Source of the DNA: Candidatus Omnitrophota bacterium
GTDB lineage: Bacteria; Omnitrophota; Gorgyraeia; JAGLLT01
Direction: 5' to 3'
DNA length: 64,000 nt
NCBI GenBank assembly: GCA_023140385.1
Contig: JAGLLT010000018.1
Coordinates: forward strand, 6,071-70,070
Shown in pieces: positions 1 through 64,000 of the stretch; within the stretch, counting starts at the first letter, position 1; every line of letters starts with the position of its first letter. Made by a program: the position numbers and the translations under genes. The notes under the pieces were generated by a model. The model was not told the origin of the DNA and did no database searches. It saw only the letters and a list, made by a program, of their open reading frames with translations.

Positions 1-996
<996 letters not shown>

Positions 997-1012
<16 letters not shown>

Positions 1013-2529
1013 CGAACAAAAAAGGAATAGTTCTATCTTTTGCCTCCGGCATCCTCCTCTCTTTATCATTTCTGAATTTTGGATTAGATTGGTTTGTCTG
1101 GTTTGGATTGGTACCGCTTCTTATAGTTATCGAAAGAGAGGACAACTATAAGTTCCTCCTGAAGAAGTCGGCCTTGTGCGGTATAGTTTTTTTTGGAGCC
1201 GGCCTTTACTGGCTCTATTTTACTACCGCCTTCGGCCTGATAATAGTTACGCTTTACACCGCCTCCTATGTTGTTCTCTTTAGTCTTTTACTAAAATTCA
1301 TCAACAATAGAAAAGCATTAAGTCCCTTAAAGCGACTATTTCTTATACCTTCTTTGTGGATCTTGACAGAGTATGCCCGCGGCCACCTTTTTACCGGGTT
1401 TGGCTGGGCGGCTTTGGGTTACTCTCAATATGAAAACCTAAAGCTGATTCAGATTGCCGATTTTTGCGGTGTCTATGGGGTATCTTTTCTTATCGTGTTG
1501 GTTAACGCGGCTATCGCTGAAGTAGTCATTAATATCCGCCCGCTTTTTTTATTTAACAAAAAGGTTTTAATAAGAACGTGTGGTGTAGTTTTTATGGCCC
1601 TTTCTCTTGTTCTGTTGGTTTATATTTACGGGGATATTAAATTAAACACAACTGCTCCACCCGAAGAAGAAGTTAAGATATCGATTATTCAGGGCAACAT
1701 CAAACAGTCGCAAAAGTGGCACCCGTTTTACAAAAGCCTGATATTGAAAAAATATAAGATGCTGACAAAGATGGCCTCTTTTGACGAACCGGATATCATC
1801 ATCTGGCCGGAGACGTCTCTGCCGGGGTACCTTGATGAGTCCGAGCTTTTTAAAGAGATAAAAGAGCTTGCGCGGGATATAGAAATACCTCTGCTTATCG
1901 GGGCGGCAAGGATAGATAGCTGTGAGCAAAAGTATTATAACAGCGCGGTTTTATTTTCTAAAAAAGGAAGCCTGCTTAATGTTTATGATAAGATTCATCT
2001 TGTGCCCTTTGGAGAGTACATACCCTTTGATTTTATCTTCGGTTTTTTGAGAAATTACGCTGAGATAGCCGATTTTTCCAGAGGGGAAATTCATACTATA
2101 TTCGACGTGAAGCGGGTGGATTTCGGTGTTTTAATCTGCTTTGAAGATATATTTCCCGGCCTGGTCAGAACCTTTGTTGCCCGTGGAGCTGACTTTATGG
2201 TGAACATAACCAATGACGCATGGTTCTTGAAGTCAAGCGAGCCCTACCAGCACCTTTCAAACTCAGTATTCAGGGCCGTCGAAAACAGAATTAATGTAGT
2301 CAGGGCGGCTAATACAGGCATATCATGTTTTATCGACCCCTACGGCAGGATAACCGGCAAGGTTTCCTCTAAAGGCGAAGACATCTTTGTCGAGGGCTAT
2401 AGAACAGAAACGATTAAAATCAACAGAATCAACTCTTTCTATAGCCGCTTCGGAGACGTATTTATCCTAATAGCCTTAATTACAGCGACAGGCTGCGTCC
2501 TCGGGGCAGGCATAAAAAAAACTTTTTAG
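997..2529 (+). CDS. lnt: Apolipoprotein N-acyltransferase
   Basis: 510 aa. The N-terminal half is multi-TM. The C-terminal half is a CN-hydrolase (nitrilase-type) domain with the ICFEDIFPG motif. This is the typical Lnt architecture. It overlaps the secA stop by 16 nt. Confidence 0.8.
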
Positions 2530-2545
2530 AAAACTGTTTTCATTT

Positions 2546-2625
2546 GATAAGATTAAGAGGTTGTTTTATGATTTAAAACAAAGGTGTAGTCAAGTCGAGA
2601 CTTGACCCCTTATTTGACCCCTTAT
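2546..2625 (+). repeat. Repeat copy 1 (about 80 bp) containing the 18-bp perfect palindrome GTCAAGTCGAGACTTGAC (2589-2606), followed by tandem GACCCCTTATT
   Basis: Near-identical sequence recurs at 3825-3895 and 3899-3945. A degenerate inverted copy lies at 5431-5456. Seen directly in the sequence. Confidence 0.8.
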
Positions 2626-2701
2626 TCCGCATGCTAATCAAACAATTACTTGTGATTAGAAATTAATTGATACTAAATTACTAAAATGGTATAATTAAAC
2701 T

Positions 2702-3010
2702 ATGATTAAGAATAAAAATGATATTATATCGGTAATTAAAAAACGTCGAAACGAGATTGAATCTTTTGGGGTTAAAAGGTTGGGTCTGTTTGGCTCCTTT
2801 GTCCGGCAGGAACAAGATTCGCAAAGTGATATAGATCTACTTGTGGAATTCGAACAAGATAAAAAAACTTTTGATAATTTTATACACCTTTCATTCTTAT
2901 TGGAAAATCTGCTTGAACATCATATAGAATTGGTTACTCCTGAATCACTAAGCCCTTACATTAAACCACATATTGTAAAAGAGGTTGAGTATGTTATTTC
3001 CCGGCTCTGA
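2702..3010 (+). CDS. MntA-like minimal nucleotidyltransferase (antitoxin-type NTase)
   Basis: 102 aa. It carries the GLFGSFVRQEQDSQSDIDLLVEF motif (GSxxRGxxxxxSDxD) typical of Pol-beta-superfamily minimal NTases that pair with HepT. Confidence 0.7.
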   Translation: MIKNKNDIISVIKKRRNEIESFGVKRLGLFGSFVRQEQDSQSDIDLLVEFEQDKKTFDNFIHLSFLLENLLEHHIELVTPESLSPYIKPHIVKEVEYVISRL

Positions 3011-3203
3011 ATGCTTAAGCCATATTCTTGATGAGACAAAATACCTTATAACTCAGACGAAAGGCCTTGAACAATCCGGTTTTGCTGAAAACGAAACATT
3101 GCAAAGAGCTTTTGCGCGTAGTATAGAAATAATCGAAGAAGCCACAAAGAAAATCCCTCCACTCCACCAAGAAATCAAAAAGATTATTGATAAAGAAAAA
3201 TAA
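2985..3203 (+). pseudogene. HepT-like (DUF86) toxin gene, apparently 3'-truncated
   Basis: 72 aa. It overlaps the NTase gene by 26 nt, as in MntA/HepT pairs. The N-terminal region resembles HepT. The ORF stops before the region that normally carries the Rx4HxY catalytic motif. No alternative frame restores that motif downstream. Confidence 0.45.
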
Positions 3204-3428
3204 AAAACACATAACACCCATAATGCCCCGCTTATCAAGGGAAAAGATTTCCCCGGACAAGATTCTTAAAAATCCTTTAGAGTTGTAAAAATGAAGTTAT
3301 TTCATTTAGTTAAAGTGTTGGTTCATTCCAACCCTTTTAGGAAAGTTTAACAAAACTTAGCCCGCAAGAGGGCCTTAATTATTATCAAGACACTACAGCT
3401 GACCGTAGCCCGCGCCGAAAAGGCGCGT

Positions 3429-3707
3429 GTGCTGGTAGGTGATGTCAATGTTGGAAGAAAGATTTCTGAAATGAATAATGCGATTGAACGGAACCTTGGA
3501 GAGCAACCCATCACACGAATTATGGCGGGCCATGGTATTAAAGCACAGAACCTTGTCGCTATCTCAACTGAACAGATCACTCACAAGATGGTATCCCGGG
3601 CGTGCAAAGGTAGAAGGTTAACACCTGGCTCCCAATCCAAGATTCGCAACGCGTTGAATAAGTCCACGGGCAAAAAGTATTCTATGAAGGAACTGTTTAC
3701 CTATTAA
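3429..3707 (+). CDS. Hypothetical small ORF (92 aa, GTG start) in a locally GC-richer segment; no family recognised
   Basis: Open frame only. It is preceded by the hairpin CGCGCCGAAAAGGCGCG (3411-3427). It could be a remnant of a mobile-element gene or non-coding. Confidence 0.2.
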   Translation: MLVGDVNVGRKISEMNNAIERNLGEQPITRIMAGHGIKAQNLVAISTEQITHKMVSRACKGRRLTPGSQSKIRNALNKSTGKKYSMKELFTY

Positions 3708-3754
3708 CTTGTGCTATGAATGTTATAAGGAAAGACCTGTGGATGGGAAAAAAG

Positions 3755-3822
3755 ATTGAATATAAAGCAAGGCATTAAGGTCAAGATAGTATTAAAACAA
3801 GACCAAAAAAGTGGTAAATTAA
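3755..3822 (+). repeat. 68-bp duplicate of the 5' coding end of the YwbE-like gene (identical to 5583-5649); a start-less gene fragment
   Basis: Exact match to 5583-5649, read directly. In this upstream copy the reading frame has no start codon and is closed by an upstream stop. Confidence 0.85.
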
Positions 3823-3824
3823 TA

Positions 3825-3945
3825 ATAAGATTAAGAAGTTGTTTTTTGATTTAAAACAAAGGTGTAGTCAAGTCGAGACTTGACCCCTTATTTTAAATAA
3901 AACAAAGGTGTAGTCAAGTCGAGACTTGACCCCTTATTTTAATAA
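3825..3945 (+). repeat. Repeat copies 2 and 3 (tandem), each with the GTCAAGTCGAGACTTGAC palindrome (3867-3884 and 3913-3930)
   Basis: The flank ATAAGATTAAGAAGTTGTTTTTTGATTTAAAACAAAGGTGTAGTCAAGTCGAGACTTGACCCCTTATTTT matches copy 1 with 3 differences. A tandem copy of the ~46-bp core follows immediately. Confidence 0.8.
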
Positions 3946-3954
3946 AAGGACACG

Positions 3955-5427
3955 ATGAAAAATAAAATTTCTATTATAACTCTTGGCAGTGCCTTAGTAA
4001 CGGGTATTTTATTTAATCATTTGTTTTATGGTAAGGTGCCCGGTATATCCTTTGCGATCTTTTTTTATTTTACTTTGGCATGTATTGTAGTTTTTGCACG
4101 ATTTTCAAAGTGCTCTTTCAATCCGCCACAAATTCTCATGATGGGCGGTGTGTTGATTTTCTCGTTTTTCTTTTGTTATCGTGCGGCTCCGGAATTAGTG
4201 CTCATTAATTTTTGTTTGACAATCTATTTTTTTACATTGGTTTTCTCAAATCATCTGACGGGCAGGTCGATAAAAGGCCAAAATTTTATTGATTATTTCT
4301 TCCTGCCTTTCAGATTTTTTATCAGATCATATAGTTATGGAGGAAAAGAAGTTTTAAATAAGTGTCGGGTGCGAAATGAGACTCACTTAAGCATTGCGAA
4401 AAGGTTCCTTATTGGTTTATTGATTGCCATACCGCTTCTTCTATTAATTAGCTTGCTAATGAGTAGCGCTGATCAGATTTTTAAGAAATTAGCAGATTCT
4501 TTCTGGGAGTTTTTCAGAGAATATCTACTGGAAGGAATTGGACGCGGGATCCTTATTCTTATCGTTACGGTTCTTTATGCAGGAATTTATTCTTGGAAGT
4601 ACAGAAAGGGAGAGGAGGATGTAAAAAGATTTGTTACAACCCCCTCTAAGCAACGGGGTTTTGTGGAAGGCACTGTTATTATAACTCTCCTGAATGTTCT
4701 TTTTTTGATATTTACGGGTATACAAGTAATTTTTTTATTGGGGAAAGAAGAACAAATTACACGTTTAGGTGTTACTTATTCGGTATATGCCAGGCAGGGG
4801 TTCTGGCAAATGGTCTGCATAGCTATTATAGTTTTAATTATATCAATTTTATTAGAGGGAAAGATGGGTCGAAATACGGATAAGCAAAGACGTATTCATA
4901 AAATCAATCTTTGTTTAACCAGTTTAATGATGACGGTGGTTATGATTTCTGCCTTTTATCGTCTTTGGTTATATGAGCAAAGTTATGGGTTTACTGTTTT
5001 GCGGTTTTATAGTCATACATTTATTATCTATGTTGCTGCCGTCTTTGTAATTTTAAGTACAAAAATATTAAAAGAGCATAGTTCACAGAAATTTTTATTT
5101 AATAGTTTTGTTGCCACGCTTCTCCTTTTTGTTTTTTGGAATGTTTCGAACCCTCATTACTTTATTGCTTCAATCAATTTAAATCGTCATAAGACAAGTG
5201 TAAGAGAACTCGATATTTCATATCTTAATCAACTCTCGGATGATGCAATACCGGCTATAACATCTGCATTAAATGAAGAGCGGGATGATCCAGCATATGA
5301 AAAATTAAGAGAGCATCTTATTAAGAGGAGAGTTAAAATTCAAAAAAGGATTGAGAATAAGACTTTGCTTTCTCAAAATATAGCAACACTTAAAGCTTTG
5401 ACGGAGATAGATCGTATATTGAAATAG
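3955..5427 (+). CDS. Polytopic integral membrane protein of unknown function (about 10 predicted TM segments; DUF4153/DUF4173-like is a guess)
   Basis: 490 aa and very hydrophobic, with a charged coiled C-terminal tail. It is bracketed by repeat copy 3 (ends 3945) and the inverted degenerate copy (5431-5456). Confidence 0.5.
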   Translation: MKNKISIITLGSALVTGILFNHLFYGKVPGISFAIFFYFTLACIVVFARFSKCSFNPPQILMMGGVLIFSFFFCYRAAPELVLINFCLTIYFFTLVFSNHLTGRSIKGQNFIDYFFLPFRFFIRSYSYGGKEVLNKCRVRNETHLSIAKRFLIGLLIAIPLLLLISLLMSSADQIFKKLADSFWEFFREYLLEGIGRGILILIVTVLYAGIYSWKYRKGEEDVKRFVTTPSKQRGFVEGTVIITLLNVLFLIFTGIQVIFLLGKEEQITRLGVTYSVYARQGFWQMVCIAIIVLIISILLEGKMGRNTDKQRRIHKINLCLTSLMMTVVMISAFYRLWLYEQSYGFTVLRFYSHTFIIYVAAVFVILSTKILKEHSSQKFLFNSFVATLLLFVFWNVSNPHYFIASINLNRHKTSVRELDISYLNQLSDDAIPAITSALNEERDDPAYEKLREHLIKRRVKIQKRIENKTLLSQNIATLKALTEIDRILK

Positions 5428-5430
5428 TTT

Positions 5431-5456
5431 AAGGGGTTAAGTCTTGGCTTGACTAC
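5431..5456 (-). repeat. Degenerate inverted copy of the palindromic repeat core
   Basis: The reverse complement GTAGTCAAGCCAAGACTTAACCCCTT matches GTAGTCAAGTCGAGACTTGACCCCTT at 23 of 26 positions. Confidence 0.6.
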
Positions 5457-5565
5457 ATGTTGATAGTTTGACATAATCCGTCCAATATTGATTAAATGTA
5501 CCTAAAATAAATAATCAAAAAAAACAAATGGCCAGACCACTGGGTATATTATTTGAAGGAGCATA

Positions 5566-5760
5566 TTGTCACATTATAAATTATTGAATATAAAGCAAGG
5601 CATTAAGGTCAAGATAGTATTAAAACAAGACCAAAAAAGTGGTAAATTAACCGAAGGAATTGTTAAAGATATCTTAACAAAGTCTCCTTCACATCCTCAC
5701 GGCATAAAGATAAGATTGACTAGTGGAGAAGTGGGACGAGTTAAAGAGATATGCGGATGA
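5566..5760 (+). CDS. Small YwbE-like protein (DUF2196-like)
   Basis: 64 aa. The pattern KQGIKVKIVLKQDQKSGKLTEG...GIKIRL.SGEVGRV is typical of the YwbE family. Its first about 68 nt are duplicated at 3755-3822. Confidence 0.5.
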   Translation: MSHYKLLNIKQGIKVKIVLKQDQKSGKLTEGIVKDILTKSPSHPHGIKIRLTSGEVGRVKEICG

Positions 5761-5902
5761 CAAAAAAGAGATAGCTTGACATTTACAATTATTTATCTAA
5801 CCGCTTACTATATTAGAAAAATATAGAAAATAGCAACCAGCCATCCCTTTACGCAGAAACGCGCATTCCTTATTTTCTGAGGGAAGTACGCCCGCATTAG
5901 TG

Positions 5903-5931
5903 TTGACACTTACCTTATTATAATATATAAT
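5903..5931 (+). promoter_or_regulatory. Sigma70-type promoter TTGACA-17-TATAAT upstream of lysS
   Basis: TTGACA at 5903-5908, a 17-nt spacer, TATAAT at 5926-5931. The RBS AAGGAGGGG lies at 5939-5947 and the ATG at 5957. Confidence 0.6.
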
Positions 5932-5956
5932 CACCAGTAAGGAGGGGTTTATTTGA

Positions 5957-7402
5957 ATGGAAAATTTGAACGAGATTATTCGGCAAAGAATAAATAAATT
6001 AAAAGAGATTAAAGAAAAAAATATTGATCCTTACGGCCGTAAGTTTGAGCGTAGCCACAGTATTAACGAAGCTGTGAACTCTTTTGATGAAACAAAAGAG
6101 GTAATCGTAAAGACAGCCGGCAGGATTAGAGCCTTAAGGGGCCACGGCAAAAGCTCCTTTTTGGATATTAGAGATGAGGATGGAAAAATTCAGCTCTACG
6201 TTAAGAAGGGGCTGATTAGTGAAGATGAGTACTGGCTTTTTGAGAGGCTGGATATCGGCGATATCATCGGGATTGAAGGCAGGCTTTTTAAGACCAGAAG
6301 CGGCGAAGTTACTATCGAGGTTAAATCTTTGACGCTTCTTTCTAAGTCATTAAGGCCTCTTCCTGAGAAGTGGCACGGCCTGAAGGATGTTGAAGCCAGA
6401 TACAGACAGCGTTATCTTGATTTGATTTCCAATGAGGAAGTAAGAAAAACCTTTAAGTTAAGAACGCGGATTGTCAGTAAGATAAAGGAGTTTTTAGACA
6501 AAAAGGGTTATCTTGAAGTAGAGACGCCTATGATGCATATTGTGCCGGGTGGAGCCGCCGGCAGGCCCTTCAAGACTCACCATAACGTCTATGATATTGA
6601 TTTGTACTTAAGAATCGCGCCTGAGCTGTACCTGAAAAAGCTGTTGGTAGGAGGCTTTGAAAAAATTTATGAGATTAATCGCTCCTTTAGAAACGAGGGC
6701 ATCTCTGTAAAACATAATCCGGAGTTTACTATGCTGGAGGTTTATCAGGCCTACGGGGACTATGAAGAGATGATGGACTTAATCGAGGAGTTGGTTACTT
6801 ATGTGGCTCAGGAGGTGCTGGGAACACTGAAGATTACTTATCAAGGGGAGGAGATTGATTTAAAGCGTCCGTGGAAGAGGCAGTCTTTTGCCGAGGCGCT
6901 GGGAATCAGCCCGGAAGAAAAGGATCCGGCCGCCTGGAAAAAGATTTTATGCGCAAAGTTTGGCCTTGATATAAATGAAAAGATAAGCCGATCAGCCCTT
7001 TTAAATGTGGCGGAAGATTTGCTTGATGAAAAGGAAAAGAATAATCCGACCTTCTTTACCGACTATTTTACCGAGGTAAGCCCTTTAGCCAAGACGAGAA
7101 AAGACAGGCCTCTTCTGGCTGAAAGATTTGAACTTTTTGTCGGGGGGATGGAGATAGCCAATGCTTATTCGGAGCTCAATGATCCGCTTGAACAGGCCGA
7201 GCGCATAAGAGTTCAGCAGGAGGATGACGAAGAAAGACTGCATAAAATTGATAAAGACTTTATCACCGCCCTCGAGTATGGCATGCCTCCCGCGGGAGGC
7301 CTGGGCATAGGCATTGACAGGCTGGTGATGCTTTTGGCCGACAAAGCTTCTATTAGAGAGGTGATTTTATTTCCCCAGTTAAAACCGGAAAAACAGGATT
7401 AA
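5957..7402 (+). CDS. lysS: Lysine--tRNA ligase (class II)
   Basis: 481 aa. N-terminal OB-fold anticodon-binding domain plus class II catalytic core (FRNEG motif, GGAAGRPF, GLGIGIDRLVMLL). Confidence 0.93.
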   Translation: MENLNEIIRQRINKLKEIKEKNIDPYGRKFERSHSINEAVNSFDETKEVIVKTAGRIRALRGHGKSSFLDIRDEDGKIQLYVKKGLISEDEYWLFERLDIGDIIGIEGRLFKTRSGEVTIEVKSLTLLSKSLRPLPEKWHGLKDVEARYRQRYLDLISNEEVRKTFKLRTRIVSKIKEFLDKKGYLEVETPMMHIVPGGAAGRPFKTHHNVYDIDLYLRIAPELYLKKLLVGGFEKIYEINRSFRNEGISVKHNPEFTMLEVYQAYGDYEEMMDLIEELVTYVAQEVLGTLKITYQGEEIDLKRPWKRQSFAEALGISPEEKDPAAWKKILCAKFGLDINEKISRSALLNVAEDLLDEKEKNNPTFFTDYFTEVSPLAKTRKDRPLLAERFELFVGGMEIANAYSELNDPLEQAERIRVQQEDDEERLHKIDKDFITALEYGMPPAGGLGIGIDRLVMLLADKASIREVILFPQLKPEKQD

Positions 7403-8584
7403 ATGAGATTTGAATTAGGTGTTGCTTTACGTTATTTGAGGTCGGGGCATAAGAGTAAATTTATCTCTGCCGTTACTATTTTTTCCGTGCTTGGAGTCGC
7501 GGTAGGGGTTATGGCCTTAATAATTGTCCTGGCGGTGATGAGCGGTTTTGATAATGACTTGAGGGAAAAGATTGTGGGGGTCAACCCCCAGGTTTATGTT
7601 CAGGCGGCAGAAGGAATCACTTTTCCTTATGAAGTTATTAAAGAGATAAAGGATATTGAACACGTAGTAGCAGCCAGCCCTTTTATCGAAGGACAGGCGC
7701 TTCTTTTTAAGAATAAATACGCCCAGGGCGTAATGATGAGGGGCATTAACTCTCAACTGGAACCGGAGGTAACAAGGCTAAGGGAGTATTTAATCGCGGG
7801 ATACCTGCCTGAGGCCGAAAACAGCATCCTTGTCGGAAAGGAGCTGGCCAGAACATTTAATCTGGGCGTTGGCAGTATTATTACGGTGGTCTCTCCGGTA
7901 AAGGAGAAGAAGTATAAATTTACAGTCTGCGGCATCTTTAATACCGGTATGTATGACTATGATGCCAGCTGGACTTATATAAGTCTTTCCGACGCCGGAA
8001 CATTCTTTGATACTGATGGCGCGGTAAGCGCGGTGGGTGTTAAGATTGATGACTTGTTTAAGGCGGAAGAGGTTAAAAAAGACATTTTAAAAAAACTGGG
8101 GTATTCTTATTGGGTAAGGACCTGGATGGAGGTTAACCGTAGTTTTTTTTCATCTCTTAAGCTGGAAAAGACGGTGATGTTTATCATTGTGGCCTTGATT
8201 GTAATGGTGGCTTCTTTTAACATTATCAGTACATTGATAATGATGGTGATGGAAAAGACAAAAGATATAGGCATCCTGAAATCACTTGGAGCCAGTAGAA
8301 TAAGCATCGCGCTTATATTTACTTTTTGCGGAGTAATTATTGGAACCCTGGGAACGGTTGTAGGGGCGGGGAGCGGATTTTTGGCCTGCCATCTGCTTGA
8401 AAAGTATGAGTTTATTAAACTACCGGCCGATATTTATTATGTCTCGACCCTGCCGGTTCAGATACAATGGAACGATTCAATACTAATTGCCGTTTCCGCG
8501 GTGGCACTGTCATTTTTAGCTACCCTGTACCCCGCTTATCAGGCGGCCGGGCTTAATCCGGTTGAGGCGTTAAGGTATGAATAA
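7403..8584 (+). CDS. lolC: Lipoprotein-releasing system permease LolC/LolE family (FtsX domain with MacB-like periplasmic domain)
   Basis: 393 aa. One N-terminal TM, a large periplasmic domain, three C-terminal TM segments. Adjacent to an ABC ATPase and near lnt. Confidence 0.65.
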   Translation: MRFELGVALRYLRSGHKSKFISAVTIFSVLGVAVGVMALIIVLAVMSGFDNDLREKIVGVNPQVYVQAAEGITFPYEVIKEIKDIEHVVAASPFIEGQALLFKNKYAQGVMMRGINSQLEPEVTRLREYLIAGYLPEAENSILVGKELARTFNLGVGSIITVVSPVKEKKYKFTVCGIFNTGMYDYDASWTYISLSDAGTFFDTDGAVSAVGVKIDDLFKAEEVKKDILKKLGYSYWVRTWMEVNRSFFSSLKLEKTVMFIIVALIVMVASFNIISTLIMMVMEKTKDIGILKSLGASRISIALIFTFCGVIIGTLGTVVGAGSGFLACHLLEKYEFIKLPADIYYVSTLPVQIQWNDSILIAVSAVALSFLATLYPAYQAAGLNPVEALRYE

Positions 8585-9269
8585 TCTTATTTTAAAAGCC
8601 TATAACCTGCACAAAAGATATCCCAGCGGATACGAAAAATTAGACGTTCTTAAAGGCCTTGATATAGAAATTTCAAAGGGAGAAATCCTGATGGTTATGG
8701 GCCGCTCCGGAGCCGGGAAATCTACCCTGCTTCATATTTTGGGCGGGCTGGATTTTCCTTCCGAGGGCAGGGTTTTAATGAACGACGTAGACATTTATAA
8801 ATTAAACGACAGCAAAAGAGCTTCTTTGCGGAATGAAAAGATTGGCTTTATATTTCAGTTTTTTCACCTTTTGCCGGAGTTTACGGCGCTGGAAAATGTA
8901 ATGCTGCCGGCGGTTATTAATAAAGCAAGAAGGGCGGGCAGAAAAGGCCTTCGTAAAAGGGCAAGCCGCTTAATTGAACAGGTAGGTTTATCGGAAAGGG
9001 CTAATCACAGGCCGGGTGAGCTCTCAGGCGGCGAGCAGCAGAGGGTTGCTGTAGCGCGGGCTCTGATAAATGAACCCGAACTTGTGCTATGCGATGAGCC
9101 TACGGGAAATCTGGACTCAGAGAACTCGGGCAGGCTGGTTGATTTACTGAAGGAACTAAATAACAAAAATAAACAAACCTTTATGATTGTCAGCCACGAT
9201 GAGACAATAAGTGAGGCGGCTCACAGGGTTGTTAAAATTGAAGACGGCAGGATTATCGGAAGGAGCTGA
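8577..9269 (+). CDS. lolD: Lipoprotein-releasing system ATP-binding protein LolD (ABC ATPase)
   Basis: Walker [10 protein letters not shown], signature [15 protein letters not shown], Walker [13 protein letters not shown]. It overlaps the permease gene by 8 nt. Confidence 0.7.
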
Positions 9270-9276
9270 AGAGGAG

Positions 9277-10155
9277 ATGGGCTTAAAGATATTTTTAGAT
9301 GGTAAAATAGTTGATGAAAAGGATGCTAAAATTTCCGTTTTTGACCACGGACTATTATATGGAGATGGAGTTTTTGAAGGTATTCGTTCTTATGACTGTT
9401 TAATTTTTAAGTTAGAAGAGCACATTGAAAGGCTGTTCAGATCAGCCGAGAGTATAAGTCTTCAGATTTCAATGAGTAAAGAAGAAATCCAACAAGCCAT
9501 CATTGATACATTAAAGGCGAACGGAATAAGAGACGGGTATATCAGGCTGGTTGTAACCAGGGGAATGGGTGATTTGGGCCTTGATCCCCAAAAGTGCGAG
9601 AAGCCATCAATGTTTATAATTGCCGACCGCATCGCGCTTTACCCTGAAGAGTATTATATTAAAGGACTTAAAATTATTATAGCTAAAACAAAAAGAAACA
9701 GCGTAAAATCTTTACCGCCCAAGGTGAAGTCTTTAAACTACCTAAACAATATCCTGGCGAGGATGGAGGCTACTCAAGCCGGAGTTGTAGAGGCCTTAAT
9801 GCTAAACGAGGAGGGTTATCTCGCGGAATGTACAGGAGATAACGTCTTTATCGTTAAGGACAATGAACTTATTACTCCCGCTGTAGAGGCGGGCGCGCTG
9901 GAGGGTATTACGCGTGAGATAGTTATGGGCATAGCCCGCGATAAAGGTATTCGAACCGAAGAGAAGTTTATAAGGACAGAAGAGTTGTTTAAAGCGGATG
10001 AAGTTTTTTTGACCGGAACGGCGGCTGAGATTATTCCTGTTACCGAGGTAGATGGTAAGGTGGTAGGCAGCGGCGGCGCGGGTAAGCTAACGGTTGATTT
10101 TATAAATGAGTTTAGGAATCTGATTAAAACAGAAGGAGTTAAATATGCTTTGTGA
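9277..10155 (+). CDS. ilvE: Class IV (fold-type IV) PLP aminotransferase, branched-chain amino acid or D-amino acid type
   Basis: HGLLYGDGVFEGIR and E.TxxNvF...EaG.leGITR motifs. ATG at 9277 with RBS GAGGAG. The longer listed ORF (from 9211) overlaps lolD. Confidence 0.7.
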   Translation: MGLKIFLDGKIVDEKDAKISVFDHGLLYGDGVFEGIRSYDCLIFKLEEHIERLFRSAESISLQISMSKEEIQQAIIDTLKANGIRDGYIRLVVTRGMGDLGLDPQKCEKPSMFIIADRIALYPEEYYIKGLKIIIAKTKRNSVKSLPPKVKSLNYLNNILARMEATQAGVVEALMLNEEGYLAECTGDNVFIVKDNELITPAVEAGALEGITREIVMGIARDKGIRTEEKFIRTEELFKADEVFLTGTAAEIIPVTEVDGKVVGSGGAGKLTVDFINEFRNLIKTEGVKYAL

Positions 10156-10666
10156 TATTTGTCACAAAAGAGAGGCTACCATTCACGTTACAGAAATTAT
10201 AAATAACGAAGTGCAGGAAATTCACGTCTGTGAAGAATGTGCTGAGAAAAAGGGTATGGTGACTAAGCAAAATTTTGGCCTGGCAGGTTTTCTGGGGGGG
10301 CTGGCTGATTTTGGATTTACATCGGAAGAAGAGGCCGTTAATGAAGTTGAATTAAAATGCCCCGGATGCGGCCTGACCCTTACTGATTTTAAAAAGATAG
10401 GCCGTTTGGGCTGTGACCGTTGCTATGAAACCTTCCAAAAGGCTCTATTGCCGCTTTTAAGGAAAATTCACGGTACAGCTCAACACTCCGGCAAAATGCC
10501 GGCCGGTACCGGTAAAGAACTTGAGAATGAATCCGATTTGGGGCGGCTTGAGCGGGAGTTGAAAAGAGCCATAGAAGAGGAGGAGTTTGAAGAAGCAGCT
10601 AAGATAAGGGATAAAATCAGGGATTTGAAAGAAAAGAATAAGAGAGAAAAAAAAGATGAAGCTTGA
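10145..10666 (+). CDS. mcsA: McsA-like protein-arginine kinase activator (zinc-finger pairs plus UVR-like C-terminus)
   Basis: CDICHKREAT...CEECAEKKG and CPGCGLT...CDRCYETF Cys pairs. The C-terminal LERELKRAIEEEEFEEAAKIRDKI segment is a UvrB/C-like motif. It lies directly upstream of mcsB. Confidence 0.7.
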   Translation: MLCDICHKREATIHVTEIINNEVQEIHVCEECAEKKGMVTKQNFGLAGFLGGLADFGFTSEEEAVNEVELKCPGCGLTLTDFKKIGRLGCDRCYETFQKALLPLLRKIHGTAQHSGKMPAGTGKELENESDLGRLERELKRAIEEEEFEEAAKIRDKIRDLKEKNKREKKDEA

Positions 10667-11705
10667 TGACTTGCTTAAGCAGACGAATGAATGGCTTAAA
10701 GAGACAGGGCCTGAGTGTGAAATAGTTATGAGTTCACGCGTAAGATATGCCCGCAATTTAAAAGGTATCCCCTTTTCACATTGGGCCGGCACAAAGCAGA
10801 GAAAGAAGGTTTTGTCAATAATTGAGCCGGTTTTGTTAAGGAATAGCTGCTTAAAAAATTCATTGTTTTTAAAGATGGATGAAGTAAACGCGGTTGATAA
10901 GCAGTTTTTGGTTGAACGCCATTTAATCAGCCGTGAGCTGGCTTCGGGCAATAGCTCAAAGGCCGTTAATATCAGCGAAAAGGAGATCTTCTCGTTAATG
11001 ATTAACGAAGAAGATCATCTGAGGAGTCAGGTGATGCAGTCGGGTTTTAATCTTAACGAGGCCTTCAGGTTGATTGAAAAACTTGATTTAGAGCTGGAGA
11101 AGAGTTTTGACTTTGCTTATGACCGGCGGTGGGGATATTTGACCGCCTGTCCCACGAACGTAGGAACGGGTATGCGAGCTTCCGTTATGCTTCATCTGCC
11201 GGCGCTGGTGATGACAAAACGTGTCAGAAGAATCTTAGAGAGTATTACCAAGCTGAATCTGGCCGTCAGGGGTTTGTACGGCGAAGGAAGTGAAGCCGCC
11301 GGTAATTTCTTTCAGATTTCCAATCAGGTGACCCTGGGGCGTTCCGAGCGGGAACTGATAGACGGTATCACCAGGATTATTAAGCAGATTATAAATTATG
11401 AACAAAAGGCCAGGGACTTTTTGTTTGAGGACAGTAAAAAGCAGCTTGAGGATAAGATATTCAGGGCTTATGGTATTTTGACCAATGCCCGCATTATTTC
11501 AAGTAAAGAGACTATTGATTTATTATCTCTGGCGCGCCTGGGAATTAATCTTAATATTCTGCCGGGCATTAACATAAAGACTGTAAATGAACTCTTCATC
11601 CTTATTCAACCGGCTCATATACAGAAGATAGAGGGAAGAGTTTTGGATATTGAAGAGCGGGACTTTAAAAGGGCCCAGCTTGTAAGGAAGAAGCTGAAAG
11701 CATAG
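10656..11705 (+). CDS. mcsB: Protein-arginine kinase McsB (ATP:guanido phosphotransferase family)
   Basis: 349 aa. Phosphagen-kinase signature CPTNVGTGMRASV plus conserved EDHLR and other McsB motifs. Confidence 0.85.
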   Translation: MKLDDLLKQTNEWLKETGPECEIVMSSRVRYARNLKGIPFSHWAGTKQRKKVLSIIEPVLLRNSCLKNSLFLKMDEVNAVDKQFLVERHLISRELASGNSSKAVNISEKEIFSLMINEEDHLRSQVMQSGFNLNEAFRLIEKLDLELEKSFDFAYDRRWGYLTACPTNVGTGMRASVMLHLPALVMTKRVRRILESITKLNLAVRGLYGEGSEAAGNFFQISNQVTLGRSERELIDGITRIIKQIINYEQKARDFLFEDSKKQLEDKIFRAYGILTNARIISSKETIDLLSLARLGINLNILPGINIKTVNELFILIQPAHIQKIEGRVLDIEERDFKRAQLVRKKLKA

Positions 11706-11726
11706 AAAAACAAAGGGGTAGTAAGC

Positions 11727-14195
11727 ATGGCTATGTTTGAAAGATTTACTGAACGGGCACGGAGAGTTATTGTCCTGGCGAAAGAAGAGGCCAGGAGGTT
11801 TAATCACGATTACATCGGTACCGAGCACATACTTTTAGGATTAATTAAAGAAGGAAGGGGTGTGGCGGCCGCCGTTTTAAAAAATCTGGGCATGAGCCTG
11901 GATAAGATTAGATTTGAAGTTGAAAAGTTGGTTAAGGCCGGCCCCTCAACCAAAATAAACGGGGATATTCCTTTTACGGCCAGGGCAAAAAGGGTAATTG
12001 AGCTGGCAATGGATGAAGCCAGGTCTTTGGGCCATAATTACGTTGGCACCGAGCATCTCCTTCTGGGGCTTATCGCGGAAGGAGAGGGTATGGCCTCACA
12101 GGTTCTTATGAATCTTGGCCTGGACTTAAACAAGGTCAGGCAGGAGGTTATGAATCTTTTGGGCTCCGCCACCCCCGGTTTCACGGGATTTAACATTAAA
12201 AAATCAAAACCCGGCTATTCTCCCAGCCCGGCAGCCGCGAAGTCTAAAACGCCGGCCCTGGATACTTTTGGCAGAGACCTGACAAAACTGGCTATGGAAA
12301 ATAAACTGGATCCTGTTATCGGCCGTGAAAAGGAGATTAATAGAGTAATTCAAATATTAAGCAGAAGAACCAAAAATAACCCGGTTCTTTTAGGGGAGGC
12401 CGGAGTAGGCAAGACGGCTATAGTTGAAGGGCTGGCTCAAAATATAATCAAAGGGGATATGCCGGAAATACTGAAAGATAAGAGAGTAATTATTCTTGAC
12501 TTGGCCCTGATGGTAGCAGGTACTAAATACCGCGGCCAGTTTGAAGAAAGAATTAAAGCTGTTCTGGATGAAATAAAAAGAGCTGAGAATGTTATTATAT
12601 TTATTGATGAACTGCATACGCTTGTCGGAGCGGGCGGGGCGGAAGGGGCTATTGATGCCTCGAATATTTTAAAACCGGCGTTAGCCAGAGGTGAGATTCA
12701 GTGCATTGGCGCTACGACACTGGATGAGTACCGTAAGAACATTGAAAAAGACGCGGCCCTTGAGAGAAGATTTCAGACAATTATGGTTGAGCCGCCAACC
12801 GTAGAGGAGACTGTCAAAATTTTAAAGGGGCTGAGAGAGCGCTATGAAGCCCACCACAGAATTAAAATTACGGATGAGGCAGTTTCCGCGGCCGCCAAAC
12901 TATCAGACAGATACGTGAGCGCCAGGTTTTTGCCGGATAAGGCCATTGACGTGATTGACGAGGCAGGCTCCAAGGCCAGGCTGTCAGCGATGACCGCTCC
13001 TTCTGATTTAAAAGAGATGGAAAGACAAATAAAAGAACTTACCGAAGAAAAAGAGCAGTTGGTTAAAAAGCAGGACTTTGAAAGAGCGGCTAAGGTAAGA
13101 GATGAAGAGCGAAAGGCAAAGGATGAGTTAGAGAAGGCCAGAAGCCGGTGGCAGGAGAAAAACGCGGAGAGAGAGGTGGAAATCGGGGAGGAGGATGTGG
13201 CCCAGATTATTGCCGGCTGGACAGGTATACCTATATCAAGGCTGGAAGAAAAGGAGACTGAACGGCTGCTTCGGATGGAGGAGGAAATCCATAAAAGAGT
13301 TATAGGCCAGAACGAAGCGGTTTCGGCTATAGCCAACGCTGTCAGGCGTTCACGCGCCGGCTTAAAAAATCCCAAACGGCCTATAGGGTCGTTTGTATTT
13401 CTTGGCCCTACCGGTGTTGGCAAGAGCCTGCTGGCCAGAGCGCTGGCTGAATTTATGTTTGGCGACGAAGAGGCCTTGATTCAACTGGATATGTCCGAAT
13501 ATATGGAAAAGTTTAACGTCTCCAGATTAGTGGGCGCCCCTCCGGGATACGTCGGCTATGAGGAGGGTGGGCAGTTAACCGAAAAAGTGAGGCGTAAACC
13601 TTACTCAGTCGTTCTTTTGGATGAAATAGAGAAGGCGCACCCCGATATCTTTAATATGCTTTTGCAGGTTTTAGAAGAAGGGAGGCTTACTGACAGCTTT
13701 GGGCGGCAGGTTGACTTCAAAAATACAATACTGCTTATGACGTCAAATCTCGGTGCCGACTTAATTAAAAAAAGCGGCTCTCTGGGTTTTAAGATTGAGA
13801 AGGAAGAGTTGGCCTATGAGGATATGAAGGACCGTTTGAATGAGGAGGTTAAGAAAACCTTTAAGCCGGAGTTTCTGAATCGCATTGATGATGTTATCGT
13901 TTTCCATCCCTTGAGCCGCCAAGACCTGAATAAGATTGTTGACATCGAATTAAACGAGGTCAAGGAGCGCCTGAAAGAGCAGGAGATAGTTATTGAAATT
14001 ACGAAGGGGGCCAAGGAGTTTCTTATAGAAAAAGGTTTTGATCCGCTATTTGGAGCCAGGCCGCTCAAAAGGACGATAGCGCGTTATTTAGAGGACCCCT
14101 TAGCTCAGGTTCTTCTAAAAGGTGAAATAGAAAAAGGACAGATAACGGCCGTAGAAGAAAAAGATGGACGTCTTATCTTTAAAAATACAACATAA
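11727..14195 (+). CDS. clpC: ATP-dependent Clp protease ATP-binding subunit ClpC
   Basis: 822 aa. Two Clp_N repeats, AAA-1 (GEAGVGKTA), a UVR-like linker, AAA-2 (GPTGVGKS), and the IGF-like LFGARPLKR ClpP-docking region. Confidence 0.9.
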
Positions 14196-14208
14196 GTAGA
14201 AATTTTTA

Positions 14209-15885
14209 ATGAAACTACTGTTCAGGGATAGGATTTTAATAAAGTTTATTTTACTTTCTCTCTTTACTCTAACTATAATTCTTTATCTGGCTTCAAAGGA
14301 GAAGGAACTACTTGATGACTTTAAGTCTTATCTCGAAATAGAGATGAGGCAGGCCTTACTGCGTGAAGTAAAGATTAGCGGCATCAGCGGCGGGATATTT
14401 ACCCCCGTTGCTTTACAAGAAGTTAAAATTACTAATAGCTTGAATAACCCGGATACCTTTTTATTTATAAAACGGGTTGAGGTTAATAAGAGGATTTGGG
14501 ATCTGTTCTTTCTTAAAAAAGGCTTGCGGGGCACCTTGGTATTAAAGGTTGAAGATGCTTCCCTGTTTATCTTTGGCGGTATGGGCCCGAGGATAAAAAA
14601 TCAGAGCGGAGTAATAACTTTAGATAAAGATAAAGAGCTTCTTAGTATTAACCTGGCCAATGAGTTTTACAGTTTTACAGGCAAGGCGGCCAATATTTAC
14701 GGCACTCCTTTTCTTGATATGAAGTTACAGATTAACTCAAACTTTGTGAAGGGGGAGATTGGCATTGAGGGCAATCCAAACCTTCCCAGCATAACGGCTG
14801 ACCTGAATTTATTTGGACTGGTCTCCGCCACTTTTAATAATCTTGTTAGAATTGATGAGGAAAAAGTTTTCTTTGATAATCTGATACTCCAGGGGCAATA
14901 TTTTACCTCCGGAGAGATTGATTTAGAAAGGGGTGAAGTTGAGTTTAGCGTAACCCTGGACAATAATGAAAAAATAAACATTAGCTTTAAATCAATAGAC
15001 AACCTTAGTTACGCGGGGCTAATTGAAGTTAGCCATCTTAAGATTAAAGACACTGATGTAGACGTTAACTGTGAAATAAAAGTGGATGTAAGCAAAGGCG
15101 CGGACGGCGCGGTAGATAAAATCAAGGGAGAACTTAACACCAGTACCTTTATCGTCAACTATGAGCCCTTTGATGATATAAGCGCCGCTTTTACCCACAC
15201 TGAAGACAGTTTCGCGATAGACTATCTGAAGATAGGGGATAGTTTTGGCCTCCGGGGGCTTGTTTCATTTGATGAGCCGGAGACTGTCGATATGTTTTTT
15301 GAGCTTAAAGATTTCACGGTGGAAAATCTTTCGAGGTTTTCTTTTGTGCCGGACAACTTTAACTTTAAATCTACGATAAATGTTGAAGCGAACGTTAAAG
15401 GTGAGCCCGCGAAGCCCCATGTTAAAATTCACCTTACGTCTACCAAGGGCAATATGAATGATATTTTGTTTGACTCTATTATGATTACCCTAGAGGGGAA
15501 TTACCCTATTTTAAAGTATAGAGATTCGCGTATAAATAGAGGTGAGGGGTATTTACCTATGGCTGGCAAGGTGGATTTCAGGAAGATAAAGGCCGGCGGC
15601 CTTTTTGAGGATACGATTATAACATCCGATGAAGAAACGATTATTTGGGAGGGGTGGGATATTACCAAAAAGCAGTATGAGAAAGAGGTGAGCCTGCGTA
15701 AGTCGGTCAAGGAGGGGATAAGCGTTTTGTATAGAGGTTATCTGAATGATGAAACGCAGGCCGCGGATGATGACCACGAGGATACGATTGAGCTGGAATA
15801 CGGGATTTTGGAAAATCAGAGTTTAAAGATGAAATTAAAAAAAGATGAGGAGTTCTTCGGGCTTGAAAATAAGATCAGGTTTTAG
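14209..15885 (+). CDS. Membrane-anchored beta-rich protein, possibly AsmA/TamB-like
   Basis: 558 aa. One N-terminal TM helix, then a long hydrophilic region with low-complexity beta-strand-like repeats. It sits immediately upstream of mlaE. The family call is an inference. Confidence 0.35.
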   Translation: MKLLFRDRILIKFILLSLFTLTIILYLASKEKELLDDFKSYLEIEMRQALLREVKISGISGGIFTPVALQEVKITNSLNNPDTFLFIKRVEVNKRIWDLFFLKKGLRGTLVLKVEDASLFIFGGMGPRIKNQSGVITLDKDKELLSINLANEFYSFTGKAANIYGTPFLDMKLQINSNFVKGEIGIEGNPNLPSITADLNLFGLVSATFNNLVRIDEEKVFFDNLILQGQYFTSGEIDLERGEVEFSVTLDNNEKINISFKSIDNLSYAGLIEVSHLKIKDTDVDVNCEIKVDVSKGADGAVDKIKGELNTSTFIVNYEPFDDISAAFTHTEDSFAIDYLKIGDSFGLRGLVSFDEPETVDMFFELKDFTVENLSRFSFVPDNFNFKSTINVEANVKGEPAKPHVKIHLTSTKGNMNDILFDSIMITLEGNYPILKYRDSRINRGEGYLPMAGKVDFRKIKAGGLFEDTIITSDEETIIWEGWDITKKQYEKEVSLRKSVKEGISVLYRGYLNDETQAADDDHEDTIELEYGILENQSLKMKLKKDEEFFGLENKIRF

Positions 15886-16678
15886 AAGAAAAAATTTAGA
15901 GATTACCTTCATTCTTTTAGGCCAGAGATTTATCTCAGCCTTGTTTTATCTGGGTGGAATTTCTCTGCTCTTTTTAAGAACTCTGGCAAGCATCTTTAGG
16001 AGGTTTGTCAGGAAAAGGCAGCTGCTTGACCAGTTAAATAAGGTTGGAGTAGACAGCATACTGATTGTTTTTTTGGTAACTATATTTACGGGCATTGTTC
16101 TGGCTTTACAGAGCGCCTATGCCTTCAAGAAGTTTGATGCCGCCATTTTTATACCGGGCATGGTGGCTCTGTCAATGACCAGAGAACTGGGGCCTGTTTT
16201 GACAGCTTTGATAATCGCCGGCCGCGTGGGGGCCTCAATGACGGCTGAGATAGGTACGATGAAAGTTACCGAGCAAATTGACGCCTTAGAAAGCCTGGCA
16301 TCAGATCCCGTGAGCTTTTTGGTGGTGCCCAGATTTCTCGCTTTATTAATTGCTATGCCGCTTTTGACCATTTGCGGTGATTTTATAGGTATGCTGGGCG
16401 GTTATATGGTGGGCGTCTGGAAGCTGACCATCGGTTCGACTATGTATATAAACAAGACCTTTGAGGCGCTGGTTTACAAAGATGTATTTACGGGTTTAAT
16501 AAAGTCCGTATTTTTCGCGATGATAATTGCTATAGTTTCCTGTTATGAAGGCATGCGTACCTCGGGAGGAGCTGAGGGAGTAGGTAAGTCGACGACCGCG
16601 TCCGTCGTCGTATCTTTTGTACTAATTTTAACCTTCGACTGTTTCTTTACCGTGTTATTTTATTTTATTTTCGATTAA
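15845..16678 (+). CDS. mlaE: Phospholipid ABC transporter permease MlaE
   Basis: Multi-TM protein with conserved MlaE/TTG2B motifs (ELGPVLTALIIAGRVGASMTAEIGTMKVTEQIDAL). The true start may lie downstream of 15845. Confidence 0.8.
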   Translation: MRSSSGLKIRSGFRRKNLEITFILLGQRFISALFYLGGISLLFLRTLASIFRRFVRKRQLLDQLNKVGVDSILIVFLVTIFTGIVLALQSAYAFKKFDAAIFIPGMVALSMTRELGPVLTALIIAGRVGASMTAEIGTMKVTEQIDALESLASDPVSFLVVPRFLALLIAMPLLTICGDFIGMLGGYMVGVWKLTIGSTMYINKTFEALVYKDVFTGLIKSVFFAMIIAIVSCYEGMRTSGGAEGVGKSTTASVVVSFVLILTFDCFFTVLFYFIFD

Positions 16679-16690
16679 GGAATAATTGCC

Positions 16691-17473
16691 GTGATAGAAA
16701 TAAGAAAACTGTGTAAATCATTTGAGAACGTGAAGGTGTTAGATAATATTTCTCTTAACATAAAAACCGGGGAGACAATGGTTATAATTGGGCGTTCAGG
16801 AGTAGGCAAGAGTGTTTTACTCAAGCATATTATAGGGATATTGGCGCCTGACTCGGGCGAGGTTATTGTTGATGGTAAAAATATCAGCCGGCTGAAGCGG
16901 GACGAGCTTAATGAAGTCAGGCTGGAAATGGGAATGCTTTTTCAGGGAGCGGCTCTTTTTGATTCAATGACGGTCGGAGAAAATGTGGGTTTTTTATTAA
17001 GAGAACATACGGATTTAGATGAAGAGGAGATAGAGAAAAGGATAAAAGAGTCTCTGGCTATTATCGGATTAAGGGGCATAGAAAGCCTTATGCCGGTTTC
17101 ATTGAGCGGCGGAATGAAAAAAAGGGTAGGCCTGGCCCGGGCTATTTGTTCAAAGAGTGTAAAGATTGTACTTTATGATGAGCCGACAACCGGCATAGAT
17201 CCCATTATGGGGGACACTATAAATAATCTCATTATTTCTTTACATGATAAATTAAAGATTACTTCTGTGGCCGTTACCCACGACATGAACAGCGCTTACA
17301 AGATTGCCGACAGGATTGCTATGCTGTATAAAGGTAAGATTATTGCCGCCGGTACTCCGGATGAAATAAGAAACATGGCAGACCCATTTGTCCGCCAGTT
17401 TATTACCGGTGCCGCGCACGGGCCGATCACCGAAGGGAAGGCTTCAAAAGAATTTATAATGAAAGAAGGTTAA
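16691..17473 (+). CDS. mlaF: Phospholipid ABC transporter ATP-binding protein MlaF
   Basis: Walker A GRSGVGKS, signature LSGGMKKRVGLARA, Walker B VLYDEPTTGIDP. Confidence 0.85.
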   Translation: MIEIRKLCKSFENVKVLDNISLNIKTGETMVIIGRSGVGKSVLLKHIIGILAPDSGEVIVDGKNISRLKRDELNEVRLEMGMLFQGAALFDSMTVGENVGFLLREHTDLDEEEIEKRIKESLAIIGLRGIESLMPVSLSGGMKKRVGLARAICSKSVKIVLYDEPTTGIDPIMGDTINNLIISLHDKLKITSVAVTHDMNSAYKIADRIAMLYKGKIIAAGTPDEIRNMADPFVRQFITGAAHGPITEGKASKEFIMKEG

Positions 17474-17826
17474 TTGAGGTAATGTCAAAAGTTGTATGAA
17501 GAAATGAAGAAGAAGGGGAATAAAATAATCAAGATACGAAAAACAGGATTAAGGATTAAGACGCTCATTTCATTCGCTCTAAGGATTAAGTTAGAAGCAA
17601 GAGATAAGATACAAGAAACAAGATATGCCCTAACGGGCACAAGCAAGATACAATGACCAAATTCAAATGACCAAACTAATACAAGAGCAACTGTTTGATT
17701 ATTGGATATTGAAATTTGAATATTGTTTGCCTGTGCCCCGTAGGGGTATATCTTGTAACTTGGTTATTGGTTATTTAAAGTTAGATATTTTTGACAATAC
17801 GTAATTTTATTAAAGGGGAGAACGTG
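17474..17826 (+). other. About 350-bp A/G-rich, repeat-laden spacer inside the mla gene block
   Basis: Direct repeats TAAGGATTAAG (x2), CAAGATAC(A/G) (x4) and GACCAAA(T/C) (x2). No ORF and no promoter consensus recognised. Confidence 0.5.
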
Positions 17827-18498
17827 ATGCCTAAAACAAATTTAGAGCTGAAGGTGGGGATATTTGTTTTGGCCGGGATGGTTATTTTTATCTGGATAGT
17901 TTTTTCAATCGGGAATTTTGATCTGGTAAATAAAGGTTATCACGTCAGAGTAAGGTTTAATGATGTGGCCGGCCTGGAAGCCGGGGCGCCGGTTGAACTG
18001 GCAGGTGTTGAAGCAGGCAGGATACGGTCTTTAAATATTGTTTATGATAAGAGGCTAAATAAGAAAATGGTAGAGCTGGGACTGTGGATTAAAGAAGGGA
18101 CGGAAATACGGAAAAATACCGCGGTCAAACTTAAGCGGCTCGGCCTGATGGGTGAGCAGTATGTTCATCTGTCGCTGGGAACCAAAGATGCCGGATTTGT
18201 TAAAGATAACGGGCTTTTATACGGGGATGACACGATTAGCATAGAGGATGTGACGGAAGAAGTATATTCCGCGACCAAAGAATTAAAAAAGGTGATGCAC
18301 TCTGTAAACGATCTGGTAGGAGATGAAGAATTTCGCCGCGACATAAAGGAAACGGCTTCCAATACGAGAAAGGCAAGCGCCAATCTGGAGGAGATGACTT
18401 CTGATATTAAAGAGCACCCGTGGAAACTTCTTGTCGCGCCCAAAGAAAACAAAGGGGATAGAAAAAAACAAGGTTATATCCTGGATGAGCGTTACTAA
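17827..18498 (+). CDS. mlaD: MCE-domain phospholipid-binding protein MlaD
   Basis: N-terminal TM (VGIFVLAGMVIFIWIVFSI) followed by an MCE domain. ATG at 17827 with RBS AAAGGGGAG. The listed ORF begins at an upstream TTG. Confidence 0.75.
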   Translation: MPKTNLELKVGIFVLAGMVIFIWIVFSIGNFDLVNKGYHVRVRFNDVAGLEAGAPVELAGVEAGRIRSLNIVYDKRLNKKMVELGLWIKEGTEIRKNTAVKLKRLGLMGEQYVHLSLGTKDAGFVKDNGLLYGDDTISIEDVTEEVYSATKELKKVMHSVNDLVGDEEFRRDIKETASNTRKASANLEEMTSDIKEHPWKLLVAPKENKGDRKKQGYILDERY

Positions 18499-19871
18499 TG
18501 ATTAAGATTAAAAGTGTTTATACCTGCCAGAAGTGCGGTTATCAGTCAGCTAAATGGCTGGGGAGATGTCCTGACTGCGCCCAGTGGAACAGCCTGATTG
18601 AAGAGATGCCTTTGAGCGCGGCCGTAGAGCGCGGCGGCAGGGGGGGTTCCGGGGTTTTACCGGCGCCGCTAGCGGAAATTGATGTCAGTGAGGAAAAAAG
18701 GATAAGTTCTAAGATAGCGGAGTTTGACTGTATTTTAGGAGGGGGCCTGGTCAGGGGATCAGTTGTTCTAATCGGCGGTTCTCCCGGAATAGGAAAATCT
18801 ACCTTGTTGCTGCAAATTGCTGATGAATACAGCAAGAACGGTTTAAAGGTTCTCTATGTCAGCGCCGAGGAGTCTATTAAGCAGGTAAAACTAAGGGCTG
18901 ACAGAATTGACTCTCACGGCAAAGACCTGTTTATTGTCAATCAGACCAATCTAAATACCATTACAAACTACATCAAGAAAGGGCCGGTGGATGTAGTGAT
19001 TATTGATTCGGTGCAGTCTCTTTACCGGCCGGAGTTGAGCTCTATTCCGGGCAGTGTCAGCCAGGTAAAGGAGTGCGCGGGAGAGCTTACCTGCCTGGCC
19101 AAGTCAAAAAATTTTTCTTTGTTTCTTGTAGGGCACATTACAAAAGAAGGCGCTCTCGCCGGGCCTAAGATATTAGAGCACATGGTTGATACGGTGCTTT
19201 ACTTTGAAGGGGGTGAGCACCATAATTACAGGATACTGCGCGCGGTTAAAAACAGGTTTGGCTCTACAAATGAAGTGGGTATCTTTGAGATGACGGGAGG
19301 GGGGCTGAAGGAGGTTAAGAATCCCTCGGATATCTTTGTTTCTGAGCGGCCGGATGATATTTCAGGTTCAATTATTGTGCCGGTAATGGAAGGTTCGAGG
19401 CCGATCTTAGTAGAGATACAAGCCCTGGTTTCTTATTCCGGTTATAGCCAGGCCACCAGACGGGTGACAGGCCTTGATTACAATAAGGTCAATCTTTTAA
19501 TAGCCGTCCTGGAAAAAAGAGCCAGGTTGAAACTGGCCAACAAGGATATTTTTGTTAATGTGGCCGGTGGAGTTAAAGTTGCCGAGCCCGCCTCTGATCT
19601 GGCGGTTATAATTTCTGTCGCCTCCAGCTTAAAAGACATCAAGATAAAAAGTGACACGGTTGTCTTTGGGGAGGTTGGCCTGGGCGGTGAGGTTAGGGCC
19701 GTAACCTCACCAAAAAAGAGGATAAATGAAGCAAGGAAATTAGGCTTTAAAAGGTGCATTATTCCCAGAGGTAACCTGAAAGGAATACCGCCGGAAAAGC
19801 GTTCCATAGAAGTTAAAGCGGTAAGCACCGTTTCTGAGGCGCTTAAAGAAGCCTTGAGCCTAAAAGGTTAA
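18498..19871 (+). CDS. radA: DNA repair protein RadA/Sms
   Basis: C4 zinc finger CQKCGY...CPDC, RecA-like ATPase with Walker A GGSPGIGKST, KNRFG motif, C-terminal Lon-protease-like domain. Confidence 0.9.
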   Translation: MIKIKSVYTCQKCGYQSAKWLGRCPDCAQWNSLIEEMPLSAAVERGGRGGSGVLPAPLAEIDVSEEKRISSKIAEFDCILGGGLVRGSVVLIGGSPGIGKSTLLLQIADEYSKNGLKVLYVSAEESIKQVKLRADRIDSHGKDLFIVNQTNLNTITNYIKKGPVDVVIIDSVQSLYRPELSSIPGSVSQVKECAGELTCLAKSKNFSLFLVGHITKEGALAGPKILEHMVDTVLYFEGGEHHNYRILRAVKNRFGSTNEVGIFEMTGGGLKEVKNPSDIFVSERPDDISGSIIVPVMEGSRPILVEIQALVSYSGYSQATRRVTGLDYNKVNLLIAVLEKRARLKLANKDIFVNVAGGVKVAEPASDLAVIISVASSLKDIKIKSDTVVFGEVGLGGEVRAVTSPKKRINEARKLGFKRCIIPRGNLKGIPPEKRSIEVKAVSTVSEALKEALSLKG

Positions 19872-19917
19872 AACAACCATATTTTTCATACGTAAGAAGG
19901 GAGGCTAAGATTTTATA

Positions 19918-20931
19918 ATGACGTTATTTTTTTTAAGATTATTTTTTGTAATAGTGGGAGGGGTGGTGGGTTATCACACAACCTTTATTTTATTTTCCAC
20001 TGACAAGGGTATGATGGGCCTTGGTGTGGGGGTAGTAGCGGCGGCATTGATTATTGTTATCGAAAAGGTAACTAAAAACATTTCGCTTCGGGGGCTTTCT
20101 TCCGCGGTCTTCGGCCTGTTCTTAGGTTTGATCATTGCATGGTTAATTAGAAATCTTCTTGATCTTATTCCCACCCTGGATACGAACGTAAAGTACATTT
20201 CAGGTTTGATTGTAACGGTAATTCTTTGTTATTTAGGCATTGTGCTTTCAATGAGAGGGCGGGATGAATTCAACATCGTTATTCCTTATGTGCGGTTCAG
20301 CCGTCAGGATCAGGAGGAGGAATTGCTGATTTTAGACACTTCTGTTATTATTGACGGACGGATTGCCGATATAGCCCTGACAAAATTTATAGGCGGTAAT
20401 TTTATTATTCCACATTTTGTCTTAAGAGAACTGCAGCATATTGCCGATTCCCGCGACTCTTTAAAGCGGGCCCGCGGCCGGCGCGGATTAGACATTTTAA
20501 ATAAACTGAAAAAGATACCTAACGTGCAGATAAAGATACATCAACAGGATTTTCCGGAAATCAGCGAGGTCGATCACAAACTTGTTAAACTGGCCAAAGT
20601 TTTAGAAGCTAAGCTTGTGACCAATGATTACAACTTGAATAAGGTGGCGGCAATTCAAAATATCTCGGTTTTAAACATTAATGAACTTGCTAATTCCTTA
20701 AAGCCCGTGGTCTTGCCGGGTGAGCAAATGGAAGTAAAGATTGTGAGGGAAGGGACGGAGTATAATCAGGGAGTCGGCTATCTTGATGACGGGACGATGA
20801 TTGTGGTGGATAATTCCAAGCATCTTATCGGCCGTGTCATAAAGGTTGAGATTTCAAGTGTACTGCAGACAACAGCCGGAAAGATGATTTTTGCCAGAAT
20901 GGGTAACGGGGTGAAAAAAAACAGAAGGTAA
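19918..20931 (+). CDS. PIN/TRAM-domain protein, YacL-like
   Basis: 337 aa. N-terminal TM helices, a PIN domain (LDTSVIIDGRI...) and a C-terminal TRAM domain. Its position between radA and ispD matches B. subtilis yacL. Confidence 0.7.
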   Translation: MTLFFLRLFFVIVGGVVGYHTTFILFSTDKGMMGLGVGVVAAALIIVIEKVTKNISLRGLSSAVFGLFLGLIIAWLIRNLLDLIPTLDTNVKYISGLIVTVILCYLGIVLSMRGRDEFNIVIPYVRFSRQDQEEELLILDTSVIIDGRIADIALTKFIGGNFIIPHFVLRELQHIADSRDSLKRARGRRGLDILNKLKKIPNVQIKIHQQDFPEISEVDHKLVKLAKVLEAKLVTNDYNLNKVAAIQNISVLNINELANSLKPVVLPGEQMEVKIVREGTEYNQGVGYLDDGTMIVVDNSKHLIGRVIKVEISSVLQTTAGKMIFARMGNGVKKNRR

Positions 20932-20937
20932 GAGTCA

Positions 20938-21618
20938 ATGAAGGCAAGCGCTGTAATTGTGGCCGCGGGCAGCTCAAGAAGGCTGCCGGCGGAAAAAAGA
21001 AAGCCTTTTATTTTAGTAGGAGGCAAGCCGCTATTGGCCTACACACTCGGGAAGTTTTTTCACTCCGGGTCAATTGATACTATTATTCTGACGGTGAACA
21101 GTAAAGATTTAAAGTTGGCGCGCGCGCTGGCAAAGAAGTATGGATACGGAAACAGGCTAAAAATAATTTCCGGGGGCAGGACAAGGAAGGAGTCGGTCAG
21201 GAGAGGCCTTAAAGAAGTGCCGAATGAGACTGATTATGTTGTTGTCCACGACGGTGTACGCCCTTTTTTCAATGAGAAGTCCTTGAGTAAGCTGCTTAAG
21301 ATGGCCGCGAAGCACGGAGCGGCGATTTTGGCGGTACCGGTTGTGCCTACCGTTAAAAAGGTGGGAAAGGGCCTGTTTATTGAGAGCACTTTAGATAGAG
21401 AGAAGTTATGGGAAGCTCAGACCCCTCAGGTTTTTAAAAAGGAACTTCTTGAAAAAGCGCATAAAAAGTTTTGTAGACAAAAGGCCACAGATGACTCCTC
21501 CTTAGTTGAGCGGTTGGGAATAAAGGTTAAGGTAGTAAAGGGCAGTCGAAAAAACATTAAGATTACAACCCCCGAAGACCTGGCGGCGGTTGAACTTTTG
21601 ATAAAGGAAAAGAGCTAA
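20938..21618 (+). CDS. ispD: 2-C-methyl-D-erythritol 4-phosphate cytidylyltransferase
   Basis: AVIVAAGSSRRL motif (IspD P-loop-like), VVVHDGVRPF, and conserved IspD C-terminal motifs. Confidence 0.85.
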   Translation: MKASAVIVAAGSSRRLPAEKRKPFILVGGKPLLAYTLGKFFHSGSIDTIILTVNSKDLKLARALAKKYGYGNRLKIISGGRTRKESVRRGLKEVPNETDYVVVHDGVRPFFNEKSLSKLLKMAAKHGAAILAVPVVPTVKKVGKGLFIESTLDREKLWEAQTPQVFKKELLEKAHKKFCRQKATDDSSLVERLGIKVKVVKGSRKNIKITTPEDLAAVELLIKEKS

Positions 21619-22100
21619 TGATAAAAATAGGTTATGGATATGATTCGCATAATTTAACAGAAAACAGAGACCTGATTTTAGGAGGTGTTAAAATACCTTA
21701 CTTTAAAGGGCTGGAGGGACATTCGGATGCTGACGTACTAACTCATGCCATATGCGACGCTCTTTTGGGGGCAATGGGCAAAGGAGATATAGGGGAGCAT
21801 TTTCCGCCGGATGAAAGAAAGTATAAAGATATTTCAAGCTTTAGCCTACTCAAAGATGTGTTAAAAATGCTTGAGGAAGCCAAATACAAAATTGTGAATA
21901 TTGATACTTTAATAATTGCCGAAGAGCCTAAAATGAGCCCTTTTAAAAAAAAGATGAAAGACCGTCTTAATCAGGTGTTGAATTTAGGGGAGGACAGCCT
22001 GAATATTAAAGCGACTACTATGGAGGCCAGGGGTTCAATAGGCAGGGGAGAGGCGATCGCGGCAAAGGCAGTGGTGCTGATCGAGAAGGAGAAAGATTAA
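21618..22100 (+). CDS. ispF: 2-C-methyl-D-erythritol 2,4-cyclodiphosphate synthase
   Basis: 160 aa. GYGYDSHNL, HSDADVLTHAICDALLGA and GDIGEHFP motifs. Confidence 0.9.
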   Translation: MIKIGYGYDSHNLTENRDLILGGVKIPYFKGLEGHSDADVLTHAICDALLGAMGKGDIGEHFPPDERKYKDISSFSLLKDVLKMLEEAKYKIVNIDTLIIAEEPKMSPFKKKMKDRLNQVLNLGEDSLNIKATTMEARGSIGRGEAIAAKAVVLIEKEKD

Positions 22101-22103
22101 CCT

Positions 22104-22829
22104 ATGTTATTTTTGAAAATTATGTTATCAATGTTGTTTGCTTTTACGATAGTACCTTTTCTTTTTTTACTGGCTGCTTCTATCTATTTCAAAAAAGAAA
22201 TTAAAGCTGTTTTTGAAAGGGATCCGGCGGCAACCAGTTACTGGGAGGTACTTTTAACCTATTCCAGCCTCCATGCTATTATTTTACACCGCATTGCCCA
22301 TAAAACGCGCGGAAGCGGAATACCTTTTCTTCCCAGGCTTATTTCCCAGATTTCCCGTTTTATTACCGCGGTAGAGATACACCCGGCGGCCAGTATCGGA
22401 GAGGAGTTTTTCATTGACCATGGTATGGGAGTTGTCATAGGCGAAACGACGGTTATCGGAGACAGGGTTACAATATTTCAAGGTGTAACTTTGGGCGGTA
22501 CGGGGAAGGAGCGGGGTAAAAGGCACCCTACCATCGGAAACAACGTGGTTATCGGCGCCGGCGCGAAAATATTAGGCAGTATAAAAATTGGAAACAATGT
22601 TAATATTGGCGCCAACGCCGTAGTTATCAGAGATGTGCCCGATGACTCTACAGTAGTAGGCGTCCCGGGCAGAATTGCCCGGAAAAAGGGTGAAAAGATA
22701 GTAGGCATAAACATTGATTACACTAATTTGCCGGATCCTCTAAGCGCGCGGCTGGAAAATTTACAGCATGAAATTGATGTAATAGAAAAAGAAATTAAAA
22801 CGCACCGCGAAAAAAAAGAGAACAGTTAG
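22104..22829 (+). CDS. cysE: Serine O-acetyltransferase
   Basis: SATase N-terminal motif FERDPAA...HAI.LHRIAH and hexapeptide repeats ([41 protein letters not shown]). The annotated N-terminal about 30 aa look hydrophobic, so the true start may be internal. Confidence 0.8.
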
Positions 22830-22832
22830 ACG

Positions 22833-24341
22833 ATGGCGCTTAAGATATATAACTCACTTATAAACAGAAAAGAAGAGTTTAAACCGATAGCGGCCGGTGA
22901 AGTTAAAATGTACGTTTGCGGAGTTACCGTCTATGATAAATGCCACATTGGCCATGCCAGGGGAGCCTTTGTTTTTGACGTAGTCAGAGATTATTTAACG
23001 TATAAAAGGTATGAAGTTACGTATGTCAAAAATATTACGGATGTAGACGATAAAATTATAAATAAGGCAGCTGAATTAGTTGAGGAGTATAAAAAGAAAG
23101 GTATTAATAAAACTCTTAACGAAGCCGTTGAAGAGATTACAGCCTGTTATATAGATGCTTATTATGAGGATATGGATGCTCTGGGTATTAAAAAGGCGGA
23201 TATTGAGCCCAGGGCCACAGAGCATATTGATGATATGATAAAGATGATCGAGGGGCTTATTGAAAAAGGGTATGCTTATGAAGTTGACGGTGATGTTTAT
23301 TTTGATGTAAAAAAATATAAAGATTATGGACAACTTTCCAATCAGAGCGTTGAAGAACTGCAGGAGGGAGTTCGCAAGGAAGTTGATAAGAAAAAGAGAA
23401 GCGCTCTTGATTTCGCGCTTTGGAAAAAGGTAAAAGAGCATGAACCCCATTGGCAGAGCCCTTTTTCGAATGGAAGGCCCGGCTGGCATTTGGAATGCTC
23501 TGCTATGAGTATTAAGTATTTGGGAGATAATTTTGATATACACGGGGGCGGCAGAGATCTTATCTTTCCTCATCATGAAAATGAAATTGCCCAGGCTGAA
23601 TGCTATACCGGCAAGCCCTTTGCTAATGTCTGGATGCATAACGGTTTGCTGACGGTTGAGGGGCAAAAAATGGCTAAGTCGCTGGGCAACTTTGTAACTA
23701 TCTCCGAGATTATCAAAAAATACCATCCTGAAACCCTGAAGCTTCTTTTTTTATTGAGCCATTACGCGAGCCCCGTAGATTTTACCTTTGAAAAAATGGA
23801 TGAGGCTCGTACAGCAAGAAAAAAATTTTACAGCCTGTTTGAGAAGATTGAGAATGTCCTTAAGGACGCCGGGCAGGCAGAAGAGGGCGCCGCGGCGGCC
23901 GAGGAAGCGGCATTGAAGAGGAGTCTGGATGATTGTGCCCGCGGGCTTGAAAAGGCAAGTCAGGGTTTTATCGAGGCTATGGATGATGACTTTAATACGC
24001 CGACGGCCTTGTCGCGCCTTTTTGACATAGTTAACCTGATAAATAAGTTTATCAGAGATGAAAGCGTCGCGCTTAAAGCTAAAGTCGCGATTTTAAAGTC
24101 TGCTAAGTTCACCTTGAAAGAATTTGGCGGCATCCTGGGACTTTTTCAAAAGGATGAAAAAAATGAGGCGGGTGAAGAAATGGAATTACTTAATAAAGTT
24201 ATGGCTATTATCCTTGATATAAGACAGAAGGCGCGGCAGGGTAAAAACTTTGAATTGTCGGACAGTATTAGAGAGCGCCTTGAAGACGCGGGCCTTATCT
24301 TAGAGGACGAGAAAGGTAAGACGGTCTGGAGGAAAAAGTAA
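22833..24341 (+). CDS. cysS: Cysteine--tRNA ligase
   Basis: Class I HIGH (CHIGHARG) and KMSKS (KMAKSLGN) motifs, plus zinc-site residues, in the CysS arrangement. Confidence 0.9.
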   Translation: MALKIYNSLINRKEEFKPIAAGEVKMYVCGVTVYDKCHIGHARGAFVFDVVRDYLTYKRYEVTYVKNITDVDDKIINKAAELVEEYKKKGINKTLNEAVEEITACYIDAYYEDMDALGIKKADIEPRATEHIDDMIKMIEGLIEKGYAYEVDGDVYFDVKKYKDYGQLSNQSVEELQEGVRKEVDKKKRSALDFALWKKVKEHEPHWQSPFSNGRPGWHLECSAMSIKYLGDNFDIHGGGRDLIFPHHENEIAQAECYTGKPFANVWMHNGLLTVEGQKMAKSLGNFVTISEIIKKYHPETLKLLFLLSHYASPVDFTFEKMDEARTARKKFYSLFEKIENVLKDAGQAEEGAAAAEEAALKRSLDDCARGLEKASQGFIEAMDDDFNTPTALSRLFDIVNLINKFIRDESVALKAKVAILKSAKFTLKEFGGILGLFQKDEKNEAGEEMELLNKVMAIILDIRQKARQGKNFELSDSIRERLEDAGLILEDEKGKTVWRKK

Positions 24342-24576
24342 CTTTTCCCACCATATTCTTTTCAAACTGCTAATCGGCAGCCGGTTGCGTATTTTAACAA
24401 CAAAATACTTCTAAAAGACAATTATTTACTCTTGACTTTATTTCTTGTATTGTGGTATATTAAATAAGTATTTTTTAGAGGTATAGGGGCGGACAAGAAA
24501 CGCCTTTTCCTGATGAAATATACATATTTTGCTAACCCGCTATCTTGTATAGATGACCGGCAGTGGTTACAACATC

Positions 24577-24605
24577 TTGACAAAGCAGCGGGGGTAGTGT
24601 ATATT
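24577..24605 (+). promoter_or_regulatory. Sigma70-type promoter TTGACA-17-TATATT about 130 nt upstream of the GGDEF gene (a second candidate is TTGACT-18-TATATT at 24432-24461)
   Basis: TTGACA at 24577-24582, 17-nt spacer, TATATT at 24600-24605. The predicted leader contains the hairpin CTGCCAAACAAAAGGCAG. Confidence 0.5.
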
Positions 24606-24734
24606 TATAAAAAAGTTAGGACTATAAAGTATTATATACTTTAATATTAACCGACTCCGCCAAACGACTGCCAAACAAAAGGCAGAGTAGTGGAAGTATT
24701 GTATTTAAAGGGGGTTGGGTAAAAGAGACGGACT

Positions 24735-26741
24735 ATGAAGAATAAGAAGATTATTTTAATTGAAGGCAAGGCGGGGGTTTCAGAAAAACTGCTGCCTTTA
24801 TTGGAAGAGCAGAATTGTGAGGTTTTTATAAGCAGAGAAGGCTTAAGCGGTATTCAGGACGTATATCAGCATAAACCCGACCTCATTTTTCTGGACTCGT
24901 CTATTGAAGATATTTCCGCTTTTCAGGTATGCACCTTTTTGAAGGATAAAGATGACTTTAAAGAGATACCCATTGTACTGTTAGGGGCAGATAAAGCGGA
25001 GGAGTTAAATTTTTTCAGAATTAAGGAAGGCGTTCTTGATTTTATTGATGTCTCACAGGACTTAGACTGGATAAATCAGCAGATTAAAGCCATTCTTGAC
25101 AAACATCAGGAGAGCCTCTTCGCGTCAAAGAGTTTTAAGCTCATCGAAGAACTTACTGAAAGCATTCGCCGGTTATCCGGCGGCGGCCAGGCGGATAATA
25201 CGGAAGAAGGAGCGCTGGCTGTGCTGTGTGAAGAGATAGTCTATAAGGTTACTTCAATTTTAAACTCCGAAGTGGGTTCTTTGATGATGATGGATGAAGC
25301 CGGCGGCCACCTTTTTATAAAAGCCGCCCGAGGATTAGATGAAGACGTAATAAATAACACCAGAGTAAAGCTGGGAGAGAAGGTATCCGGCTGGGTAGCC
25401 AAAAGAGGCAGGCCTGTTCTGGTGACTGATATAGAAAAAGATTCAAGGTTTCCTAAGGCAAGTAATGGCAGGTATTATACTAGCTCCTTATTAAGCGCTC
25501 CGCTTAATCTGGGAAGGCTAAAAGGAGTTATAAATGTTAATAATAAGACTACTAAAGAGCCTTATAATGAGAAAGACCTGGCTCTTTTAACGGCACTAAT
25601 AAAGCATCTCAGTTCTACCGCCGAAAACGTGGCCCTTTTTAAAGAACTCGCGGATAGAAACGAGAGGCTCGAGAAGTTAAGGTCGGATAAGAAGATATTG
25701 TCCGGGATTAACAAACTCCTTGATAAAGAACTTTATGATATTGGGATTTCATACGAAATAAATAAAATATTAAATTCCGATTTAGATTATAAGCAGACCA
25801 TAAGCGCGGTAATAGAGTTAATTGAAAGCAGTGTAGACTATCATTTTTGCGGGCTGCTGCTTTTAGATAATGTGCAGGAGGCGGAGCTGATGGTGAGCAT
25901 TAAGTATCCTGCCTCTGAATTTGACCTGGCCGCTTTTAAGGTTAAGACAATTGATACCTTTTATCAGGTATCCGGGTACAATATTCTGCTGGAGAGAATA
26001 GCTTTAAACAGGACTGCCGGGCCGGCTATACTGGTTGCCGAAGCAAAAAAGGATAAAGATGTTCTGAGCAGTTTTCATGCCATAGGATTGAATATAAAAA
26101 ATAAATGCCTGGGACTTTTGGCTGTGAGTCATTCCAGGCCGGAGGCATTCAGCCGTAAAGACCTGAAGCTTCTTTCTATGATTGCCGATCATTCGGTTTT
26201 GGCTATTAATAACGCAGCCTTACATAAGAGAATAAAAAAACTTTCAATAACAGATGGTTTAACGGGGCTTTATGTGTATAGGCATTTTCAGGACAGATTG
26301 GACGAGGAGATAAGGAGGGCCGGAAGATATCAGGAACAGCTTTCCATAATCCTTGTGGACATTGATGGGTTCAAGAGTGTCAATGATAACTTTGGCCATT
26401 TGGTGGGCGATGAGGTTTTAAAGGAGATAAGCCGGATCTTGCTAAAGGCTTGCCGTGAAGTTGATGTAGTTGCCCGTTACGGCGGGGATGAGTTCGCGGT
26501 AATTTTGCCGCAGACCGATAAGGAAGGGTCGTTTTACGTGGCAGAGAGAATAAGGAAGGCAATAAAAGGTAATAACTTCAAATCGCGCGCCCCAGAGCCG
26601 ATTAATTTAACGGTGAGCTGCGGAGCGGCATCGTTTGGTGAATCCGTGAAGGAAAGGGACGTTCTTATCAAAAAGGCCGACGACGCTTTATACCAGGCGA
26701 AAAATGAAGGTAAGAACAAGACGGCGCTAAATCAAGTATAA
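24735..26741 (+). CDS. Response-regulator receiver + GAF + GGDEF diguanylate cyclase
   Basis: 668 aa. N-terminal REC-like domain (phospho-acceptor DSS region), central GAF-type domain(s), C-terminal GGDEF domain with an intact GGDEF motif (ARYGGDEFAVIL) and an upstream RxxD-like I-site. Confidence 0.8.
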   Translation: MKNKKIILIEGKAGVSEKLLPLLEEQNCEVFISREGLSGIQDVYQHKPDLIFLDSSIEDISAFQVCTFLKDKDDFKEIPIVLLGADKAEELNFFRIKEGVLDFIDVSQDLDWINQQIKAILDKHQESLFASKSFKLIEELTESIRRLSGGGQADNTEEGALAVLCEEIVYKVTSILNSEVGSLMMMDEAGGHLFIKAARGLDEDVINNTRVKLGEKVSGWVAKRGRPVLVTDIEKDSRFPKASNGRYYTSSLLSAPLNLGRLKGVINVNNKTTKEPYNEKDLALLTALIKHLSSTAENVALFKELADRNERLEKLRSDKKILSGINKLLDKELYDIGISYEINKILNSDLDYKQTISAVIELIESSVDYHFCGLLLLDNVQEAELMVSIKYPASEFDLAAFKVKTIDTFYQVSGYNILLERIALNRTAGPAILVAEAKKDKDVLSSFHAIGLNIKNKCLGLLAVSHSRPEAFSRKDLKLLSMIADHSVLAINNAALHKRIKKLSITDGLTGLYVYRHFQDRLDEEIRRAGRYQEQLSIILVDIDGFKSVNDNFGHLVGDEVLKEISRILLKACREVDVVARYGGDEFAVILPQTDKEGSFYVAERIRKAIKGNNFKSRAPEPINLTVSCGAASFGESVKERDVLIKKADDALYQAKNEGKNKTALNQV

Positions 26742-26754
26742 AGAAAGATAATTT

Positions 26755-28284
26755 ATGAAAAAAATAAAATTTATGGCAGGGTTGGTTTTCTTTTTAGTTT
26801 TTTGCTTTTTGGAAACACCGGTTATCCGCGCGGACGGTGGTTTAGTATCCATAGAGGCGGAGGATGAGGAGATTTCTGATGTCTTATACTCAATTGCCGA
26901 AGATAATAACTTAAATCTGGTTGTCGGTAAGAACATAAGCGGCAGGGTAACGGTTAAGCTTGACAGTGTTCCCTTAGAAGATGCCCTGAGGGCAATTTTA
27001 CAGCCGAATAGTTATACCTATACTATTGACGGGGATATGGTTACCGTTTACAGTTATGGTGAATTTCAGCAGCACGAGAGATTCAGCCCTCTGGTAACTA
27101 AGGTTTTTACCCTGGAGAACATTGAGGTCTCCTCCCTAAGACGAGCCTTTTTATCTATGAAGACAACCAGGGGAAGAATGGAGCTGAACTTATTGGGCAA
27201 TCAGGTAATTATAACGGATACTAAGGATAGGATAAAACAGCTAGAGAAGGCTTTAAAGGAGATGGATGTTAAGAGGGACTTTAAAAAGTATAAGCTGAAT
27301 TATGCTAAGGCCGCGGATGTTATAGGAAAATTGACCCAGATTATTTCAGAAGACAGGGGCGACGTATTTTTAGATGAAAGAACCAATAGCATTGTAATCA
27401 GGGCCGCGGGCCCTCTGCTTCAGAATATTGATGAGTTGATTGAAGGATGGGATGTACAGCACAAGCAGGTTTTGATTGAAGCGAAAATCTTAGAGGTAAC
27501 CTTAAATAAGAACAAAAAGCTGGGCATTAACTGGGAGTATGATACACCTGATTCCGCCCGGCGGGGAGAACCCGCCCAGTGGGACCTGAGGGGAGATTTT
27601 TCTCAGAACCTGACCTCGGGAGGGATCTTTCAGGTTGGCACTTTGACCGCTGATGATTATCAGATAACGCTGGAGATGCTGGAGAGTCACAGTGATACTG
27701 AAGTTCTTTCAAGTCCCAGGATTGTTGTTATAGACAACCATGAAGCTAATATTTTGGTCGGCAGTGAAGAGCCCTATATAGTTACTTCCACAGATCCTGA
27801 CACCGGCTGGATATTTGAAGAGACAAAGTTTAAAGATGTGGGTTTGAAATTAGTGGTAACCCCCCAAATAGATGAGAATGATTATGTTACAATGACTATC
27901 CATCCCGAGGTAAGCACCGCCAGGCGGGTGGCTGAGGTATCCAATGCTTTAGCTATAGACACGACCCAGGCCGATACGACTCTGATGGTTAAAAATGGAG
28001 AAACGGTTGTCTTGGGAGGGTTAATGAAGGATACGCGCTCTAAGACGGTAAAAAAGGTACCTCTTTTAGGCGACATTCCTATTCTCGGATACTTGTTCAG
28101 AAGCACAGAAGAGGAGGATAAAAAAACTGAAATAATTGTTTTTATTACTCCCCATATATTAACTGATGACAATCGGCAGTCTGTTTCCCGCGAGAGAATT
28201 AAGGGTGTAGCTGAAAGGACAAATACCACCTTTGATCTGCTTGATGAAGGTGTGCAATTTGAACAGGAAGAACGACTCCAGTAA
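26755..28284 (+). CDS. Secretin (PilQ/GspD family) with a PilQ-like N0 domain
   Basis: Signal peptide. N0-like domain (ISDVLYSIAEDNNLNLVVGKNISGRVTVKLDSVPLEDALRAIL). Secretin_N-like domain. C-terminal secretin domain with the VPLLGDIPILGYLFR signature. Confidence 0.8.
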   Translation: MKKIKFMAGLVFFLVFCFLETPVIRADGGLVSIEAEDEEISDVLYSIAEDNNLNLVVGKNISGRVTVKLDSVPLEDALRAILQPNSYTYTIDGDMVTVYSYGEFQQHERFSPLVTKVFTLENIEVSSLRRAFLSMKTTRGRMELNLLGNQVIITDTKDRIKQLEKALKEMDVKRDFKKYKLNYAKAADVIGKLTQIISEDRGDVFLDERTNSIVIRAAGPLLQNIDELIEGWDVQHKQVLIEAKILEVTLNKNKKLGINWEYDTPDSARRGEPAQWDLRGDFSQNLTSGGIFQVGTLTADDYQITLEMLESHSDTEVLSSPRIVVIDNHEANILVGSEEPYIVTSTDPDTGWIFEETKFKDVGLKLVVTPQIDENDYVTMTIHPEVSTARRVAEVSNALAIDTTQADTTLMVKNGETVVLGGLMKDTRSKTVKKVPLLGDIPILGYLFRSTEEEDKKTEIIVFITPHILTDDNRQSVSRERIKGVAERTNTTFDLLDEGVQFEQEERLQ

Positions 28285-28286
28285 TT

Positions 28287-29894
28287 ATGCCAAATCCCGC
28301 GCAAAAAACACAAGTTACCGTAAAAGATTATCTCCTTATAATATTTCTGCGTAAGAAATTTTTTCTCCTTCCCTTTTTAATTGTCTTTTTTACCGCTTCT
28401 ATCGGAAGTTTTTTTATGCCTAAGTATTACCGTTCAGCGGTAATGGTGAAGGTGGAAGATAAAAAGCCGGTTAATCCTTTAGCGGTGCCGGAAAGAAGGG
28501 GCACGACTGATGAAGATAAAACCTTAGTTGAAAAAATGAGAACTCTTACAGAAGAAATCTTAAGCTACCACCGCTTAATTTTTTTAATAAATGAATTGAA
28601 TCTTCGGGAAAGTCTTGGCAGTATTTCAACTACTACGGAGTCGCTAATTACAGCTTTAAGAAAAAGCATAAAAGTCAAGATGATATCCCCTGAAATTTTC
28701 CTGGTCTCTTATGAAGATAAAGATCCCCAGCAGGCAAAGGATGTCGTTAATAGGTTAGTGGGGATATTTATCGATGAGCAGATTAAGCAAAAAGAAGAAG
28801 AGGCCATGGCCGGAGTTGAGTATGCCGAGTCTGAGGCCGAACTTTATAAAGAAGAACTTGAAAAGGCGGAAGAAAAATTTAAGAAGTACAGAGAAAAACA
28901 CGCCTTGCAGCTGCCGGGTAGAGAGCTTGATATGAACGTTGACATTCTGGTCAGCTATGAGCTTCAGCTAACCAGTTTAAGAATGGACCAAAAGAACCTG
29001 CAGGAAGAAATTAACAAGATAAAGAGGCAGTTGAGCGGCAGAGAAGCGGTAATTATCTCTGATGATATGCTTGATTTAAACCCTATAGTTATTGAACTTA
29101 ATAGAGATTTGCAGGAGCTGCGGCTCGCAATAGATAATCTTCTATTGAGTGACCCGGAGTCAGAAAAGATATATGAGCTTCAACAGGCCTTAGAAGATAC
29201 ACGCCGGCGCCTGCAGGAAGAGATAGAGAAGACGGTTAACGCGGAGACCATAGTCAGCGACCCCTTATTTTATCAGCGCCTGTCCCAACGCTTTAAAGGC
29301 GCCGATCAGAGAATGAATGAGCTAAAGGATAGAGAGAGCGAGTTAACGCGGCTGAAGGAGATGTATGAGAAGAGGATAAAGACCCTGCCCGCACAGGAAG
29401 CGGAGTATAGCCGTTTGGGCAGGGACGTTGAGCTAAACAGCCAGTTATACAGGTCTCTCCGGATAAAGGCGGAAGAAGGCCGCCTGACAGCAGAGGAACT
29501 AAAGAAAATAGGTATTAATTATGAGTTGATAGAAGAAGGCCGTCTTCCTCTCAAGGCCTCCAAGCCGAAAAAGCTGTTAATTACTGTAGTTTCTTTACTT
29601 TTGGGTGTTATGTCGGGCTTTGGCTGTGTGTTTCTGGCAGAGTTTTCAGACCGCTCCTTTAAAAGTACCGAAGATGCCATTGGCTATATGGAAATACCGT
29701 GCCTGGGCTCTGTGTCCAAGATAATGACACGGGGTGAGCTAGCTTCCAGAAGGAGAAGAGAAAGAAGCGCCGCTATCCTGATTGTATGTTTAGCAGTTAT
29801 ACTAATTACCGCCGGTATAGTGTCAACCTATAAAGAAAATGAAGAGGTAAGATTGAAAATTGCCGAGCAGGAAAAACTTGAAGAAGCTGATTAA
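28287..29894 (+). CDS. Polysaccharide co-polymerase / chain-length determinant (Wzz/GumC/EpsF-like PCP)
   Basis: 535 aa. N-terminal TM, long coiled-coil periplasmic region, second TM near the C-terminus, short cytoplasmic tail. It starts 3 nt after the secretin stop. Confidence 0.65.
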   Translation: MPNPAQKTQVTVKDYLLIIFLRKKFFLLPFLIVFFTASIGSFFMPKYYRSAVMVKVEDKKPVNPLAVPERRGTTDEDKTLVEKMRTLTEEILSYHRLIFLINELNLRESLGSISTTTESLITALRKSIKVKMISPEIFLVSYEDKDPQQAKDVVNRLVGIFIDEQIKQKEEEAMAGVEYAESEAELYKEELEKAEEKFKKYREKHALQLPGRELDMNVDILVSYELQLTSLRMDQKNLQEEINKIKRQLSGREAVIISDDMLDLNPIVIELNRDLQELRLAIDNLLLSDPESEKIYELQQALEDTRRRLQEEIEKTVNAETIVSDPLFYQRLSQRFKGADQRMNELKDRESELTRLKEMYEKRIKTLPAQEAEYSRLGRDVELNSQLYRSLRIKAEEGRLTAEELKKIGINYELIEEGRLPLKASKPKKLLITVVSLLLGVMSGFGCVFLAEFSDRSFKSTEDAIGYMEIPCLGSVSKIMTRGELASRRRRERSAAILIVCLAVILITAGIVSTYKENEEVRLKIAEQEKLEEAD

Positions 29895-29927
29895 TTTTGA
29901 TAATGGATTGGGAGTACAAGTATAAAG

Positions 29928-30701
29928 ATGGATAATTTTTCAGAATCGATAAAAAGAGCGGCTGAAGATAGAGAGCAGATGCTGAAGAAAAGCCGAATCG
30001 CGCCCACTTCGGTGGTGCGGGCCAAAGATGGCTCAGGTATAGACGCGAGAGTCGTTACCTATCACAGCCCGAAGTCAAACATAGCCGAAAATTACAGAGG
30101 CATTTTTACCCATCTTAAAAATGCTTCAGAAAAGCTTAACGCTAAGGTAATCGCTATTGTCAGCTCCTCTCTTAACGAAGGCAAGAGTATTACGGCTGTT
30201 AATTTGTCGGTGATTATGGCGGCAGATTTTGGGAAAAAGGTTTTATTGCTTGACTGTAACTTAAGAAGCCCGCGAATAGACGAGTTGTTAAATATAAATG
30301 CCCAAGGCGGCCTTTCAGAGATCTTATCTGATAACTTAACTTCTAAGGCGGCTGTAAAGCCTACGGGGATTAACAATCTTTTCGTAATAACCGCGGGCAA
30401 AGAGGCCGGTAGTCCGGTTGAGCTGTTACATAGTCAAAAACTGCCGCGGTTATTAAAAGAATTGAGAGCGGAGTACGATTATATAATTATTGATACAGCG
30501 GCAGTTATTCCTTATTCTGATTTTAAAGTAATGGCGCCCTGGATAGACGCGGCGGCCCTGGTTGTTAGGGTTCATAAGACTTCGCGCGAGGTAATAACGA
30601 GGGCAGAGGCTATGTTGAAGGAGTTAAGAATTAACGTTCTTGGTTTTATGCTCACGGACGTTGAATATTACATTCCGGACTTTATATATCGTCACCTTTG
30701 A
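29928..30701 (+). CDS. BY-kinase-type tyrosine autokinase (CpsD/CapB-like P-loop ATPase)
   Basis: Walker A-like SSSLNEGKS, Walker A' LLLDCNLRSP, Walker B DYIIIDTAAV, and a tyrosine-rich C-terminus (EYYIPDFIYRHL). Confidence 0.7.
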   Translation: MDNFSESIKRAAEDREQMLKKSRIAPTSVVRAKDGSGIDARVVTYHSPKSNIAENYRGIFTHLKNASEKLNAKVIAIVSSSLNEGKSITAVNLSVIMAADFGKKVLLLDCNLRSPRIDELLNINAQGGLSEILSDNLTSKAAVKPTGINNLFVITAGKEAGSPVELLHSQKLPRLLKELRAEYDYIIIDTAAVIPYSDFKVMAPWIDAAALVVRVHKTSREVITRAEAMLKELRINVLGFMLTDVEYYIPDFIYRHL

Positions 30702-30759
30702 TTGTCTGTACTTTTAAATACCTTAAGAAGAGGCGAAGGAGGCAGATAATGTTTGTATT

Positions 30760-30797
30760 AACCAAAATCCAAAGGTAGTGGGTTTTGGTTTTTTTAA
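30760..30797 (+). terminator. Possible rho-independent terminator after the BY-kinase gene
   Basis: Inverted repeat AACCAAAA...TTTTGGTT followed by TTTTTTT. The stem is AT-rich, so it is weak. Confidence 0.35.
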
Positions 30798-30847
30798 TAA
30801 AGTCCAAATTTACATAATAAAGTGATGGGTTTGTAAGGGAAAGAATA

Positions 30848-32278
30848 ATGAAAACTATCCAAAGAATCGCGAAAAATACGGCTATTTTAACTGCGGCTGA
30901 GATAGTAAATAAAGCCTTATCTCTATTTTTATATATTGCCATTGCTAATTATTTAAGAGCCGCCGGCTATGGCCGGTTTTCGTTTATTATAGCGCTTTTG
31001 GCCCTCTTCCAAGTGCTGGCAAACTTTGGCCTTAATAAACTGATTATCAGAGATGTGGCCAAAAATAAAGAGATAACCCGCGCTTACGTATCTTTTATGA
31101 TGAAGCTTAAAGCCTTTTTTTCGTTAAGCGCGTATCTTATTTTTATTTTATCTGTTTGTTTGATGAAAAAACCACCGGAAGTTATTTTCGGGGCGTATTT
31201 GATAGGCCTCTCAATGATATTTATCAGCCTATCCAACGTTTATCTGTCTGTTTTTAATGCTCACGAGAAACTGGAAATAAATGCCATCTCTTTGATTTTA
31301 GTAAAGATAGTCATTGTGGGACTGGTAATTCTATTTATTAGCTTAAAAGGAAGCCTCTTGCTTATTTTGGGCGCCTTTGTCGCCGGCGAGGCTTTGAGAC
31401 TATTGGTACTTTGGCTGGTTTATGATAAAAGTTTTAAGTGTAAACTTTCAGAAGAAGTTGTTAAATTATCAGTAAAGAGGATTGTAAAAACTGCTTTCCC
31501 GTTTGTCCTGGCAGGAGTCGCCTCTTTGATATATATGCATGTCGATAAGATTATGATTTCTGTTATCAAAGGAGATAAAGCTGTCGGCTGGTATAGCGCC
31601 GCCTATACCCTTATCGTAGGGTTAATGTTTATTCCGCGCTGCTATACTCTTTCCGTTTTTCCCGCTATCTCTCGTTACGCGAAAAGTTCCAAGAGGCTAT
31701 TGAGTATTTCCTGGCAAAGATCAGTCAAATATCTTTTGATTATCTCTTTACCTATCGCGGCCGGCGTATTTATTTTAGCTGAGAGGTTTATAAATATTTT
31801 ATACCATAGCGGCTATGAAAATAGTACCGTTGCTTTAAAAATATTAATACTGGCTATACCATGGATTTTTGTAAATTCGATAAATATTTATTTGTTGTAC
31901 GCGGCAAATTTTCAAAAGCGGGCAATGTTTATAATTCTGGCCAGCGCTCTTTTAAACATAGTTTTAAATTTCATTTTTATTCCGCGTTTTAGTTATATAG
32001 GTGCCGCCTGGGCAACAGTTTTGGCGGAAGTTGCCAATAGCCTGATGCTCTTTATTTTTATATACACAGGTATGAATTTAAGAATAGAGATTCAGAACAC
32101 GCTTATTAAGCCGCTGGTAGCCGCCTTTTTTATGGGGACACTGATTTATTATTTCAGATCAGGTAACCTGATAATAATTATTGTGACGGCATCTATTTTA
32201 TACGCGGGCGCGCTTACTTTACTAAGGACATTTGATAGAGAAGATAGGGATATAGTAAAAAAAATAATTACGGCATAA
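30848..32278 (+). CDS. Oligosaccharide flippase (Wzx/MOP superfamily polysaccharide biosynthesis protein)
   Basis: 476 aa with about 12-14 TM segments. Conserved N-terminal motif of PST/Wzx-family flippases (KNTAILTAAEIVNKALS...YGRFSFI). Confidence 0.65.
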   Translation: MKTIQRIAKNTAILTAAEIVNKALSLFLYIAIANYLRAAGYGRFSFIIALLALFQVLANFGLNKLIIRDVAKNKEITRAYVSFMMKLKAFFSLSAYLIFILSVCLMKKPPEVIFGAYLIGLSMIFISLSNVYLSVFNAHEKLEINAISLILVKIVIVGLVILFISLKGSLLLILGAFVAGEALRLLVLWLVYDKSFKCKLSEEVVKLSVKRIVKTAFPFVLAGVASLIYMHVDKIMISVIKGDKAVGWYSAAYTLIVGLMFIPRCYTLSVFPAISRYAKSSKRLLSISWQRSVKYLLIISLPIAAGVFILAERFINILYHSGYENSTVALKILILAIPWIFVNSINIYLLYAANFQKRAMFIILASALLNIVLNFIFIPRFSYIGAAWATVLAEVANSLMLFIFIYTGMNLRIEIQNTLIKPLVAAFFMGTLIYYFRSGNLIIIIVTASILYAGALTLLRTFDREDRDIVKKIITA

Positions 32279-32324
32279 GGATACTTGCAATTAAATTATC
32301 TTTAAATAAATTTAGAATGAAAAG

Positions 32325-33797
32325 ATGAAAATTATTAAAGGCTTAATGGATAATAAAGGAACCTTAGCACAGAAAACAGCCAGAGGCGGGATCTGGGTAT
32401 TCGGCTCTTTTTTCTTTGCCAAGGTACTATTTTTTATCAGAACGGTTATTCTGGCCAGACTTCTCATCCCTAATGATTTTGGGATGATGGGCATTGCTAT
32501 TCTTGCAATGACAGGTATGCAGGTACTTACCGAGACCGGAATTGATCAGGCGATAATTCAAAAGAAAGGAGTTACCAAAGACGCACTTGATACCGCCTGG
32601 GTTATATCTGTTGCGCGCGGAATTATACTTTTTATCGTTCTCTATTTGTTATCTCCAGCTATTGCCGCTTTTTATAATAATCTTATGCTTGAACCTTTAC
32701 TAAAAGTGCTCTCTATTTCTTTTCTTTTTTTGGGGTTACAAAATATCGGTGTTGTCTTTTTTCAAAAAGAGTTAAACTTTAAAAAAAGAGCTTTGTTTAC
32801 CACTGCAACAGACGTTATAAATATAATTTTTACCGTGTTATTCGCGGTAATTCTAAAAAATGTTTGGGCTGTGGTAATTGGTTGTGTTGTCGGTAATTTG
32901 GCGAAGCTGATTATATCATATCGGATTCAAGCTTTTCGTCCTTGTTTTAAATTTAATCCGAAAGCTGCTAAAGAGTTACTGAAATTTGGAAAGCACGTTT
33001 TTGGGGCAAGCGTAATGATTTTTTTCGTTACTCAAGGAGATGATGCTTTGGTTGGTAAGATGTTAGGATTAGAAGCGCTTGGTTTATATGTTTTAGCCTA
33101 TAGCTTGTCCAATATGCCAACAACGGCGATTACGCATGTTATTTCCCAGGTGAGCTTTCCGGCCTATTCAAAAGTGCAGGATGACACTAAAAGGCTTGGG
33201 AGAGGGTACTTAAAAATATTAAAGTTTACCGCGTTATTAACTATACCCTTGGCAGCCGGACTTTTTATTTTGGCTCCCGAATTTATAAAGATAGTATACG
33301 GTGAAAAATGGCTGCCTATGCTTCCCGCGGTTTTGATTATGTGTTTCCTGGGTTTTTTCCGCGCCATCGGAGCGACGATGGGACCTGTTTTCTTTGCGGT
33401 TGGTAAACCGCACATCCAGCACAAGATAAAGTTATGTGAGTTGATAACAATGATTGTAATTATCTATCCGTTAATAAAGATGTTTGGCATCGTTGGCGCC
33501 GCCCTGGCCGGCACATTTGTCTATTTCTTAAGCTTAATATTGCATTATAATAATCTCATTAAAGTTATTAAGGGCATAAAACTTGAAATTTTTAAAACTA
33601 TAAGCAAGCCCTTAGTTTTGAGTTTACTGATGGCGGTTTTTATCTTTTTGCTAAAAAAGCACTTTCTTATATGTATAAATTTAAGCGGTTTATTTTTTCT
33701 CTCTATAGTTGGCTTAGTTTTTTATACAGCCTCAATCTTTTTTATTGATAAAGAGGGAATTGAATTTATGAAAACAACGATTAAACTTATCAAGTAA
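32325..33797 (+). CDS. Second Wzx-like flippase (MOP superfamily)
   Basis: 490 aa polytopic membrane protein. N-terminal motif and topology of the PST family (LAQKTARGGIWVFGS..., ...LGLEALGLY...). Confidence 0.65.
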   Translation: MKIIKGLMDNKGTLAQKTARGGIWVFGSFFFAKVLFFIRTVILARLLIPNDFGMMGIAILAMTGMQVLTETGIDQAIIQKKGVTKDALDTAWVISVARGIILFIVLYLLSPAIAAFYNNLMLEPLLKVLSISFLFLGLQNIGVVFFQKELNFKKRALFTTATDVINIIFTVLFAVILKNVWAVVIGCVVGNLAKLIISYRIQAFRPCFKFNPKAAKELLKFGKHVFGASVMIFFVTQGDDALVGKMLGLEALGLYVLAYSLSNMPTTAITHVISQVSFPAYSKVQDDTKRLGRGYLKILKFTALLTIPLAAGLFILAPEFIKIVYGEKWLPMLPAVLIMCFLGFFRAIGATMGPVFFAVGKPHIQHKIKLCELITMIVIIYPLIKMFGIVGAALAGTFVYFLSLILHYNNLIKVIKGIKLEIFKTISKPLVLSLLMAVFIFLLKKHFLICINLSGLFFLSIVGLVFYTASIFFIDKEGIEFMKTTIKLIK

Positions 33798-33809
33798 AAG
33801 GAATATATA

Positions 33810-35207
33810 ATGAAGTATGATTTAGAAGAACGTCCTCTAATTGAGTTTTCCGGCTTAGTAACGTTTTTTATAATTTTCTTTTCACTGGCCTTTGGAGTTA
33901 GCTTTTTATTCTTACCGTGGTATGTAGTTTTGGTTCTATTTACCGGGTTTGCTATTACTATAGGAATTGTGTTTAATCCGTTCATTGGTGTTCTGCTTTT
34001 TTTAGTAACTACATATGTTCATGTTATGGCTTTTGCTCCTGTCGAGCTTATTAAATCGCAGCCGGCAGTTATGGCAGGCGGCATTGTACTGCTTGCCTGG
34101 CTTTTTCATCTTATTATTTACAAAGATTTTAAGCTACCCAGGTCTCCGCAGTTTTTATGCGTGATTGGCCTTACTCTTATGGGGTTTTTTTCCGTAATTT
34201 TTCATTTAAACGAATACGAAAACTTTTTTTTGGTTTTTCATTTTATTAAGATGTTAATACTGTACTTTTTGGTAACTAACTTGATAAAAACCGAAAAGCA
34301 GTTATACGTTTCACTTACTGTAATATTAATATTAACTTTCGGTACCGCCCTTTCCGGCGTTATGCAGTATTTACAGAGCGAAGCAACTATAGAGGTTGAT
34401 AGAGTCGCGGGTTTTGAAGGCAACCCGAATGCCCTGGCAATAAATTTAGTTTTTATAATTCCCTTTATCGTAGGCCTTATTCAATATTTTTCCTCTTTGA
34501 AATTAAAAGCATTGCTCTTGTGCGTTTTTCTTATTGTATTATCTGGTATTGTTTTTACATTTTCCCGGGCGGGCTTTCTCGCTCTGGCTGTGGTTTTTCC
34601 GATAAGTTTATGGAGATTTTCGAAGAGGCGGAATAGAATATGGCTGATAATAGTGTTTATTGTTTTTCTTGGCCTATTGATTCCTTTTTTACCTGAGCAG
34701 TACTGGGAAAGAATTCAGTCAATAACTGATTTTAGCGATGTAAGTATTATTGGCAGGCTGGATAGTTATCGTATCGGCTGGCAAATGATAAAAGATAATC
34801 CCTTTCTTGGAATTGGCCCGGGAAGATGGGCTTATAAGTATGTAGCTTACGCGGCAAAACTAATAGGAATTACAACTTATAACTGGTGCCCTTTTAATGT
34901 ATTTATTGAAACAGGAGCGGAAAACGGCCTCTTTGCTTTAGGATTCTATGTTTTTATTATCTTTTTCTCATTTAAAGAACTGAATAAGGCTAAGATTATT
35001 TTTGAAAAGAAGGGCAAGTTATTGCTATCAAAAGCATCGCAAGCTTTTTCAATAACCTTAATTGGATTTTTGGTAAATACAATCTTTGAAGCGGGACTGG
35101 GATTAAAAGTGTTTTGGATTATTGCAGGGCTTTCTGTTGTACTTAAAGAGGTCGCTTTAAATTTAGAACTTAATACTTCAATTAATACTTTTAAAACGAA
35201 TGGATAA
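33810..35207 (+). CDS. O-antigen ligase / Wzy-like polymerase family protein (exosortase-associated O-glycosylation-ligase-like)
   Basis: 465 aa multi-TM protein with the Wzy_C-type loop motif (FTFSRAGFLALAVVF...GIGPGRW...H). Confidence 0.65.
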   Translation: MKYDLEERPLIEFSGLVTFFIIFFSLAFGVSFLFLPWYVVLVLFTGFAITIGIVFNPFIGVLLFLVTTYVHVMAFAPVELIKSQPAVMAGGIVLLAWLFHLIIYKDFKLPRSPQFLCVIGLTLMGFFSVIFHLNEYENFFLVFHFIKMLILYFLVTNLIKTEKQLYVSLTVILILTFGTALSGVMQYLQSEATIEVDRVAGFEGNPNALAINLVFIIPFIVGLIQYFSSLKLKALLLCVFLIVLSGIVFTFSRAGFLALAVVFPISLWRFSKRRNRIWLIIVFIVFLGLLIPFLPEQYWERIQSITDFSDVSIIGRLDSYRIGWQMIKDNPFLGIGPGRWAYKYVAYAAKLIGITTYNWCPFNVFIETGAENGLFALGFYVFIIFFSFKELNKAKIIFEKKGKLLLSKASQAFSITLIGFLVNTIFEAGLGLKVFWIIAGLSVVLKEVALNLELNTSINTFKTNG

Positions 35208-36372
35208 AATAAATATTGCGCACATAACAACTCCCAGGAGGGATCAACTTTCAGGCTCTGATAGAGTAATTTTGTCTATTTTATCAAAGTCAGACAAGAA
35301 AAAATTTAATCATATTGTTTTCTGTTTAACGCACAGGGAAAATAAAGGGTACTTATTAATTGAAGAAGTAAAAAAAATAGGCGCAACGGTAGAGACAATA
35401 ATTTTAAAATGGCGGTTTGACATAAGAGCTTTTTGTATATTAAGAAGTTTATTAAAGAAATATAACATTAGTATTTTGCAGACTTATGAGTATAAAAGTA
35501 ATTTTATAGCTTTATTTTCAACTTTTTTTATCAAGGCTAAAAAAATTGCCCGCATCGGCGGCTGGTTAGGCTTTGGCTTAAGTATTAAGAGTTGTAACTT
35601 AGATAGAAAAGCCTTTATTTATGAGTTGATAGATTCTTTTGTGAGAAAATGTTTTGATAGAGTTGTTGTTGTGTCGACAGAAATTAAAGATAAACTTGTA
35701 GCTCAGAGGTGTGCAAAAGATAAAATAGTTTTAATACATAATGGTACTGATTTGGATGAATACTATCAAAATTCAGCTGATTCAACAAATGTAAAAAAGA
35801 CCTTAAGCATTAAATCCGGCGCTAAGATTATAGGTACGATAGGCCGCCTGACAATTGAAAAGGGGCACAGGTATTTACTGGAGGCAGCCGTTGAGGTGCT
35901 GCAAAAATACCCCGATGCAAAATTTGTTATTGTAGGTGAAGGTGAACTCAAGCGCGCATTATTTGACTACTCGAAAAAGTTGGGAATTGAACACAGTATA
36001 ATTTTTACAGGTTTTTCTGAAAATGTGGGTAAATATTTGTCTATTATGGACATCTTCGTTTTTCCGTCCATATGGGAAGGTTTTGGGATAGTGGTGATTG
36101 AGGCGATGGCCGCCGGCATTCCGGTAATTGCTACTAAAGTGGGAGGCATCCCTGATATTATAGAAAACAACGAAACTGGTATTTTGGTGGAAGCTAAAAA
36201 TTCACCGCAACTAACCAAGGCGATAAACCTGTTATTGTCAGATGGGGAAAAATGTGAATTTTTTAAAAATAACGCAAAAAAAATTGTTAGAGATAAATTC
36301 TCCTCAAAAGTAATGATAGAAAAATATGAAGAAATGTATAACAATCTTGTAGCGACCTATGGAAATATTTAA
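35200..36372 (+). CDS. Glycosyltransferase family 4 (GT-B)
   Basis: C-terminal GT4 motif FVFPSIWEGFGIVVIEAMAAGIPVIATKVGGIPDII with the E-x7-E motif. Confidence 0.8.
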   Translation: MDKINIAHITTPRRDQLSGSDRVILSILSKSDKKKFNHIVFCLTHRENKGYLLIEEVKKIGATVETIILKWRFDIRAFCILRSLLKKYNISILQTYEYKSNFIALFSTFFIKAKKIARIGGWLGFGLSIKSCNLDRKAFIYELIDSFVRKCFDRVVVVSTEIKDKLVAQRCAKDKIVLIHNGTDLDEYYQNSADSTNVKKTLSIKSGAKIIGTIGRLTIEKGHRYLLEAAVEVLQKYPDAKFVIVGEGELKRALFDYSKKLGIEHSIIFTGFSENVGKYLSIMDIFVFPSIWEGFGIVVIEAMAAGIPVIATKVGGIPDIIENNETGILVEAKNSPQLTKAINLLLSDGEKCEFFKNNAKKIVRDKFSSKVMIEKYEEMYNNLVATYGNI

Positions 36373-37477
36373 ATATAAAAAAAGGAAAATTTTAGTAATT
36401 TCTATGCAGGGCATTGGCGATCTCCTGCTAATTACCCCTGCTTTGTCTTTATTGCGTAGAAACTTTCCACAGTCTATCATTTCTGTTCTTGTGTTGTCTA
36501 ACGCAAAAGATATAATTCTTGGGAATCCGGATATTGATAGAGTGATAATATACGATCATAAGAAAAAAAGCATTTTTGCAATATTAAAATTTATCTTGAA
36601 GCTTAGAAAGGAAGGCTTTAACTTATCAATTTGTGCTTATCCTAGCGGCCTTCGCGCAATCTTTGTTGGTTTTTTAACAGGCGCTCCTTTACGCATTGGG
36701 CAAAATTTAGTATGTGTAAAAAAAATCCCCTTTTTACTTACGCATAAAATAGATGTTATCAAAGTTAAGCATGCTGTTGATATGAATATTGACCTTATTA
36801 AAACCTTAGGACAAGTGTCCAACGATAAAAAAAAGCAACTAGTTATGCCTATAAATCAAACAGATACAGAATTTGTTCTTCGATACAAGCGGAGGCATGA
36901 CATAAGCGACACTAATATTTTTATTTGTATCCATCCGGGTGTTAGCAAACTGGGGGAGTCTAGAAGATGGCCTTTGGATAAATTTATTAAACTATCTGAC
37001 AGATTAGTCGAAGAGTACAACGCAAGAATTGTTTTTATTGGGATAGAAGATGACAGAGCGGCATTAAATGAAATTAACGGAACTATGAACAAAAAACAAT
37101 TAGTAGTTGTTAACTGGCCTATAAAAAGAGTTTCTGCTTTAATAAAAAGTTGCGATCTTTTTATAGGTAATAACTCAGGCCCGATGCACATTGCCGCTGC
37201 CGTGAAAACTACAACTATAGGACTTTTTGGTGATACTGATCCTCGTATCCATGGGCCGTATGGAGAAAATAACATTGTAGTAAGAAAAAACTTGAACTGT
37301 AGCCCATGCTTCTATCCTTTTTTGCATGGAACGCTTGATTGCGCCAGATTAGACAGGTGTATTGGCAGAGGCAGGCCTAAGTGCATTAAGAGTGAATTTG
37401 AGTGCATGAAAAGTATCGAAGTTGATGATGTGCTGAAGGAAGTAAAAAAAATAGAATCAGTGTGGAAACGTACATAA
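36359..37477 (+). CDS. Glycosyltransferase family 9 (heptosyltransferase-like) with a Cys-rich C-terminal tail
   Basis: GT9 motifs ISMQGIGDLLL near the N-terminus and FIGNNSGPMHIAAA. The C-terminal about 45 aa hold six Cys (CSPC...DC...RC...KC...EC). Confidence 0.65.
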   Translation: MEIFKYKKRKILVISMQGIGDLLLITPALSLLRRNFPQSIISVLVLSNAKDIILGNPDIDRVIIYDHKKKSIFAILKFILKLRKEGFNLSICAYPSGLRAIFVGFLTGAPLRIGQNLVCVKKIPFLLTHKIDVIKVKHAVDMNIDLIKTLGQVSNDKKKQLVMPINQTDTEFVLRYKRRHDISDTNIFICIHPGVSKLGESRRWPLDKFIKLSDRLVEEYNARIVFIGIEDDRAALNEINGTMNKKQLVVVNWPIKRVSALIKSCDLFIGNNSGPMHIAAAVKTTTIGLFGDTDPRIHGPYGENNIVVRKNLNCSPCFYPFLHGTLDCARLDRCIGRGRPKCIKSEFECMKSIEVDDVLKEVKKIESVWKRT

Positions 37478-37504
37478 TGCAAATATAGTTACCAACAGGA
37501 GAGA

Positions 37505-39790
37505 GTGATAGTGGTTAGAGCTTATAAGAAAACAAGAGTTTTTCTTGCTTTAGCAATTATAGTTACTATTGTTTCTTGTTTCTCCCGTGTTATGCGCGGA
37601 GGAACTGAAAATCAGCCGCCTTTATGTGAAGATATGAATCAGCTTATCCCCATGCCTCAAGAATTTCTTTATAAGGGAACTGAAGTTGCCTTAGACGGCA
37701 ATTGGGATATTTTAGTTGATATATTTGATGAAAATGATTTCTTTGCGGCTATGGAACTCCGAAAAGAACTGCGCAAAACGCATAACCTGTCTCTGGCAGT
37801 AAAAGCTATAAACAATAATTTGTCATCTGAAAATAACCATATAATGCTGGTAAATCTTAGAAAAAATGAGAAGACAATTCCTTTTTGTTTGAATAAAGGC
37901 ATCTATTTTGACAAAACCTTGCCGGAAGAAGGATATATCTTAGAAGTGTTTAGCGACAGTATCATTATTGCGGCAGGGAGCGGCTCCGGCGTATTTTACG
38001 GGGCGCAGTCATTGAAACAATTGATTAAAAGCGAAGAGGATTTAGTTGTTGTTCCCGAAGTAAAAATTAAAGATTGGCCGGATTCCAAAATAAGGGGAGT
38101 TCATCTCTGCGGCATTGGTTTGTCCGATATGTACGATGTAATTAATAAAATAGCCGCCCTAAAAATGAATACGGCCATAATTGAAAGAGATTTCTGGTAC
38201 GATTTTCGTTTAAAAAAAATAAACGATCTGGTTAATTACGAAAAGTTTTTTGACTATTGCAGAGAACGTCATATCAATCCTGTTCCAAACATACATAATT
38301 TTGGAATTTCTTCTTTTGTGTTAAAAGAAGATCCGCATTGCGCGGAAGGAATTTGGGTGCAAGATGAAAAGTTTGAATTTGTTGACAACATGGCCCGCCC
38401 GATTATAGCGCTGGATGTTGAAATAAAAAATCCTGGCTTCGAAAAAAATGGCGGACAGAATGTTCCCGAGGGCTGGGAATTTCGCACCGACTTGCTTAAT
38501 TCAATTAATTACTGGTTATGGGATGACAGCGTCGCGCATACTGGCACTTATTCTGCAAAGGTTTCTCTGGATAGCCAGGGTTCAAGCAACTCTTTGTTGC
38601 AAAAATGCCAAGTTACGCCTCGAGCGGCGTATAGCCTTACATTTTACGCAAAAAGATCTCCTGATGGTAGTCAGGGGTATCCGATAGCTATGCGTATCTC
38701 TCAGCGAGATAAATACAACAGGCCCATCGTAAAAAATTATTACCCAGTGAAAAGTAAGCGCTGGCAAAAGCATATTTTTAATTTTATTACCGAACCGGAC
38801 TGCGTGTCGATTCATATTATTCCAAGTATTGTTTCTGGTAAAGGAGCAGCGTGGTTTGACGATTTAGAACTCAAAAGGATGAATGGTAGTTTGATTAATG
38901 TTATTCAAACAGAAACTTCAAATATTATTATCACAAATTTGGATAAAACTAAGATCTATATAGAAGGAATAGACTATAAAGTTGAAGATGGAGATATGAG
39001 ATATTGGGATATTGATGAAGGAGATGCTTACCCGTATGATTTTAGATATCGCGCGCCGACCAAAATTAAGAGATTGCCGAATGGCAGGATAAAAGAAAAG
39101 GAGAAAGTTTTATTAAATTATAATTTTGTTTTACAACTTAATCCCTGTTACTGGAAATCTACATATTGTCCCGGAGAACCAAGGACGTATGAAATTGTGT
39201 TTCAGGCCATAAGAGGTTTAATGGAGAGCGCTCTTAATATTGATGCTATCGTTATCGGGGACTCTGAGGTGTTTGGTATGAACAGAGATTCAAGGTCGTT
39301 AAAAGAGGGCAAAAGCAATGCCGAACTGTTAAGTTACGATATAAACAAGATATGCAATTTTATTTATAGCCTGAAACCCAATATGAAAATTTTTCTATAT
39401 GATGACATGCTTAACCCTCATCATTTTGGAGGGCAAAAGTTGTTGCAAATGATATATGGCGGCAGGATGAAAGGGGGTACGGCTGAAGCGATAAAGTCAA
39501 TCCCTAAAAATGTAGTTCCTATTGTCTGGTGGTATAAAGGGGATGATGAGCTGCATAAAATGAAAAAAAGCCCGTCATATTTTAAAGCTAATGGATTTGA
39601 CTATATGGTGGCTACCGCATACGATAAAGAAAACATACATAAATGGGCAGATATTATCTCGAAGAGAAAAGACTGTTTGGGTGTAATCAATACAAATTGG
39701 CCAAATACCCCGCCTGAATATAAATGGGGAGGCTTAAAGTTGACCGCCGGCTATTCATGGAATTATAAAAGTAGAAGTTATACTAAATAG
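37505..39790 (+). CDS. Glycoside hydrolase-like protein with GH20-type N-terminal/TIM-barrel signatures and an inserted CBM4/9-like module
   Basis: Signal peptide/TM. GH20-like start (GSGSGVFYGAQSLKQLI ... KIRGVHL) and a divergent acid motif VIGDSEV where HIGGDEV is expected. A central jelly-roll-like module begins NPGFEKNGGQNVPEGWEF. The call is tentative. Confidence 0.4.
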   Translation: MIVVRAYKKTRVFLALAIIVTIVSCFSRVMRGGTENQPPLCEDMNQLIPMPQEFLYKGTEVALDGNWDILVDIFDENDFFAAMELRKELRKTHNLSLAVKAINNNLSSENNHIMLVNLRKNEKTIPFCLNKGIYFDKTLPEEGYILEVFSDSIIIAAGSGSGVFYGAQSLKQLIKSEEDLVVVPEVKIKDWPDSKIRGVHLCGIGLSDMYDVINKIAALKMNTAIIERDFWYDFRLKKINDLVNYEKFFDYCRERHINPVPNIHNFGISSFVLKEDPHCAEGIWVQDEKFEFVDNMARPIIALDVEIKNPGFEKNGGQNVPEGWEFRTDLLNSINYWLWDDSVAHTGTYSAKVSLDSQGSSNSLLQKCQVTPRAAYSLTFYAKRSPDGSQGYPIAMRISQRDKYNRPIVKNYYPVKSKRWQKHIFNFITEPDCVSIHIIPSIVSGKGAAWFDDLELKRMNGSLINVIQTETSNIIITNLDKTKIYIEGIDYKVEDGDMRYWDIDEGDAYPYDFRYRAPTKIKRLPNGRIKEKEKVLLNYNFVLQLNPCYWKSTYCPGEPRTYEIVFQAIRGLMESALNIDAIVIGDSEVFGMNRDSRSLKEGKSNAELLSYDINKICNFIYSLKPNMKIFLYDDMLNPHHFGGQKLLQMIYGGRMKGGTAEAIKSIPKNVVPIVWWYKGDDELHKMKKSPSYFKANGFDYMVATAYDKENIHKWADIISKRKDCLGVINTNWPNTPPEYKWGGLKLTAGYSWNYKSRSYTK

Positions 39791-39837
39791 CATTTCAGAT
39801 ATTAAGCGAAGAGCATTGTTTTTATTATTGCGGGAGA

Positions 39838-41082
39838 ATGTTAATGAGACTACTATACCTAACCCTGATGGCATCACTTAAAGATGAGAGTGATATCAGT
39901 ATGTTTAGGGATGCGGGGTATGAGGTTTTTGTACTAAATGCAGATAAAAGCCGCAACTTTAATGAATTAAGCGGCTTGCCAGGTTTTAAGGAAATAATTA
40001 ATTTATACGAAATAAGAAAAGGACGCTTTTCTAATTTGAAAGTAAATACCAAGCGCCTTTTAAAGAAAACATTAAAACCTCTTATGCTTGATAAATGTTG
40101 TTTTTTAATGAAACTCCGGGAACGAATAATGAAAAAGCAGCTTTTAAAAAATGATAACAAACTAATGAAGATGCTCGCGGATATATTAAAACAGTATAAG
40201 ATTGAGGTAGTTTATTCTAGTTGGAGCATTACTTGTTTTAAAGAGATAAAAGCAATTCAAGGGTGCGGCGTGAAAGTACCCATTATTTTAAATATTGAAA
40301 CATACCCATTTTTTATTATAAATACGGTAGGACAAACTTATAAAGAAGATCAAATATTTAAAAATATAATTGAAAAGCTTGATGGAAGAATACACTGTAC
40401 GGAAGTTATGTATAGCTATTTTAATCGTCAATTCAATTTAAAGGATCATGGAAAGGACTTAAAAGCCATCAGCTATTTTCGCCAAAACTATCATTGCGGC
40501 ATAGAACGCACCCCTCTATCAAGAAAAGACAAGGAGCCGCATATTGTTTTTATTGGCACCACCGGGTTTTCAGAGCGCACTATTGATGATGTCAGCAGGC
40601 AAATTTACCAAATTGCTGACAAAGGTATCCACGTACATATTGGGAAGCCTGACATCAATATGAAAAAGCATCCATATCTTCATATCTTTCCACTATTTAA
40701 CAAAATGGATATTGTTAATGGCAATTTTGCCGCTTTCATGACACAGTTCGATGCCTGTGCCGTTCTTTATAATATTAACAAGAAGTATTCGCGTTTTAAC
40801 AATAGTGTTCCCATGCGGTTTCTCTTTGCAATTTGCGCCGAAATACCAATTGTCCTGCCGAGGGGTTACTTTGGCAGTTGCGAAGAAATTATTAACAAAT
40901 ACAAAATTGGCTTTTCATATGCCAACCCAGATGAACTTAAAATGAAAATATCAAATAAAAATTTTATGTTTGAATGCAAAAACAGTATAAAAAAAATTGC
41001 GCCGCTATTAACATTCGAAAATCAATTTTCTGTTTTTGACGCGTTTATAAAAGCGGTTGTTAAGGAAAAAGCAAAGGAATGA
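39838..41082 (+). CDS. Hypothetical protein, possibly a divergent GT-B fold glycosyltransferase
   Basis: 414 aa. N-terminal MRLLYLT-like start and a Rossmann-like C-terminal half. No canonical GT4 E-x7-E motif found. Confidence 0.3.
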   Translation: MLMRLLYLTLMASLKDESDISMFRDAGYEVFVLNADKSRNFNELSGLPGFKEIINLYEIRKGRFSNLKVNTKRLLKKTLKPLMLDKCCFLMKLRERIMKKQLLKNDNKLMKMLADILKQYKIEVVYSSWSITCFKEIKAIQGCGVKVPIILNIETYPFFIINTVGQTYKEDQIFKNIIEKLDGRIHCTEVMYSYFNRQFNLKDHGKDLKAISYFRQNYHCGIERTPLSRKDKEPHIVFIGTTGFSERTIDDVSRQIYQIADKGIHVHIGKPDINMKKHPYLHIFPLFNKMDIVNGNFAAFMTQFDACAVLYNINKKYSRFNNSVPMRFLFAICAEIPIVLPRGYFGSCEEIINKYKIGFSYANPDELKMKISNKNFMFECKNSIKKIAPLLTFENQFSVFDAFIKAVVKEKAKE

Positions 41083-41141
41083 AGGGAGGCCTCTAATTCA
41101 AATATTTGCGCAAAATTTAGAATTTGAATTAGCGGAGTATT

Positions 41142-42128
41142 ATGAAATTAATAGTTAATGTATCAATAATAATGCCTTGTTATAATGAGGTACAACACAT
41201 TGCAAAGTGCATGGAATCGATAGTTGCTAACGATTTTCCAAAGAATAAATTGGAAGTGCTTATATATGATGGCGGAAGCACTGACAGCACATTAAATATC
41301 CTAAAAGAATATACCCAAAAGTATTCATTTATTCACGTAAAAAGTAATAACCGCAAAATACAGGCGGCAGCTATGAATTTGGGCATTAAAGAAGCTCAAG
41401 GTGATATTGTTATAAGAATGGATGCTCACACTGTTTATGAAAAGGATTATATTTCTCAAGCGGTAAAGCTGCTAAATGAGACGAGCGCGGTAAATGTTGG
41501 CGGGCCTCAAGCTGGTCAGGGCAACTCGTATTTTACGAATAGCTTAGTTATGGCACTATCAAATGCTTTTATTTCTGGTAATGCCGTATATAGGTCTGAT
41601 AAAAACGTCCAACAGTATGTTGACACTGTTTATTTAGGTGCATGGCATAAAAAGGATTTAGAGGCTATTGGAGGCTTTGATGAATCTTTTATGGTTAATG
41701 AAGACTATGAATTAAATTATCGGCTTCGCAAAAAAAGCGGACAGATTTTATTTTCACCCAAAATTAAATCAACCTATTATGCGCGGAGTTCTTTATTTAA
41801 ACTAATTAAACAGTATTTTAGATATGGCTTTTGGAAAGCTAAAACTCTTAAGAAGCACCCCGCGTCTTTAAAAATCAGGCAAATGGCGGCACCGCTTTTT
41901 ATTTTAACATTATTTTTTTCTATAGCGTTCACTTTTTGCCAAAATTACTATTTATTGTGGCTTTTGTCGGGTTGCTATGTAATTGTGTTTGTGTTATTAT
42001 CAAGAAGCAGCCTTAACATGAAAAACATAAAATATGTGCCTGCTGTTTTTTTTATCGCTTTATTTATTCATCTTTCGTGGGGAGTGGGTTTTTTTGCCGG
42101 CCTTATTAGGTGGTGTTTTTATAAATAA
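41142..42128 (+). CDS. Glycosyltransferase family 2 with C-terminal TM segments
   Basis: VSIIMPCYNE, DGGSTD and DAH motifs (GT-A fold DxD-type), followed by hydrophobic C-terminal helices. Confidence 0.8.
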   Translation: MKLIVNVSIIMPCYNEVQHIAKCMESIVANDFPKNKLEVLIYDGGSTDSTLNILKEYTQKYSFIHVKSNNRKIQAAAMNLGIKEAQGDIVIRMDAHTVYEKDYISQAVKLLNETSAVNVGGPQAGQGNSYFTNSLVMALSNAFISGNAVYRSDKNVQQYVDTVYLGAWHKKDLEAIGGFDESFMVNEDYELNYRLRKKSGQILFSPKIKSTYYARSSLFKLIKQYFRYGFWKAKTLKKHPASLKIRQMAAPLFILTLFFSIAFTFCQNYYLLWLLSGCYVIVFVLLSRSSLNMKNIKYVPAVFFIALFIHLSWGVGFFAGLIRWCFYK

Positions 42129-42133
42129 AAAGT

Positions 42134-43120
42134 ATGGAGCTTAATATGAACATTTTTATTACGGGCAGTAGTGGTTTTATAGGTAAACATTTAATTGAAA
42201 AGCTAATAAGCCGGAAAAATGTGGTAACCGGGTATGATGTAACTGAACCTGCAATTTCAAGTGAGTTATTTAAGCATATAGATGGAAATATATGTGATAA
42301 AGATAGCTTAATAAATGCCTTGAATCAAAAAAGATACGATATCATTATCCATCTGGCGGCTAAACATCATGATTTTGGCGTTTCTGAAGATGAGTTTTTC
42401 GAAGTCAACGAAGGTGGAACAAAAAATCTAACAAAGGCCGCTGATGCTTGCGGCGTAAAGAACTTTTTATTTTTTAGTTCAGTAGCAGTCTATGGAGATA
42501 GAAGCAAGCCTGTAATGGATGACGCGGTTTGTGAGCCAGCCTCGTTTTACGGTAAATCTAAACTAGCCGCGGAAAAAGTATTAGAAGAATGGACGGCTGT
42601 GAACAATGAAAGAGTGGTTAATGTAATAAGGCCGGTGGTAGTCTTTGGTCCTGAAAATTATGCTAATATGTACCATTTGATCAGTAAAATTGCTAATAAG
42701 AAATTTATATTTATTGGAAAGGGAAGCAATATTAAGTCAATTGCCTACGTAGAAAATGTTGTTAATGCCGCGTTATTTCTTTTAGATAATATGGCGCCGG
42801 GTATTAGCTATTATAACTATTCCGATGAACCCCAAATGCCGGTAAAAAAGATAGTTGAAAAAATAGCTTATCACGCGGGGGTGAAGATTTCCAGATTTCG
42901 GATACCGCTTTTTCCGGCTTTAGCATTAACCTATTTTTTTGACTTGTTGGAAAAGATAACAGGGCATCTGTTTCCGGTTACTGCCAAAAGAATTAAAAAA
43001 TTCAATACACCGACGCACTATGAGTCAAGAAAGATAAGGCTTAAAGGATATAAACAGTTAGTTTCATGTGATGAGGCTTTCGGAAAAACTCTGAAGTGGT
43101 TTATGGACAAAGGAAAGTAG
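42134..43120 (+). CDS. NAD-dependent epimerase/dehydratase (SDR family)
   Basis: Rossmann motif ITGSSGFIGKHL and catalytic YGKSK (YxxxK) motif. Confidence 0.8.
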   Translation: MELNMNIFITGSSGFIGKHLIEKLISRKNVVTGYDVTEPAISSELFKHIDGNICDKDSLINALNQKRYDIIIHLAAKHHDFGVSEDEFFEVNEGGTKNLTKAADACGVKNFLFFSSVAVYGDRSKPVMDDAVCEPASFYGKSKLAAEKVLEEWTAVNNERVVNVIRPVVVFGPENYANMYHLISKIANKKFIFIGKGSNIKSIAYVENVVNAALFLLDNMAPGISYYNYSDEPQMPVKKIVEKIAYHAGVKISRFRIPLFPALALTYFFDLLEKITGHLFPVTAKRIKKFNTPTHYESRKIRLKGYKQLVSCDEAFGKTLKWFMDKGK

Positions 43121-43138
43121 ATTAAAACAAAGCGGGAA

Positions 43139-43942
43139 GTGAATATGGATATGAATAACACCTTTCATAAAGATAGGGCCGATGAAATTATTCGCAAAAA
43201 AGACGAAAAAGATTTTCATGATAAATTTTTTGCCGAAAGTGCGGAAAGAAAAGCTCAGGAAAAATTTTACGCTAAAGAGGTCAAAGAGCTTCTTTTTAAT
43301 TATGCCATTTCTCAAATGGGAGACTTAAAAGGTAGAAAACTTCTCTATTATGGTTGTGGAATTAATAAAAAACCATTGTCGAAATTTATTTCAGAAGGCG
43401 CAGAAGTAAAGGCTATTGATTTGTCCTCAGAGGCCGTTGAGATTATGAAAAAGTTCATAATAAAAGAAAAATTAAATGATTATGCGGAAATGCTGGAAAT
43501 GGATGCGGAAAAATTATCGTTTGATAATAATATGTTTGATTTAGTATTCGGATCCGCAATAATTCACCATTTGGACATAAGAAAGGCAAGTTCAGAGATC
43601 AGCAGGATTTTGAAAAAAGGAGGAAAAGCTATTTTCATAGAACCCCTGGGGATGAATCCTATTATAAACTTCTATCGCTTAGTAACCCCTAAAGACAGGA
43701 CAAAAGATGAGCATCCCTTAAAAATGGGCGACGTAGATACAGTTAAAAAGAATTTTACTTCTTGCAGACAAAAAAATTTCTTTTTTCTTGCCTTGGGCGC
43801 TTTTTTTTGGAAATATATAAGAAATGAGGCGCTTTTTAGGCTGACTTTTAAGATATTTGTAAAGGCGGATAATTGCCTTTTTAAGGTTGTTCCATTTTTT
43901 AAAAGGTACTGTTGGTGTACTGTAATTACCTTGCAAAAATGA
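43139..43942 (+). CDS. Class I SAM-dependent methyltransferase
   Basis: Motif I-like LLYYGCGIN and motif II/III-like DLVFGSAIIHHL and LKKGGKAIFIEP. Confidence 0.6.
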   Translation: MNMDMNNTFHKDRADEIIRKKDEKDFHDKFFAESAERKAQEKFYAKEVKELLFNYAISQMGDLKGRKLLYYGCGINKKPLSKFISEGAEVKAIDLSSEAVEIMKKFIIKEKLNDYAEMLEMDAEKLSFDNNMFDLVFGSAIIHHLDIRKASSEISRILKKGGKAIFIEPLGMNPIINFYRLVTPKDRTKDEHPLKMGDVDTVKKNFTSCRQKNFFFLALGAFFWKYIRNEALFRLTFKIFVKADNCLFKVVPFFKRYCWCTVITLQK

Positions 43943-43991
43943 TTAACACAATTTTTGTGCTAAAAATGTAAATTGAAAAAAAGTTTTATAA

Positions 43992-45029
43992 ATGACTAAA
44001 AGCTATTTTTTCACCTTCATAATTTGTATCGCGGTTTCTTTTATTGCGACGCCTTTTATCAGAAAACTGGCCCGTTGGGGGGGGTTTTTGGATAAGCCCG
44101 GCAGGCGCAAGGTGCACAGAGAGAGTATTGCCAGCCTGGGCGGTATGGCAATTTTCATCTCTTTTTTGGCGGGCATATTTTTTGTTTATCATATAATGGC
44201 GCTAACGGCTGATAGGAACCTGCTTACCGGCCTTTTGATTGGAGCTTCCGCGATTGTCCTTCTTGGTGTCTACGATGACATAAAGAATGTACCCGCTTTG
44301 TTAAAGTTGGCCGGCCAGGTGGCGGTTGCCTCAATTGTTTATTATTACGGTTTTAGAATTGAAGAGTTTTTTGGCCTGTCTGTAGATACTCCCTTTCTTA
44401 AACTCTTATCCTATCTTGTTACGGTTGGCTGGATAGTGGGGGCAATTAATGCCATTAACCTTTTAGATGGTTTAGACGGCCTGGCTTGCGGCATAACGGC
44501 TATAGTGGCTGTATTTTTGTTTACCGCCTCTTTTATTGACGGCAACTATATGCTTTGTTTTTTGACCGCGGCTCTTGCCGGAAGCTGTCTGGGTTTCTTA
44601 CCTTACAATCTCTATCCGGCCAGTATATTTATGGGAGATACCGGAAGCATGCTCTTGGGCCTAATTTTAGCCCTGGTAGCTATAGAAAGTTCTCAGAAAA
44701 GTACGACTATTATTGCCGTTCTTGTTCCTATGATTGCCATGGCGGTTCCTTTAATTGATACGTTCTTATCTATTTTAAGACGCCTTATTAAAAAAGAGCC
44801 GCTTTTTAAAGCTGACAAAAATCACATTCACCACCGTCTGCTGATGGAGGAGAAATCGCAGATGAAGGTGGTATTGACTTTATATTCCGTTACCTGTTTT
44901 TTTGGTTTGATTGCTCTCGGCGTACGAGGGATAAAGGGTATTTATATGGTTGGCGCTCTGGCTGTTGTCAGCCTGGTTACTTTCAGGTGGATGCGTAATT
45001 CGGGCTTTCTGGATATAGAGGGGAAGTAG
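43992..45029 (+). CDS. Polyprenyl-phosphate N-acetylhexosamine-1-phosphate transferase (WecA/MraY family priming glycosyltransferase)
   Basis: 345 aa polytopic membrane protein with [17 protein letters not shown] and MGDTGS motifs of the MraY/WecA family. Confidence 0.8.
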
Positions 45030-45049
45030 TTTATGGTCGGTGGGAAACT

Positions 45050-45922
45050 ATGGGTTTAAGAAATAATTTTTCCATACTAAAGCCTGTTGTTAAAGCAAAC
45101 TTTGTTTTCTTACGGCGTTATCCGAGAGCTTTTATTCCTTTCCTGATCACGGCGCTTGCCAGCTCCCTTGTCCTTCTTATTTTATATTTGATTCCCATGA
45201 GCCCCCTTAACAGCCTGCTTGGCCAGCCGGTTACAGACTTCTACGGGGCGCAGTATCTGCATTATCCGTATAATTTTACACTTCTGCCGCGTCTTTTTTC
45301 AAATGCAAGGAACTTTTTGGTTAATCCTTTGATGGGAAGTCTGATGGCGGCCATTGCCGTAGGTATGGTTTGTAATTATCACCGGGGCCGGGAGCCGGCC
45401 TTTTTCAGAAACTTTAATAAGGCCATGAGAAGGTTTATTCATATAGCCGGCTGTATGGTTCTAATGGTGACGGTAAGTTACCTTTTATCGCGGGCGGTTC
45501 CTTATTTGGTAACTAAACTTTTTCCCGGCATTTCCCGTCCGGCACTCATAAATTCAGCCGTCACTTTTTTTGTCCTGGCAGGCGCTGAATGCTTTTTCGT
45601 TTACACCTTTATAGCGATTATGTACAAGAGGATGAAGTTTGGGGGCGCGCTGAAGGAGAGCTTTGTATTTTCAGGCCGCTTATATCTTGTAACCTTCGCT
45701 CTGATTTTTTCCTGCAGACTGCTTGATTTTGGCGCTACTCTTATTGTTTTAAGACAGCCTTACCTGATGGATAGGTTTGTACCCGATATTACTCTTCTAA
45801 TCTTATTTTTCGGGATTATAGTAGCGGTTTTTTCAGATGCTTTGGTATATACCCTTGCTGCTAATTTGTATATCTTTAAAGAGCATATTGGAGAGTCATT
45901 AAGCAATGATGAAGTTCAATAA
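45050..45922 (+). CDS. Hypothetical polytopic membrane protein
   Basis: 290 aa with about 6-7 predicted TM helices. No family recognised. It overlaps the next gene by 17 nt. Confidence 0.35.
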   Translation: MGLRNNFSILKPVVKANFVFLRRYPRAFIPFLITALASSLVLLILYLIPMSPLNSLLGQPVTDFYGAQYLHYPYNFTLLPRLFSNARNFLVNPLMGSLMAAIAVGMVCNYHRGREPAFFRNFNKAMRRFIHIAGCMVLMVTVSYLLSRAVPYLVTKLFPGISRPALINSAVTFFVLAGAECFFVYTFIAIMYKRMKFGGALKESFVFSGRLYLVTFALIFSCRLLDFGATLIVLRQPYLMDRFVPDITLLILFFGIIVAVFSDALVYTLAANLYIFKEHIGESLSNDEVQ

Positions 45923-46775
45923 AAAAATACTTAAATTTTCGCGGGTTATCCTGATTCTTGCAACACTGTGTCTGTCGGGGTGCTACGGCGCCTATGAAGC
46001 GGAGAGGGCCTACTGGCTGGTTAACCGTAAATATGCACGCTTTATAAAGGAGTTTGAAGCGGCGGATGAGGTTGGCCGCGAGAGGCTGATTAGCAATAGG
46101 TCGAAGGAGATAATAGTTGATTTTAGAAAGATGATTATTAGTTATCCCGGCTGGCCGCCGTCCGCTCAGGCCCAGCTGATGATTGCCGGCATATATAATA
46201 CGCGGAATGAGACCGAGAGGGCTATAAGTGAATATCAAAGGGTTCTGAAGGAGTATCCCGCCTTAAATAAACAGTGCGCGAGCGCCGTATATGCTATCGC
46301 CGTCATTTATCAACAGGAGGGTAGTTGGCCGGAGGCCGAAGAGAACTTTAAGAGAGTTATGAAAGAGTATTTCTATACAAATACCGGCTTAAGGGTTCCG
46401 CTGCCGTTTAGCCGTTCTTTAAGAGCCAGAGGCAGGTTTGAAGCGGCGGAAGATGTTTATGGCGAAGCTATCAGTAAATATACAACCTACATTAGTGAAA
46501 ATCCGGATGAGCTCAATGTCCTTTTGGCGTTGGAACAGCTTATTAATTGTTACGGTGATCAGAACCGATGGCAGGAAGCCGTAGACTTTTTAGACAACAA
46601 AATAAACAAAGGCCCGGATACTCCTTTGGTCTTGCAATCTTTAGCTATAAGTGCTACTATATACGAAACGCATCTTGACAATAAAGAAAAGGCCTATAAA
46701 ATTTACCGTCGGGTTGTAGAAAAATTTCCCGATAGCCCGGCGGCAAAAAATATAAAGGAACGTCTTAATTTATGA
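45906..46775 (+). CDS. TPR-repeat lipoprotein (PrsT-like)
   Basis: Signal peptide with lipobox LSGC. TPR-like repeats follow (AQLMIAGIYNTRNETERAISEYQRVLKEYP etc.). Confidence 0.6.
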   Translation: MMKFNKKILKFSRVILILATLCLSGCYGAYEAERAYWLVNRKYARFIKEFEAADEVGRERLISNRSKEIIVDFRKMIISYPGWPPSAQAQLMIAGIYNTRNETERAISEYQRVLKEYPALNKQCASAVYAIAVIYQQEGSWPEAEENFKRVMKEYFYTNTGLRVPLPFSRSLRARGRFEAAEDVYGEAISKYTTYISENPDELNVLLALEQLINCYGDQNRWQEAVDFLDNKINKGPDTPLVLQSLAISATIYETHLDNKEKAYKIYRRVVEKFPDSPAAKNIKERLNL

Positions 46776-46788
46776 CAGAGGGCGGGTT

Positions 46789-47628
46789 GTGAAAAAACAA
46801 GGCACGTTAATTAAGCTTGTTATAATTTTTGTCCTGCTGGTAATTACCTATCTGCCGACTTTTAAGTGGATGATAGAAAGGTTTGAAGAAACAGAGTCTT
46901 ACTATTCTCACGGTTATCTGGTGCCTTTCATAGCTCTGGGGCTAATTTATTGGAAGAGGGAAAGGCTTAAGCAGCTTCAAGCTTCATCAAGCGGCATCGG
47001 TTTTTTTCTTATCGCGGCCGCTCTGCTTATGCACGCCGCGGGGCTTATTTTAAAGATAGGCTTTATCAGCGGAGCTTCCTTGCTGATGGCCTTATTCGGG
47101 CTTAGCCTGTATCTGGGCGGAGCGGCTATTGCTAAAGAGCTTTTCTTCCCCATATCCTTTCTTATCTTTATGGTACCTATGCCCAGAGTGCTAACCATCC
47201 ATATAAGTTTTAAAATGAAACTTCTCGCGGCGCAGGCGGGAACCGTTTTAATTAACTGGCTGGGAATAACGGCTGTGCGTAATGGAAGCATAGTTCACCT
47301 GCCTAACACCTCGCTTACCGTCGGCTCTCCCTGCAGCGGCTTAAGGTCATTGATAGCTTTGTGCGGGCTGGGAGTTTTGTTTGCCTATGTCGCTGATTTA
47401 TCGCGTTTTAAAAAATTTATCCTCTTTCTGGCCTCTATTCCCTTAGCTTTGGGCGCCAACATATTGCGCATAACAATGCTTTTATGGGTGGCCCGCAAAT
47501 ATGGACAGGAAGTGGCTACGGGAAAGTTTCATGACTACTCCGGGATGTTTGTTTTTATATTCGCGCTCGCGGGTTTAATTTTAATCAACAAGGCATTACA
47601 ATGGGAACCGAAAAAACAAAGTACTTAG
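46789..47628 (+). CDS. Exosortase (EpsH/Xrt family transpeptidase)
   Basis: 279 aa, 8-TM topology. Catalytic Cys in VGSPCSGLRSL, conserved Arg in NILRIT, and the characteristic N-terminal Y-rich motif (ETESYYSHGYLVPF). Confidence 0.8.
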   Translation: MKKQGTLIKLVIIFVLLVITYLPTFKWMIERFEETESYYSHGYLVPFIALGLIYWKRERLKQLQASSSGIGFFLIAAALLMHAAGLILKIGFISGASLLMALFGLSLYLGGAAIAKELFFPISFLIFMVPMPRVLTIHISFKMKLLAAQAGTVLINWLGITAVRNGSIVHLPNTSLTVGSPCSGLRSLIALCGLGVLFAYVADLSRFKKFILFLASIPLALGANILRITMLLWVARKYGQEVATGKFHDYSGMFVFIFALAGLILINKALQWEPKKQST

Positions 47629-48242
47629 TAGTAATTATAATTTTAGCTCTCAGCTCTTTCTGGGTGACCTTTGTTTTGAACAGGAAGGGCGAGGTAAGTC
47701 AGGGCAGTTCAAAGCGGATTGAAATTCCCTACAGTTTAGGTGAATGGAATGGTAAAGACGCGGACATCAGCCCCGAAGAGTTGGAAGAGATATACCGGAT
47801 ATTGGGCACGGATAAGGTTATCCTGCGCAATTACGTTAATGATGACGGCAGTATTATTCAGCTTTACGTTGTTTACAGTCAGAAGGACAGAACAAGTTTT
47901 CATCCTCCCGAGTACTGTTATATAGGAGGAGGCAATGCCGAATTAATCGGAAAAGGCTTGGTGCAATTATCACTGTATGATAGTAAGCTGGCAGCTAACA
48001 GGCTTATCTTTCAAACGCCGAAAGGAACTCAGCAGGTTATTTACTGGTACGCGGCCGGCAAAAAAATGTATGCCAGTTATAACAAACAGCAGATTCGCCT
48101 GGTGCTGGATATGCTTAAGGGCGGAGAGTTTCAGGGGCTTATGGTGCGCCTTTCAAGCCTTTCCCGGGAGGACAAGCAAGCCGATGATCTTGTTCATTTC
48201 CAGAATTTTGCTAATGAGATTATGCCTTATCTGAGAAAGTAA
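47601..48242 (+). CDS. EpsI-family exosortase-associated protein
   Basis: 213 aa. N-terminal TM plus a periplasmic domain with EpsI-like motifs (W.G.D...E...LG.D....R.Y....G..I.LYV.YS.......HPPEYCY.GGG). It overlaps the exosortase gene by 28 nt. Confidence 0.65.
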   Translation: MGTEKTKYLVVIIILALSSFWVTFVLNRKGEVSQGSSKRIEIPYSLGEWNGKDADISPEELEEIYRILGTDKVILRNYVNDDGSIIQLYVVYSQKDRTSFHPPEYCYIGGGNAELIGKGLVQLSLYDSKLAANRLIFQTPKGTQQVIYWYAAGKKMYASYNKQQIRLVLDMLKGGEFQGLMVRLSSLSREDKQADDLVHFQNFANEIMPYLRK

Positions 48243-48525
48243 GGGGCGCGCGAAAGTAAAGAAAGAACCAACAGTAACATTTGCAGCCGGTAATGAAATA
48301 GTCAAACTGCGCGAGAAGTTCAGGTGTTTGGACGTCAAAATACCCCGCCTTTAAAGATAAATCCTTAAAATTTATTAAAAGTTTAGCGGCGAACAAGAAT
48401 TTACTTGACTGCCGGTTTTTCTTGTGATAAATTACATTCAATTAACTCTTGCGGAAGGAAGAGAATTACCCTTGCAACTTATAACAAGCATTGGTGTTAG
48501 AGATTGCAGGATAATAAAGGAGGAA

Positions 48526-49824
48526 ATGGCAGTGATGTTAAAACGCATTAGGCTTATAGGGTTTATCGCGGCTTTAGCCGTTACGATTTGTCTTTTTGGA
48601 TGCGGCGCCAGGGAAGATGACGGCCGGCCGAGAATACAAGTTTCGTACTGGGGCGGCTACGAGGAGGTTGAGATTATTGAAGGCATTGCCGGAAAGTGGC
48701 AGGAAGAACACCCCGATATAAAAATAGAGCTCCAGCATACACCGGGCATCTCAAATTATACTAACAAGCTCTTAACCAGAGTGGCCGGAGGGGCGCCCCC
48801 TGACGTTTCTTTCGCGGAGGTAAAAGTTTTTGTAGACTTTGTAACCCACGACCTGTTTCTTGACCTGAAACCTTTTATTGAAAAGGATCCGAATTTTGAT
48901 ATTGGAGACTTCTTTCCCGATGTAGTCAAGAGGTTTACCAGAGACGGCAAGATTTTGGGCATTCCCCGGGATACGGCGCCATTTGCCTGTGTTTATTATA
49001 ACAAGAGACTCTTTGACGAGGCTGGTTTGGAGTATCCCACTGATGATTGGACTATGGAAGAGATGTTAGAAAAGGCTCAGGCCTTAACCAGAAAAGACGC
49101 CAAGGGAAGAACGGTCCAGTATGGTTTTTGCAGTCATTTTTTTGAGAACTTTATTTATGCTTACGGCGGCAGGCTGGCCGATAGCGTTGATAATCCCACT
49201 AAGTGCGCCCTTAGTGATCCGAAAACATTAAAGGGCCTCCAGTTTTATACTGATTTGTATACAAAATATAAAGTTTCCCCTAATCCGGAAGCTTTAAGCA
49301 GTTCCGGTAAAAGCGCCAATCAGCTCTTTATGACCGGCCAGGTGGCTATGTATAATTCAGGTGTTTGGGAAAGTCCGGCGTTGAGAGATATTAAGAACTT
49401 TGACTGGGATATAGTTATGTTTCCTAAAGGCCCTGGCGGCAGGAGAGCTTTTGGAACGGGGGGCAGCGCTTACTGTATTTTAAAGACGACCAAAAACCCC
49501 GAGGCCGCCTGGGAGGTAGTAAAAGCTCTTGCAGGAAATGAGGGGCAGATTATGATGGCTAAAAAAGGGTTGGCGCAGCCCGCGAATATCAAGATTGCGG
49601 AAGGCCCCTACTGGACAGGTGATCCCAAGAAGCCGCTAAATAAGGGGATGTTAAATGAAGCGGTTGAATATGTAGTTTACTCTCCTTTTCATCCCAAATG
49701 GAGAGAAGCTGAAGACAAGTATATACGTCCGGAGCTTGATTACCTGCTTCTGGGTGAAATAGACGCGGAAGAGTTTGCTAAGAGGGTAAGTCCCAAAGTA
49801 GACAAATTACTTAAAGAGGAGTAA
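48526..49824 (+). CDS. ABC transporter substrate-binding lipoprotein (family 1, carbohydrate type)
   Basis: Signal peptide with lipobox LFGCGA and a sugar-SBP-like fold. Start assigned at ATG 48526 or 48535 after RBS AAGGAGG. No cognate permease or ATPase genes are adjacent. Confidence 0.7.
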   Translation: MAVMLKRIRLIGFIAALAVTICLFGCGAREDDGRPRIQVSYWGGYEEVEIIEGIAGKWQEEHPDIKIELQHTPGISNYTNKLLTRVAGGAPPDVSFAEVKVFVDFVTHDLFLDLKPFIEKDPNFDIGDFFPDVVKRFTRDGKILGIPRDTAPFACVYYNKRLFDEAGLEYPTDDWTMEEMLEKAQALTRKDAKGRTVQYGFCSHFFENFIYAYGGRLADSVDNPTKCALSDPKTLKGLQFYTDLYTKYKVSPNPEALSSSGKSANQLFMTGQVAMYNSGVWESPALRDIKNFDWDIVMFPKGPGGRRAFGTGGSAYCILKTTKNPEAAWEVVKALAGNEGQIMMAKKGLAQPANIKIAEGPYWTGDPKKPLNKGMLNEAVEYVVYSPFHPKWREAEDKYIRPELDYLLLGEIDAEEFAKRVSPKVDKLLKEE

Positions 49825-49833
49825 TTTTTTGAG

Positions 49834-52242
49834 ATGGCAGAAAAAAATTATAATACTCCATATGGCTATTTTAGCGAAGACGGCAAAGAGTATGTAATAA
49901 AAACACCCCTGACACCCAGGCCGTGGGTGAACGTAATTTCCAACAGTAAAAATTACGGCTTGGTTGTTTCTCAGGCGGGAGGCGGTTACAGCTGGTATAA
50001 GCACGCGCGTGAGAATAGAATTACCAGGTGGAATCAGGACATTGTCAGGGACAACTGGGGTAAGTTTATATATATAAGGGATAACAAAACCGGTAAGTTT
50101 TGGTCATCTACTTATCAACCGGTAAAAAAAAGTCCAAAGAACTACAAATGCCGCCATGGATTGGGCTTTAGTACTTTTGAAAGCCTGCATAATGATATTC
50201 GGACAATCCTGACCGTCTTAGTGGCTCCGGATGACACATTGGAAATATGGTCTTTAACGCTTGAAAATCTAAGTTCAAAGAAAAGAGATTTAAGCCTCTT
50301 TACCTATCTGGAGTGGGCCCTGGGTGTAGCTCCCGATGCTCACAGGGAATTTCATAAATTATTTATCGAGACTAAATACGACCCCAAACAAAAAGCTTTG
50401 CTGGCTGAGAAAAGACTCTGGACCGTCAAGACTCAGGATGGGATTCCGTGGAATAAGTCATGGGATTACCTTGCCTTTCATTCTTCAAGTGTGAGGCCCG
50501 TCTCTTTTGAAGGCGACAAAGAGAGCTTTTTAGGCCAATATGGTGACTTTAACGAACCGGCGGCCGTGAAAAAGGGAGTGTGTTCGAATAGTGACGGGAA
50601 GTGGAATGATTCCATTGGCAGCCTGCATGTAAATGTTAAATTAGATGCTAAACAGAAAAAAAAGGTAGTTTTTACTTTAGGCCTGGCAAAAGACAAAAAG
50701 CAGGTTGAGAAGCTTATTAAACAGTATTGCTGTATAACAGGAGCGGAAGAGGCCTTAGAAAAGGCTAAAAAAAGCTGGGTTGACCTGCTTGATGGTTTTC
50801 ACATAGAGACACCTGATAAAGGTTTTAATTTTATTAATAACTATTGGTTAAGGTATCAAGCCATCTCTTCCAGGCTGTGGGGCCGATCGGCCTATTATCA
50901 GACGGGCGGCGATTTTGGTTATAGAGATCAACTTCAGGATTCTCAAATTTTTCTGACTACTAATCCTGAACTGACAAAAAAACAAATTCTGCTTAATGCC
51001 TCGCATCAATTTAAAGACGGTATGGTGCAGCACTGGTGGAATCCGCTTAATGATATAGGTGCTAAAAACAACATCACCGACAATTTATTGTGGCTGCCTT
51101 TTGTAACTATTAATTATCTGAAGGAGACGGCGGATTATGGCCTCCTGAAAGAAAAGGTTGGTTACCTTGACTCTAATAGAAAAACCTCGGTATATGATCA
51201 TTGCCTTAAGGCTATAGAAAAAAGTCTCAGCAGGCTAAGTTCCCGCGGCCTGCCTCTTCTTGGAGAAGGTGATTGGAATGACGGCCTTTGCCGCGCCGGT
51301 GACAAATGGAAGGGTGAATCTGTCTGGCTGGGGCATTTTTTGTGCGGCATACTTTCCGAGTGGTCGGATTTATTAACCAGGCTTAATAAAAGAAAAGTTG
51401 CTCAAAGATTTAAAGAGGAAGTCAAAAGGCTGAAAGACAATATAAACGAACATGCCTGGGACGGCAAGTGGTATATAAGGGCAACCAGAGACGATGGAAT
51501 TGTTCTGGGAAGTAAAGCGCGGGAGGAAGGGAAAATATTTCTGAATGCCCAGACGTGGGCTATTATTAACGGAATAATTCCTCCGGCCAGGCTGAAGACA
51601 GTACTGGAGTCTCTTGATAAGCATCTTTACCGTGAATACGGGCCGATTCTTTTCTTTCCCGCTTATTCTAAGGCTGATGCCAGGATAGGGTATTTATCCC
51701 GCTACGCGCCGGGCGCGAGAGAAAACGGCGGTTTGTATACCCACGCCGCCTGTTGGGCGGTTATCGCGGAGGTTGTCGCCGGACGCGCCGCTAAGGCCTG
51801 GGATTTGTATGATAGATTTATGCCTGTTAAAAGAGGGATGAATCCGGACTTTTATAAAGCTGAGCCGTACGTGACCTGCGGCAATGTAGACGGCCCGGAT
51901 TCTAAGAATTTCGGGCGGGGAGCCTGGAGCTGGTATTCGGGTTCGGCCGGCTGGTATTTTAAGGCGGGCATAGAATGGCTCATTGGTGTTAGAGCTGAAT
52001 ATGATGGACTGAGAATTGAGCCGATCCTGCCCGACGACTGGACAGAATGTTCCGTAAAGAGAGTTTTTAGGGGAGCTACTTATAATATCAAGATATTCAA
52101 ATATGATGGGCCCGATCAGATAATAGTTGACGGTAAGGTGCATAGCAGCAATGTTATTCCGGCCTTTAAGGATAAGAAAGAACATAGTGTAATCTTCAGG
52201 ATAACAAAAAATTACCCGCTCAGAGCAAGAAGAATAGGTTGA
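49834..52242 (+). CDS. GH94 glycoside phosphorylase (cellobiose/cellodextrin/chitobiose phosphorylase family)
   Basis: 802 aa. The N-terminus (YGYFSEDGKEYVIKTPLTPRPWVNVISN...AGGGYSWYKHAREN) matches the GH94 N-terminal beta-sandwich. The C-terminal (alpha/alpha)6 barrel-like region is also consistent. Confidence 0.75.
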   Translation: MAEKNYNTPYGYFSEDGKEYVIKTPLTPRPWVNVISNSKNYGLVVSQAGGGYSWYKHARENRITRWNQDIVRDNWGKFIYIRDNKTGKFWSSTYQPVKKSPKNYKCRHGLGFSTFESLHNDIRTILTVLVAPDDTLEIWSLTLENLSSKKRDLSLFTYLEWALGVAPDAHREFHKLFIETKYDPKQKALLAEKRLWTVKTQDGIPWNKSWDYLAFHSSSVRPVSFEGDKESFLGQYGDFNEPAAVKKGVCSNSDGKWNDSIGSLHVNVKLDAKQKKKVVFTLGLAKDKKQVEKLIKQYCCITGAEEALEKAKKSWVDLLDGFHIETPDKGFNFINNYWLRYQAISSRLWGRSAYYQTGGDFGYRDQLQDSQIFLTTNPELTKKQILLNASHQFKDGMVQHWWNPLNDIGAKNNITDNLLWLPFVTINYLKETADYGLLKEKVGYLDSNRKTSVYDHCLKAIEKSLSRLSSRGLPLLGEGDWNDGLCRAGDKWKGESVWLGHFLCGILSEWSDLLTRLNKRKVAQRFKEEVKRLKDNINEHAWDGKWYIRATRDDGIVLGSKAREEGKIFLNAQTWAIINGIIPPARLKTVLESLDKHLYREYGPILFFPAYSKADARIGYLSRYAPGARENGGLYTHAACWAVIAEVVAGRAAKAWDLYDRFMPVKRGMNPDFYKAEPYVTCGNVDGPDSKNFGRGAWSWYSGSAGWYFKAGIEWLIGVRAEYDGLRIEPILPDDWTECSVKRVFRGATYNIKIFKYDGPDQIIVDGKVHSSNVIPAFKDKKEHSVIFRITKNYPLRARRIG

Positions 52243-52487
52243 CAAATTAGGTAAGTTGTGATAGTATTTCTTTGCGTAGGGGGTTCTTGATTTTCATTCG
52301 ATTAATTTTTACAATTTTTGAGAATATAATCGCCGGAAGGAAGGGGCGATTTGGATGGACATTAAGAGGTTTGATTTTATGAAGTCAATTCTTGGTGAAG
52401 TTGGCGGTTCTATACTGACGAAAAAGGTCTTCTCTAAAAGAGAAGGCCTTTTTGATGGATTATTAATATTTTTAAAGGTTTAATGAA

Positions 52488-53375
52488 TTGAGGAAAATGA
52501 ATAGTCTTATTGACGTATCAAGGTTCGGCGAGATAAAGATTATAAAAGAGTTAAGTGTTTTTTTTGACGCTCTTTTTGGATTGAAGTTGTCTTTTTACCG
52601 GTTTAACGGCGAAAGCGCGAGTAACTTCTGCCGTATAAACGGTATCGGAAAATCAACGGGAGCAGGATCAGTCAAGTGTGAAAAAGTAATAGCTGGAGAT
52701 GTGAAAAGGGCAATTGAGAAGAAAAAAACGCAAATTTCGAGTTGTCAGCCGGGTATAAAAAGATTTATTGTTCCCATTTTGTTTCGCAAAAAAGTTTACG
52801 GAATAGCCGTGTCTAATGGCATAAGGGTAATGAACAAAGACCGGCTGTCTATGGAGAAAAAAGAGCGCGGGAAGTCTGTAAAAAAGAAATTACGCAAAGA
52901 AGGCAAAGAAATATGCGTTCTGGATAAAAGCAGATTAGACCAACTCTGCTTTTTTCTGGAGTCGTTTGTTAATTACGTTTTTATGTCGAAGTTTGAAGAG
53001 ATGGTTTTTATGAGTTCAGAATTGTCTCAGACCCATTTGCAAGAAAGTATCGCCAGGGCGATAGACCACATAAGGGAGAACTATTACCGGCCTAATTTAA
53101 GCCTCGGTGAAGTTTCTAAGGTAGTCAGCCTGAGTCCCTATTATTTTTCACATCAGTTCAAAAAAGAGTACAACGCGACCTTCATTGAATATCTGACAAA
53201 AATCAGGCTGGAAGCCGCTGTTAGGCTGCTTAAAGACCGGCGTCTTAGTGTAGCTCAGGTGTCTTTCGCGGCCGGTTATCAAGACCCGAATTACTTCAGT
53301 AAAGTTTTTAAAAAATGGATGAATATTTCACCTCAGGAATACAGGGATCAAATTGTGGATCAAAAAGTTTCATAA
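52488..53375 (+). CDS. AraC-family transcriptional regulator with an N-terminal sensor domain (possibly PocR-like)
   Basis: C-terminal double HTH of the AraC family (LSVAQVSFAAGYQDPNYFSKVFKK). The Cys-containing N-terminal domain is uncharacterised. Confidence 0.75.
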   Translation: MRKMNSLIDVSRFGEIKIIKELSVFFDALFGLKLSFYRFNGESASNFCRINGIGKSTGAGSVKCEKVIAGDVKRAIEKKKTQISSCQPGIKRFIVPILFRKKVYGIAVSNGIRVMNKDRLSMEKKERGKSVKKKLRKEGKEICVLDKSRLDQLCFFLESFVNYVFMSKFEEMVFMSSELSQTHLQESIARAIDHIRENYYRPNLSLGEVSKVVSLSPYYFSHQFKKEYNATFIEYLTKIRLEAAVRLLKDRRLSVAQVSFAAGYQDPNYFSKVFKKWMNISPQEYRDQIVDQKVS

Positions 53376-53389
53376 AAGAGGGTGAATGT

Positions 53390-53839
53390 ATGATTAATGA
53401 AAAAAGAAGGCAGAAGAGAAGTAGTGTCGAGGTGCGGTTTTTGGGTCAACTTCTAAGAAAAGATAAGCGTACCGTGTTGACGAATGAGATACCGGTTCTG
53501 TCTAAAGATATAAGTCTGGGCGGAGTGAGGTTGAGCTGGCCGAAGGGCTGGAAGTGCGATAAATGTTCGAATTGCCTGGGATGGGTTTTTAACTTTAACT
53601 GCCGCTTTAAAAGCAATAATACTAATAGAATTAACAGGATAGTAGACGGGGATGTAGTTTTAAAGGTTATCTTTCAGGAAAAGGATGATAGCTCCAAGGA
53701 GGTACTGTCAAAAGTAGTTTGGGCGGAAGAGCCGCAAAAAGAAGATTTGCATTATGATATAGGCCTTAGTTTTATCAAGTTGGATAAAGCGGTTGAAGAA
53801 GATATAAATTATTTGATAAAAGGCAGGCCTAAAAAATAG
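53390..53839 (+). CDS. PilZ-domain protein (putative c-di-GMP receptor)
   Basis: RRQKRSS (RxxxR) and DISLGGVRL (DxSxGG) PilZ motifs. Start taken at ATG 53390 after RBS AGAGGGTGA. Confidence 0.6.
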   Translation: MINEKRRQKRSSVEVRFLGQLLRKDKRTVLTNEIPVLSKDISLGGVRLSWPKGWKCDKCSNCLGWVFNFNCRFKSNNTNRINRIVDGDVVLKVIFQEKDDSSKEVLSKVVWAEEPQKEDLHYDIGLSFIKLDKAVEEDINYLIKGRPKK

Positions 53840-53842
53840 AGA

Positions 53843-53912
53843 AAAGGGCAAATTTATTTTTCTTTCTTCTGAAAGCAAAATTAAGAAAATGAATTTGCCC
53901 TTTTTCTTATCG
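53843..53912 (+). terminator. Long inverted repeat with T-tract downstream of the PilZ gene (possible terminator)
   Basis: AAGGGCAAATTT (53843-53854) pairs with AATTTGCCCTT (53893-53903). TTTTTCTT follows immediately. Confidence 0.35.
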
Positions 53913-53941
53913 CGAAAAATTAACTTAAAAGAGGGGTAAAA

Positions 53942-56356
53942 ATGGATTTTAAGATTACTAAGGACGGATTCAGGCTTAACAACAATGACTTTTTTATTTT
54001 CTCAGGTGAAATTCATTATTTTAGAATTCCAAAGAAATTATGGAAGCTTCATCTTACCAAATTGAAGGAAGCCAACTGCAATACGGTTTCTTTTTATATT
54101 CCCTGGTGCTGGCATGAGTATGAGGACAATAAGTTTGATTTTACGGGGGATAGCCGCGCGGAGAGAGATTTGATAGGATTTCTGAATTTGTGCTATGAAA
54201 TGGGCCTCTATGTGATTGTTAAACCGGGCCCTTATATCCTGGCTGAGTACAAACGCAACGGCCTGCCTGAGTGGCTTTTTGAAAAATATCCGGAGGTTCA
54301 GGCGCTTGATAAGGACAATAATATCCATCCCTTAAAGATGACCAGTTATATGAACCCCGTCTATTTAAAGTATGCCAAGCGCTGGTACAAAAATGTAATG
54401 CCGATAATTGAAAAATATCAGATTAGTAATGACAAAATGATCATTATGATGCAGTTATGCAATGAAATAGCTTTTTATTATTGGTTTTCTGCTGAGGGTG
54501 ATTACAACCGGGAATGCATTAAACACTATCACGATTTTTTGAAAAAGAACTACGGGCATATCTCGAAGCTAAATGAAGTTTACCGGACAAACTACGAAGA
54601 GTTTAGTGAAGTAAAAGCCCCTTCGGAAAAGGTAAAAAATAAAGAAGATTATCTGGAGTATAAAGATTGGCACCTTTTTTACCACCGATACTATGCCGCC
54701 TATCTCATCTATTTGCTTAAAGAGGCAAGGAGCTTTAAGATAACGATACCGGCTTTTCATAACCTCCCGGGCTGGATAGACGGCCGGGCATTGGAGTATC
54801 CGGTTAACATAATTATGTATGATGAGTTGGATAATCTATGCCCTGAGATTATGCTGGGAGTTGATCATATTCCCGAGGCGGTAGACTTCAGGAATATGCA
54901 TGATGATTTGATTTGTAATGAGGTTGTACGCGCTTTGCAGGGACACAGCTATCCTGTTTTGGGGATAGAGATGCAAGCCGGCAGCCGCCATCATAAAACC
55001 CGCGTATACGCGAACGAGTTAAATCTTTTTTATAAAGCCTGTTTGGCCCATGGCATGAAAGGAATGAACTTTTATATGTTTTCGCAGGGCGTAAATCCTC
55101 CGAGAAAGGGTGATCTGGGGCCTGTTTTCTATTGGCAGACCCCTCTTGATGTTAAAGGCGAGCAAAGCGATTTGTACGAGGTCATCAGGAACTTGGGAAA
55201 GTTTATTAAAACACACGGTGAGAATTTAATAAATGTTAAGAAGCATGTGGAAATTTGTGTTGGTTTATACCGTCCGTATTATCATACAGAATTTACTATT
55301 CCCGCTTTTGGTAATCGGAAAATGGATGTCTCCGACTTGGGCTTGTCCTACGACCCGAAACGGCTGAGAGATCAGGTCCTTTTTGACGGGCTTTTAAGAT
55401 CTCTTCAGGTGCTCAATGAAGACTTTATTGTTGAGGATATCCAGGCGGCAGCCTTAGAAAGATTGAAGAAGTATAAGCAGCTCTGGATAATTTCCCTGGA
55501 TTATATGGATAAGGATACGCAGAAGAAGCTGGCTGATTATGTAAAAGGCGGAGGGCACTTAATTATTATGCCCACCTTCCCAAATAAAGATTTAAGCTTA
55601 AATGAATGCGCTTATCTTGAGGATGAATGCGGTGTTAAGAGGAAAGAGGCGGTTTTTCCGGTGACACCTAAAATAGATCTTCTGGGTGTTAAGGATTTTC
55701 AATGCCTGCCCAGAATCAATCTTTATGAGGAAGGCGCCTCGGAGGTTATTGCCAGAACGGAAAAGGGAGAGTGCTGCGGCCTGACAAAAAATACCGGCAA
55801 AGGAAGGGTGACGGTGCTGGGAACAGCCTTTAGTTATGAATTGGGAGAGCATTTAGAGGCTTACGGCAGGCTGATAGCGACCGATAGAATAAATAAGTAT
55901 ACCCTTAGTAATAACCCGGAGATAATTGCCGGACAGCTTTTCAATGAAGAGTACAGTTATCTCTACGTTCTTAATTATCACCGTAACGCCCAGGCCGTAC
56001 GATTAACAGTTAAAAGTCCCACCGGTAAAGAAGAGATTGTTGTACCGTTTGAGGAGAAGTTGTTAATGCCTCCCACATACGGCTTTATTACGCCGGTTAA
56101 TCTGAGATTGAGCGAAGAAGCTGTTTTAAAGTATGCCACCTCCGAGCTTTTGTCTATGGATGCCGCCGATGGCCGGATAAAATTTGAAGTCGCGGGCCAT
56201 CCTGATCTCAGAGGCGGTTTGGTGTTGGAACTTTCTAAAAAACCCAAACAAGTTTTAATTGACGGCAAAGAAGGTTCTTTTAGTTATAAAGACGGGAAGC
56301 TGTTTCTGTCATACTCTCATCGGGAGAAGCCTTTTCAGGTAGTCGTCAGTATATAG
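53942..56356 (+). CDS. GH35-family beta-galactosidase
   Basis: N-terminal GH35 signature (FSGEIHYFRIPKKLWKLHLTKLKEANCNTVSFYIPWCWHEYEDNKFDFTG ... VIVKPGPYILAEYKRNGLPEWL). The catalytic Glu-containing NEI motif is also present. Confidence 0.75.
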   Translation: MDFKITKDGFRLNNNDFFIFSGEIHYFRIPKKLWKLHLTKLKEANCNTVSFYIPWCWHEYEDNKFDFTGDSRAERDLIGFLNLCYEMGLYVIVKPGPYILAEYKRNGLPEWLFEKYPEVQALDKDNNIHPLKMTSYMNPVYLKYAKRWYKNVMPIIEKYQISNDKMIIMMQLCNEIAFYYWFSAEGDYNRECIKHYHDFLKKNYGHISKLNEVYRTNYEEFSEVKAPSEKVKNKEDYLEYKDWHLFYHRYYAAYLIYLLKEARSFKITIPAFHNLPGWIDGRALEYPVNIIMYDELDNLCPEIMLGVDHIPEAVDFRNMHDDLICNEVVRALQGHSYPVLGIEMQAGSRHHKTRVYANELNLFYKACLAHGMKGMNFYMFSQGVNPPRKGDLGPVFYWQTPLDVKGEQSDLYEVIRNLGKFIKTHGENLINVKKHVEICVGLYRPYYHTEFTIPAFGNRKMDVSDLGLSYDPKRLRDQVLFDGLLRSLQVLNEDFIVEDIQAAALERLKKYKQLWIISLDYMDKDTQKKLADYVKGGGHLIIMPTFPNKDLSLNECAYLEDECGVKRKEAVFPVTPKIDLLGVKDFQCLPRINLYEEGASEVIARTEKGECCGLTKNTGKGRVTVLGTAFSYELGEHLEAYGRLIATDRINKYTLSNNPEIIAGQLFNEEYSYLYVLNYHRNAQAVRLTVKSPTGKEEIVVPFEEKLLMPPTYGFITPVNLRLSEEAVLKYATSELLSMDAADGRIKFEVAGHPDLRGGLVLELSKKPKQVLIDGKEGSFSYKDGKLFLSYSHREKPFQVVVSI

Positions 56357-56500
56357 TGAAAAATTAAAGACTAACCGGGCGGCGCGGTATTTTTTTTCTT
56401 GAATAGGCTTATTGTTCGTGGCATAATAAATTACATGTTTAGTTCTAAAAGATGCCTATTGAGTTGGTAGTGTATCCATTAAATATATAGCGGGAGGGAA

Positions 56501-57088
56501 ATGATGAAAGTAAATAAGGCTTTTATTCTGGGCGCTTGCTTGCTGATGCTCGCGGTATTTTTTGGCTGTGGATGGCTATCCAATGAAGAAGATGCCAGGA
56601 AGATGGTGATAGATAAAGACGCTTCTTTTTTAAGGATTTTAGAGGAAAAGGACGGAGTAGATAAAAAGATAAAACAAGCCAGAAACGCGCTCTCGGCTGA
56701 AAAAAAAGCGGCAGACAGCAGGATAAGGAAGATAAAGAAAGAATACTCTGTTCAGGAAAAAGAAGTTAAGCTGGAAATTAAAGGTTTAAAAGAAGGGATT
56801 AATAAATACGTAAATGAAATAAAGAGTGACATTCGCAGTTTGTCGAGTAAATTGAAAATGAAAAAAAGAATAGCAAAAAACCTGAACTCCTCCATTAAAG
56901 AAGCAAACAGGCTTTTGGATAAGGATAGCCAGATAAAGTTAACCCCTGAAGAAAGAAAGAAGTGGCGGGAGAAACTATCTGATTTAAAACTGCAAAAGAA
57001 AGATATTATGGCTGATATAGGCGTTTTAAATAATGAGCTGTCTGTTGAAAAAACAAAAGTCAGGCTTCTTAAGATTAAAAACAAGTAA
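56501..57088 (+). CDS. Coiled-coil lipoprotein of unknown function
   Basis: Signal peptide with lipobox FFGCG. The remainder is Lys/Glu-rich with heptad periodicity. Confidence 0.4.
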   Translation: MMKVNKAFILGACLLMLAVFFGCGWLSNEEDARKMVIDKDASFLRILEEKDGVDKKIKQARNALSAEKKAADSRIRKIKKEYSVQEKEVKLEIKGLKEGINKYVNEIKSDIRSLSSKLKMKKRIAKNLNSSIKEANRLLDKDSQIKLTPEERKKWREKLSDLKLQKKDIMADIGVLNNELSVEKTKVRLLKIKNK

Positions 57089-57104
57089 GTGAGGTAGAGT
57101 TAAA

Positions 57105-58688
57105 GTGGTAAAGATTAGAAGGGCCCTAATCAGTGTCTCGGATAAGAGTGGAATAACGGAATTTGCCCGGGAACTTGAAGCTCTGGGAATTGAGATAATT
57201 TCAACGGGGGGTACCAGAAAAGCATTGGAAGAGGCCGGGATTAAGCTTAGGCCTGTTTCAGAGCTAACCGGTACCGGTGAGATGCTTGATGGTAGAGTTA
57301 AAACCCTGCATCCTAAAATTTACGGCGGGCTTTTAGCCGTACGCGACAACCAAAAGCACATAGAAGAACTGAAAAAAGCCGGTATTGAGTTAATAGATAT
57401 GGTTGTCGTCAACCTCTATCCTTTTGAAAAAGTTATTGCCGAAGACAGTGTTGTGCTTGGGGAGGCTGTGGAAAATATAGACATCGGAGGCCCGGCATTG
57501 TTGAGAGCGGCCGCCAAGAATTATAAGTCTGTAGCGGCTGTATCTAACGCGGGCAGGTATACCGGCATTATCAAAGAGCTAAAAGATAATGATAACCGTT
57601 TAAATGAGATGACTTTGTCTGAATTAGCTGTTGAAGTTTTTGAGGTTACTGCCGGCTACGATAAGAAGATATCGGACTTTTTGAAGGCTCGTCTTGGGCT
57701 TACTGCCGATGGAGGAGGGCCGGGCGATAATGAATTTGCTTTCTCCGGTGAGTTAGAGCTGAGGCTAAAGAAAATACAGGACTTAAGATATGGAGAAAAT
57801 CCCCATCAGAAGGCCGCTTTTTACAGGGATGATAAGGTTACCGAACCAAGCGTTTGTTCTTTAAAACAACTTTCCGGCAAGGAACTGTCTTTTAATAACA
57901 TTATGGATTTAAACGCCGCCATTGAGCTTATAAAGGACTTTGAAAATCCTGCCGCCTGCATATTGAAGCATAATAATCCCTGCGGAGCCGCCTTGGGTTC
58001 TAATCTTGCTTCAGCTTATGAAAAGGCGTTAGAAAGCGACCCGCTTTCCGCTTTTGGGGGGATTGTAGGTTTAAACAAGGTTGTTGATGAAGACACGGCA
58101 GGCTTAATAAATTCCAGCAGGTTTATTGAGTGCGTAATTGCCCCCGGTTACACGGATAAGGCTGTGCAGATTCTTAAAAGAAAAAAAAATATGAGAATTT
58201 TAGATATTCCGGATATGAATAAGCGGGGATTGGATATTGACATTAAGAAAGTGACAGGCGGCATGCTTGTACAGGAAAAAGATGTAATTAAAGTTGAAGC
58301 CGGAGACCTAAAAGTAACTACCAGAAGAAAACCTACCCCCGAGGAAATAGACTCTTTATTGTTTGCCTGGCATGTATGTAAGTATGTTAAATCCAACGCT
58401 ATTGTCCTGGCCGACGGCAGTCAGACCGTAAGTATCGGAGCGGGGCAAATGAGCAGAGTTGATTCGGTCGTTATTGCCATTAAGAAGGCGGGCAAAAGAG
58501 CCCGGGGCTCTGTTATGGCAAGTGATGCCTTCTTTCCGATGAAGGACTCTATTGAAAAGGCTTGTAAAGCGGGCATTAGGGCTATAATACAGCCGGGTGG
58601 TTCCATTAGAGATGAGGAAGTAATAAAGGAAGCGGATGCCGGACAGATAGCCATGGTCTTTACGGGTATCAGGCACTTTAAACACTAA
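57105..58688 (+). CDS. purH: Bifunctional AICAR transformylase / IMP cyclohydrolase
   Basis: N-terminal MGS-like domain (ALISVSDKSGI) and C-terminal AICARFT domain. Confidence 0.9.
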   Translation: MVKIRRALISVSDKSGITEFARELEALGIEIISTGGTRKALEEAGIKLRPVSELTGTGEMLDGRVKTLHPKIYGGLLAVRDNQKHIEELKKAGIELIDMVVVNLYPFEKVIAEDSVVLGEAVENIDIGGPALLRAAAKNYKSVAAVSNAGRYTGIIKELKDNDNRLNEMTLSELAVEVFEVTAGYDKKISDFLKARLGLTADGGGPGDNEFAFSGELELRLKKIQDLRYGENPHQKAAFYRDDKVTEPSVCSLKQLSGKELSFNNIMDLNAAIELIKDFENPAACILKHNNPCGAALGSNLASAYEKALESDPLSAFGGIVGLNKVVDEDTAGLINSSRFIECVIAPGYTDKAVQILKRKKNMRILDIPDMNKRGLDIDIKKVTGGMLVQEKDVIKVEAGDLKVTTRRKPTPEEIDSLLFAWHVCKYVKSNAIVLADGSQTVSIGAGQMSRVDSVVIAIKKAGKRARGSVMASDAFFPMKDSIEKACKAGIRAIIQPGGSIRDEEVIKEADAGQIAMVFTGIRHFKH

Positions 58689-58693
58689 TCTAA

Positions 58694-60013
58694 ATGGATT
58701 ATAAAGAGGCAGTTTTATATCTCAACTCTTTTATAAATAATGAAAAAAACAAAAACTTTTCATACAAAAAATTCCGCCTCGAGAGAGTGCGGGAAATCCT
58801 TAATTTCTTAGACAATCCCCACGAAAAAATAACGGCTATTCATATAGCAGGCACTAAAGGCAAAGGTTCGACGGCAGCCTTTATAAGCAGTATTTTGAAA
58901 AAGGCCGGCTATAAAACAGGCCTTTATACTTCACCGCATCTACACGATTTCCGTGAAAGGATTCAATTAAACAGCCGCAAAATCAGCAAGAGAGACCTGA
59001 TGCGCGTTGTTAAAAAAGTTAAAGTCGCGGTAGATGAATATTTGGAAAAAGGAAGCAGCCGCCCGACTTTCTTTGAAATTTATACCATCGCCGCTTTTTT
59101 GTACTTTAGTTATAAAAGGGCCGATATCGTAGTGCTTGAGGTTGGCATTGGAGGACGGCTTGACGCTACCAACGTTGTTCGTTCCCTGATTTCTGTTATT
59201 ACGCCCATTAGTTATGAGCACACAGGTAAACTCGGAAAGACACTGGCGAAAATAGCGGCTGAAAAGGCAGGTATTATAAAAGAACGGTCGATGGCCATAA
59301 GCGCACCTCAGCCAAAGGCGGCCGAAAGAGTTATAGAATCGAGAGCGCGGGAGGTAAAGGCCGGCTTGCTTGTTATCGGCAAGGATGTATGTTTTAAAGA
59401 GGGAAAATTTAACGGCAGGTTTCAGTCTTTTACTGTTAGAAGTATGTCCGGCAGATTATTTAATTTAAAGACTTCTCTTTTGGGAAGGCATCAGATGATA
59501 AACGCTTCCTGCGGGGTAGCGGCCATTGAAGCCTTGAATTCTTATCATATCAAAGTAAGCTCAGACGCTGTTGAAAGCGGTGTAAATTCAGCCAGGTGGC
59601 CGGGAAGGTTGGAGGTGGCTGCCAGAAAACCCCTTGTTGTTTTAGATGGGGCTCAGAATAAAGCCAGTGCCAGAGTCTTAAAAGAGGCTGTCTTAAAATT
59701 ATTCAAGTACAGCCGCCTGATACTGATTCTTGGAGTATCTGAGGATAAGGATATTAAGGGTATATGTTCAGTGTTGGAAAAAATAAGTGATGTAATTATT
59801 TTAACCAAGGCCCTTCATCCCAGGGCAGTGTCTGTGGATTGCATAAAAAAGCATATTTCAGACAAAAAGAAGATTTATTTAAGCAATAGCGTTAGTAATG
59901 CTCTGGAGTTGGCGCGCGAGAAGGCCGGAGAGAATGATTTGATATTGGCCGCGGGCTCTTTGTTTGTGGTAGCCGAGGCTCGAAAAATAATCAGGGCGGA
60001 TAAGAATGGGTAA
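58694..60013 (+). CDS. folC: Folylpolyglutamate synthase / dihydrofolate synthase (Mur-ligase family)
   Basis: P-loop IHIAGTKGKGST and the Mur-ligase middle and C-terminal domain pattern. Confidence 0.8.
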   Translation: MDYKEAVLYLNSFINNEKNKNFSYKKFRLERVREILNFLDNPHEKITAIHIAGTKGKGSTAAFISSILKKAGYKTGLYTSPHLHDFRERIQLNSRKISKRDLMRVVKKVKVAVDEYLEKGSSRPTFFEIYTIAAFLYFSYKRADIVVLEVGIGGRLDATNVVRSLISVITPISYEHTGKLGKTLAKIAAEKAGIIKERSMAISAPQPKAAERVIESRAREVKAGLLVIGKDVCFKEGKFNGRFQSFTVRSMSGRLFNLKTSLLGRHQMINASCGVAAIEALNSYHIKVSSDAVESGVNSARWPGRLEVAARKPLVVLDGAQNKASARVLKEAVLKLFKYSRLILILGVSEDKDIKGICSVLEKISDVIILTKALHPRAVSVDCIKKHISDKKKIYLSNSVSNALELAREKAGENDLILAAGSLFVVAEARKIIRADKNG

Positions 60014-61421
60014 TCAAAATTTTAGGCTGAGTGATACAATCGCGGCTATCGCGACACCATTAGGGGTAGGGGGCCTAAGCATCGTACGCTTAAGCGGCGG
60101 AGAGGCCTTAAAGGTTGCTGACAAATTATTTGTCTCCGCGGATAAAAAGAAGCCTTCTCGGTTTCAAACCCATACCGTTCATTACGGCCGGGTGCTTTAT
60201 CCGCCGTCTAAAAGCAGGGGGGGGAGAGAGGAAATAGATGAAGCCCTCATGACCGTTATGCGTTCGCCAAAAAGTTATACCAGGGAGGATGTAGTTGAGA
60301 TAAGCTGTCATGGCGGCCTGGTTCCCGCCAGGAAGATTCTTGATTTGGTGTTGGGTTTAAAGGTAAGGCTGGCTGAGCCGGGTGAATTTACCAAAAGAGC
60401 TTTCTTAAACGGAAGGATTGACTTGACACAGGCTGAGGCGGTTCTGGACGTAATTCAGGCAAAGACCGAGGCTGGTTTAAGAGTCGCTCTTAACCATCTT
60501 AAAGGCCGCCTGTCTAAAAAAATAAAGGCAATGCGGGAGGAGTTGATTGATCTCTTGTCAGATGCTGAGGCCTCAATTGATTTTAGTGGTGAAGACATAG
60601 AAGTTATAAGCGGAAGCTCTCTGTCTAAAAGGTTAAGAAAAAACGCTTTAGTTTTAAAAAGACTGCTTGATACCGCCGGCAGAGGTATTATATTAACCGA
60701 AGGGGCATCCGTTGTTATTTGCGGCAAGGCAAACGTTGGCAAATCGAGCCTGATGAACGCGCTGTTAAAGGTAGAAAAGGTTATAGTGACTCCTCAAGCC
60801 GGCACAACCCGTGATACAATTGAAGAGTTAATTAACATTGAGGGAGTTCCCGTCAGGATAATCGATACGGCGGGTGTTCTGGAGCCGGCTGATATAGTTG
60901 AAGAGGAAAGCATTTTACGCAGTAAAAATACAGTAAGCGGGGCTGATATAGCGCTTTTTGTTTTAGATTACAGCAGGCCTCTTTCCGCGCAGGACAAAGA
61001 GATAATAGATCATATAAAAGACAAAGTTGTGATTGTGGTTGTTAATAAAATAGATTTGCCTTTGAAGTTAAAGACAGAGGCTATAAAAGGTTTCTTAAAG
61101 GGCAAAGAGGTTGTTAAGATTTCAGCGGCTGAAGGTTTAAATTTAAGAAAAGTGGAAAAGGCCATTATTCGGACGCTTTTTCAGGGGCAGGGCGCCTGTG
61201 TTTCAGGTCCAATGTTGAATAACCTGCGGCATAAAAGTCTCATACGGCAGGCCTATGACAATCTGCTAAACGCGGAAAAATCCCTTAAAAAAGGCCTTTC
61301 TTTTGAATTTATTGCTCTCGACCTAAAAGAGGCCCTGGATAGATTGGGAGAAATTACAGGGGAGTCTGCTTCCGGAGATATTCTGGACGCGGTTTTTTCA
61401 AAATTTTGCGTGGGAAAATGA
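60006..61421 (+). CDS. mnmE: tRNA modification GTPase MnmE (TrmE)
   Basis: G-domain motifs GKANVGKSSLMN and DTAG, the N-terminal THF-binding domain, and the C-terminal CxGK motif (FCVGK). Confidence 0.9.
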   Translation: MGNQNFRLSDTIAAIATPLGVGGLSIVRLSGGEALKVADKLFVSADKKKPSRFQTHTVHYGRVLYPPSKSRGGREEIDEALMTVMRSPKSYTREDVVEISCHGGLVPARKILDLVLGLKVRLAEPGEFTKRAFLNGRIDLTQAEAVLDVIQAKTEAGLRVALNHLKGRLSKKIKAMREELIDLLSDAEASIDFSGEDIEVISGSSLSKRLRKNALVLKRLLDTAGRGIILTEGASVVICGKANVGKSSLMNALLKVEKVIVTPQAGTTRDTIEELINIEGVPVRIIDTAGVLEPADIVEEESILRSKNTVSGADIALFVLDYSRPLSAQDKEIIDHIKDKVVIVVVNKIDLPLKLKTEAIKGFLKGKEVVKISAAEGLNLRKVEKAIIRTLFQGQGACVSGPMLNNLRHKSLIRQAYDNLLNAEKSLKKGLSFEFIALDLKEALDRLGEITGESASGDILDAVFSKFCVGK

Positions 61422-61434
61422 AAGGAAGTAAAAA

Positions 61435-61998
61435 ATGAGTATTAATAAGAAAAAAGTAGAGACAGCCGTTAAATTATTTCTCGAGGCTATAGGGGAAGAT
61501 GTAAAAAGGCAGGGGGTTGTTGATACACCGCGAAGAATAGCCAATATGTGTGATGAAATATTGGCTGGCATGACAAGAAAGGCTGACAAAGAGCTTGAGG
61601 TAATATTTACCAAAGAACATGATGAGATTATATTGGTTAAGGATATTCCATTCTACTCGCTTTGCGAGCACCACCTCTTGCCTTTTTTTGGCAAGACACA
61701 TGTGGCCTATATTCCTTCAGGGCACAAAATTACAGGATTAAGTAAGTTGGCCAGGGTAGTTGACCTGTTGTCGAAAAAGCTGCAGATACAGGAGAATCTT
61801 ACCACGGAGATCGCCGACCTTGTAATGAAGAAGCTAAAACCCAAGGGTGTTATGGTGGTCGTGGAAGCGGAACATCTTTGTATGAGTATGAGAGGGGTGA
61901 AAAAACCGGGAGCCCTGACGATAACCAGCGCGGTGAGAGGCGTCTTTAGAAAAAGCGAAAAAACCCGCTCTGAGACGCTCTTCCTGATTAAATCTTGA
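61435..61998 (+). CDS. folE: GTP cyclohydrolase I
   Basis: 187 aa with the [11 protein letters not shown] active-site motif. Confidence 0.9.
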
Positions 61999-62025
61999 CA
62001 CAGGCCGGCCAAAATATGGTATAAT
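61995..62025 (+). promoter_or_regulatory. Candidate extended -10 promoter (TTGACA ... TGgTATAAT) upstream of the GAF/HD-GYP gene
   Basis: TTGACA at 61995-62000 and TGGTATAAT at 62017-62025. The spacer is long (19 nt) but there is an extended -10 TG. It overlaps the folE stop codon. Confidence 0.4.
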
Positions 62026-62065
62026 ATAAAAAGAATATCTAAAAACACTAAGAGGAGAGCATTCT

Positions 62066-63241
62066 ATGAGTTTAAGCAGCCTTGAAGTTAAAATCAACGA
62101 GCTGGAAGGACAGATAGCAAGAAAGAACAGGCAGATTCAGGAATTGGAGTTGATGCATAAAATAAGCAAAGAGGCTGCCGGCGTTATTCATCTTAATAAG
62201 AGCCTGCAGTTGATTGCTAATGAAGCCTGCGATGCCTTTAAGGCGGGAATTGGTTCAATTTTGCTGGTTGATTTTGAGTCGAAGGATTTAATCATTAAAG
62301 CTGCCAGAGGCCTTGATGAATCCGTTATCAGGGAAACCAGAGTAAAGGTGGGAGAGAGGGTTTCCGGCTGGGTAGCTGAATTTAAAGAACCTCTTTTAGT
62401 AGTAGATATCGAGAAAGATCAACGCTTTGCCAAGAGAAGTAATGAAAAGTATTTTAATAATTCTCTTATTGCCGCTCCTATATCCTGCCTGGGCCAATTC
62501 CTGGGAGTTATAAATATTAATAATAAGAAGACTAAAGAAGTGTTTACCGAGCACGACCTGGATTTATTGGTGGCCATTGCCGAGCAGGCGGGAATAATTA
62601 TCAATAATGCCGACAACTATAAAAAACTGCAGGATTTATATATGAATACCGTTTCGGCTTTAACCGAGGCCATTGATACCCGCGATCATTATACTAAAAA
62701 TCACTCGGAGCATGTAACTAAATATGCTGTAGATATAGCCAGGGAGTTAAATCTAAATGAGGAGAGGATAAATATTTTAAGAGACGCGGCTAAACTGCAT
62801 GATATTGGGAAGATAGGAGTGCATGATTACATTTTAATGAAGCCCGGGAAGTTAACTAAAGAAGAGTGGGAAGAGATTAAACTGCACGCGCTTAAAGGTG
62901 TCAAGATTCTCCAGCCGCTTACTTTTTTAAACAATTCAATAGATATTATCAGAGGCCACCATGAAAGATACGATGGTGAAGGTTACCCGGATGGTAAGAA
63001 GGGTGAAGAAATACCTCTTGAGGCCAGAATTATGGCAGTTGCTGATTCCTTTGACGCTATGACGACTGAAAGACCCTATCGTAAGGCATTAACGACAAAG
63101 GAGGCCTTAGATGAAATTACGCGTGGAAAAGGCAGTCAGTTTGACCCTGGTGTAGCCGATGCTTTTTTGAGGTGCGTTAGCAAAAAAAGCTATAATTTTT
63201 CACAGGAAATTACCGGTTTTAAAAGTGAATTAGTCCTTTAA
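62066..63241 (+). CDS. GAF-domain HD-GYP phosphodiesterase (c-di-GMP hydrolase type)
   Basis: N-terminal coiled coil plus GAF domain. C-terminal HD domain with HD...HHERYDGEGYP (the HD-GYP motif). Confidence 0.8.
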   Translation: MSLSSLEVKINELEGQIARKNRQIQELELMHKISKEAAGVIHLNKSLQLIANEACDAFKAGIGSILLVDFESKDLIIKAARGLDESVIRETRVKVGERVSGWVAEFKEPLLVVDIEKDQRFAKRSNEKYFNNSLIAAPISCLGQFLGVININNKKTKEVFTEHDLDLLVAIAEQAGIIINNADNYKKLQDLYMNTVSALTEAIDTRDHYTKNHSEHVTKYAVDIARELNLNEERINILRDAAKLHDIGKIGVHDYILMKPGKLTKEEWEEIKLHALKGVKILQPLTFLNNSIDIIRGHHERYDGEGYPDGKKGEEIPLEARIMAVADSFDAMTTERPYRKALTTKEALDEITRGKGSQFDPGVADAFLRCVSKKSYNFSQEITGFKSELVL

Positions 63242-63267
63242 GGCAAAGACTTAGGGGGGTCTTTATT

Positions 63268-63717
63268 ATGGATGAAAAGGAAAAAGAGAAGTTAAGTGAG
63301 TTGTCGCCGGATGTAGAAAAGGATATGAAGAAAGGTAAGGGTTATACTACTATATTGGCAAATATCGTAGGAGATATAAGAAAACGCGATGTTGAGAAAG
63401 CAGTCAGGTTAAAAAATGATAAAATTAAAGCTCCCGGCCTCATCAAGAAGTTTTTGAAATCAGTGGGCTGGAGTGAGAAAGAAGCGGTTTCTATAGAAGA
63501 AGAAGCTCTGGGAGAAAAGAAGGACGATATCGCGCGGGAGAACATAGTGGGAATTGAAGAAATAAAAGAAGATGAGTTAAAGGTAGAGGTCAGGCATGAA
63601 ATAAGCGGTATTGAAGAAGCCGGTGTAATTAAATTTCGGGGCAGAGATTATATGGTGTTGAGCACGACGACCAATGAACAAAGTGAAACCTTTACCTTTC
63701 ATCTGAAAGGGTGTTAA
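63268..63717 (+). CDS. Hypothetical protein (149 aa, Lys/Glu-rich)
   Basis: Open reading frame with reasonable codon usage. No recognisable family. Confidence 0.3.
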   Translation: MDEKEKEKLSELSPDVEKDMKKGKGYTTILANIVGDIRKRDVEKAVRLKNDKIKAPGLIKKFLKSVGWSEKEAVSIEEEALGEKKDDIARENIVGIEEIKEDELKVEVRHEISGIEEAGVIKFRGRDYMVLSTTTNEQSETFTFHLKGC

Positions 63718-63747
63718 GTGCTGTTCTAAAGAATGCAAGGGCCGCTT

Positions 63748-64000
63748 ATGGCTGATAATGATATTTCCCGTCAGAACCCAGACAAACAAACTAAACCTTC
63801 TCAGCCATTCTCCGGAGTTACCGGTCAGAGTCTTGGAGAGTTTGAAGTAAAAAAGGAGATTGGCAGGGGCGGCACTTCTATTGTTTATGAGGCCTACCAG
63901 CCAAGTTTAAAAAGGGTGGTCGCTCTAAAGGTTCTCCGAAGACCTCTTATCAAAGAACCCAGCCTTATTGAAAGATTCCATCGCGAAGCAGAGGCTGCCG
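63748..64000 (+). CDS. Ser/Thr protein kinase, N-terminal part (continues beyond the window)
   Basis: Kinase subdomain I-II: FEVKKEIGRGGTSIVYEA (Gly-rich loop) and VALKVL (catalytic Lys). It is cut off by the window end. Confidence 0.65.
   Translation, partial: MADNDISRQNPDKQTKPSQPFSGVTGQSLGEFEVKKEIGRGGTSIVYEAYQPSLKRVVALKVLRRPLIKEPSLIERFHREAEAA

Follow-up and report, generated by a model that had tools for sequence, protein, structure and literature searches.

The closest described relatives of the elements treated here are the TIRYT elements or TIRtrons, whose repeats carry the motif GGGGWSAS (Di Nocera et al., 2013; PMC3733652). These elements are equivalent to subclass 2.1.2 of the TnpA-Y1 transposases, and subclass 2.1 has a Bac_DnaA_C domain and reportedly no REP-like sequences nearby (Quentin et al., 2018; PMC6006769). 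A REP is defined as a fully paired stem of 7-20 bp with a loop of 2-5 nt, carrying GTAG or GTGG at 0-2 nt 5' of the stem (PMC6006769). The REPtron combines a RAYT with a REP or REPIN (Nunvar, 2010; Bertels & Rainey, 2011, PMC3116915; Ton-Hoang, 2012).

We analysed a stretch of 64,000 nt from a Candidatus Omnitrophota bacterium (the window), in which a family of hairpin-forming repeats and an exact 68-nt duplication lie between the genes lnt and lysS. These features probably represent broken and rearranged pieces of a TIRYT-type Y1 element inside an accessory islet. The locus is an ordinary mobile-element wreck and no new integration system.

Results

A comparison with the three closest relatives (L042, L043 and L044) showed that lnt directly adjoins lysS in all of them, with gene order otherwise identical. 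Therefore the whole interval 2530-~5890, including ywbE, appears to be accessory, in agreement with the earlier sequence-only reading of the region, and forms a low-GC islet of 3.3 kb (GC 0.347, against 0.434 and 0.433 in the flanks). That reading took ywbE for the insertion site; the empty site is instead lnt|lysS, and ywbE is part of the islet. With Lnt 56-59% identical, even the nearest relatives are distant; the empty site is therefore old, and nearer ancestors could have had ywbE in their backbone. The backbone resumes at the predicted lysS promoter, so that the islet ends on its right side somewhere between 5761 and about 5895. An identical arrangement occurs in contigs assembled from five other samples, and is therefore no assembly accident. 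We found no recombinase or integrase gene among those called in the 10 kb on each side. The genes of the islet and the site at which the backbone resumes are as follows.

2702-3010, + strand: MntA-type nucleotidyltransferase antitoxin, islet cargo (Pfam, NCBIfam)
2985-3203, + strand: truncated HepT-like toxin of 72 aa, islet cargo (profile positions 4-47 of 120; Pfam, NCBIfam)
3429-3707, + strand: 92-aa ORF, islet cargo, with no family match in Pfam or PHROGs
3955-5427, + strand: DUF4153/DUF4173 membrane protein of 490 aa (Pfam 6.8e-67)
5583-5760, + strand: complete ywbE (DUF2196; Pfam 4.7e-30, TIGR03833 4.8e-31)
5903-5931, + strand: predicted lysS promoter (TTGACA, 17 nt, TATAAT), aligning with the lnt-lysS spacers of L042-L044

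We then examined the repeat. Its 18-nt core GTCAAGTCGAGACTTGAC, previously described as a perfect palindrome, has 8-nt arms around a 2-nt centre (8+2+8), and its reverse complement differs at 2 positions. It does fold as expected of a hairpin, with a 7-bp stem and a 4-nt loop. The core gave seven matches at three or fewer mismatches, against 0.01 expected, and this 18-mer scan detected no further repeat copies elsewhere in the 64-kb window. A motif scan recovered 29 loci, distributed over Omnitrophota MAGs and a single MAG of Desantisbacteria. Seven of the related loci hold full elements, in which a 329-aa ORF lies between a (-) and a (+) copy of the repeat. The order in the intact element is left repeat (GGGGTCAAGTCTCGACTTGACTACA, which supplies a -35 box), the 329-aa gene, and a right repeat, within which lie the seven final codons and the stop codon.

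The 329-aa protein matched Pfam Y1_Tnp (3.4e-16; 59.9 bits against a cut-off of 23) and, just under the cut-off of 31.5 bits, Bac_DnaA_C (1.9e-06; 28.3 bits). Residues H60-Y61-H62 and Y119/N123/P124 are invariant across 38 transposase sequences, and a profile built on the transposase matched domain IV of DnaA (1J1V, 7.9e-12) and the TnpA-REP of E. coli (4ER8, 0.0097). On these matches the protein is an IS200-like Y1 (HUH) tyrosine transposase fused to a DNA-binding domain resembling DnaA domain IV. The same bracketing of the gene was seen in 80 more distant loci, where the inverted repeat measures ~22-26 nt and ends in AGACTTGACCCC, with the right copy covering the stop codon; these loci gave 42 gene-flanking pairings of the two end motifs, several loci being counted more than once. 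Taken together, these results identify the repeat family, as far as arrangement and homology can, as the terminal inverted repeats that delimit a mobile element of ~1.05 kb in the TIRYT/TIRtron class, TnpA-Y1 subclass 2.1. Action of this transposase class on these repeats is a prediction.

In related genomes, adjacent (-,+) pairs of the repeats lie either 37-157 nt or about 1.06-1.10 kb apart, and (+,-) pairs are never closer than 842 nt and have ordinary host genes inside. The short doublets of two ends (n = 15, 37-157 nt, in related MAGs) behave like non-autonomous derivatives. One MAG, represented by 8-kb pieces selected for the motif, contained 29 repeat copies and one transposase gene, which hints at the REPtron pattern of a single transposase gene and many REPINs per genome. 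The likeness to MITEs or to IS200/IS605-like ends suggested by the sequence-only reading thus fits well, since the repeats are terminal inverted repeats of an IS200-superfamily (Y1/HUH) element with many short doublets in relatives.

Could the motif instead recur by function and not by mobility, either as a terminator of the host or as the operator to which a dimeric regulator binds? The 8+2+8 symmetry would suit a dimeric DNA-binding protein, and the three + strand copies in the window score as terminator-like, with a 7-bp stem followed by CCCTTATTT. The sequence-only reading itself allowed for a terminator-like motif after many unrelated genes, and in relatives the motif does follow many such genes. 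Its origin, however, is another matter. In the related loci the motif always occurs as GGGG-outward pairs around a transposase gene or a short spacer, and 24-28 nt of it are identical in at least 13 species-level genomes, in a scan that demanded an exact match and so is biased towards identical repeats. Moreover, the 42 nt upstream of the motif in the window are transposase coding sequence. We therefore regard such an origin as extremely improbable. Termination may be a secondary effect of mobile-element ends, and the right-end hairpins with their T-runs could serve as terminators today.

An integron-like cassette array, with the repeats as attC sites, is more improbable still. Imperfect palindromic repeats between single-gene units, the toxin-antitoxin cassette and doublets at about 1-kb spacing in related loci all recall such an array. 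However, the called genes within 10 kb include no IntI-type integrase, the repeats on inspection lack the R''/R' cores GTTRRRY/RYYYAAC, and the associated gene encodes a Y1 transposase and has its stop codon inside the repeat.

With the intact element L034 as a reference, the following pieces were recognized in the window.

2545-2615, + strand: right-end block, copy 1 (alignment to L034:5880-6030, tblastn, translation)
2600-2625, + strand: immediate tandem duplication GACCCCTTATTT / GACCCCTTATTC (sequence inspection)
3755-3822, + strand: upstream copy of ywbE nt 1-68 (TTG 3756), a pseudogene stub (68/68 identical to 5583-5650)
3823-3893, + strand: right-end block, copy 2 (tblastn; 68/71 to copy 1, 97% to L034)
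3894-3939, + strand: third right-end copy, partial and in tandem (46-nt period)
5430-5457, - strand: left terminal inverted repeat, decayed (3 mismatches; aligned to the left end of L034)
5449-5477, + strand: predicted promoter-like site of the transposase gene (-35 TTGACT in the left repeat, 17-nt spacer, CATAAT)
5458-5582, + strand: transposase 5' UTR and first 18 codons, then one orphan T (L034 alignment, blastn, tblastn)

Searches with tblastn located the final 20-25 codons of the Y1 transposase gene at 2528/2545-2602 and at 3821-3880 (aa 305-329, 84%, and aa 310-329), and its first 18 codons at 5528-5581 (aa 1-18, 83%). The earlier reading, which saw no transposase in the segment, was therefore mistaken in detail; the mobilising gene is not missing or of an unconventional kind, but survives as a wreck. 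The window retains only aa 1-18 and 305/310-329, with ~870 nt from the middle gone, and its fragments are 84-97% identical to L034. No intact element is left in the window, only end blocks: by alignment two consist of the last ~20 codons with a right repeat, one is an extra tandem right repeat, and the fourth is a decayed block of left repeat, 5' UTR and first 18 codons.

Copy 1 begins 16 nt past the lnt stop codon. It contains the final ~20 codons of the transposase gene (..DKIKRLFYDLKQRCSQVET*), and the right terminal inverted repeat TGTAGTCAAGTCGAGACTTGACCCC occupies 2585-2609; the TGA stop falls within the hairpin of the repeat. Copy 2 has the same composition, and its first nucleotide corresponds to that of copy 1 in the transposase gene. 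The repeats reported earlier are real: 97% identity over 69 nt between 2547-2615 and 3825-3893, and 68 of 71 positions when the blocks are widened to 2545-2615 and 3823-3893. The tandem duplication at 2600-2625 starts from the terminal GACCCC of the repeat, and similar duplications are found at 26 of 203 element ends (110 loci) compared with 0.4% of control sites.

At the left end, 5458-5582 aligned to L034 with a mean column identity of 85% (84% by blastn). The three mismatches in the left repeat weaken its hairpin (-2.2 kcal/mol, z = -0.2). L034 has the same promoter layout with TATAAT; in the window this putative left-end promoter would now face ywbE. The remnant starting at ATG 5528 encodes MARPLGILFEGAYCHIIN and is fused to ywbE, so that the ywbE ORF may start at TTG 5584 or at TTG 5566 within the remnant.

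The 68-nt duplication is as exact as first described (3755-3822 against 5583-5650, 68/68 identical). It had been interpreted as the footprint of an integration that regenerated a gene end, the DUF4153 segment of 1.76 kb being a hairpin-ended non-autonomous cassette that had entered the 5' end of ywbE by site-specific insertion, moved either by a function supplied in trans or by an unconventional one. An exact direct repeat on both sides, repeat copies near the start and stop of the gene, and the preserved ywbE reading frame are all compatible with such a cassette. On inspection, the copies lie within 10 nt of the 490-aa gene on its stop side only, where the inverted copy 5430-5457 starts 3 nt past the stop codon; the third copy ends 15 nt before the ATG. 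Nor can these copies be the terminal inverted repeats of that gene, which is flanked by a right end and then a left end, inside-out with respect to every real unit, and the left copy is decayed. With a right end before it and a left end behind it, the DUF4153 gene is outside any element, like the ordinary host genes in related genomes, and is no carried cassette. Its nearest homologue is 50% identical and is found in another context, without the repeat.

The junctions of the 68-nt repeat also argue against integration. The repeat does not abut element termini. Its inner neighbours are codon ~310 and codon 18 of one transposase gene, with 0-3 nt of microhomology: the upstream ywbE stub is cut off and joined to a 3' fragment, sharing TAA with the transposase gene, and the complete ywbE follows the 5' fragment. 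Target-site duplication, an att site and site-specific integration were each considered as its origin and rejected, since transposase-gene fragments form the inner edges. IS200-superfamily Y1 transposases are not known to make long target duplications. As the relatives' lnt-lysS interval is also without ywbE and no integrase lies within 10 kb, we consider the cassette very unlikely. The 68-nt repeat instead appears to be the scar of an illegitimate recombination or duplication.

Read in this way, the duplication amounts to two joins of ywbE sequence to the split halves of a transposase gene. The region can then be read as a tandem pair of units with identical ends, 2545-3822 and 3823-5650, each consisting of a 3' fragment, a right repeat, intervening sequence and ywbE nt 1-68. 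In the history that we favour, repeated pieces of the element would have been duplicated or recombined to give the two units, illegitimate joining at 0-3 nt of microhomology would have made the ywbE/transposase junctions, and redundant parts were perhaps lost afterwards.

The identical start nucleotide of the two 3' fragments is unexpected under a simple unequal crossover, and counts against this explanation. It hints at a block copied after it had been truncated, or at a preferred breakpoint.

An unlikely alternative, but one that predicts the present order exactly, is a Campbell-type event: a small circle carrying DUF4153 and a non-autonomous element with 68 nt copied from ywbE in place of its deleted interior (left end, first 18 codons, ywbE 1-68, last 20 codons, right end) would have integrated into the real ywbE by a single homologous crossover, the circle having arisen by recombination between two such filled elements flanking DUF4153. 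When 3823-5650 is circularized, left end, 5' fragment, ywbE 1-68, 3' fragment and right end are indeed contiguous, and both ywbE junctions (the TAA microhomology and the orphan T) resemble filler-DNA junctions. However, none of the other loci compared contained a ywbE-filled element or any ywbE-like sequence, a stretch of 68 nt is short for homologous recombination to be efficient, and copy 1 beside lnt, at the same gene position and without ywbE sequence, would be left unexplained.

A bolder proposal, which we regard as a long shot, is that the Omnitrophota elements are a missing link, in which the processing of TIRYT repeats resembles that of REPs and acts on GTAG-tagged single-strand hairpins. 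Tandem duplications starting exactly at ..GACTT^GACCCC (13% of ends) would then be in-vivo footprints of the nick that this transposase class makes, and the tandem units of the window, with their shared start in the transposase gene, would reflect HUH strand transfer capturing host genes and not random illegitimate recombination.

Discussion

What was taken for an integration module without a recombinase has an ordinary reading as a decayed Y1 element, pieces of which would have promoted rearrangement of the islet between lnt and lysS. More generally, Omnitrophota have seen a proliferation of DnaA-domain-bearing Y1 transposases (TIRYT, subclass 2.1), together with non-autonomous doublets. The end-specific tandem duplications offer a testable guess for the cleavage site of this class of enzymes.

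The locus resembles the scars of tandem duplications or translocatable units between repeated IS copies, such as IS26 units and amplifiable units, in that host genes lie between directly repeated element pieces, in tandem units with identical ends and junctions with little or no homology. Here, however, the repeated pieces consist of truncated gene ends from a Y1 element and part of a host gene, and there is no active copy.

With IS200/IS605 elements and their PATE or MITE derivatives the element shares the catalytic superfamily (HUH, one catalytic tyrosine), hairpin-containing ends and short non-autonomous derivatives. In contrast, IS200 TnpA is about 130-150 aa long without a DNA-binding extension, against 329 aa here, and its end hairpins are direct, whereas ours are inverted repeats of 22-28 nt. 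The NCBIfam model transpos_IS200 scored 27.1 bits, below its cut-off of 55.

REPtrons are similar in having a Y1 transposase between inverted GTAG-tagged hairpins, many short inverted doublets (REPIN-like) with apparently few transposase genes, and hairpins located after genes. The 329-aa protein differs in its extra DnaA-like domain and scored 73.2 bits with NCBIfam REP_Tyr_transpos, under the cut-off of 80; our repeat is identical across many species, unlike the lineage-specific repeats of REPtrons.

The likeness to TIRtrons/TIRYTs is closest, and includes a long Y1/HUH transposase (~330 aa) whose C-terminal helix-turn-helix is related to Bac_DnaA_C, long terminal inverted repeats around the gene, an outer end GGGGTCAA(GTCT) that fits GGGGWSAS at 7 of 8 positions, overlap of the repeat with the 3' end of the gene, and repeats that also occur as dimers or clusters away from it, the window itself having only one tandem pair. 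The window differs in holding broken pieces only and no element. A further difference is the 8+2+8 palindrome after GTAG, which makes the repeat formally a REP (GTAG followed by TCAAGTC GA GACTTGA in all Omnitrophota copies), although subclass 2.1 was reported without REPs. Members of the wider family have stems of 4-6 bp and variable tags, so that GTAG and the long stem are not conserved features of these elements as a whole.

Repeat copies and the 68-nt duplication

The repeat blocks at 2547-2615 and 3825-3893 were 97% identical over 69 nt (68 of 71 positions when extended by two bases, to 2545-2615 and 3823-3893). A partial tandem copy followed directly at 3894-3939, and an inverted copy with three mismatches, from which most of the hairpin is lost, lay at 5430-5457. 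The first 68 nt of ywbE were also present twice, 3755-3822 matching 5583-5650 at 68/68 positions. Independently assembled contigs of five other samples from the same study had the same arrangement, making an assembly error unlikely. The repeats and duplication described in the sequence-only reading are confirmed. The 18-mer gave 7 matches at ≤3 mismatches in the 64-kb window against 0.01 expected, and no further degenerate copy was found there even when 8 of 27 nt were allowed to differ. It had been called a perfect 18-bp palindrome, but consists of 8-nt arms around a 2-nt centre; it does fold into a hairpin, with a 7-bp stem and a 4-nt loop. Across the whole window, neither Rfam at its gathering thresholds nor the tRNA/tmRNA scans gave a match, which led us to reject the repeat as a known RNA or as an att site derived from a tRNA.

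The repeats are ends of a Y1 transposase element

We scanned one genome per species for exact matches to GTAGTCAAGNCNAGACTTNACCCC, and obtained 29 loci, all but one in Omnitrophota MAGs. Copies in these loci paired as (-,+), forming 15 doublets 37-157 nt apart and other pairs 1062-1099 nt apart, whereas (+,-) neighbours were never closer than 842 nt. This difference in spacing defines the unit as GGGG...CTAC, an interior, and GTAG...CCCC. Units of ~1.07 kb contained a 329-aa ORF matching Pfam Y1_Tnp (3.4e-16) and Bac_DnaA_C, which scored 73.2 bits against the NCBIfam REP-associated tyrosine transposase, just below the cut-off of 80. H-Y-H and Tyr119 were invariant among 38 aligned transposases, and the transposase profile matched DnaA domain IV (7.9e-12), with E. 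coli TnpA-REP (4ER8) as a marginal hit. The final transposase codons (..RCSQVET) and the TGA stop lie within the right repeat, and the left repeat holds TTGACT, 17 nt from TATAAT in the intact reference element (L034).

The transposase family comprises >7,000 protein clusters. The same layout recurred in 80 metagenomic loci that are more distant, where 22-26-nt inverted repeats ending AGACTTGACCCC flank the gene and the right copy covers the stop codon. An inner GTCAA and an outer TTGAC are common, not universal, in the hairpin of this wide family; register and loop vary, and we claim no covariation support for a conserved hairpin across it. At least 13 species-level MAGs, which come from different habitats, shared an identical 24-nt core, GTAGTCAAGTCGAGACTTGACCCC (loci L013-L041), despite their transposases being only 44-78% identical. 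Such rigidity is unusual for a REP-like sequence, and is probably due to a double role as coding sequence and recognition site.

Two host genes run into an inserted repeat at L031:4554-5516 and L031:5619-6614; one receives its last codons and TGA stop from the repeat (..GGQVST), while the other reads through it (..EGVKSRLDYT..), and the element therefore remodels the C-termini of neighbouring proteins. A 1109-nt scaffold (L045, whole locus), from the same metagenome sample as locus L003, carries another copy of the transposase that lacks its 5' end, starting at about codon 36; it has 93% identity to L034 and its own right repeat. In another genome, two partial transposase fragments (L017:245-709 and L017:2308-2526) lie beside a full element, and one of them (aa 1-73) directly adjoins the full copy's left repeat, suggesting nested insertion or rearrangement at element ends.

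Remnants of the element in the window

Alignment to the intact L034 element and tblastn assigned the following pieces.

Remnants of the transposase element in the window
2545-2615 and 3823-3893: last ~20 codons of the transposase gene with the right repeat, reading DKIKRLFYDLKQRCSQVET and NKIKKLFFDLKQRCSQVET, each to the stop
5430-5457: left repeat (alignment to L034)
5458-5527: transposase 5' UTR (alignment to L034)
5528-5581: first 18 codons of the transposase gene, MARPLGILFEGAYCHIIN

The window lacks ~870 nt from the middle of the gene. The putative inserted segment of ~1.76 kb had been thought to hold no transposase; the remnants at 3823-3893 and 5528-5581 lie inside it. The order is lnt; 3' fragment and right repeat; MntA, truncated HepT and a 92-aa ORF (ORF92); ywbE nt 1-68; 3' fragment, right repeat and extra right repeat; the 490-aa membrane-protein gene (DUF4153); left repeat and 5' fragment; complete ywbE; and lysS. 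Because DUF4153 has a right end before it and a left end after it, it is outside any element, and ordinary host genes of related genomes occupy the same position. Together, the pieces would appear to make up no functional mobile unit.

An accessory islet between lnt and lysS

The three nearest relatives available are distant (Lnt 56-59% identical). They share the gene order uvrD ... secA-lnt-lysS-lolE-lolD ... clpC, with lysS immediately after lnt in all three (spacers of 87-143 nt). The lysS promoter (5903-5931) is the sole part of the window to which these spacers align, and the three loci contained no repeat. GC content was 0.347 at 2530-5890 and 0.434 and 0.433 in the flanks. The adjacency in relatives and the low GC indicate that the whole interval is an accessory islet. 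An empty site, as the sequence-only reading expected, was thus found, although it is lnt/lysS and ywbE itself belongs to the islet; it is seen only in distant genomes, the closest Lnt outside the population being 59% identical. The best DUF4153 homologue was 50% identical, in an unrelated context and lacking the repeat, so that the homologues offered no path to a donor.

At 2702-3203, an MntA-type antitoxin gene precedes a HepT-like toxin gene of which 72 aa are left (profile positions 4-47 of 120), making up a type VII toxin-antitoxin pair in decay. ORF92 (3429-3707) matched no Pfam or PHROGs family. In the gap that separates the HepT remnant from ORF92, a G+C-rich stretch at 3340-3440 contains short hairpins (GCCCGCAAGAGGGC; GCGCGCCGAAAAGGCGCG), one of which scores terminator-like on the minus strand; they had no Rfam match.

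Origin of the ywbE duplication

The 68-nt duplication had been taken as a gene end regenerated by integration at ywbE. Its inner edges turned out to be transposase-gene fragments, and no recombinase gene occurs within 10 kb. The upstream copy joins codon ~310 (..GGTAAATTAA|TAATAAG, the TAA being common to the transposase gene), and codon 18 joins the downstream copy with one orphan base (..ATTATAAAT|T|ATTGAAT). Judged from these junctions, the edges read as products of illegitimate recombination, and as neither element termini nor att cores.

One possible reading divides the region into two tandem units that share their ends: one of 1278 nt (2545-3822) and one of 1828 nt (3823-5650). Both start with the 3' fragment and right repeat and finish with ywbE nt 1-68. 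This structure fits a longer unit that was duplicated in tandem and then underwent complementary losses; it also fits a circle that contained DUF4153 together with a deleted, ywbE-filled element and that integrated by homology at ywbE. The 3' fragments at 2545 and 3823 have the same first nucleotide in the gene, T[G/A]ATAAGATT, though the upstream DNA differs. Independent truncations would not coincide at one nucleotide, and the shared start fits neither history neatly. Among 110 other loci we found no solo end block with the same inner boundary and no ywbE sequence inside an element, and there was no record elsewhere of the 32-aa ywbE'-transposase fusion ORF.

Tandem duplications at element ends

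At 26 of 203 element ends (12.8%), the terminal GACCCC and 4-15 nt of flank were tandemly duplicated, compared to 0.4% at control GAC sites. The duplication starts exactly after ..GACTT, and where the two copies are separated, the bases between them are the final ones of the repeat. It occurs in the window at 2600-2625 and in related loci L015, L023, L025, L034, L036, L041, L049, L057, L064, L070, L076, L116, L122 and others. A longer form related to the 2600-2625 case is the 46-nt tandem right end. The shared start points to a break between GACTT and GACCCC; our guess is that this might be a transposase nick, followed by extension and resealing.

Present-day effects of the remnants

The right-end hairpins and the following CCCTTATTT score terminator-like. 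In the left end, a promoter-like site (5449-5477; TTGACT, 17 nt, CATAAT) points at ywbE, as does GAAGGAG within the transposase remnant, and the ywbE ORF has possible starts at TTG 5566 or TTG 5584. At present, the right ends may therefore act as terminators and the left end as a promoter facing ywbE. A plain terminator reading of the repeat was retained only as a possible secondary effect.

Comparison with known systems

Tests for IS200/IS605 membership and for att-type integration were negative. An integron attC reading was dropped, as a Y1 transposase gene has its stop codon within the repeat and no integrase is nearby. The transposase also lies below the curated protein threshold for RAYT/REPtrons (73.2 versus 80 bits), and a literature search found no link between RAYTs and Omnitrophica.

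The closest known kind is the TIRYT/TIRtron class, with a long Y1 transposase and terminal inverted repeats that carry a GGGGWSAS motif, overlap the gene end, and also occur as dimers and clusters (PMC3733652). The Omnitrophota element has the defining features tested, and corresponds to TnpA-Y1 subclass 2.1, which has a Bac_DnaA_C-like C-terminus (PMC6006769). That subclass was reported without REP-like sequences nearby (PMC6006769), and it is therefore of some note that the Omnitrophota repeat, with its GTAG tag, 7-8-bp stem and short loop, formally satisfies the REP definition. The element in the window is of the TIRtron/TIRYT kind, present only as a wreck.

Follow-up and report, generated by a model that had tools for sequence, protein, structure and literature searches.

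A diguanylate cyclase gene predicted to lead a conserved secretin-based polysaccharide export operon in Candidatus Omnitrophota

Genes for diguanylate cyclases commonly lie beside polysaccharide genes, so a cyclase directly ahead of exopolysaccharide (EPS) genes, as described in an initial annotation of the DNA studied here, is ordinary as first stated. The question that this locus raises is whether the cyclase and the export genes form one conserved transcription unit, and what the c-di-GMP made there may then do. Control by c-di-GMP is well understood in the synthase-dependent cellulose, alginate, Pel and PNAG systems; to our knowledge it is much less understood in Wzx/Wzy systems with BY-kinases, for which we know of no receptor. 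We also know of no cultured, genetically tractable members of the Omnitrophota. Here, we analysed 64,000 nt of the Candidatus Omnitrophota bacterium contig JAGLLT010000018.1 (positions 6,071-70,070, forward strand), and this whole stretch is called the window.

The cyclase gene and the export genes behind it

The order of genes strongly supports the cyclase as the first of four, followed by a secretin, a chain-length determinant (polysaccharide co-polymerase, PCP) and a tyrosine autokinase. The features of this region are as follows.

22833-24341, + strand: cysS, cysteinyl-tRNA synthetase (Pfam tRNA-synt_1e, 434 bits), the upstream neighbour, outside the system
24735-26741, + strand: diguanylate cyclase, 668 aa, with pseudo-receiver, GAF1, coiled coil, GAF2 and GGDEF
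26755-28284, + strand: secretin (STN, Secretin_N, Secretin; Pfam Secretin, 172 bits)
28287-29894, + strand: PCP, XrtA-system-like (Pfam GNVR; TIGR03007)
29928-30701, + strand: BY-type tyrosine autokinase (TIGR01007, 133.3 bits, cut-off 108.05)
30760-30797, + strand: predicted intrinsic terminator closing the operon, AACCAAAAUCC...GGGUUUUGGUU then U7, with a 12-bp stem
30848-48242, + strand: remainder of the exopolysaccharide/exosortase locus (annotated genes)
46789-47628, + strand: exosortase (TIGR02602, 146.9 bits, cut-off 105.55; PF09721, 205 bits)
47601-48242, + strand: EpsI (TIGR02914, 85.6 bits, cut-off 42.8)

Between the end of the cyclase stop codon (26741) and the secretin ATG (26755) lie 13 nt, in agreement with the spacing and the position directly ahead of the EPS genes given by the initial annotation. 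A strong terminator between the GGDEF gene and the EPS genes, which that annotation had named as evidence against a link between them, was absent from the 13-nt gap, and the terminator scan found none between the genes before the end of the kinase. The four-gene order is kept in about 40 Omnitrophota loci with cyclase identities of 40-93%, was found in every related locus of sufficient length, and in most of these loci the neighbouring ORFs, those of cyclase and secretin included, abut or overlap. In all clade-A relatives, cysS is the upstream neighbour. The terminator after the kinase gene folds at -13.8 kcal/mol (z = -3.5), and 16 of the 18 related loci that were examined, drawn from all clades, carry the pattern ACCAAAAUCC...GGRUUUUGG-U6-8 behind that gene. 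Since the 13-nt gap holds no terminator, the ORFs abut or overlap in relatives and a terminator follows only the fourth gene, the cyclase and the export genes are almost certainly co-transcribed. The order of promoter P2 (24577), a 5′ UTR of about 123 nt, the four genes and the terminator at 30760-30797 is strongly supported, and the extent of the operon, its transcription starts and the efficiency of its terminator are predictions from the DNA. The synthesis of c-di-GMP would thus be coupled, in one conserved transcription unit, to a Wzx/Wzy export module built around a secretin. A secretin-PCP-kinase-flippase cassette lacking the cyclase occurs in related Omnitrophota and PVC genomes (L053, L054), so a dedicated cyclase is not needed by the export module.

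The secretin scores about 284 bits with each of the PilQ and GspD models, at or under their cut-offs. Gene callers start it at the ATG at 26773, and the ATG at 26755 gives the basic n-region of a signal peptide. No Poly_export/OPX (Wza-type) gene was found in 24735-48242, and the secretin is, by annotation, the sole outer-membrane channel candidate of the locus. The PCP reaches 224.7 bits with TIGR03007 (under the cut-off of 278.85) and the kinase 147.1 bits with TIGR03018 (under 230.65); by reading, the kinase carries Walker A (EGKS), Walker A′ (LLLDCNLR) and Walker B (IIIDTA) motifs and a C-terminal tyrosine cluster (EYYIPDFIY). The annotated genes strongly support a Wzx/Wzy-type exopolysaccharide locus that starts with this operon and is governed by a paired exosortase and EpsI. 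The remainder of this locus encodes two MOP flippases, a Wzy-like (PEP_O_lig-like) protein, GT4, GT9 and GT2 glycosyltransferases, an epimerase, a methyltransferase, a WecA-like priming transferase and a TPR protein. XrtA-system families are the best matches for the exosortase, the PCP and the kinase, all under cut-off (172.8 bits for the exosortase with the XrtA subtype model, under 208). No PrsK or PrsR regulators were found among the ORFs scanned in the window, and no sigma-54-like site on the + strand of 24342-24734, with window-wide matches below chance.

Two promoters, a lost gene and the leader

The gap between cysS and the cyclase (24342-24734) spans 393 nt and holds no ORF with a coding signature, which matches the non-coding region of about 390 bp seen initially. 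The following features were placed in it.

24371-24396, + strand: terminator-like hairpin and T-run after cysS (7-bp stem, tail CGTATTTTAA)
24413-24461, + strand: promoter P1, with box AAAAGACAA (24413-24421), -35 TTGACT (24432-24437) and extended -10 TGGTATATT (24453-24461)
24462-24576, no strand: probable PEP-CTERM operon scar, with a 5′ UTR remnant, a deletion junction near 24510 and decayed 3′/terminator remnants
24577-24605, + strand: promoter P2 of the cyclase operon, TTGACA-17-TATATT, 11 of 12 consensus positions
24612-24734, + strand: 5′ UTR from P2, about 123 nt, its start placed from the -10 position
24668-24685, + strand: leader hairpin CTGCC-AAACAAAA-GGCAG, N8 loop
24699-24722, + strand: possible 7-codon upstream ORF, TTG TAT TTA AAG GGG GTT GGG TAA (low confidence)

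Four independent assemblies share the 393-nt gap, so an assembly deletion is an unlikely source. Comparison with related loci strongly supports a composite region, made of the cysS terminator, P1, the scar of a PEP-CTERM operon, and then P2 with the true leader; on these alignments, most of the gap is what remains of a single-gene PEP-CTERM operon, which relatives keep between cysS and the cyclase. The hairpin after cysS folds weakly (-7.5 kcal/mol, z = -1.0), and here the window is 93-100% identical to the related locus L005. When aligned with the promoter of the PEP-CTERM gene in L010, L007, L049 and L051, the P1 region scores 43-54, compared to shuffle means of 19-22 (sd 2.5-3.0). In a separate alignment, the window and L005 are gapped over the entire 218-aa gene of L010, L007, L013, L028 and L032; in L009 and L052 the gene is lost and its terminator retained. 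The scar keeps a decayed Shine-Dalgarno sequence, TAGAGGTATAG, at about 24478-24488, and 24492-24575 is about 92% identical to L005 compared to 80% at neutral sites (p ~0.003). The cyclase-adjacent protein of the relatives scores 28-30 bits with PF07589 (cut-off 20.7), and no PEP-CTERM-tailed ORF was found within the 64-kb window. Taken together, the comparison identifies P1 as the orphaned promoter of a lost PEP-CTERM gene, and as a clean example of a promoter surviving its gene.

Two near-consensus sigma70 promoters, at 24432 and 24577, had been proposed initially. Both are present and conserved in orthologous loci, and it is for this conservation that we take them as real; by number alone, the promoter-like sites of the gap (12, with 6.4 ± 3.0 in shuffles) are unremarkable. 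P1 (TTGACT-18-TATATT, 24432-24461) has 10 of 12 consensus positions and a TGn extension. Its AAAAGNCAA-N-TTGAC motif occurs once in the window (0.04 matches expected), and in about 500 kb of related loci it stands almost exclusively ahead of a PEP-CTERM gene or the cyclase. Of 30 orthologous loci, 29 have a TTGACA-N17-TAnnnT element at a distance of 99-191 nt ahead of the cyclase start. With its gene lost, the remains of the Shine-Dalgarno sequence and the start codon decayed, and the stretch just 3′ of it (24462-24492) evolving at the neutral rate, P1 could be a decaying relic that has no present function and forms no functional tandem with P2. This is unlikely, however, because the 60 nt at 24387-24446 are 100% identical to L005, compared to 79-80% at four-fold sites of the flanking genes (p ~1.5e-6), and because in a sister clade a P1-type promoter lies directly ahead of the cyclase operon, sometimes with a second promoter (L022, L024, L038, L039). 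Purifying selection on P1, which now stands in tandem with P2, is strongly supported.

The initial annotation had predicted a leader of about 130 nt with a stable hairpin. A leader of about 123 nt from P2 and the hairpin at 24668-24685 were borne out, but a single long leader was not, since P1 belongs to the deleted PEP-CTERM gene. P1 may feed read-through transcripts, which would give some mRNAs an effective leader of about 270 nt. In a 36-nt context the hairpin folds at -11.0 kcal/mol (z = -3.4), and none of 200 shuffles folds as well. Hairpins of the form CTGC...GCAG stand at the same place in L005, L009, L052, L049, L035 and roughly in L010, judged by eye and statistically unsecured, with differing inner stems and loops of 8-19 nt; L033 has none. 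The possible upstream ORF shares the reading frame of the cyclase and lies 36 nt ahead of the cyclase start. Six of 8 clade-A1 leaders have a GTATTTA anchor 33-34 nt ahead of the start, and this TTG is, in L035 and P0010, the first codon of an in-frame N-terminal extension, MYFIELKEDVKIM; the ORF is missing in L049, and its frame is inconsistent in the L007 subclade.

It had also been suggested that the leader carries a regulatory RNA element. We consider it quite improbable that the leader from P2, or all 270 nt from P1, acts as a cis-regulatory RNA (riboswitch, attenuator or protein-bound hairpin) that gates the operon. The UTR is above average in length, most clade-A1 leaders have the CTGC...GCAG hairpin, and a patch at 24666-24706 is 93% identical to L005, compared to 80% at neutral sites (p ~0.02). 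In sister clades, a conserved terminator-like hairpin, GGAGCC-N8-14-GGCUCC-U5-7, precedes the start codon by 15-35 nt, which indicates that an attenuator at that position exists within the family. Against this, the Rfam covariance-model scan proposed initially (4227 families, 24200-24900, E ≤ 10) returned chance-level matches only, as did a search of the whole window at gathering score, and no family matched in 12 related loci at gathering score. A covariance model of the sister-clade element had no match in 24342-24734 (filters off, E ≤ 10) or in any clade-A leader. RNAalifold found 0 pairs among 8 orthologous leaders, for which the MAFFT alignment of the AT-rich sequences was poor, such that a short hairpin could escape. 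The outer stem of the hairpin is invariant in sequence, so there is no true covariation, and the terminator scan found no U-run-tailed hairpin in 24612-24734, so that the hairpin is not a terminator. The leader from P2 as a whole folds at -27.1 kcal/mol with a z-score of just -1.8 and the start region unpaired in the minimum-free-energy structure, and the identity of 24612-24660 to L005, like that of most of the leader, is at the neutral level.

A predicted active cyclase and no recognisable receptor in its operon

The domains and motifs of the cyclase, all on the + strand, are as follows.

24741-25103, + strand: pseudo-receiver, aa 3-123
25206-25625, + strand: GAF1, aa 158-297
25629-25775, + strand: coiled coil, aa 299-347
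25788-26234, + strand: divergent GAF2, aa 352-500 (approximate)
26247-26729, + strand: GGDEF domain, aa 505-665
26454-26465, + strand: I-site RxxD, R574-E-V-D577, five residues upstream of GGDEF
26481-26495, + strand: GGDEF motif, RYGGDEF, aa 581-587

The GGDEF domain scores 154.1 bits with Pfam PF00990 (cut-off 23.8) and 181.5 bits with TIGR00254 (cut-off 37.4), and its motif is intact, as was noted at first. Residues G583, G584, E586, F587, R574, D577 and R581 are invariant in 17 cyclase orthologues, as are D542, D544, K547, N550 and D551; by analogy with PleD, the conserved residues would serve in metal and GTP binding. These results strongly support a soluble cyclase with intact active and product-inhibition sites, which carries every sequence hallmark of activity and is predicted to be active.

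The REC-GAF-GGDEF layout given by the initial annotation holds for the domains that it names, but it missed a second, divergent GAF domain, and the receiver is degenerate. Its Response_reg match is marginal (34.8 bits in Pfam, cut-off 30.2). In place of the acidic pair the receiver has E-G; the Thr position carries Gly or varies, and the Lys is missing. As phospho-acceptor residue the window has Asp, but 6 of the 17 orthologues have Tyr or Asn. A phosphorylation-activated response-regulator cyclase of the PleD/WspR type was rejected, since the pocket residues are missing and the Asp is not conserved. No histidine-kinase domain was found in the ORFs scanned across the window (a few small ORFs aside), and the PleD model NF007135 gives the cyclase 197 bits (cut-off 474). 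An AlphaFold2 model (mean pLDDT 78.5) contains REC, GAF, the helix at aa 299-347, a GAF-like domain and GGDEF, with IsPadC, PleD and WspR as the best Foldseek matches. The GAF match in Pfam is 64-73 bits; for GAF2, all 10 of 10 members match Pfam GAF_2 (best E = 2.7e-10), and the solved structure 3ci6, a GAF domain, is matched at E = 9e-4. This gene context is the only one in which full-length cyclase relatives were seen.

Pfam/TIGR domain annotation gave no recognisable c-di-GMP receptor domain in the secretin, the PCP and the kinase, for which a check for c-di-GMP-binding motifs had been proposed initially, or in the other genes of the locus. The only canonical receptor within the window is a stand-alone PilZ protein, which is intact, carries RxxxR and DxSxxG motifs and lies 25 kb off in a sugar-utilisation cluster. 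The window also encodes a GAF-HD-GYP protein, whose GAF is 52% identical to GAF1 over 129 aa (E = 1e-37), so the same signal could push the synthesis and the breakdown of c-di-GMP opposite ways.

Proposed role of the cyclase and comparison with known systems

The best explanation as a whole, to which we give a probability of about 0.6, is that an active cyclase leads the export operon and stimulates polymer assembly or export. The cyclase would not be switched by phosphorylation, as its receiver lacks the acidic pocket, Thr and Lys and the acceptor Asp varies among orthologues, and it may instead be switched by signals sensed by its two GAF domains. As in other coiled-coil-coupled cyclases, such signals would pass from the GAF domains through long coiled-coil helices to the GGDEF dimer. 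Since the cyclase is produced together with envelope-spanning export proteins, the supply of c-di-GMP would rise and fall with the machinery, and c-di-GMP may then stimulate polymer assembly or export post-translationally via a putative receptor other than a PilZ, MshEN or degenerate GGDEF/EAL domain inside the operon. The GAF-HD-GYP phosphodiesterase could let the same signal drive degradation opposite to synthesis.

A competing possibility, which we hold to be considerably less probable, is that the cyclase and the export genes are expressed together while the c-di-GMP serves targets elsewhere, such as a global pool, transcription factors, the stand-alone PilZ protein or motility, such that the adjacency reflects co-regulation and not a direct effect on the secretin, PCP or kinase. 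An operon lacking a receptor domain, the distance of the PilZ protein and the cyclase-free versions of the cassette all favour it. The tight and ancient linkage of cyclase and secretin, with ORFs that abut or overlap in most loci down to 40% identity, speaks against it, because a generalist cyclase is not expected to retain such linkage, as does the confinement of full-length relatives to this context. It is also conceivable, but improbable, that the secretin cassette exports exosortase-processed PEP-CTERM glycoproteins and not polysaccharide, with the cyclase controlling protein secretion. Secretins are classically conduits for protein or pilus, and most relatives have a PEP-CTERM gene immediately upstream of the cyclase, with a shared P1-type promoter box. 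A Geobacter paper states, with reference to Haft et al. 2006, that the secretory pathways which carry mature PEP-CTERM proteins to the matrix are unknown (PMC7726332). However, the secretin is encoded in one operon with two polysaccharide-specific partners, the PCP and the BY-kinase, and the polymer would have no other exit in a locus without an OPX/Wza gene. Genes for a type II ATPase, platform or pseudopilin are also missing from the locus, and the cassette is kept here although the adjacent PEP-CTERM gene is gone; secretins have, moreover, a recent precedent in polysaccharide slime secretion (PMC12475490).

Returning to the cyclase as a stimulator of export, a wider scenario may be put forward tentatively, although we would sooner doubt it than rely on it. 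A secretin may have replaced Wza/OPX in Wzx/Wzy export in the Omnitrophota, and a large subclade may then have gained a dedicated, non-phosphorylatable, GAF-sensing cyclase, whose c-di-GMP would gate export via a new receptor site, for example on the BY-kinase or the co-polymerase; a AAAAGCAA-N10-12-CTTGACA box would tie the exosortase substrates and the operon into one regulon. The four genes with their promoter and terminator offer a compact, portable test case for the receptor and for the secretin as a polysaccharide conduit.

Like PleD, WspR and IsPadC, the cyclase has an N-terminal receiver fold, a GG(D/E)EF motif with an RxxD I-site and helix-joined sensors. Unlike them, it has a receiver without the acidic pair, Thr, Lys or a conserved Asp, two GAF domains before GGDEF and no partner kinase nearby, and it falls short of the PleD equivalog (197 vs 474 bits). 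Exopolysaccharides controlled by c-di-GMP include cellulose (BcsA-PilZ), alginate (Alg44), Pel (PelD) and the Listeria Pss system with DgcA/B. In these as in the present locus, a cyclase is genetically tied to the polysaccharide machine, which implies local post-translational activation; those systems are synthase-dependent with a receptor domain inside the machine, whereas here a Wzx/Wzy system has a PCP, a BY-kinase, a secretin and no recognisable receptor. As with c-di-GMP riboswitches and other Rfam leader RNAs, an above-average 5′ UTR precedes a c-di-GMP and exopolysaccharide operon, but this leader has no family match or conserved structure. Zuckerman et al. 2025 (PMC12475490) describe secretins as polysaccharide slime nozzles in cyanobacteria and myxobacteria, and there too a secretin of the PilQ/GspD family is implicated in releasing a polymer other than protein; those secretins are part of a type IV pilus or type II apparatus and are not encoded with a PCP and BY-kinase, whereas the present one is built into a Wzx/Wzy export operon. 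The PEP-CTERM/exosortase (EpsH/XrtA) EPS systems (Haft et al. 2006, PMC1569441) share with this locus the exosortase, EpsI, the XrtA-type PCP and kinase, the PEP_O_lig-like Wzy, an stp2-like GT4 and the TPR protein. In contrast to them, the present exosortase misses the XrtA equivalog cut-off (172.8 vs 208 bits), a sigma70-type promoter with the AAAAGCAA box is found instead of PrsK, PrsR and a sigma-54 motif, a secretin stands in the place of OPX/Wza, and a cyclase heads the export operon.

The predicted cyclase operon and the exopolysaccharide locus

The cyclase gene heads a group of four genes, with those for a secretin, a polysaccharide co-polymerase (PCP) and a BY-type tyrosine autokinase behind it, and it lies directly upstream of an exopolysaccharide locus, as the initial annotation had held. 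The window is tightly packed, and all of its genes are on the + strand.

Features of the window
22833-24341, +, cysS (cysteinyl-tRNA synthetase), followed by a 393-nt gap
24432-24461, promoter P1, TTGACT-18-TATATT, 10/12 consensus positions, TGn extension
24577-24605, promoter P2, TTGACA-17-TATATT, 11/12 consensus positions
24735-26741, +, cyclase, 668 aa (RxxD I-site, R-E-V-D, 26454-26465; RYGGDEF motif, 26481-26495)
26755-48242, +, Wzx/Wzy exopolysaccharide locus, in order: secretin; chain-length determinant (PCP; best model TIGR03007, XrtA-system); BY-type tyrosine autokinase (over the TIGR01007 cut-off; TIGR03018-like); two MOP flippases; Wzy/PEP_O_lig-like protein; several glycosyltransferases; WecA-like priming enzyme; TPR protein; exosortase and EpsI
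46789-47628, +, exosortase, 3' end of the locus
47601-48242, +, EpsI, 3' end of the locus
53315-53839 (probable start 53390), +, stand-alone PilZ protein
62066-63241, +, GAF-HD-GYP protein, putative c-di-GMP phosphodiesterase (HHERYDGEGYPDG), promoter-like site 61994-62025

The cyclase had been reported to end 13 nt before the secretin gene, and this distance holds with the secretin ATG at 26755; gene callers took the ATG at 26773, but the basic n-region of the signal peptide is encoded only if translation begins at 26755. The comparison set comprised 16 genome loci and 22 metagenome loci obtained by domain-specific alignment (A2), plus several further loci from exact protein look-up. The order cyclase, secretin, PCP, kinase was found in every related locus of sufficient length, down to 40% cyclase identity, and the ORFs of the four-gene unit abut or overlap their neighbours in most of these loci. 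Of 30 loci, 29 have a TTGACA-N17-TAnnnT promoter at a distance of 99-191 nt before the cyclase start. In the window, the two near-consensus sigma70 promoters proposed at 24432 and 24577 are the two best matches of a consensus scan. The first sizeable gap downstream of the cyclase (30702-30847) carries a 12-bp hairpin followed by U7 (-13.8 kcal/mol, z = -3.5), and the same ACCAAAAUCC...GGRUUUUGG-U6-8 element is present 3' of the kinase gene in 16 of the 18 loci examined, with all clades represented. Since order and promoter are conserved and a terminator follows the kinase gene, the four genes are best read as one transcription unit that excludes the flippase and glycosyltransferase genes. The initial annotation had named a strong intervening terminator as contrary evidence; no such terminator separates the cyclase from the three export genes. 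Taken together, these results show, by sequence and comparison, that the cyclase is co-encoded with those components of a Wzx/Wzy exopolysaccharide pathway that span the envelope, and it is very probably co-transcribed with the export genes.

No gene for Wza/OPX, the usual outer-membrane polysaccharide exporter, was found in the locus, so the secretin is the sole candidate for the outer-membrane exit. In two other Omnitrophota/PVC genomes (L053:7001-15533 and L054:7001-15491), the same genes, for secretin, PCP, BY-kinase, flippase, GT4 glycosyltransferase and Wzy, occur together without a cyclase, a P1-type box or a terminator downstream of the kinase gene. With more than 120 clusters among those listed, the secretin family far exceeds the cyclase family (18 full-length clusters) in size. 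Since cassettes without a cyclase exist, the cyclase is, by this distribution, an accessory recruited in one subclade, outside the core of the machine.

Several further observations were made in the window and its close relatives. Pfam and NCBIfam give no match for three sizeable ORFs (39838-41082, 45050-45922 and 14209-15885); the first two are within the exopolysaccharide locus, and 45050-45922 immediately precedes the TPR, exosortase and EpsI genes. Two stretches, 2530-3954 and 5428-5956, have no ORFs of at least 120 aa and a lower G+C content (0.32-0.38). At 30967, the window has one synonymous difference (GGC vs GGT) from the otherwise matching contig DAOWFJ010000039.1 (MAG GCA_030638025.1), and the ENA scaffold L002 agrees with the window's base. 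In L005, a 93% relative, the first flippase gene is broken into two ORFs (363 and 117 aa; 12059-13543), by either a frameshift or an assembly error.

The gap between cysS and the cyclase gene

The gap had been described as a 390-bp non-coding region. It measures 393 nt, of which about 123 nt, downstream of P2, would be the 5' UTR. In most relatives (L007, L008, L010, L012, L013, L027-L030, L032 and L049-L051), a gene of about 218 aa with its own promoter and terminator is located between cysS and the cyclase; its product carries a C-terminal PEP-CTERM sorting signal (PF07589 at 28-30 bits; cut-off 20.7), and single-gene operons are the layout described for PEP-CTERM genes (PMC1569441). The window holds no PEP-CTERM-tailed ORF anywhere in its 64 kb, and in a multiple alignment the window and L005 are gapped over this whole gene. 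The segment 24390-24485, which includes P1, aligns with the promoter of the PEP-CTERM gene in four relatives (scores of 43-54; shuffle means of 19-22, sd 2.5-3.0), and TAGAGGTATAG in the window lines up with the Shine-Dalgarno sequence of that gene, AGGAGGTGTAAG. The motif AAAAGCAA-N10-12-CTTGAC has a single occurrence in the window (0.04 expected). In about 500 kb of related loci, nearly all of its occurrences precede either the PEP-CTERM gene or the cyclase, and in the distant clade the motif serves as the promoter of the cyclase itself. Taken together, the gapped alignment, the promoter homology and the distribution of the motif indicate that P1 is the promoter of a deleted PEP-CTERM gene.

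P1 is, on comparison with L005, not decaying: 24387-24446 is 100% identical, whereas four-fold degenerate sites are 79-80% identical (p about 1.5e-6). It is probably now in tandem with P2, and two promoters are also present in some sister-clade loci. A stretch of 84 nt between P1 and P2 (24492-24575) is about 92% identical to L005 compared to 80% at neutral sites (p about 0.003), includes an AT-only inverted repeat (AAATAT-AC-ATATTT) and has a substitution pattern unlike that of a coding ORF; it may be a regulator-binding region for P2. A sigma-54/PrsR-type cis element is absent from the region.

Two other products of the gap were considered. A small protein encoded by 24513-24644 (43 aa) was rejected, as this ORF shows four non-synonymous changes to one synonymous change relative to L005 and crosses P2. 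A short RNA running from P1 to the hairpin at 24485-24510 is unlikely, as this hairpin consumes its own U-run and evolves at a neutral rate, with one pair compensated and one broken in L005. In the subclade of L007, a second P1-type promoter (AAAAGCAA...CTTGACA...TAAACT) lies directly 3' of cysS (L007:4784-4975, L028:2084-2294, L032:685-894 and L013:5899-6075); the 100-200 nt between it and the PEP-CTERM gene's own promoter are unannotated and may hold a small ORF or a small RNA.

Leader sequences in the window and in sister clades

The initial annotation had noted a stable hairpin at 24668-24685 and raised the possibility of a regulatory RNA element. The hairpin does fold stably (-11.0 kcal/mol, z = -3.4 in a 36-nt context). 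For the RNA element the results were negative: Rfam returned only tRNAs and chance matches (at a permissive E-value for the region, and at the gathering score for the window and 12 related loci), RNAalifold gave zero pairs for eight orthologous leaders of clade A1, the whole-leader fold is unremarkable (z = -1.8), and over 24612-24660 the leader matches L005 no better than neutral sites do. The hairpin recurs, as CTGC...GCAG, in six or seven of the eight leaders; its inner stems differ between lineages and its loops measure 8-19 nt, whereas its outer stem is invariant, so there is no covariation. GTATTTA is found 33-34 nt before the cyclase start in six of the eight. A TTG at 24699 starts a 7-codon in-frame ORF (M-Y-L/F...), which occurs in six of the eight clade-A1 leaders, is fused in frame to the cyclase in L035, absent in L049 and in an inconsistent frame across the L007 subclade. 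Since this signal is inconsistent among relatives, it was given low weight, and a conserved upstream ORF is suggested with low confidence. CsrA-type GGA motifs, inspected by eye, were inconsistent among orthologues and were set aside.

In sister clades (40-48% identity), where the operon mostly follows tRNA-Cys and tRNA-Leu genes, the leader has a near-invariant terminator-like hairpin, GGAGCC-N8-14-GGCUC(C/U)-U5-7, 15-35 nt before the start codon (L016:6995-7025, L043:6995-7025, L051:7965-7995 and 13 other loci), with an AT-rich hairpin of variable sequence upstream. It has no Rfam match and may function as an attenuator or as a small RNA. A covariance model built from it (R1) recovers the leaders of clade B and of L051 with 49-69 bits and matches nothing in the leader of the window or of any other member of clade A, which rules against homology with the window leader. 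The cyclase family may thus include a sharply conserved leader attenuator, one that is lacking in the window.

Two further differences among relatives were noted. The operon of the distant clade is downstream of tRNA-Cys and tRNA-Leu genes (L016, L017-L021, L023, L024, L026, L037-L039 and L043-L048), and that of the window's clade is downstream of the cysteinyl-tRNA synthetase gene, which may be a coincidence. In L037 (2610-2735) and also L036, about 110 nt of additional sequence, inserted 3' of the promoter and 5' of the terminator-like hairpin, contain three strong complementary segments (CCATCC/GGATGG, GTCCTTCC/GGAAGGGAC and GGACCTTAC/GTAAGGGTCC); Rfam gave nothing for the L037 insert at the gathering score.

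The cyclase, c-di-GMP and known systems

The cyclase had been described as a REC-GAF-GGDEF protein. All three domains are present (GGDEF 154 bits; GAF 64-73 bits; Response_reg a marginal 34.8 bits, cut-off 30.2), but the receiver is degenerate and that description is incomplete. Across 17 aligned full-length orthologues (41-93% identity), GG(D/E)EF, RxxD and the usual catalytic Asp/Lys/Asn residues are invariant, which agrees with the intact GGDEF motif reported initially. These residues predict a catalytically competent, I-site-bearing cyclase (RxxD being the product-inhibition site). In the same alignment, the acidic pair of the receiver is E-G, the conserved Thr and Lys are missing, and six orthologues have Tyr or Asn at the acceptor position, which is Asp in the window; the switch is thus unlikely to be phosphorylation. 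Residues 330-500, the best-conserved part of the protein, have no Pfam call; they match GAF models in 10 of 10 members tested (best E = 2.7e-10), and their profile matches the solved GAF domain 3ci6 (E = 9e-4). An AlphaFold2 model (mean pLDDT 78.5) shows a receiver, a GAF domain, a 49-residue helix, a GAF-like domain and GGDEF, and the structures closest to it are those of the phytochrome cyclase IsPadC, PleD and WspR. The architecture is therefore read as pseudo-receiver, GAF, coiled coil, GAF, GGDEF. An identical protein with the same 393-nt gap is present in three other metagenome assemblies; the named relatives are Candidatus Omnitrophota MAGs, a few being labelled 'uncultured bacterium' or 'uncultured Planctomycetia'.

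The initial annotation envisaged c-di-GMP acting through the downstream proteins. The cyclase/exopolysaccharide locus yielded no receptor domain of the PilZ or MshEN type and no degenerate GGDEF or EAL domain. The only canonical receptor within the window is the PilZ protein, in which the RxxxR (RRQKR) and DxSxxG (DISLGG) motifs are intact and a Cys-rich insert is present; its gene is directly 3' of an AraC/PocR regulator (52488-53375), within a sugar-utilisation cluster (SBP at 48424, GH94 at 49834, GH35/42 at 53942). The GAF domain of the HD-GYP protein is 52% identical to the first GAF domain of the cyclase (E = 1e-37). The cyclase and the putative phosphodiesterase therefore appear to share one sensor module, so that one signal could act on both synthesis and breakdown of c-di-GMP. 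Beyond domain content and conservation, what we infer for the cyclase operon is that the GAF domains would set cyclase activity, signalling via the coiled coil, and that c-di-GMP would then promote polymer assembly or export post-translationally.

Cyclases are commonly encoded beside polysaccharide genes, and the window's cyclase adds one more member to a very large family. We found no publication describing a cyclase-secretin-PCP-kinase cassette, and nothing specific in the literature tying c-di-GMP/GGDEF genes, or secretins, to exosortase/PEP-CTERM loci. For proteobacterial exosortase/PEP-CTERM loci, PrsK/PrsR sigma-54 regulation has been described (PMC1569441), whereas the window's locus is without such regulation. 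The usual export system has Wza at the outer membrane, whereas here a secretin stands in its place, and secretins were implicated in polysaccharide slime secretion in a 2025 study (PMC12475490). What is unusual, judged by gene content and conservation, is the strict conservation of the four-gene unit together with a conserved promoter and terminator of its own, and an exosortase/PEP-CTERM setting without PrsK/PrsR and with a secretin at the Wza position.

Follow-up and report, generated by a model that had tools for sequence, protein, structure and literature searches.

The locus described here lies on the chromosome of a Candidatus Omnitrophota MAG (GCA_030638025.1), in a 64-kb stretch of DNA that was analyzed as a whole and is referred to below as the window. 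It is an exosortase-type polysaccharide locus of ~23.5 kb (positions 24735–48242, + strand), in which all genes are co-directional. A first-pass annotation of the sequence had placed it at 26755–48242, co-directional and with a secretin gene in first position. The orientation and the + strand coordinates of the parts agree with our results, but the true start is 24735, where the first gene of the conserved locus (RR-GAF-GGDEF) is found one upstream of the secretin gene.

Three parts can be distinguished. The conserved "head" consists of the RR-GAF-GGDEF cyclase, the secretin, a polysaccharide co-polymerase (PCP) and a tyrosine kinase. A variable "middle" of lower GC encodes flippases, a Wzy_C protein, glycosyltransferases, a glycosidase and sugar-modifying enzymes, and the conserved "tail" comprises a WecA-like primer, a membrane protein that we term TM290, a TPR lipoprotein, the exosortase and EpsI. 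The head is separated from the sugar-specific middle by a terminator-like hairpin (30760–30790, +; a 12-bp stem and downstream T run, consensus match only). Two promoter-like sites (24432–24461 and 24577–24605, +; 10/12 and 11/12 matches in a consensus scan) are located inside the 393-bp spacer between cysS and the GGDEF gene.

The head module and its secretin

The response-regulator-GAF-GGDEF diguanylate cyclase (24735–26741, +; Pfam) keeps its GGDEF motif and RxxD I-site intact, and its gene is also found directly 5' of the secretin gene in related loci L094–L098. The secretin is short (509 aa; 26755–28284, +; PF00263, 171.8 vs 27.5 bits) and consists of a signal peptide, an STN domain, a single Secretin_N domain and the secretin domain. 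It fails the cut-offs of both PilQ (283.7 vs 284.35) and GspD (283.4 vs 351.35) and, thus, is not assignable to pili or to a type II secretion system (T2SS). Only 3 bp separate it from the gene of the PCP (Wzz/PCP with a GNVR domain; 28287–29894, +; PF13807), which scores 224.7 vs 278.85 against TIGR03007, the chain-length determinant model of the XrtA system. A separate BY-type tyrosine autokinase follows (29928–30701, +; TIGR01007, 133.3 vs 108.05), in which a Walker A motif is present and the C-terminus is Tyr-rich; its score against the XrtA-associated TIGR03018 is 147, compared to a cut-off of ~230.

The secretin gene occupies the slot of wza in group-1 capsule loci. None of the window genes scanned matches an OPX (Wza, Poly_export) exporter, no Poly_export gene is present in the precomputed annotations across the complete related loci, and a secretin is located at the exporter position in all relatives examined. 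The secretin-PCP-kinase order is common to L096, L097 and L098, of which L096 and L097 are continuous on the same contigs with exosortase loci (L007 and L009). L094 and L095 display the GGDEF-secretin adjacency alone, and a metagenome scan with the secretin retrieved two loci, each stopping just past the secretin gene.

The secretin, and the GGDEF gene with it, could instead be part of a T2SS or a type IV pilus that abuts an ordinary capsule/EPS locus, with Wza encoded elsewhere. The very small deficit against PilQ and the equal score for GspD are compatible with such an origin, as are three prepilin-type genes just upstream in L098. In the more distant L027, the secretin is found together with PilM/N/O-like genes, a PDZ protein and a GspE-type ATPase; however, this cluster still adjoins the exosortase, directly 5' of it. 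The window itself is devoid of pilus or T2SS genes, and the complete related loci lack a Poly_export gene. The close spacing of the secretin and PCP genes, and the occurrence of the secretin-PCP-kinase order in four genomes (including the window) with differing flanks and secretin identities of 50–71%, also argue against a composite neighborhood, which we consider improbable. From its position and conservation, we infer that the secretin belongs to the polysaccharide locus and may provide a passage for the polymer, processed proteins, or both.

The sugar-specific middle

The middle region starts with two MOP-family flippases, Polysacc_synt (30848–32278, +; PF01943, 111 bits; no NCBIfam equivalog passes) and Polysacc_synt_3 (32325–33797, +; PF13440, 283 bits; NF007773, 274 vs 273). 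The presence of two Wzx-like flippases in tandem, pointed out previously from the sequence, was reproduced by profile for both proteins, which share 24% identity. The tandem is common to the window and its nearest relative L096, while the more distant L097 and L098 carry one flippase. That the pair serves two distinct repeat units is speculation.

The next gene encodes a Wzy_C/O-antigen-ligase-like membrane protein with eleven hydrophobic segments (33810–35207, +; PF04932, 76.3 bits). It is followed by a GT4 glycosyltransferase (35200–36372, +) and a GT9 heptosyltransferase-family glycosyltransferase (36359–37477, +), both assigned by profile match. A 761-aa protein with a GH20b N-terminal domain (37505–39790, +; PF02838, 67.7 bits) is probably a polymer-processing glycosidase, and a GH20b or GH123 protein is found at the same position in relatives. 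The subsequent 414-aa protein (39838–41082, +) has no match in Pfam, NCBIfam or the PDB and is not assigned to a family, but it is conserved by synteny in L007 and L020. A GT2 glycosyltransferase, an NAD-dependent epimerase/dehydratase and a SAM methyltransferase, identified by profile matches, complete the region (41142–43942, +). The locus had been described as holding a full Wzx/Wzy toolkit. A primer, MOP flippases, a Wzy_C protein, a PCP and a BY-kinase are indeed present, each above its profile threshold (PF00953, PF01943/PF13440, PF04932, PF13807 and TIGR01007); however, this description is overstated, since the window has no Wza/OPX protein.

The Wzy_C protein may be a ligase rather than a polymerase, because its best NCBIfam match is TIGR03097 (putative O-glycosylation ligase, exosortase A system-associated), although the score is below the cut-off (106.9 vs 188). 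The locus could then be devoted to protein O-glycosylation or be of the LPS type, the Und-PP-linked glycan being moved onto PEP-CTERM proteins or lipid A-core instead of forming a free exopolysaccharide. The presence of a GT9 heptosyltransferase-family enzyme fits this possibility, as does the lack of any other candidate ligase or a second Wzy in the locus. However, a PCP with a separate BY-kinase is a hallmark of capsule/EPS polymerization control, and assigning the Wzy_C protein as the ligase would leave the locus without a polymerase even though a chain-length regulator is kept. We regard this interpretation as very unlikely.

The exosortase and the conserved tail

The tail begins with a WecA/MraY-family polyprenyl-phosphate HexNAc-1-P transferase (43992–45029, +; PF00953, 138.5 bits; TIGR02380, 134.8 vs a cut-off of 326), in line with the WecA-like priming enzyme recognized in the first-pass annotation. 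The adjacent TM290 (45050–45922, +) is a 290-aa, six-TM protein of an unmodelled family. No match was detected in Pfam, and a profile search against PDB chains yielded no sequence match. Its predicted fold, taken from a model based on 70 sequences (an initial 5-sequence model was mediocre, with pLDDT 64), resembles that of CysZ and choline-transporter-like proteins (CTL, PNS1), with sequence identities of 8–14%. The first loop of TM290, predicted to be periplasmic by the positive-inside rule, contains an invariant His-Tyr-Pro signature for which no equivalent is known. The lipocone superfamily was also considered and has no bearing on TM290.

The next gene encodes a BamD/CpoB-like TPR lipoprotein of 289 aa (45906–46775, +), with the lipobox LSGC read in translation. 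It is not PrsT (TIGR02917, 37 vs a cut-off of 312). TM290 is present in 52 of 91 loci and the TPR gene in 60, usually as neighbors, and the two form a conserved pair beside exosortase-EpsI. The linkage of the tail module is supported by natural fusions, WecA-TM290 (P0134) and TM290-TPR (P0249). Outside the locus, an AraC/PocR regulator and a PilZ protein with intact RxxxR and DxSxxG motifs are encoded at 52488–53839 (+). This pair abuts TM290 on its 5' side in many relatives (L009/L010, L015–L017, L022 and L028; PilZ alone in L025 and L032) and, thus, is regarded as a displaced part of the same system in the window.

The exosortase (46789–47628, +) passes the generic model TIGR02602 (146.9 vs 105.55), the signature model TIGR04178 (69 vs a cut-off of 23) and PF09721 (205 vs 25.7 bits), the latter over model positions 2–250 of 254. 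Eight hydrophobic segments were detected in a Kyte-Doolittle scan of 19-mers, as expected for an eight-TM family. The motifs VGSPCSGLRSL, NILRIT and FHDYSG are evident in the translation, and C182, R227 and H248 are invariant in an alignment of 32 clade members, along with ~25 further positions, the window protein included. The best match among GTDB species representatives is 68%, and no solved structures related by sequence were found. The EpsI-family protein (47601–48242, +) has an N-terminal membrane anchor, its one TM segment, and its gene overlaps that of the exosortase by 28 nt. It is recognized by TIGR02914 (85.6 vs 42.8) and PF11984 (106 vs 26.1 bits), while the B-type and V-type EpsI models remain below cut-off (76 vs 220 and 68 vs 228). 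The TPR lipoprotein/exosortase/EpsI trio proposed previously for the 3' end is therefore borne out by profile matches and by the motifs read; of the checks suggested with it, the generic exosortase model and the EpsI family model were passed, and the Cys/Arg/His residues are kept.

None of the named exosortase subtypes (XrtA, B, C, D, J, N, O, Q, T, V, W, Z and the cyanoexosortases) reaches its cut-off, and the subtype is unnamed. Scores are 172.8 vs 208 for XrtA (TIGR03109), 182 vs 425 for XrtW, 170 vs 400 for XrtD and 135 vs 313 for XrtV. In raw score, XrtW and XrtD rank at or near the top, and their C-terminal halves are matched by the EpsI protein. However, XrtW and XrtD are exosortases fused to an EpsI domain, whereas two separate genes are found in the window, and the summed exosortase and EpsI scores (~241 and ~233, respectively) are far under these cut-offs. 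Moreover, XrtD recognizes VPLPA-CTERM, while relatives of the window exosortase adjoin PEP-CTERM clients.

PEP-CTERM clients, related systems and proposed function

The first-pass annotation had reported that no ORF of the window ends in a PEP-CTERM tail. We searched the window by a C-terminal TM-plus-basic scan and by a permissive motif scan that took in every six-frame ORF of 30 aa or longer. An HMM derived from 85 PEP-CTERM tails of related loci was run on the 1224 ORFs of the window and the 20.5-kb locus L099, which extends 9.7 kb past the window's end (~74 kb in total). The absence was confirmed by all three: the TM-plus-basic and motif scans were negative in the window, and the best HMM score over the 1224 ORFs was 8.3 bits (E 0.11), compared to 40–48 bits for positive controls. 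A canonical PEP-CTERM gene was also looked for within the locus itself, and none was found. A non-canonical client inside the window was rejected, as the ORFs of 30 aa or more, across all frames, lack a C-terminal TM and basic cluster, except for the normal last helix of Lnt, and none matches the tail HMM. Two unannotated proteins of 195 aa and 149 aa (56501–57088 and 63268–63717) were discarded as clients; they are charged/coiled-coil-like, without a C-terminal anchor.

Related loci show where clients can be expected. Among 41 related loci that extend 6 kb or more to either side, 29 carry one to six PEP-CTERM genes no further than 10 kb from the exosortase, and exosortases 40–57% identical to that of the window adjoin genes whose tails pass TIGR02595 and PF07589. 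The passenger domains of these clients are not recognized by Pfam; the named family nearest to them is floc_PepA. L096, which among the relatives on long contigs is the closest, has a canonical 217-aa PEP-CTERM gene between cysS and the GGDEF gene. Its counterpart in the window is the 393-bp spacer only, in which no remnant of the gene was detected by tblastn or blastn. Both client slots of the relatives (5' of the GGDEF gene and 3' of EpsI) are empty in the window.

These vacancies could indicate that the sub-lineage has lost its PEP-CTERM clients, and that the exosortase, EpsI, TM290 and the TPR lipoprotein are retained for a different role in assembling the polysaccharide, or for clients whose signal is not recognized. 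The five closest exosortase loci (58–68% identity) likewise contain no PEP-CTERM gene within 10 kb. L007 encodes three CBM_11-like secreted proteins, tail-less paralogues of the client type. They were rejected as clients with a new signal, since they stop exactly where the PEP-CTERM tail of related clients begins and their C-terminus is not hydrophobic; such paralogues keep the loss of clients in the sub-lineage a possibility. On the other hand, L096 retains its canonical gene at the locus edge, the catalytic Cys/Arg/His and ~25 other positions of the exosortase are invariant in the clade, and apart from the last helix of Lnt the window ORFs offer no other C-terminal TM-plus-basic signal. The search covered 74 kb of the genome, and PEP-CTERM genes can lie away from the EpsH locus: of those in Desulfovibrio vulgaris, four share a plasmid with the EpsH homologue and a fifth is on the chromosome (PMC1569441). 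An exosortase that has lost its clients is thus unlikely in our estimation.

The missing client gene is ordinary by itself. From the comparison of loci, the clients are most likely canonical and encoded elsewhere, because 29 of the 41 loci carry them and L096 has one at the locus edge. The gap at this locus is probably due to relocation. Of the two options raised previously, a substrate encoded elsewhere or a non-canonical one, the former agrees much better with the canonical tails of relatives and the arrangement in L096.

The most similar known system is the XrtA/PEP-CTERM exopolysaccharide system (Haft et al. 2006, PMC1569441), represented by the Methylobacillus eps locus and the Zoogloea PepA flocculation system. 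In both that system and the window, an unfused exosortase is followed by EpsI within a polysaccharide locus, and a TPR lipoprotein partner is present. XrtA is the best-scoring unfused subtype, XrtA-system models score best for the PCP, the kinase, the Wzy_C protein and the GT4 enzyme, and the clients of relatives are canonical PEP-CTERM proteins nearest to floc_PepA. However, all XrtA-system models are under cut-off for the window genes. The PrsK/PrsR pair is absent, as no histidine kinase or sigma-54 regulator was found among the window genes, and GGDEF, PilZ and AraC proteins are the predicted regulators instead. The primer is of the WecA type rather than the EpsB type, a secretin is present without a Wza-type exporter, and the XrtA system has no counterpart of TM290.

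The group-1 capsule, or Wzy-dependent, pathway is of the E. coli wza-wzb-wzc type. The window shares with it the phosphoglycosyl transferase for priming, one or more MOP flippases, a Wzy_C protein, a PCP and a BY-kinase, as well as an outer-membrane channel gene directly 5' of the PCP gene. In the window, however, the channel is a secretin rather than OPX/Wza, the kinase is a separate polypeptide, and a Wzb phosphatase was not seen. Clients of rhombosortase (GlyGly-CTERM) and myxosortase (MYXO-CTERM) need the T2SS for display (PMC11980579), which provides a precedent for a secretin tied to a sorting enzyme. In those systems, a tripartite C-terminal signal is processed in the inner membrane before a secretin-based machine takes the protein to the surface. 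However, the sorting enzymes are unrelated to exosortase, and a complete general T2SS encoded elsewhere is used, compared to a lone short secretin inside the locus here.

The locus is an unnamed variant of the known exosortase/polysaccharide system. We consider it likely to be the form that the exosortase/PEP-CTERM polysaccharide system takes in Omnitrophota, with the secretin as outer-membrane passage and canonical clients outside the 74 kb read. In such a system, c-di-GMP from the cyclase, sensed by the nearby PilZ protein, would switch on a Wzx/Wzy-type pathway, which would assemble a HexNAc-primed heteropolysaccharide on undecaprenyl phosphate, its length being set by the PCP and the kinase. 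Passage through the outer membrane would be by the secretin, not a Wza octamer, for the polymer, processed proteins, or both. The exosortase, together with EpsI, TM290 and the TPR lipoprotein, would cut the C-terminal PEP-CTERM anchor off small secreted proteins and pass these to the surface or matrix. More tentatively, this could be a distinct, unnamed exosortase system of Omnitrophota, in which a short secretin dedicated to the system takes the place of the Wza-type exporter, coupling the export of polysaccharide and/or sorted proteins to the outer membrane, and in which exosortase-EpsI has TM290, of CysZ-like fold, and the BamD-like TPR lipoprotein as obligate partners, which might provide or position the acceptor that receives exosortase clients. 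In the sub-lineage of the window, such a system may in addition operate without locus-linked, or without any, PEP-CTERM clients.

In the full-text literature on Omnitrophota, we found no paper on PEP-CTERM and one passing mention of exosortases. Exosortases are widespread, and the acceptor molecule, the partner proteins and the route of clients over the outer membrane are the missing pieces. The compact, repeatedly conserved set found here (primer, TM290, TPR lipoprotein, exosortase and EpsI, with a secretin by the chain-length machinery) offers concrete candidates for the missing partners, and adds surface-polymer biology for an uncultured phylum.

Organization of the exosortase locus

Family scans established the gene order in the window, where every gene lies on the plus strand. 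The cysS gene (22833–24341) is followed by a 393-bp spacer with two promoter-like sites (24342–24734; consensus match only). The head of the locus then encodes an RR-GAF-GGDEF protein (24735–26741), a secretin (26755–28284), a PCP/Wzz protein (28287–29894) and a BY-type tyrosine kinase (29928–30701). The middle portion encodes two MOP flippases (30848–32278 and 32325–33797), a Wzy_C protein (33810–35207), GT4 and GT9 glycosyltransferases (35200–37477), a 761-aa GH20b-domain protein (37505–39790), a 414-aa protein of no family (39838–41082), and a GT2 enzyme, an NAD-dependent epimerase and a SAM methyltransferase (41142–43942). The last five genes specify a WecA/MraY-family transferase (43992–45029), a 290-aa membrane protein of no family, termed TM290 (45050–45922), a TPR lipoprotein (45906–46775), the exosortase (46789–47628) and EpsI (47601–48242). 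Downstream of EpsI are genes for a lipoprotein solute-binding protein (SBP), a GH94 phosphorylase, an AraC/PocR regulator, a PilZ protein and a GH35/42 enzyme, and then housekeeping genes. The GC content of the window, about 0.42–0.45, drops to 0.34–0.39 between 30 and 44 kb; this stretch is the sugar-specific middle of the polysaccharide locus.

All the parts that the first-pass annotation had listed were found where it placed them, and the sequence motifs it quoted were confirmed by reading the translated genes. The polysaccharide locus, which it had drawn from 26755 to 48242, is real, but it reaches further and has more internal structure than that description gave. Its head includes the GGDEF cyclase. 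The order cyclase-secretin-PCP-kinase is common to three related loci, L096, L097 and L098, with secretin identities of 50–71% and differing upstream genes. The cyclase-secretin pair also occurs in L094 and L095, where both contigs stop just past the secretin. L097 and L096 share contigs with the exosortase loci L009 and L007, respectively; therefore, the head and the exosortase end are parts of a single locus of about 22 kb. The tandem flippases also proved real. Each passes its family threshold, and the two share only 24% identity. The feature is lineage-specific: the nearest relative, L096, has two, separated by an epimerase, and L097 and L098 have one each. A terminator-like hairpin (30760–30790; 12-bp stem followed by a T run; consensus match only) lies within the 147 bp that separate the kinase gene from the first flippase gene, where it may serve as an attenuator or divide the locus into two transcripts.

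Several features surround the locus. A low-GC patch (2000–6000; 0.34–0.38), which may be an inserted segment, carries genes for a small nucleotidyltransferase (2702–3010) and a DUF4153 membrane protein (3955–5427). A UVR-domain protein, an ATP:guanido phosphotransferase and a ClpC-type AAA+ protein (10145–14195) make up a McsA/McsB/ClpC-like protein-arginine-phosphorylation quality-control set, of a kind best known from Firmicutes. A 558-aa ORF without a Pfam family (14209–15885) directly precedes an MlaE/MlaF/MlaD-type lipid-transport set (15845–18498). On the other side, the SBP (lipobox LFGC) and GH94 phosphorylase genes occupy 48424–52242, and the GH35/42 gene lies farther on (53942–56356); no ABC permease or ATPase genes are found near the SBP gene. 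EpsI is likewise followed by SBP-GH94 in the closest relatives (L007, L012 and L014), and in L017 three PEP-CTERM genes come after the SBP gene, which itself follows EpsI.

The exosortase and its conserved partners

The identification of the exosortase withstood both HMM searches and inspection of its catalytic residues. It passes the generic model (TIGR02602, 146.9 against a cut-off of 105.55; PF09721, 205 bits), has eight membrane segments in a hydropathy scan, and shows no variation at Cys182, Arg227 or His248 when 32 clade members (41–91% identity) are aligned. None of the named subtype models was passed, the nearest being XrtW (182 vs 425), XrtA (172.8 vs 208) and XrtD (170 vs 400). The protein is thus a family member of no named subtype. 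EpsI scores above the TIGR02914 cut-off (85.6 vs 42.8). For both the exosortase and the secretin, nearly all homologues come from Omnitrophota MAGs.

Among 91 loci with a related exosortase, a set that includes nine duplicate contigs from the window's own population or one relative, 52 contain a TM290 homologue and 60 the TPR lipoprotein. The TPR gene accompanies TM290 in all but one of the TM290-positive loci, starting about 0.7–2.5 kb (mostly about 0.8–0.9 kb) past it, and the pair either immediately precedes the exosortase or lies 3–9 kb downstream of it. On this basis, the four genes for TM290, the TPR lipoprotein, the exosortase and EpsI are regarded here as a single conserved module.

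TM290 matches no Pfam or NCBIfam model. A full HMMER search of 1.84 billion proteins recovered 453 representatives of the family, nearly all of 260–300 aa. Two appear to be fusions, one of a Glycos_transf_4 (WecA-like) domain with TM290 (P0134, 643 aa) and one of TM290 with TPR repeats (P0249, 587 aa); these could be gene-calling artefacts and, if real, would support a functional linkage. The AlphaFold2 model, based on a 70-sequence alignment, is of high confidence (pLDDT 95.8, pTM 0.90), and the protein has six membrane segments. Its first loop, predicted to be periplasmic by the positive-inside rule, contains invariant Tyr72 and Pro73, preceded by His71 in at least 90% of the sequences. Judging from synteny, the fusions and the fold, our guess is that TM290 might be transporter-like or substrate-presenting.

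Search for PEP-CTERM clients in the window and in related loci

The absence of a PEP-CTERM gene from the window, already reported in the first-pass annotation, was borne out by three independent scans. Neither a search for a C-terminal hydrophobic stretch followed by basic residues nor a permissive search for a PEP-like motif in all ORFs of 30 aa or longer in the six reading frames detected a client in the window. An HMM trained on 85 distinct PEP-CTERM tails from related loci was run against 1224 ORFs from the window and the overlapping 20.5-kb locus L099, which extends 9.7 kb past the window end. Its top score was 8.3 bits (E 0.11), for an out-of-frame ORF, compared to 40–48 bits for positive controls.

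For comparison, 80 loci around related exosortases were taken from species-representative genomes, and several more from metagenome contigs. Within 10 kb of the exosortase, one to six genes with canonical tails (rough consensus VPEPxSxxLLGxGLxGLxGxRRKK) are present in 29 of the 41 loci that have at least 6 kb on each side of it. Most of these client genes are 1.5–6 kb downstream, directly after EpsI. All eight clients tested against TIGR02595 (NCBIfam) and all nine tested against PF07589 (Pfam) passed. The clients are mostly secreted proteins of 200–230 aa, whose nearest named family, below cut-off, is the flocculation protein PepA; their passenger domains are not recognized by Pfam. One client, in L009, is a GH26-like enzyme. 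In Desulfovibrio vulgaris, one of five PEP-CTERM genes lies off the EpsH-bearing plasmid (PMC1569441). Since PEP-CTERM genes can also lie away from the EpsH locus, and 12 of the 41 related loci also lack a client within 10 kb, a clientless window is ordinary.

No client occurs within 10 kb in any of the five closest exosortase loci (58–68% identity). Among relatives on long contigs, the nearest is ERZ23498525 scaffold_5 (349 kb; exosortase 66% and secretin 71% identical). Its flanks are syntenic with the window from MlaD through GH35, and a 217-aa PEP-CTERM gene separates its cysS and GGDEF genes. The corresponding slot in the window is the 393-bp spacer, in which no PEP-CTERM remnant was found. 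We infer that the enzyme has canonical specificity and that, in this sub-lineage, its client genes have relocated, in this genome to somewhere outside the 74 kb examined. Complete loss of clients from the sub-lineage is conceivable, yet improbable compared with relocation.

The same scaffold (as locus L007) encodes three secreted CBM_11-like proteins of 193, 193 and 249 aa after GH94 (15371–17661); these genes, too, are absent from the window. They terminate in ...TIWIDDIYFSD, exactly where the clients of other loci (...FYVDDVQYNAVPEP...) begin their tail, and so appear to be client-type paralogues that lack the tail. The only pointers to a carbohydrate-binding role for the clients are their N-terminal NLLxNPGFE-like motif and the CBM_11 hit of the tail-less paralogues. 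In the L096 client, the 'NPGFE' region at the N-terminus is weakly similar (E 0.014) to window positions 38423–38630, inside the 761-aa glycosidase gene, which hints at a shared carbohydrate-binding-type module.

Secretin, regulation and relation to the XrtA system

No gene of the window matches the Poly_export (Wza) family, nor does any annotated gene of the relatives' complete loci. In group-1 capsule loci, wza occupies the slot directly 5' of the PCP gene; here, that slot is taken by the secretin gene, which ends 3 bp from the PCP gene. The secretin is short (509 aa) and scores below the PilQ (283.7 vs 284.35) and GspD (283.4 vs 351) cut-offs. In the distant relatives L027, L042 and L051, a 42–44% identical secretin is encoded 4–5 kb upstream of the exosortase. 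That of L027 is set in a cluster (3546–9986) directly 5' of exosortase-EpsI, comprising PilM/N-like, PilO-like, 157-aa unknown, secretin, PDZ and GspE/PilB-type ATPase (MshEN domain) genes. On the 3' side of exosortase-EpsI, L027 has a Bac_transf primer, two PEP-CTERM genes, TM290-TPR, a GAF histidine kinase and a sigma-54 regulator. Three tandem prepilin-type genes (N_methyl/SBP_bac_10; 134–136 aa) lie just upstream of the head in L098 (6290–7597). Because surface display of GlyGly-CTERM and MYXO-CTERM proteins needs a secretin-based machine (PMC11980579), it is plausible, from position and conservation, that the secretin serves as the outer-membrane passage for the polymer, the sorted proteins, or both.

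An AraC/PocR-PilZ pair is located directly upstream of TM290 in L009/L010, L015–L017, L022 and L028; in L025 and L032, only PilZ was detected. The window has this pair at 52488–53839, beyond the SBP-GH94 insertion, with the PilZ motifs RxxxR and DxSxxG intact; thus, the locus looks c-di-GMP controlled. The GGDEF motif and I-site of the cyclase are also intact. A GAF-HD_5 (HD-GYP-type) protein (62066–63241), 14 kb downstream of the locus, is a possible c-di-GMP phosphodiesterase, which with the cyclase and PilZ would complete a c-di-GMP circuit. No PrsK/PrsR pair is present at the locus, in contrast to the GAF-histidine kinase and sigma-54 regulator of L027.

Functionally, the locus resembles the XrtA/PEP-CTERM polysaccharide system described by Haft et al. 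2006 (PMC1569441), and XrtA-system models are the best NCBIfam matches for the PCP, the kinase, the Wzy_C protein and the GT4 enzyme, each below cut-off. It differs from that system in its regulators and primer type, in the shortness of its TPR protein, in having a secretin instead of Wza, and in carrying TM290. Full-text searching turned up no paper that names Omnitrophica along with PEP-CTERM, and one in which exosortase and Omnitrophota each receive just a single passing mention. What this locus adds is its set of conserved partners, of moderate specialist interest for their bearing on the acceptor and the export route of exosortase clients.
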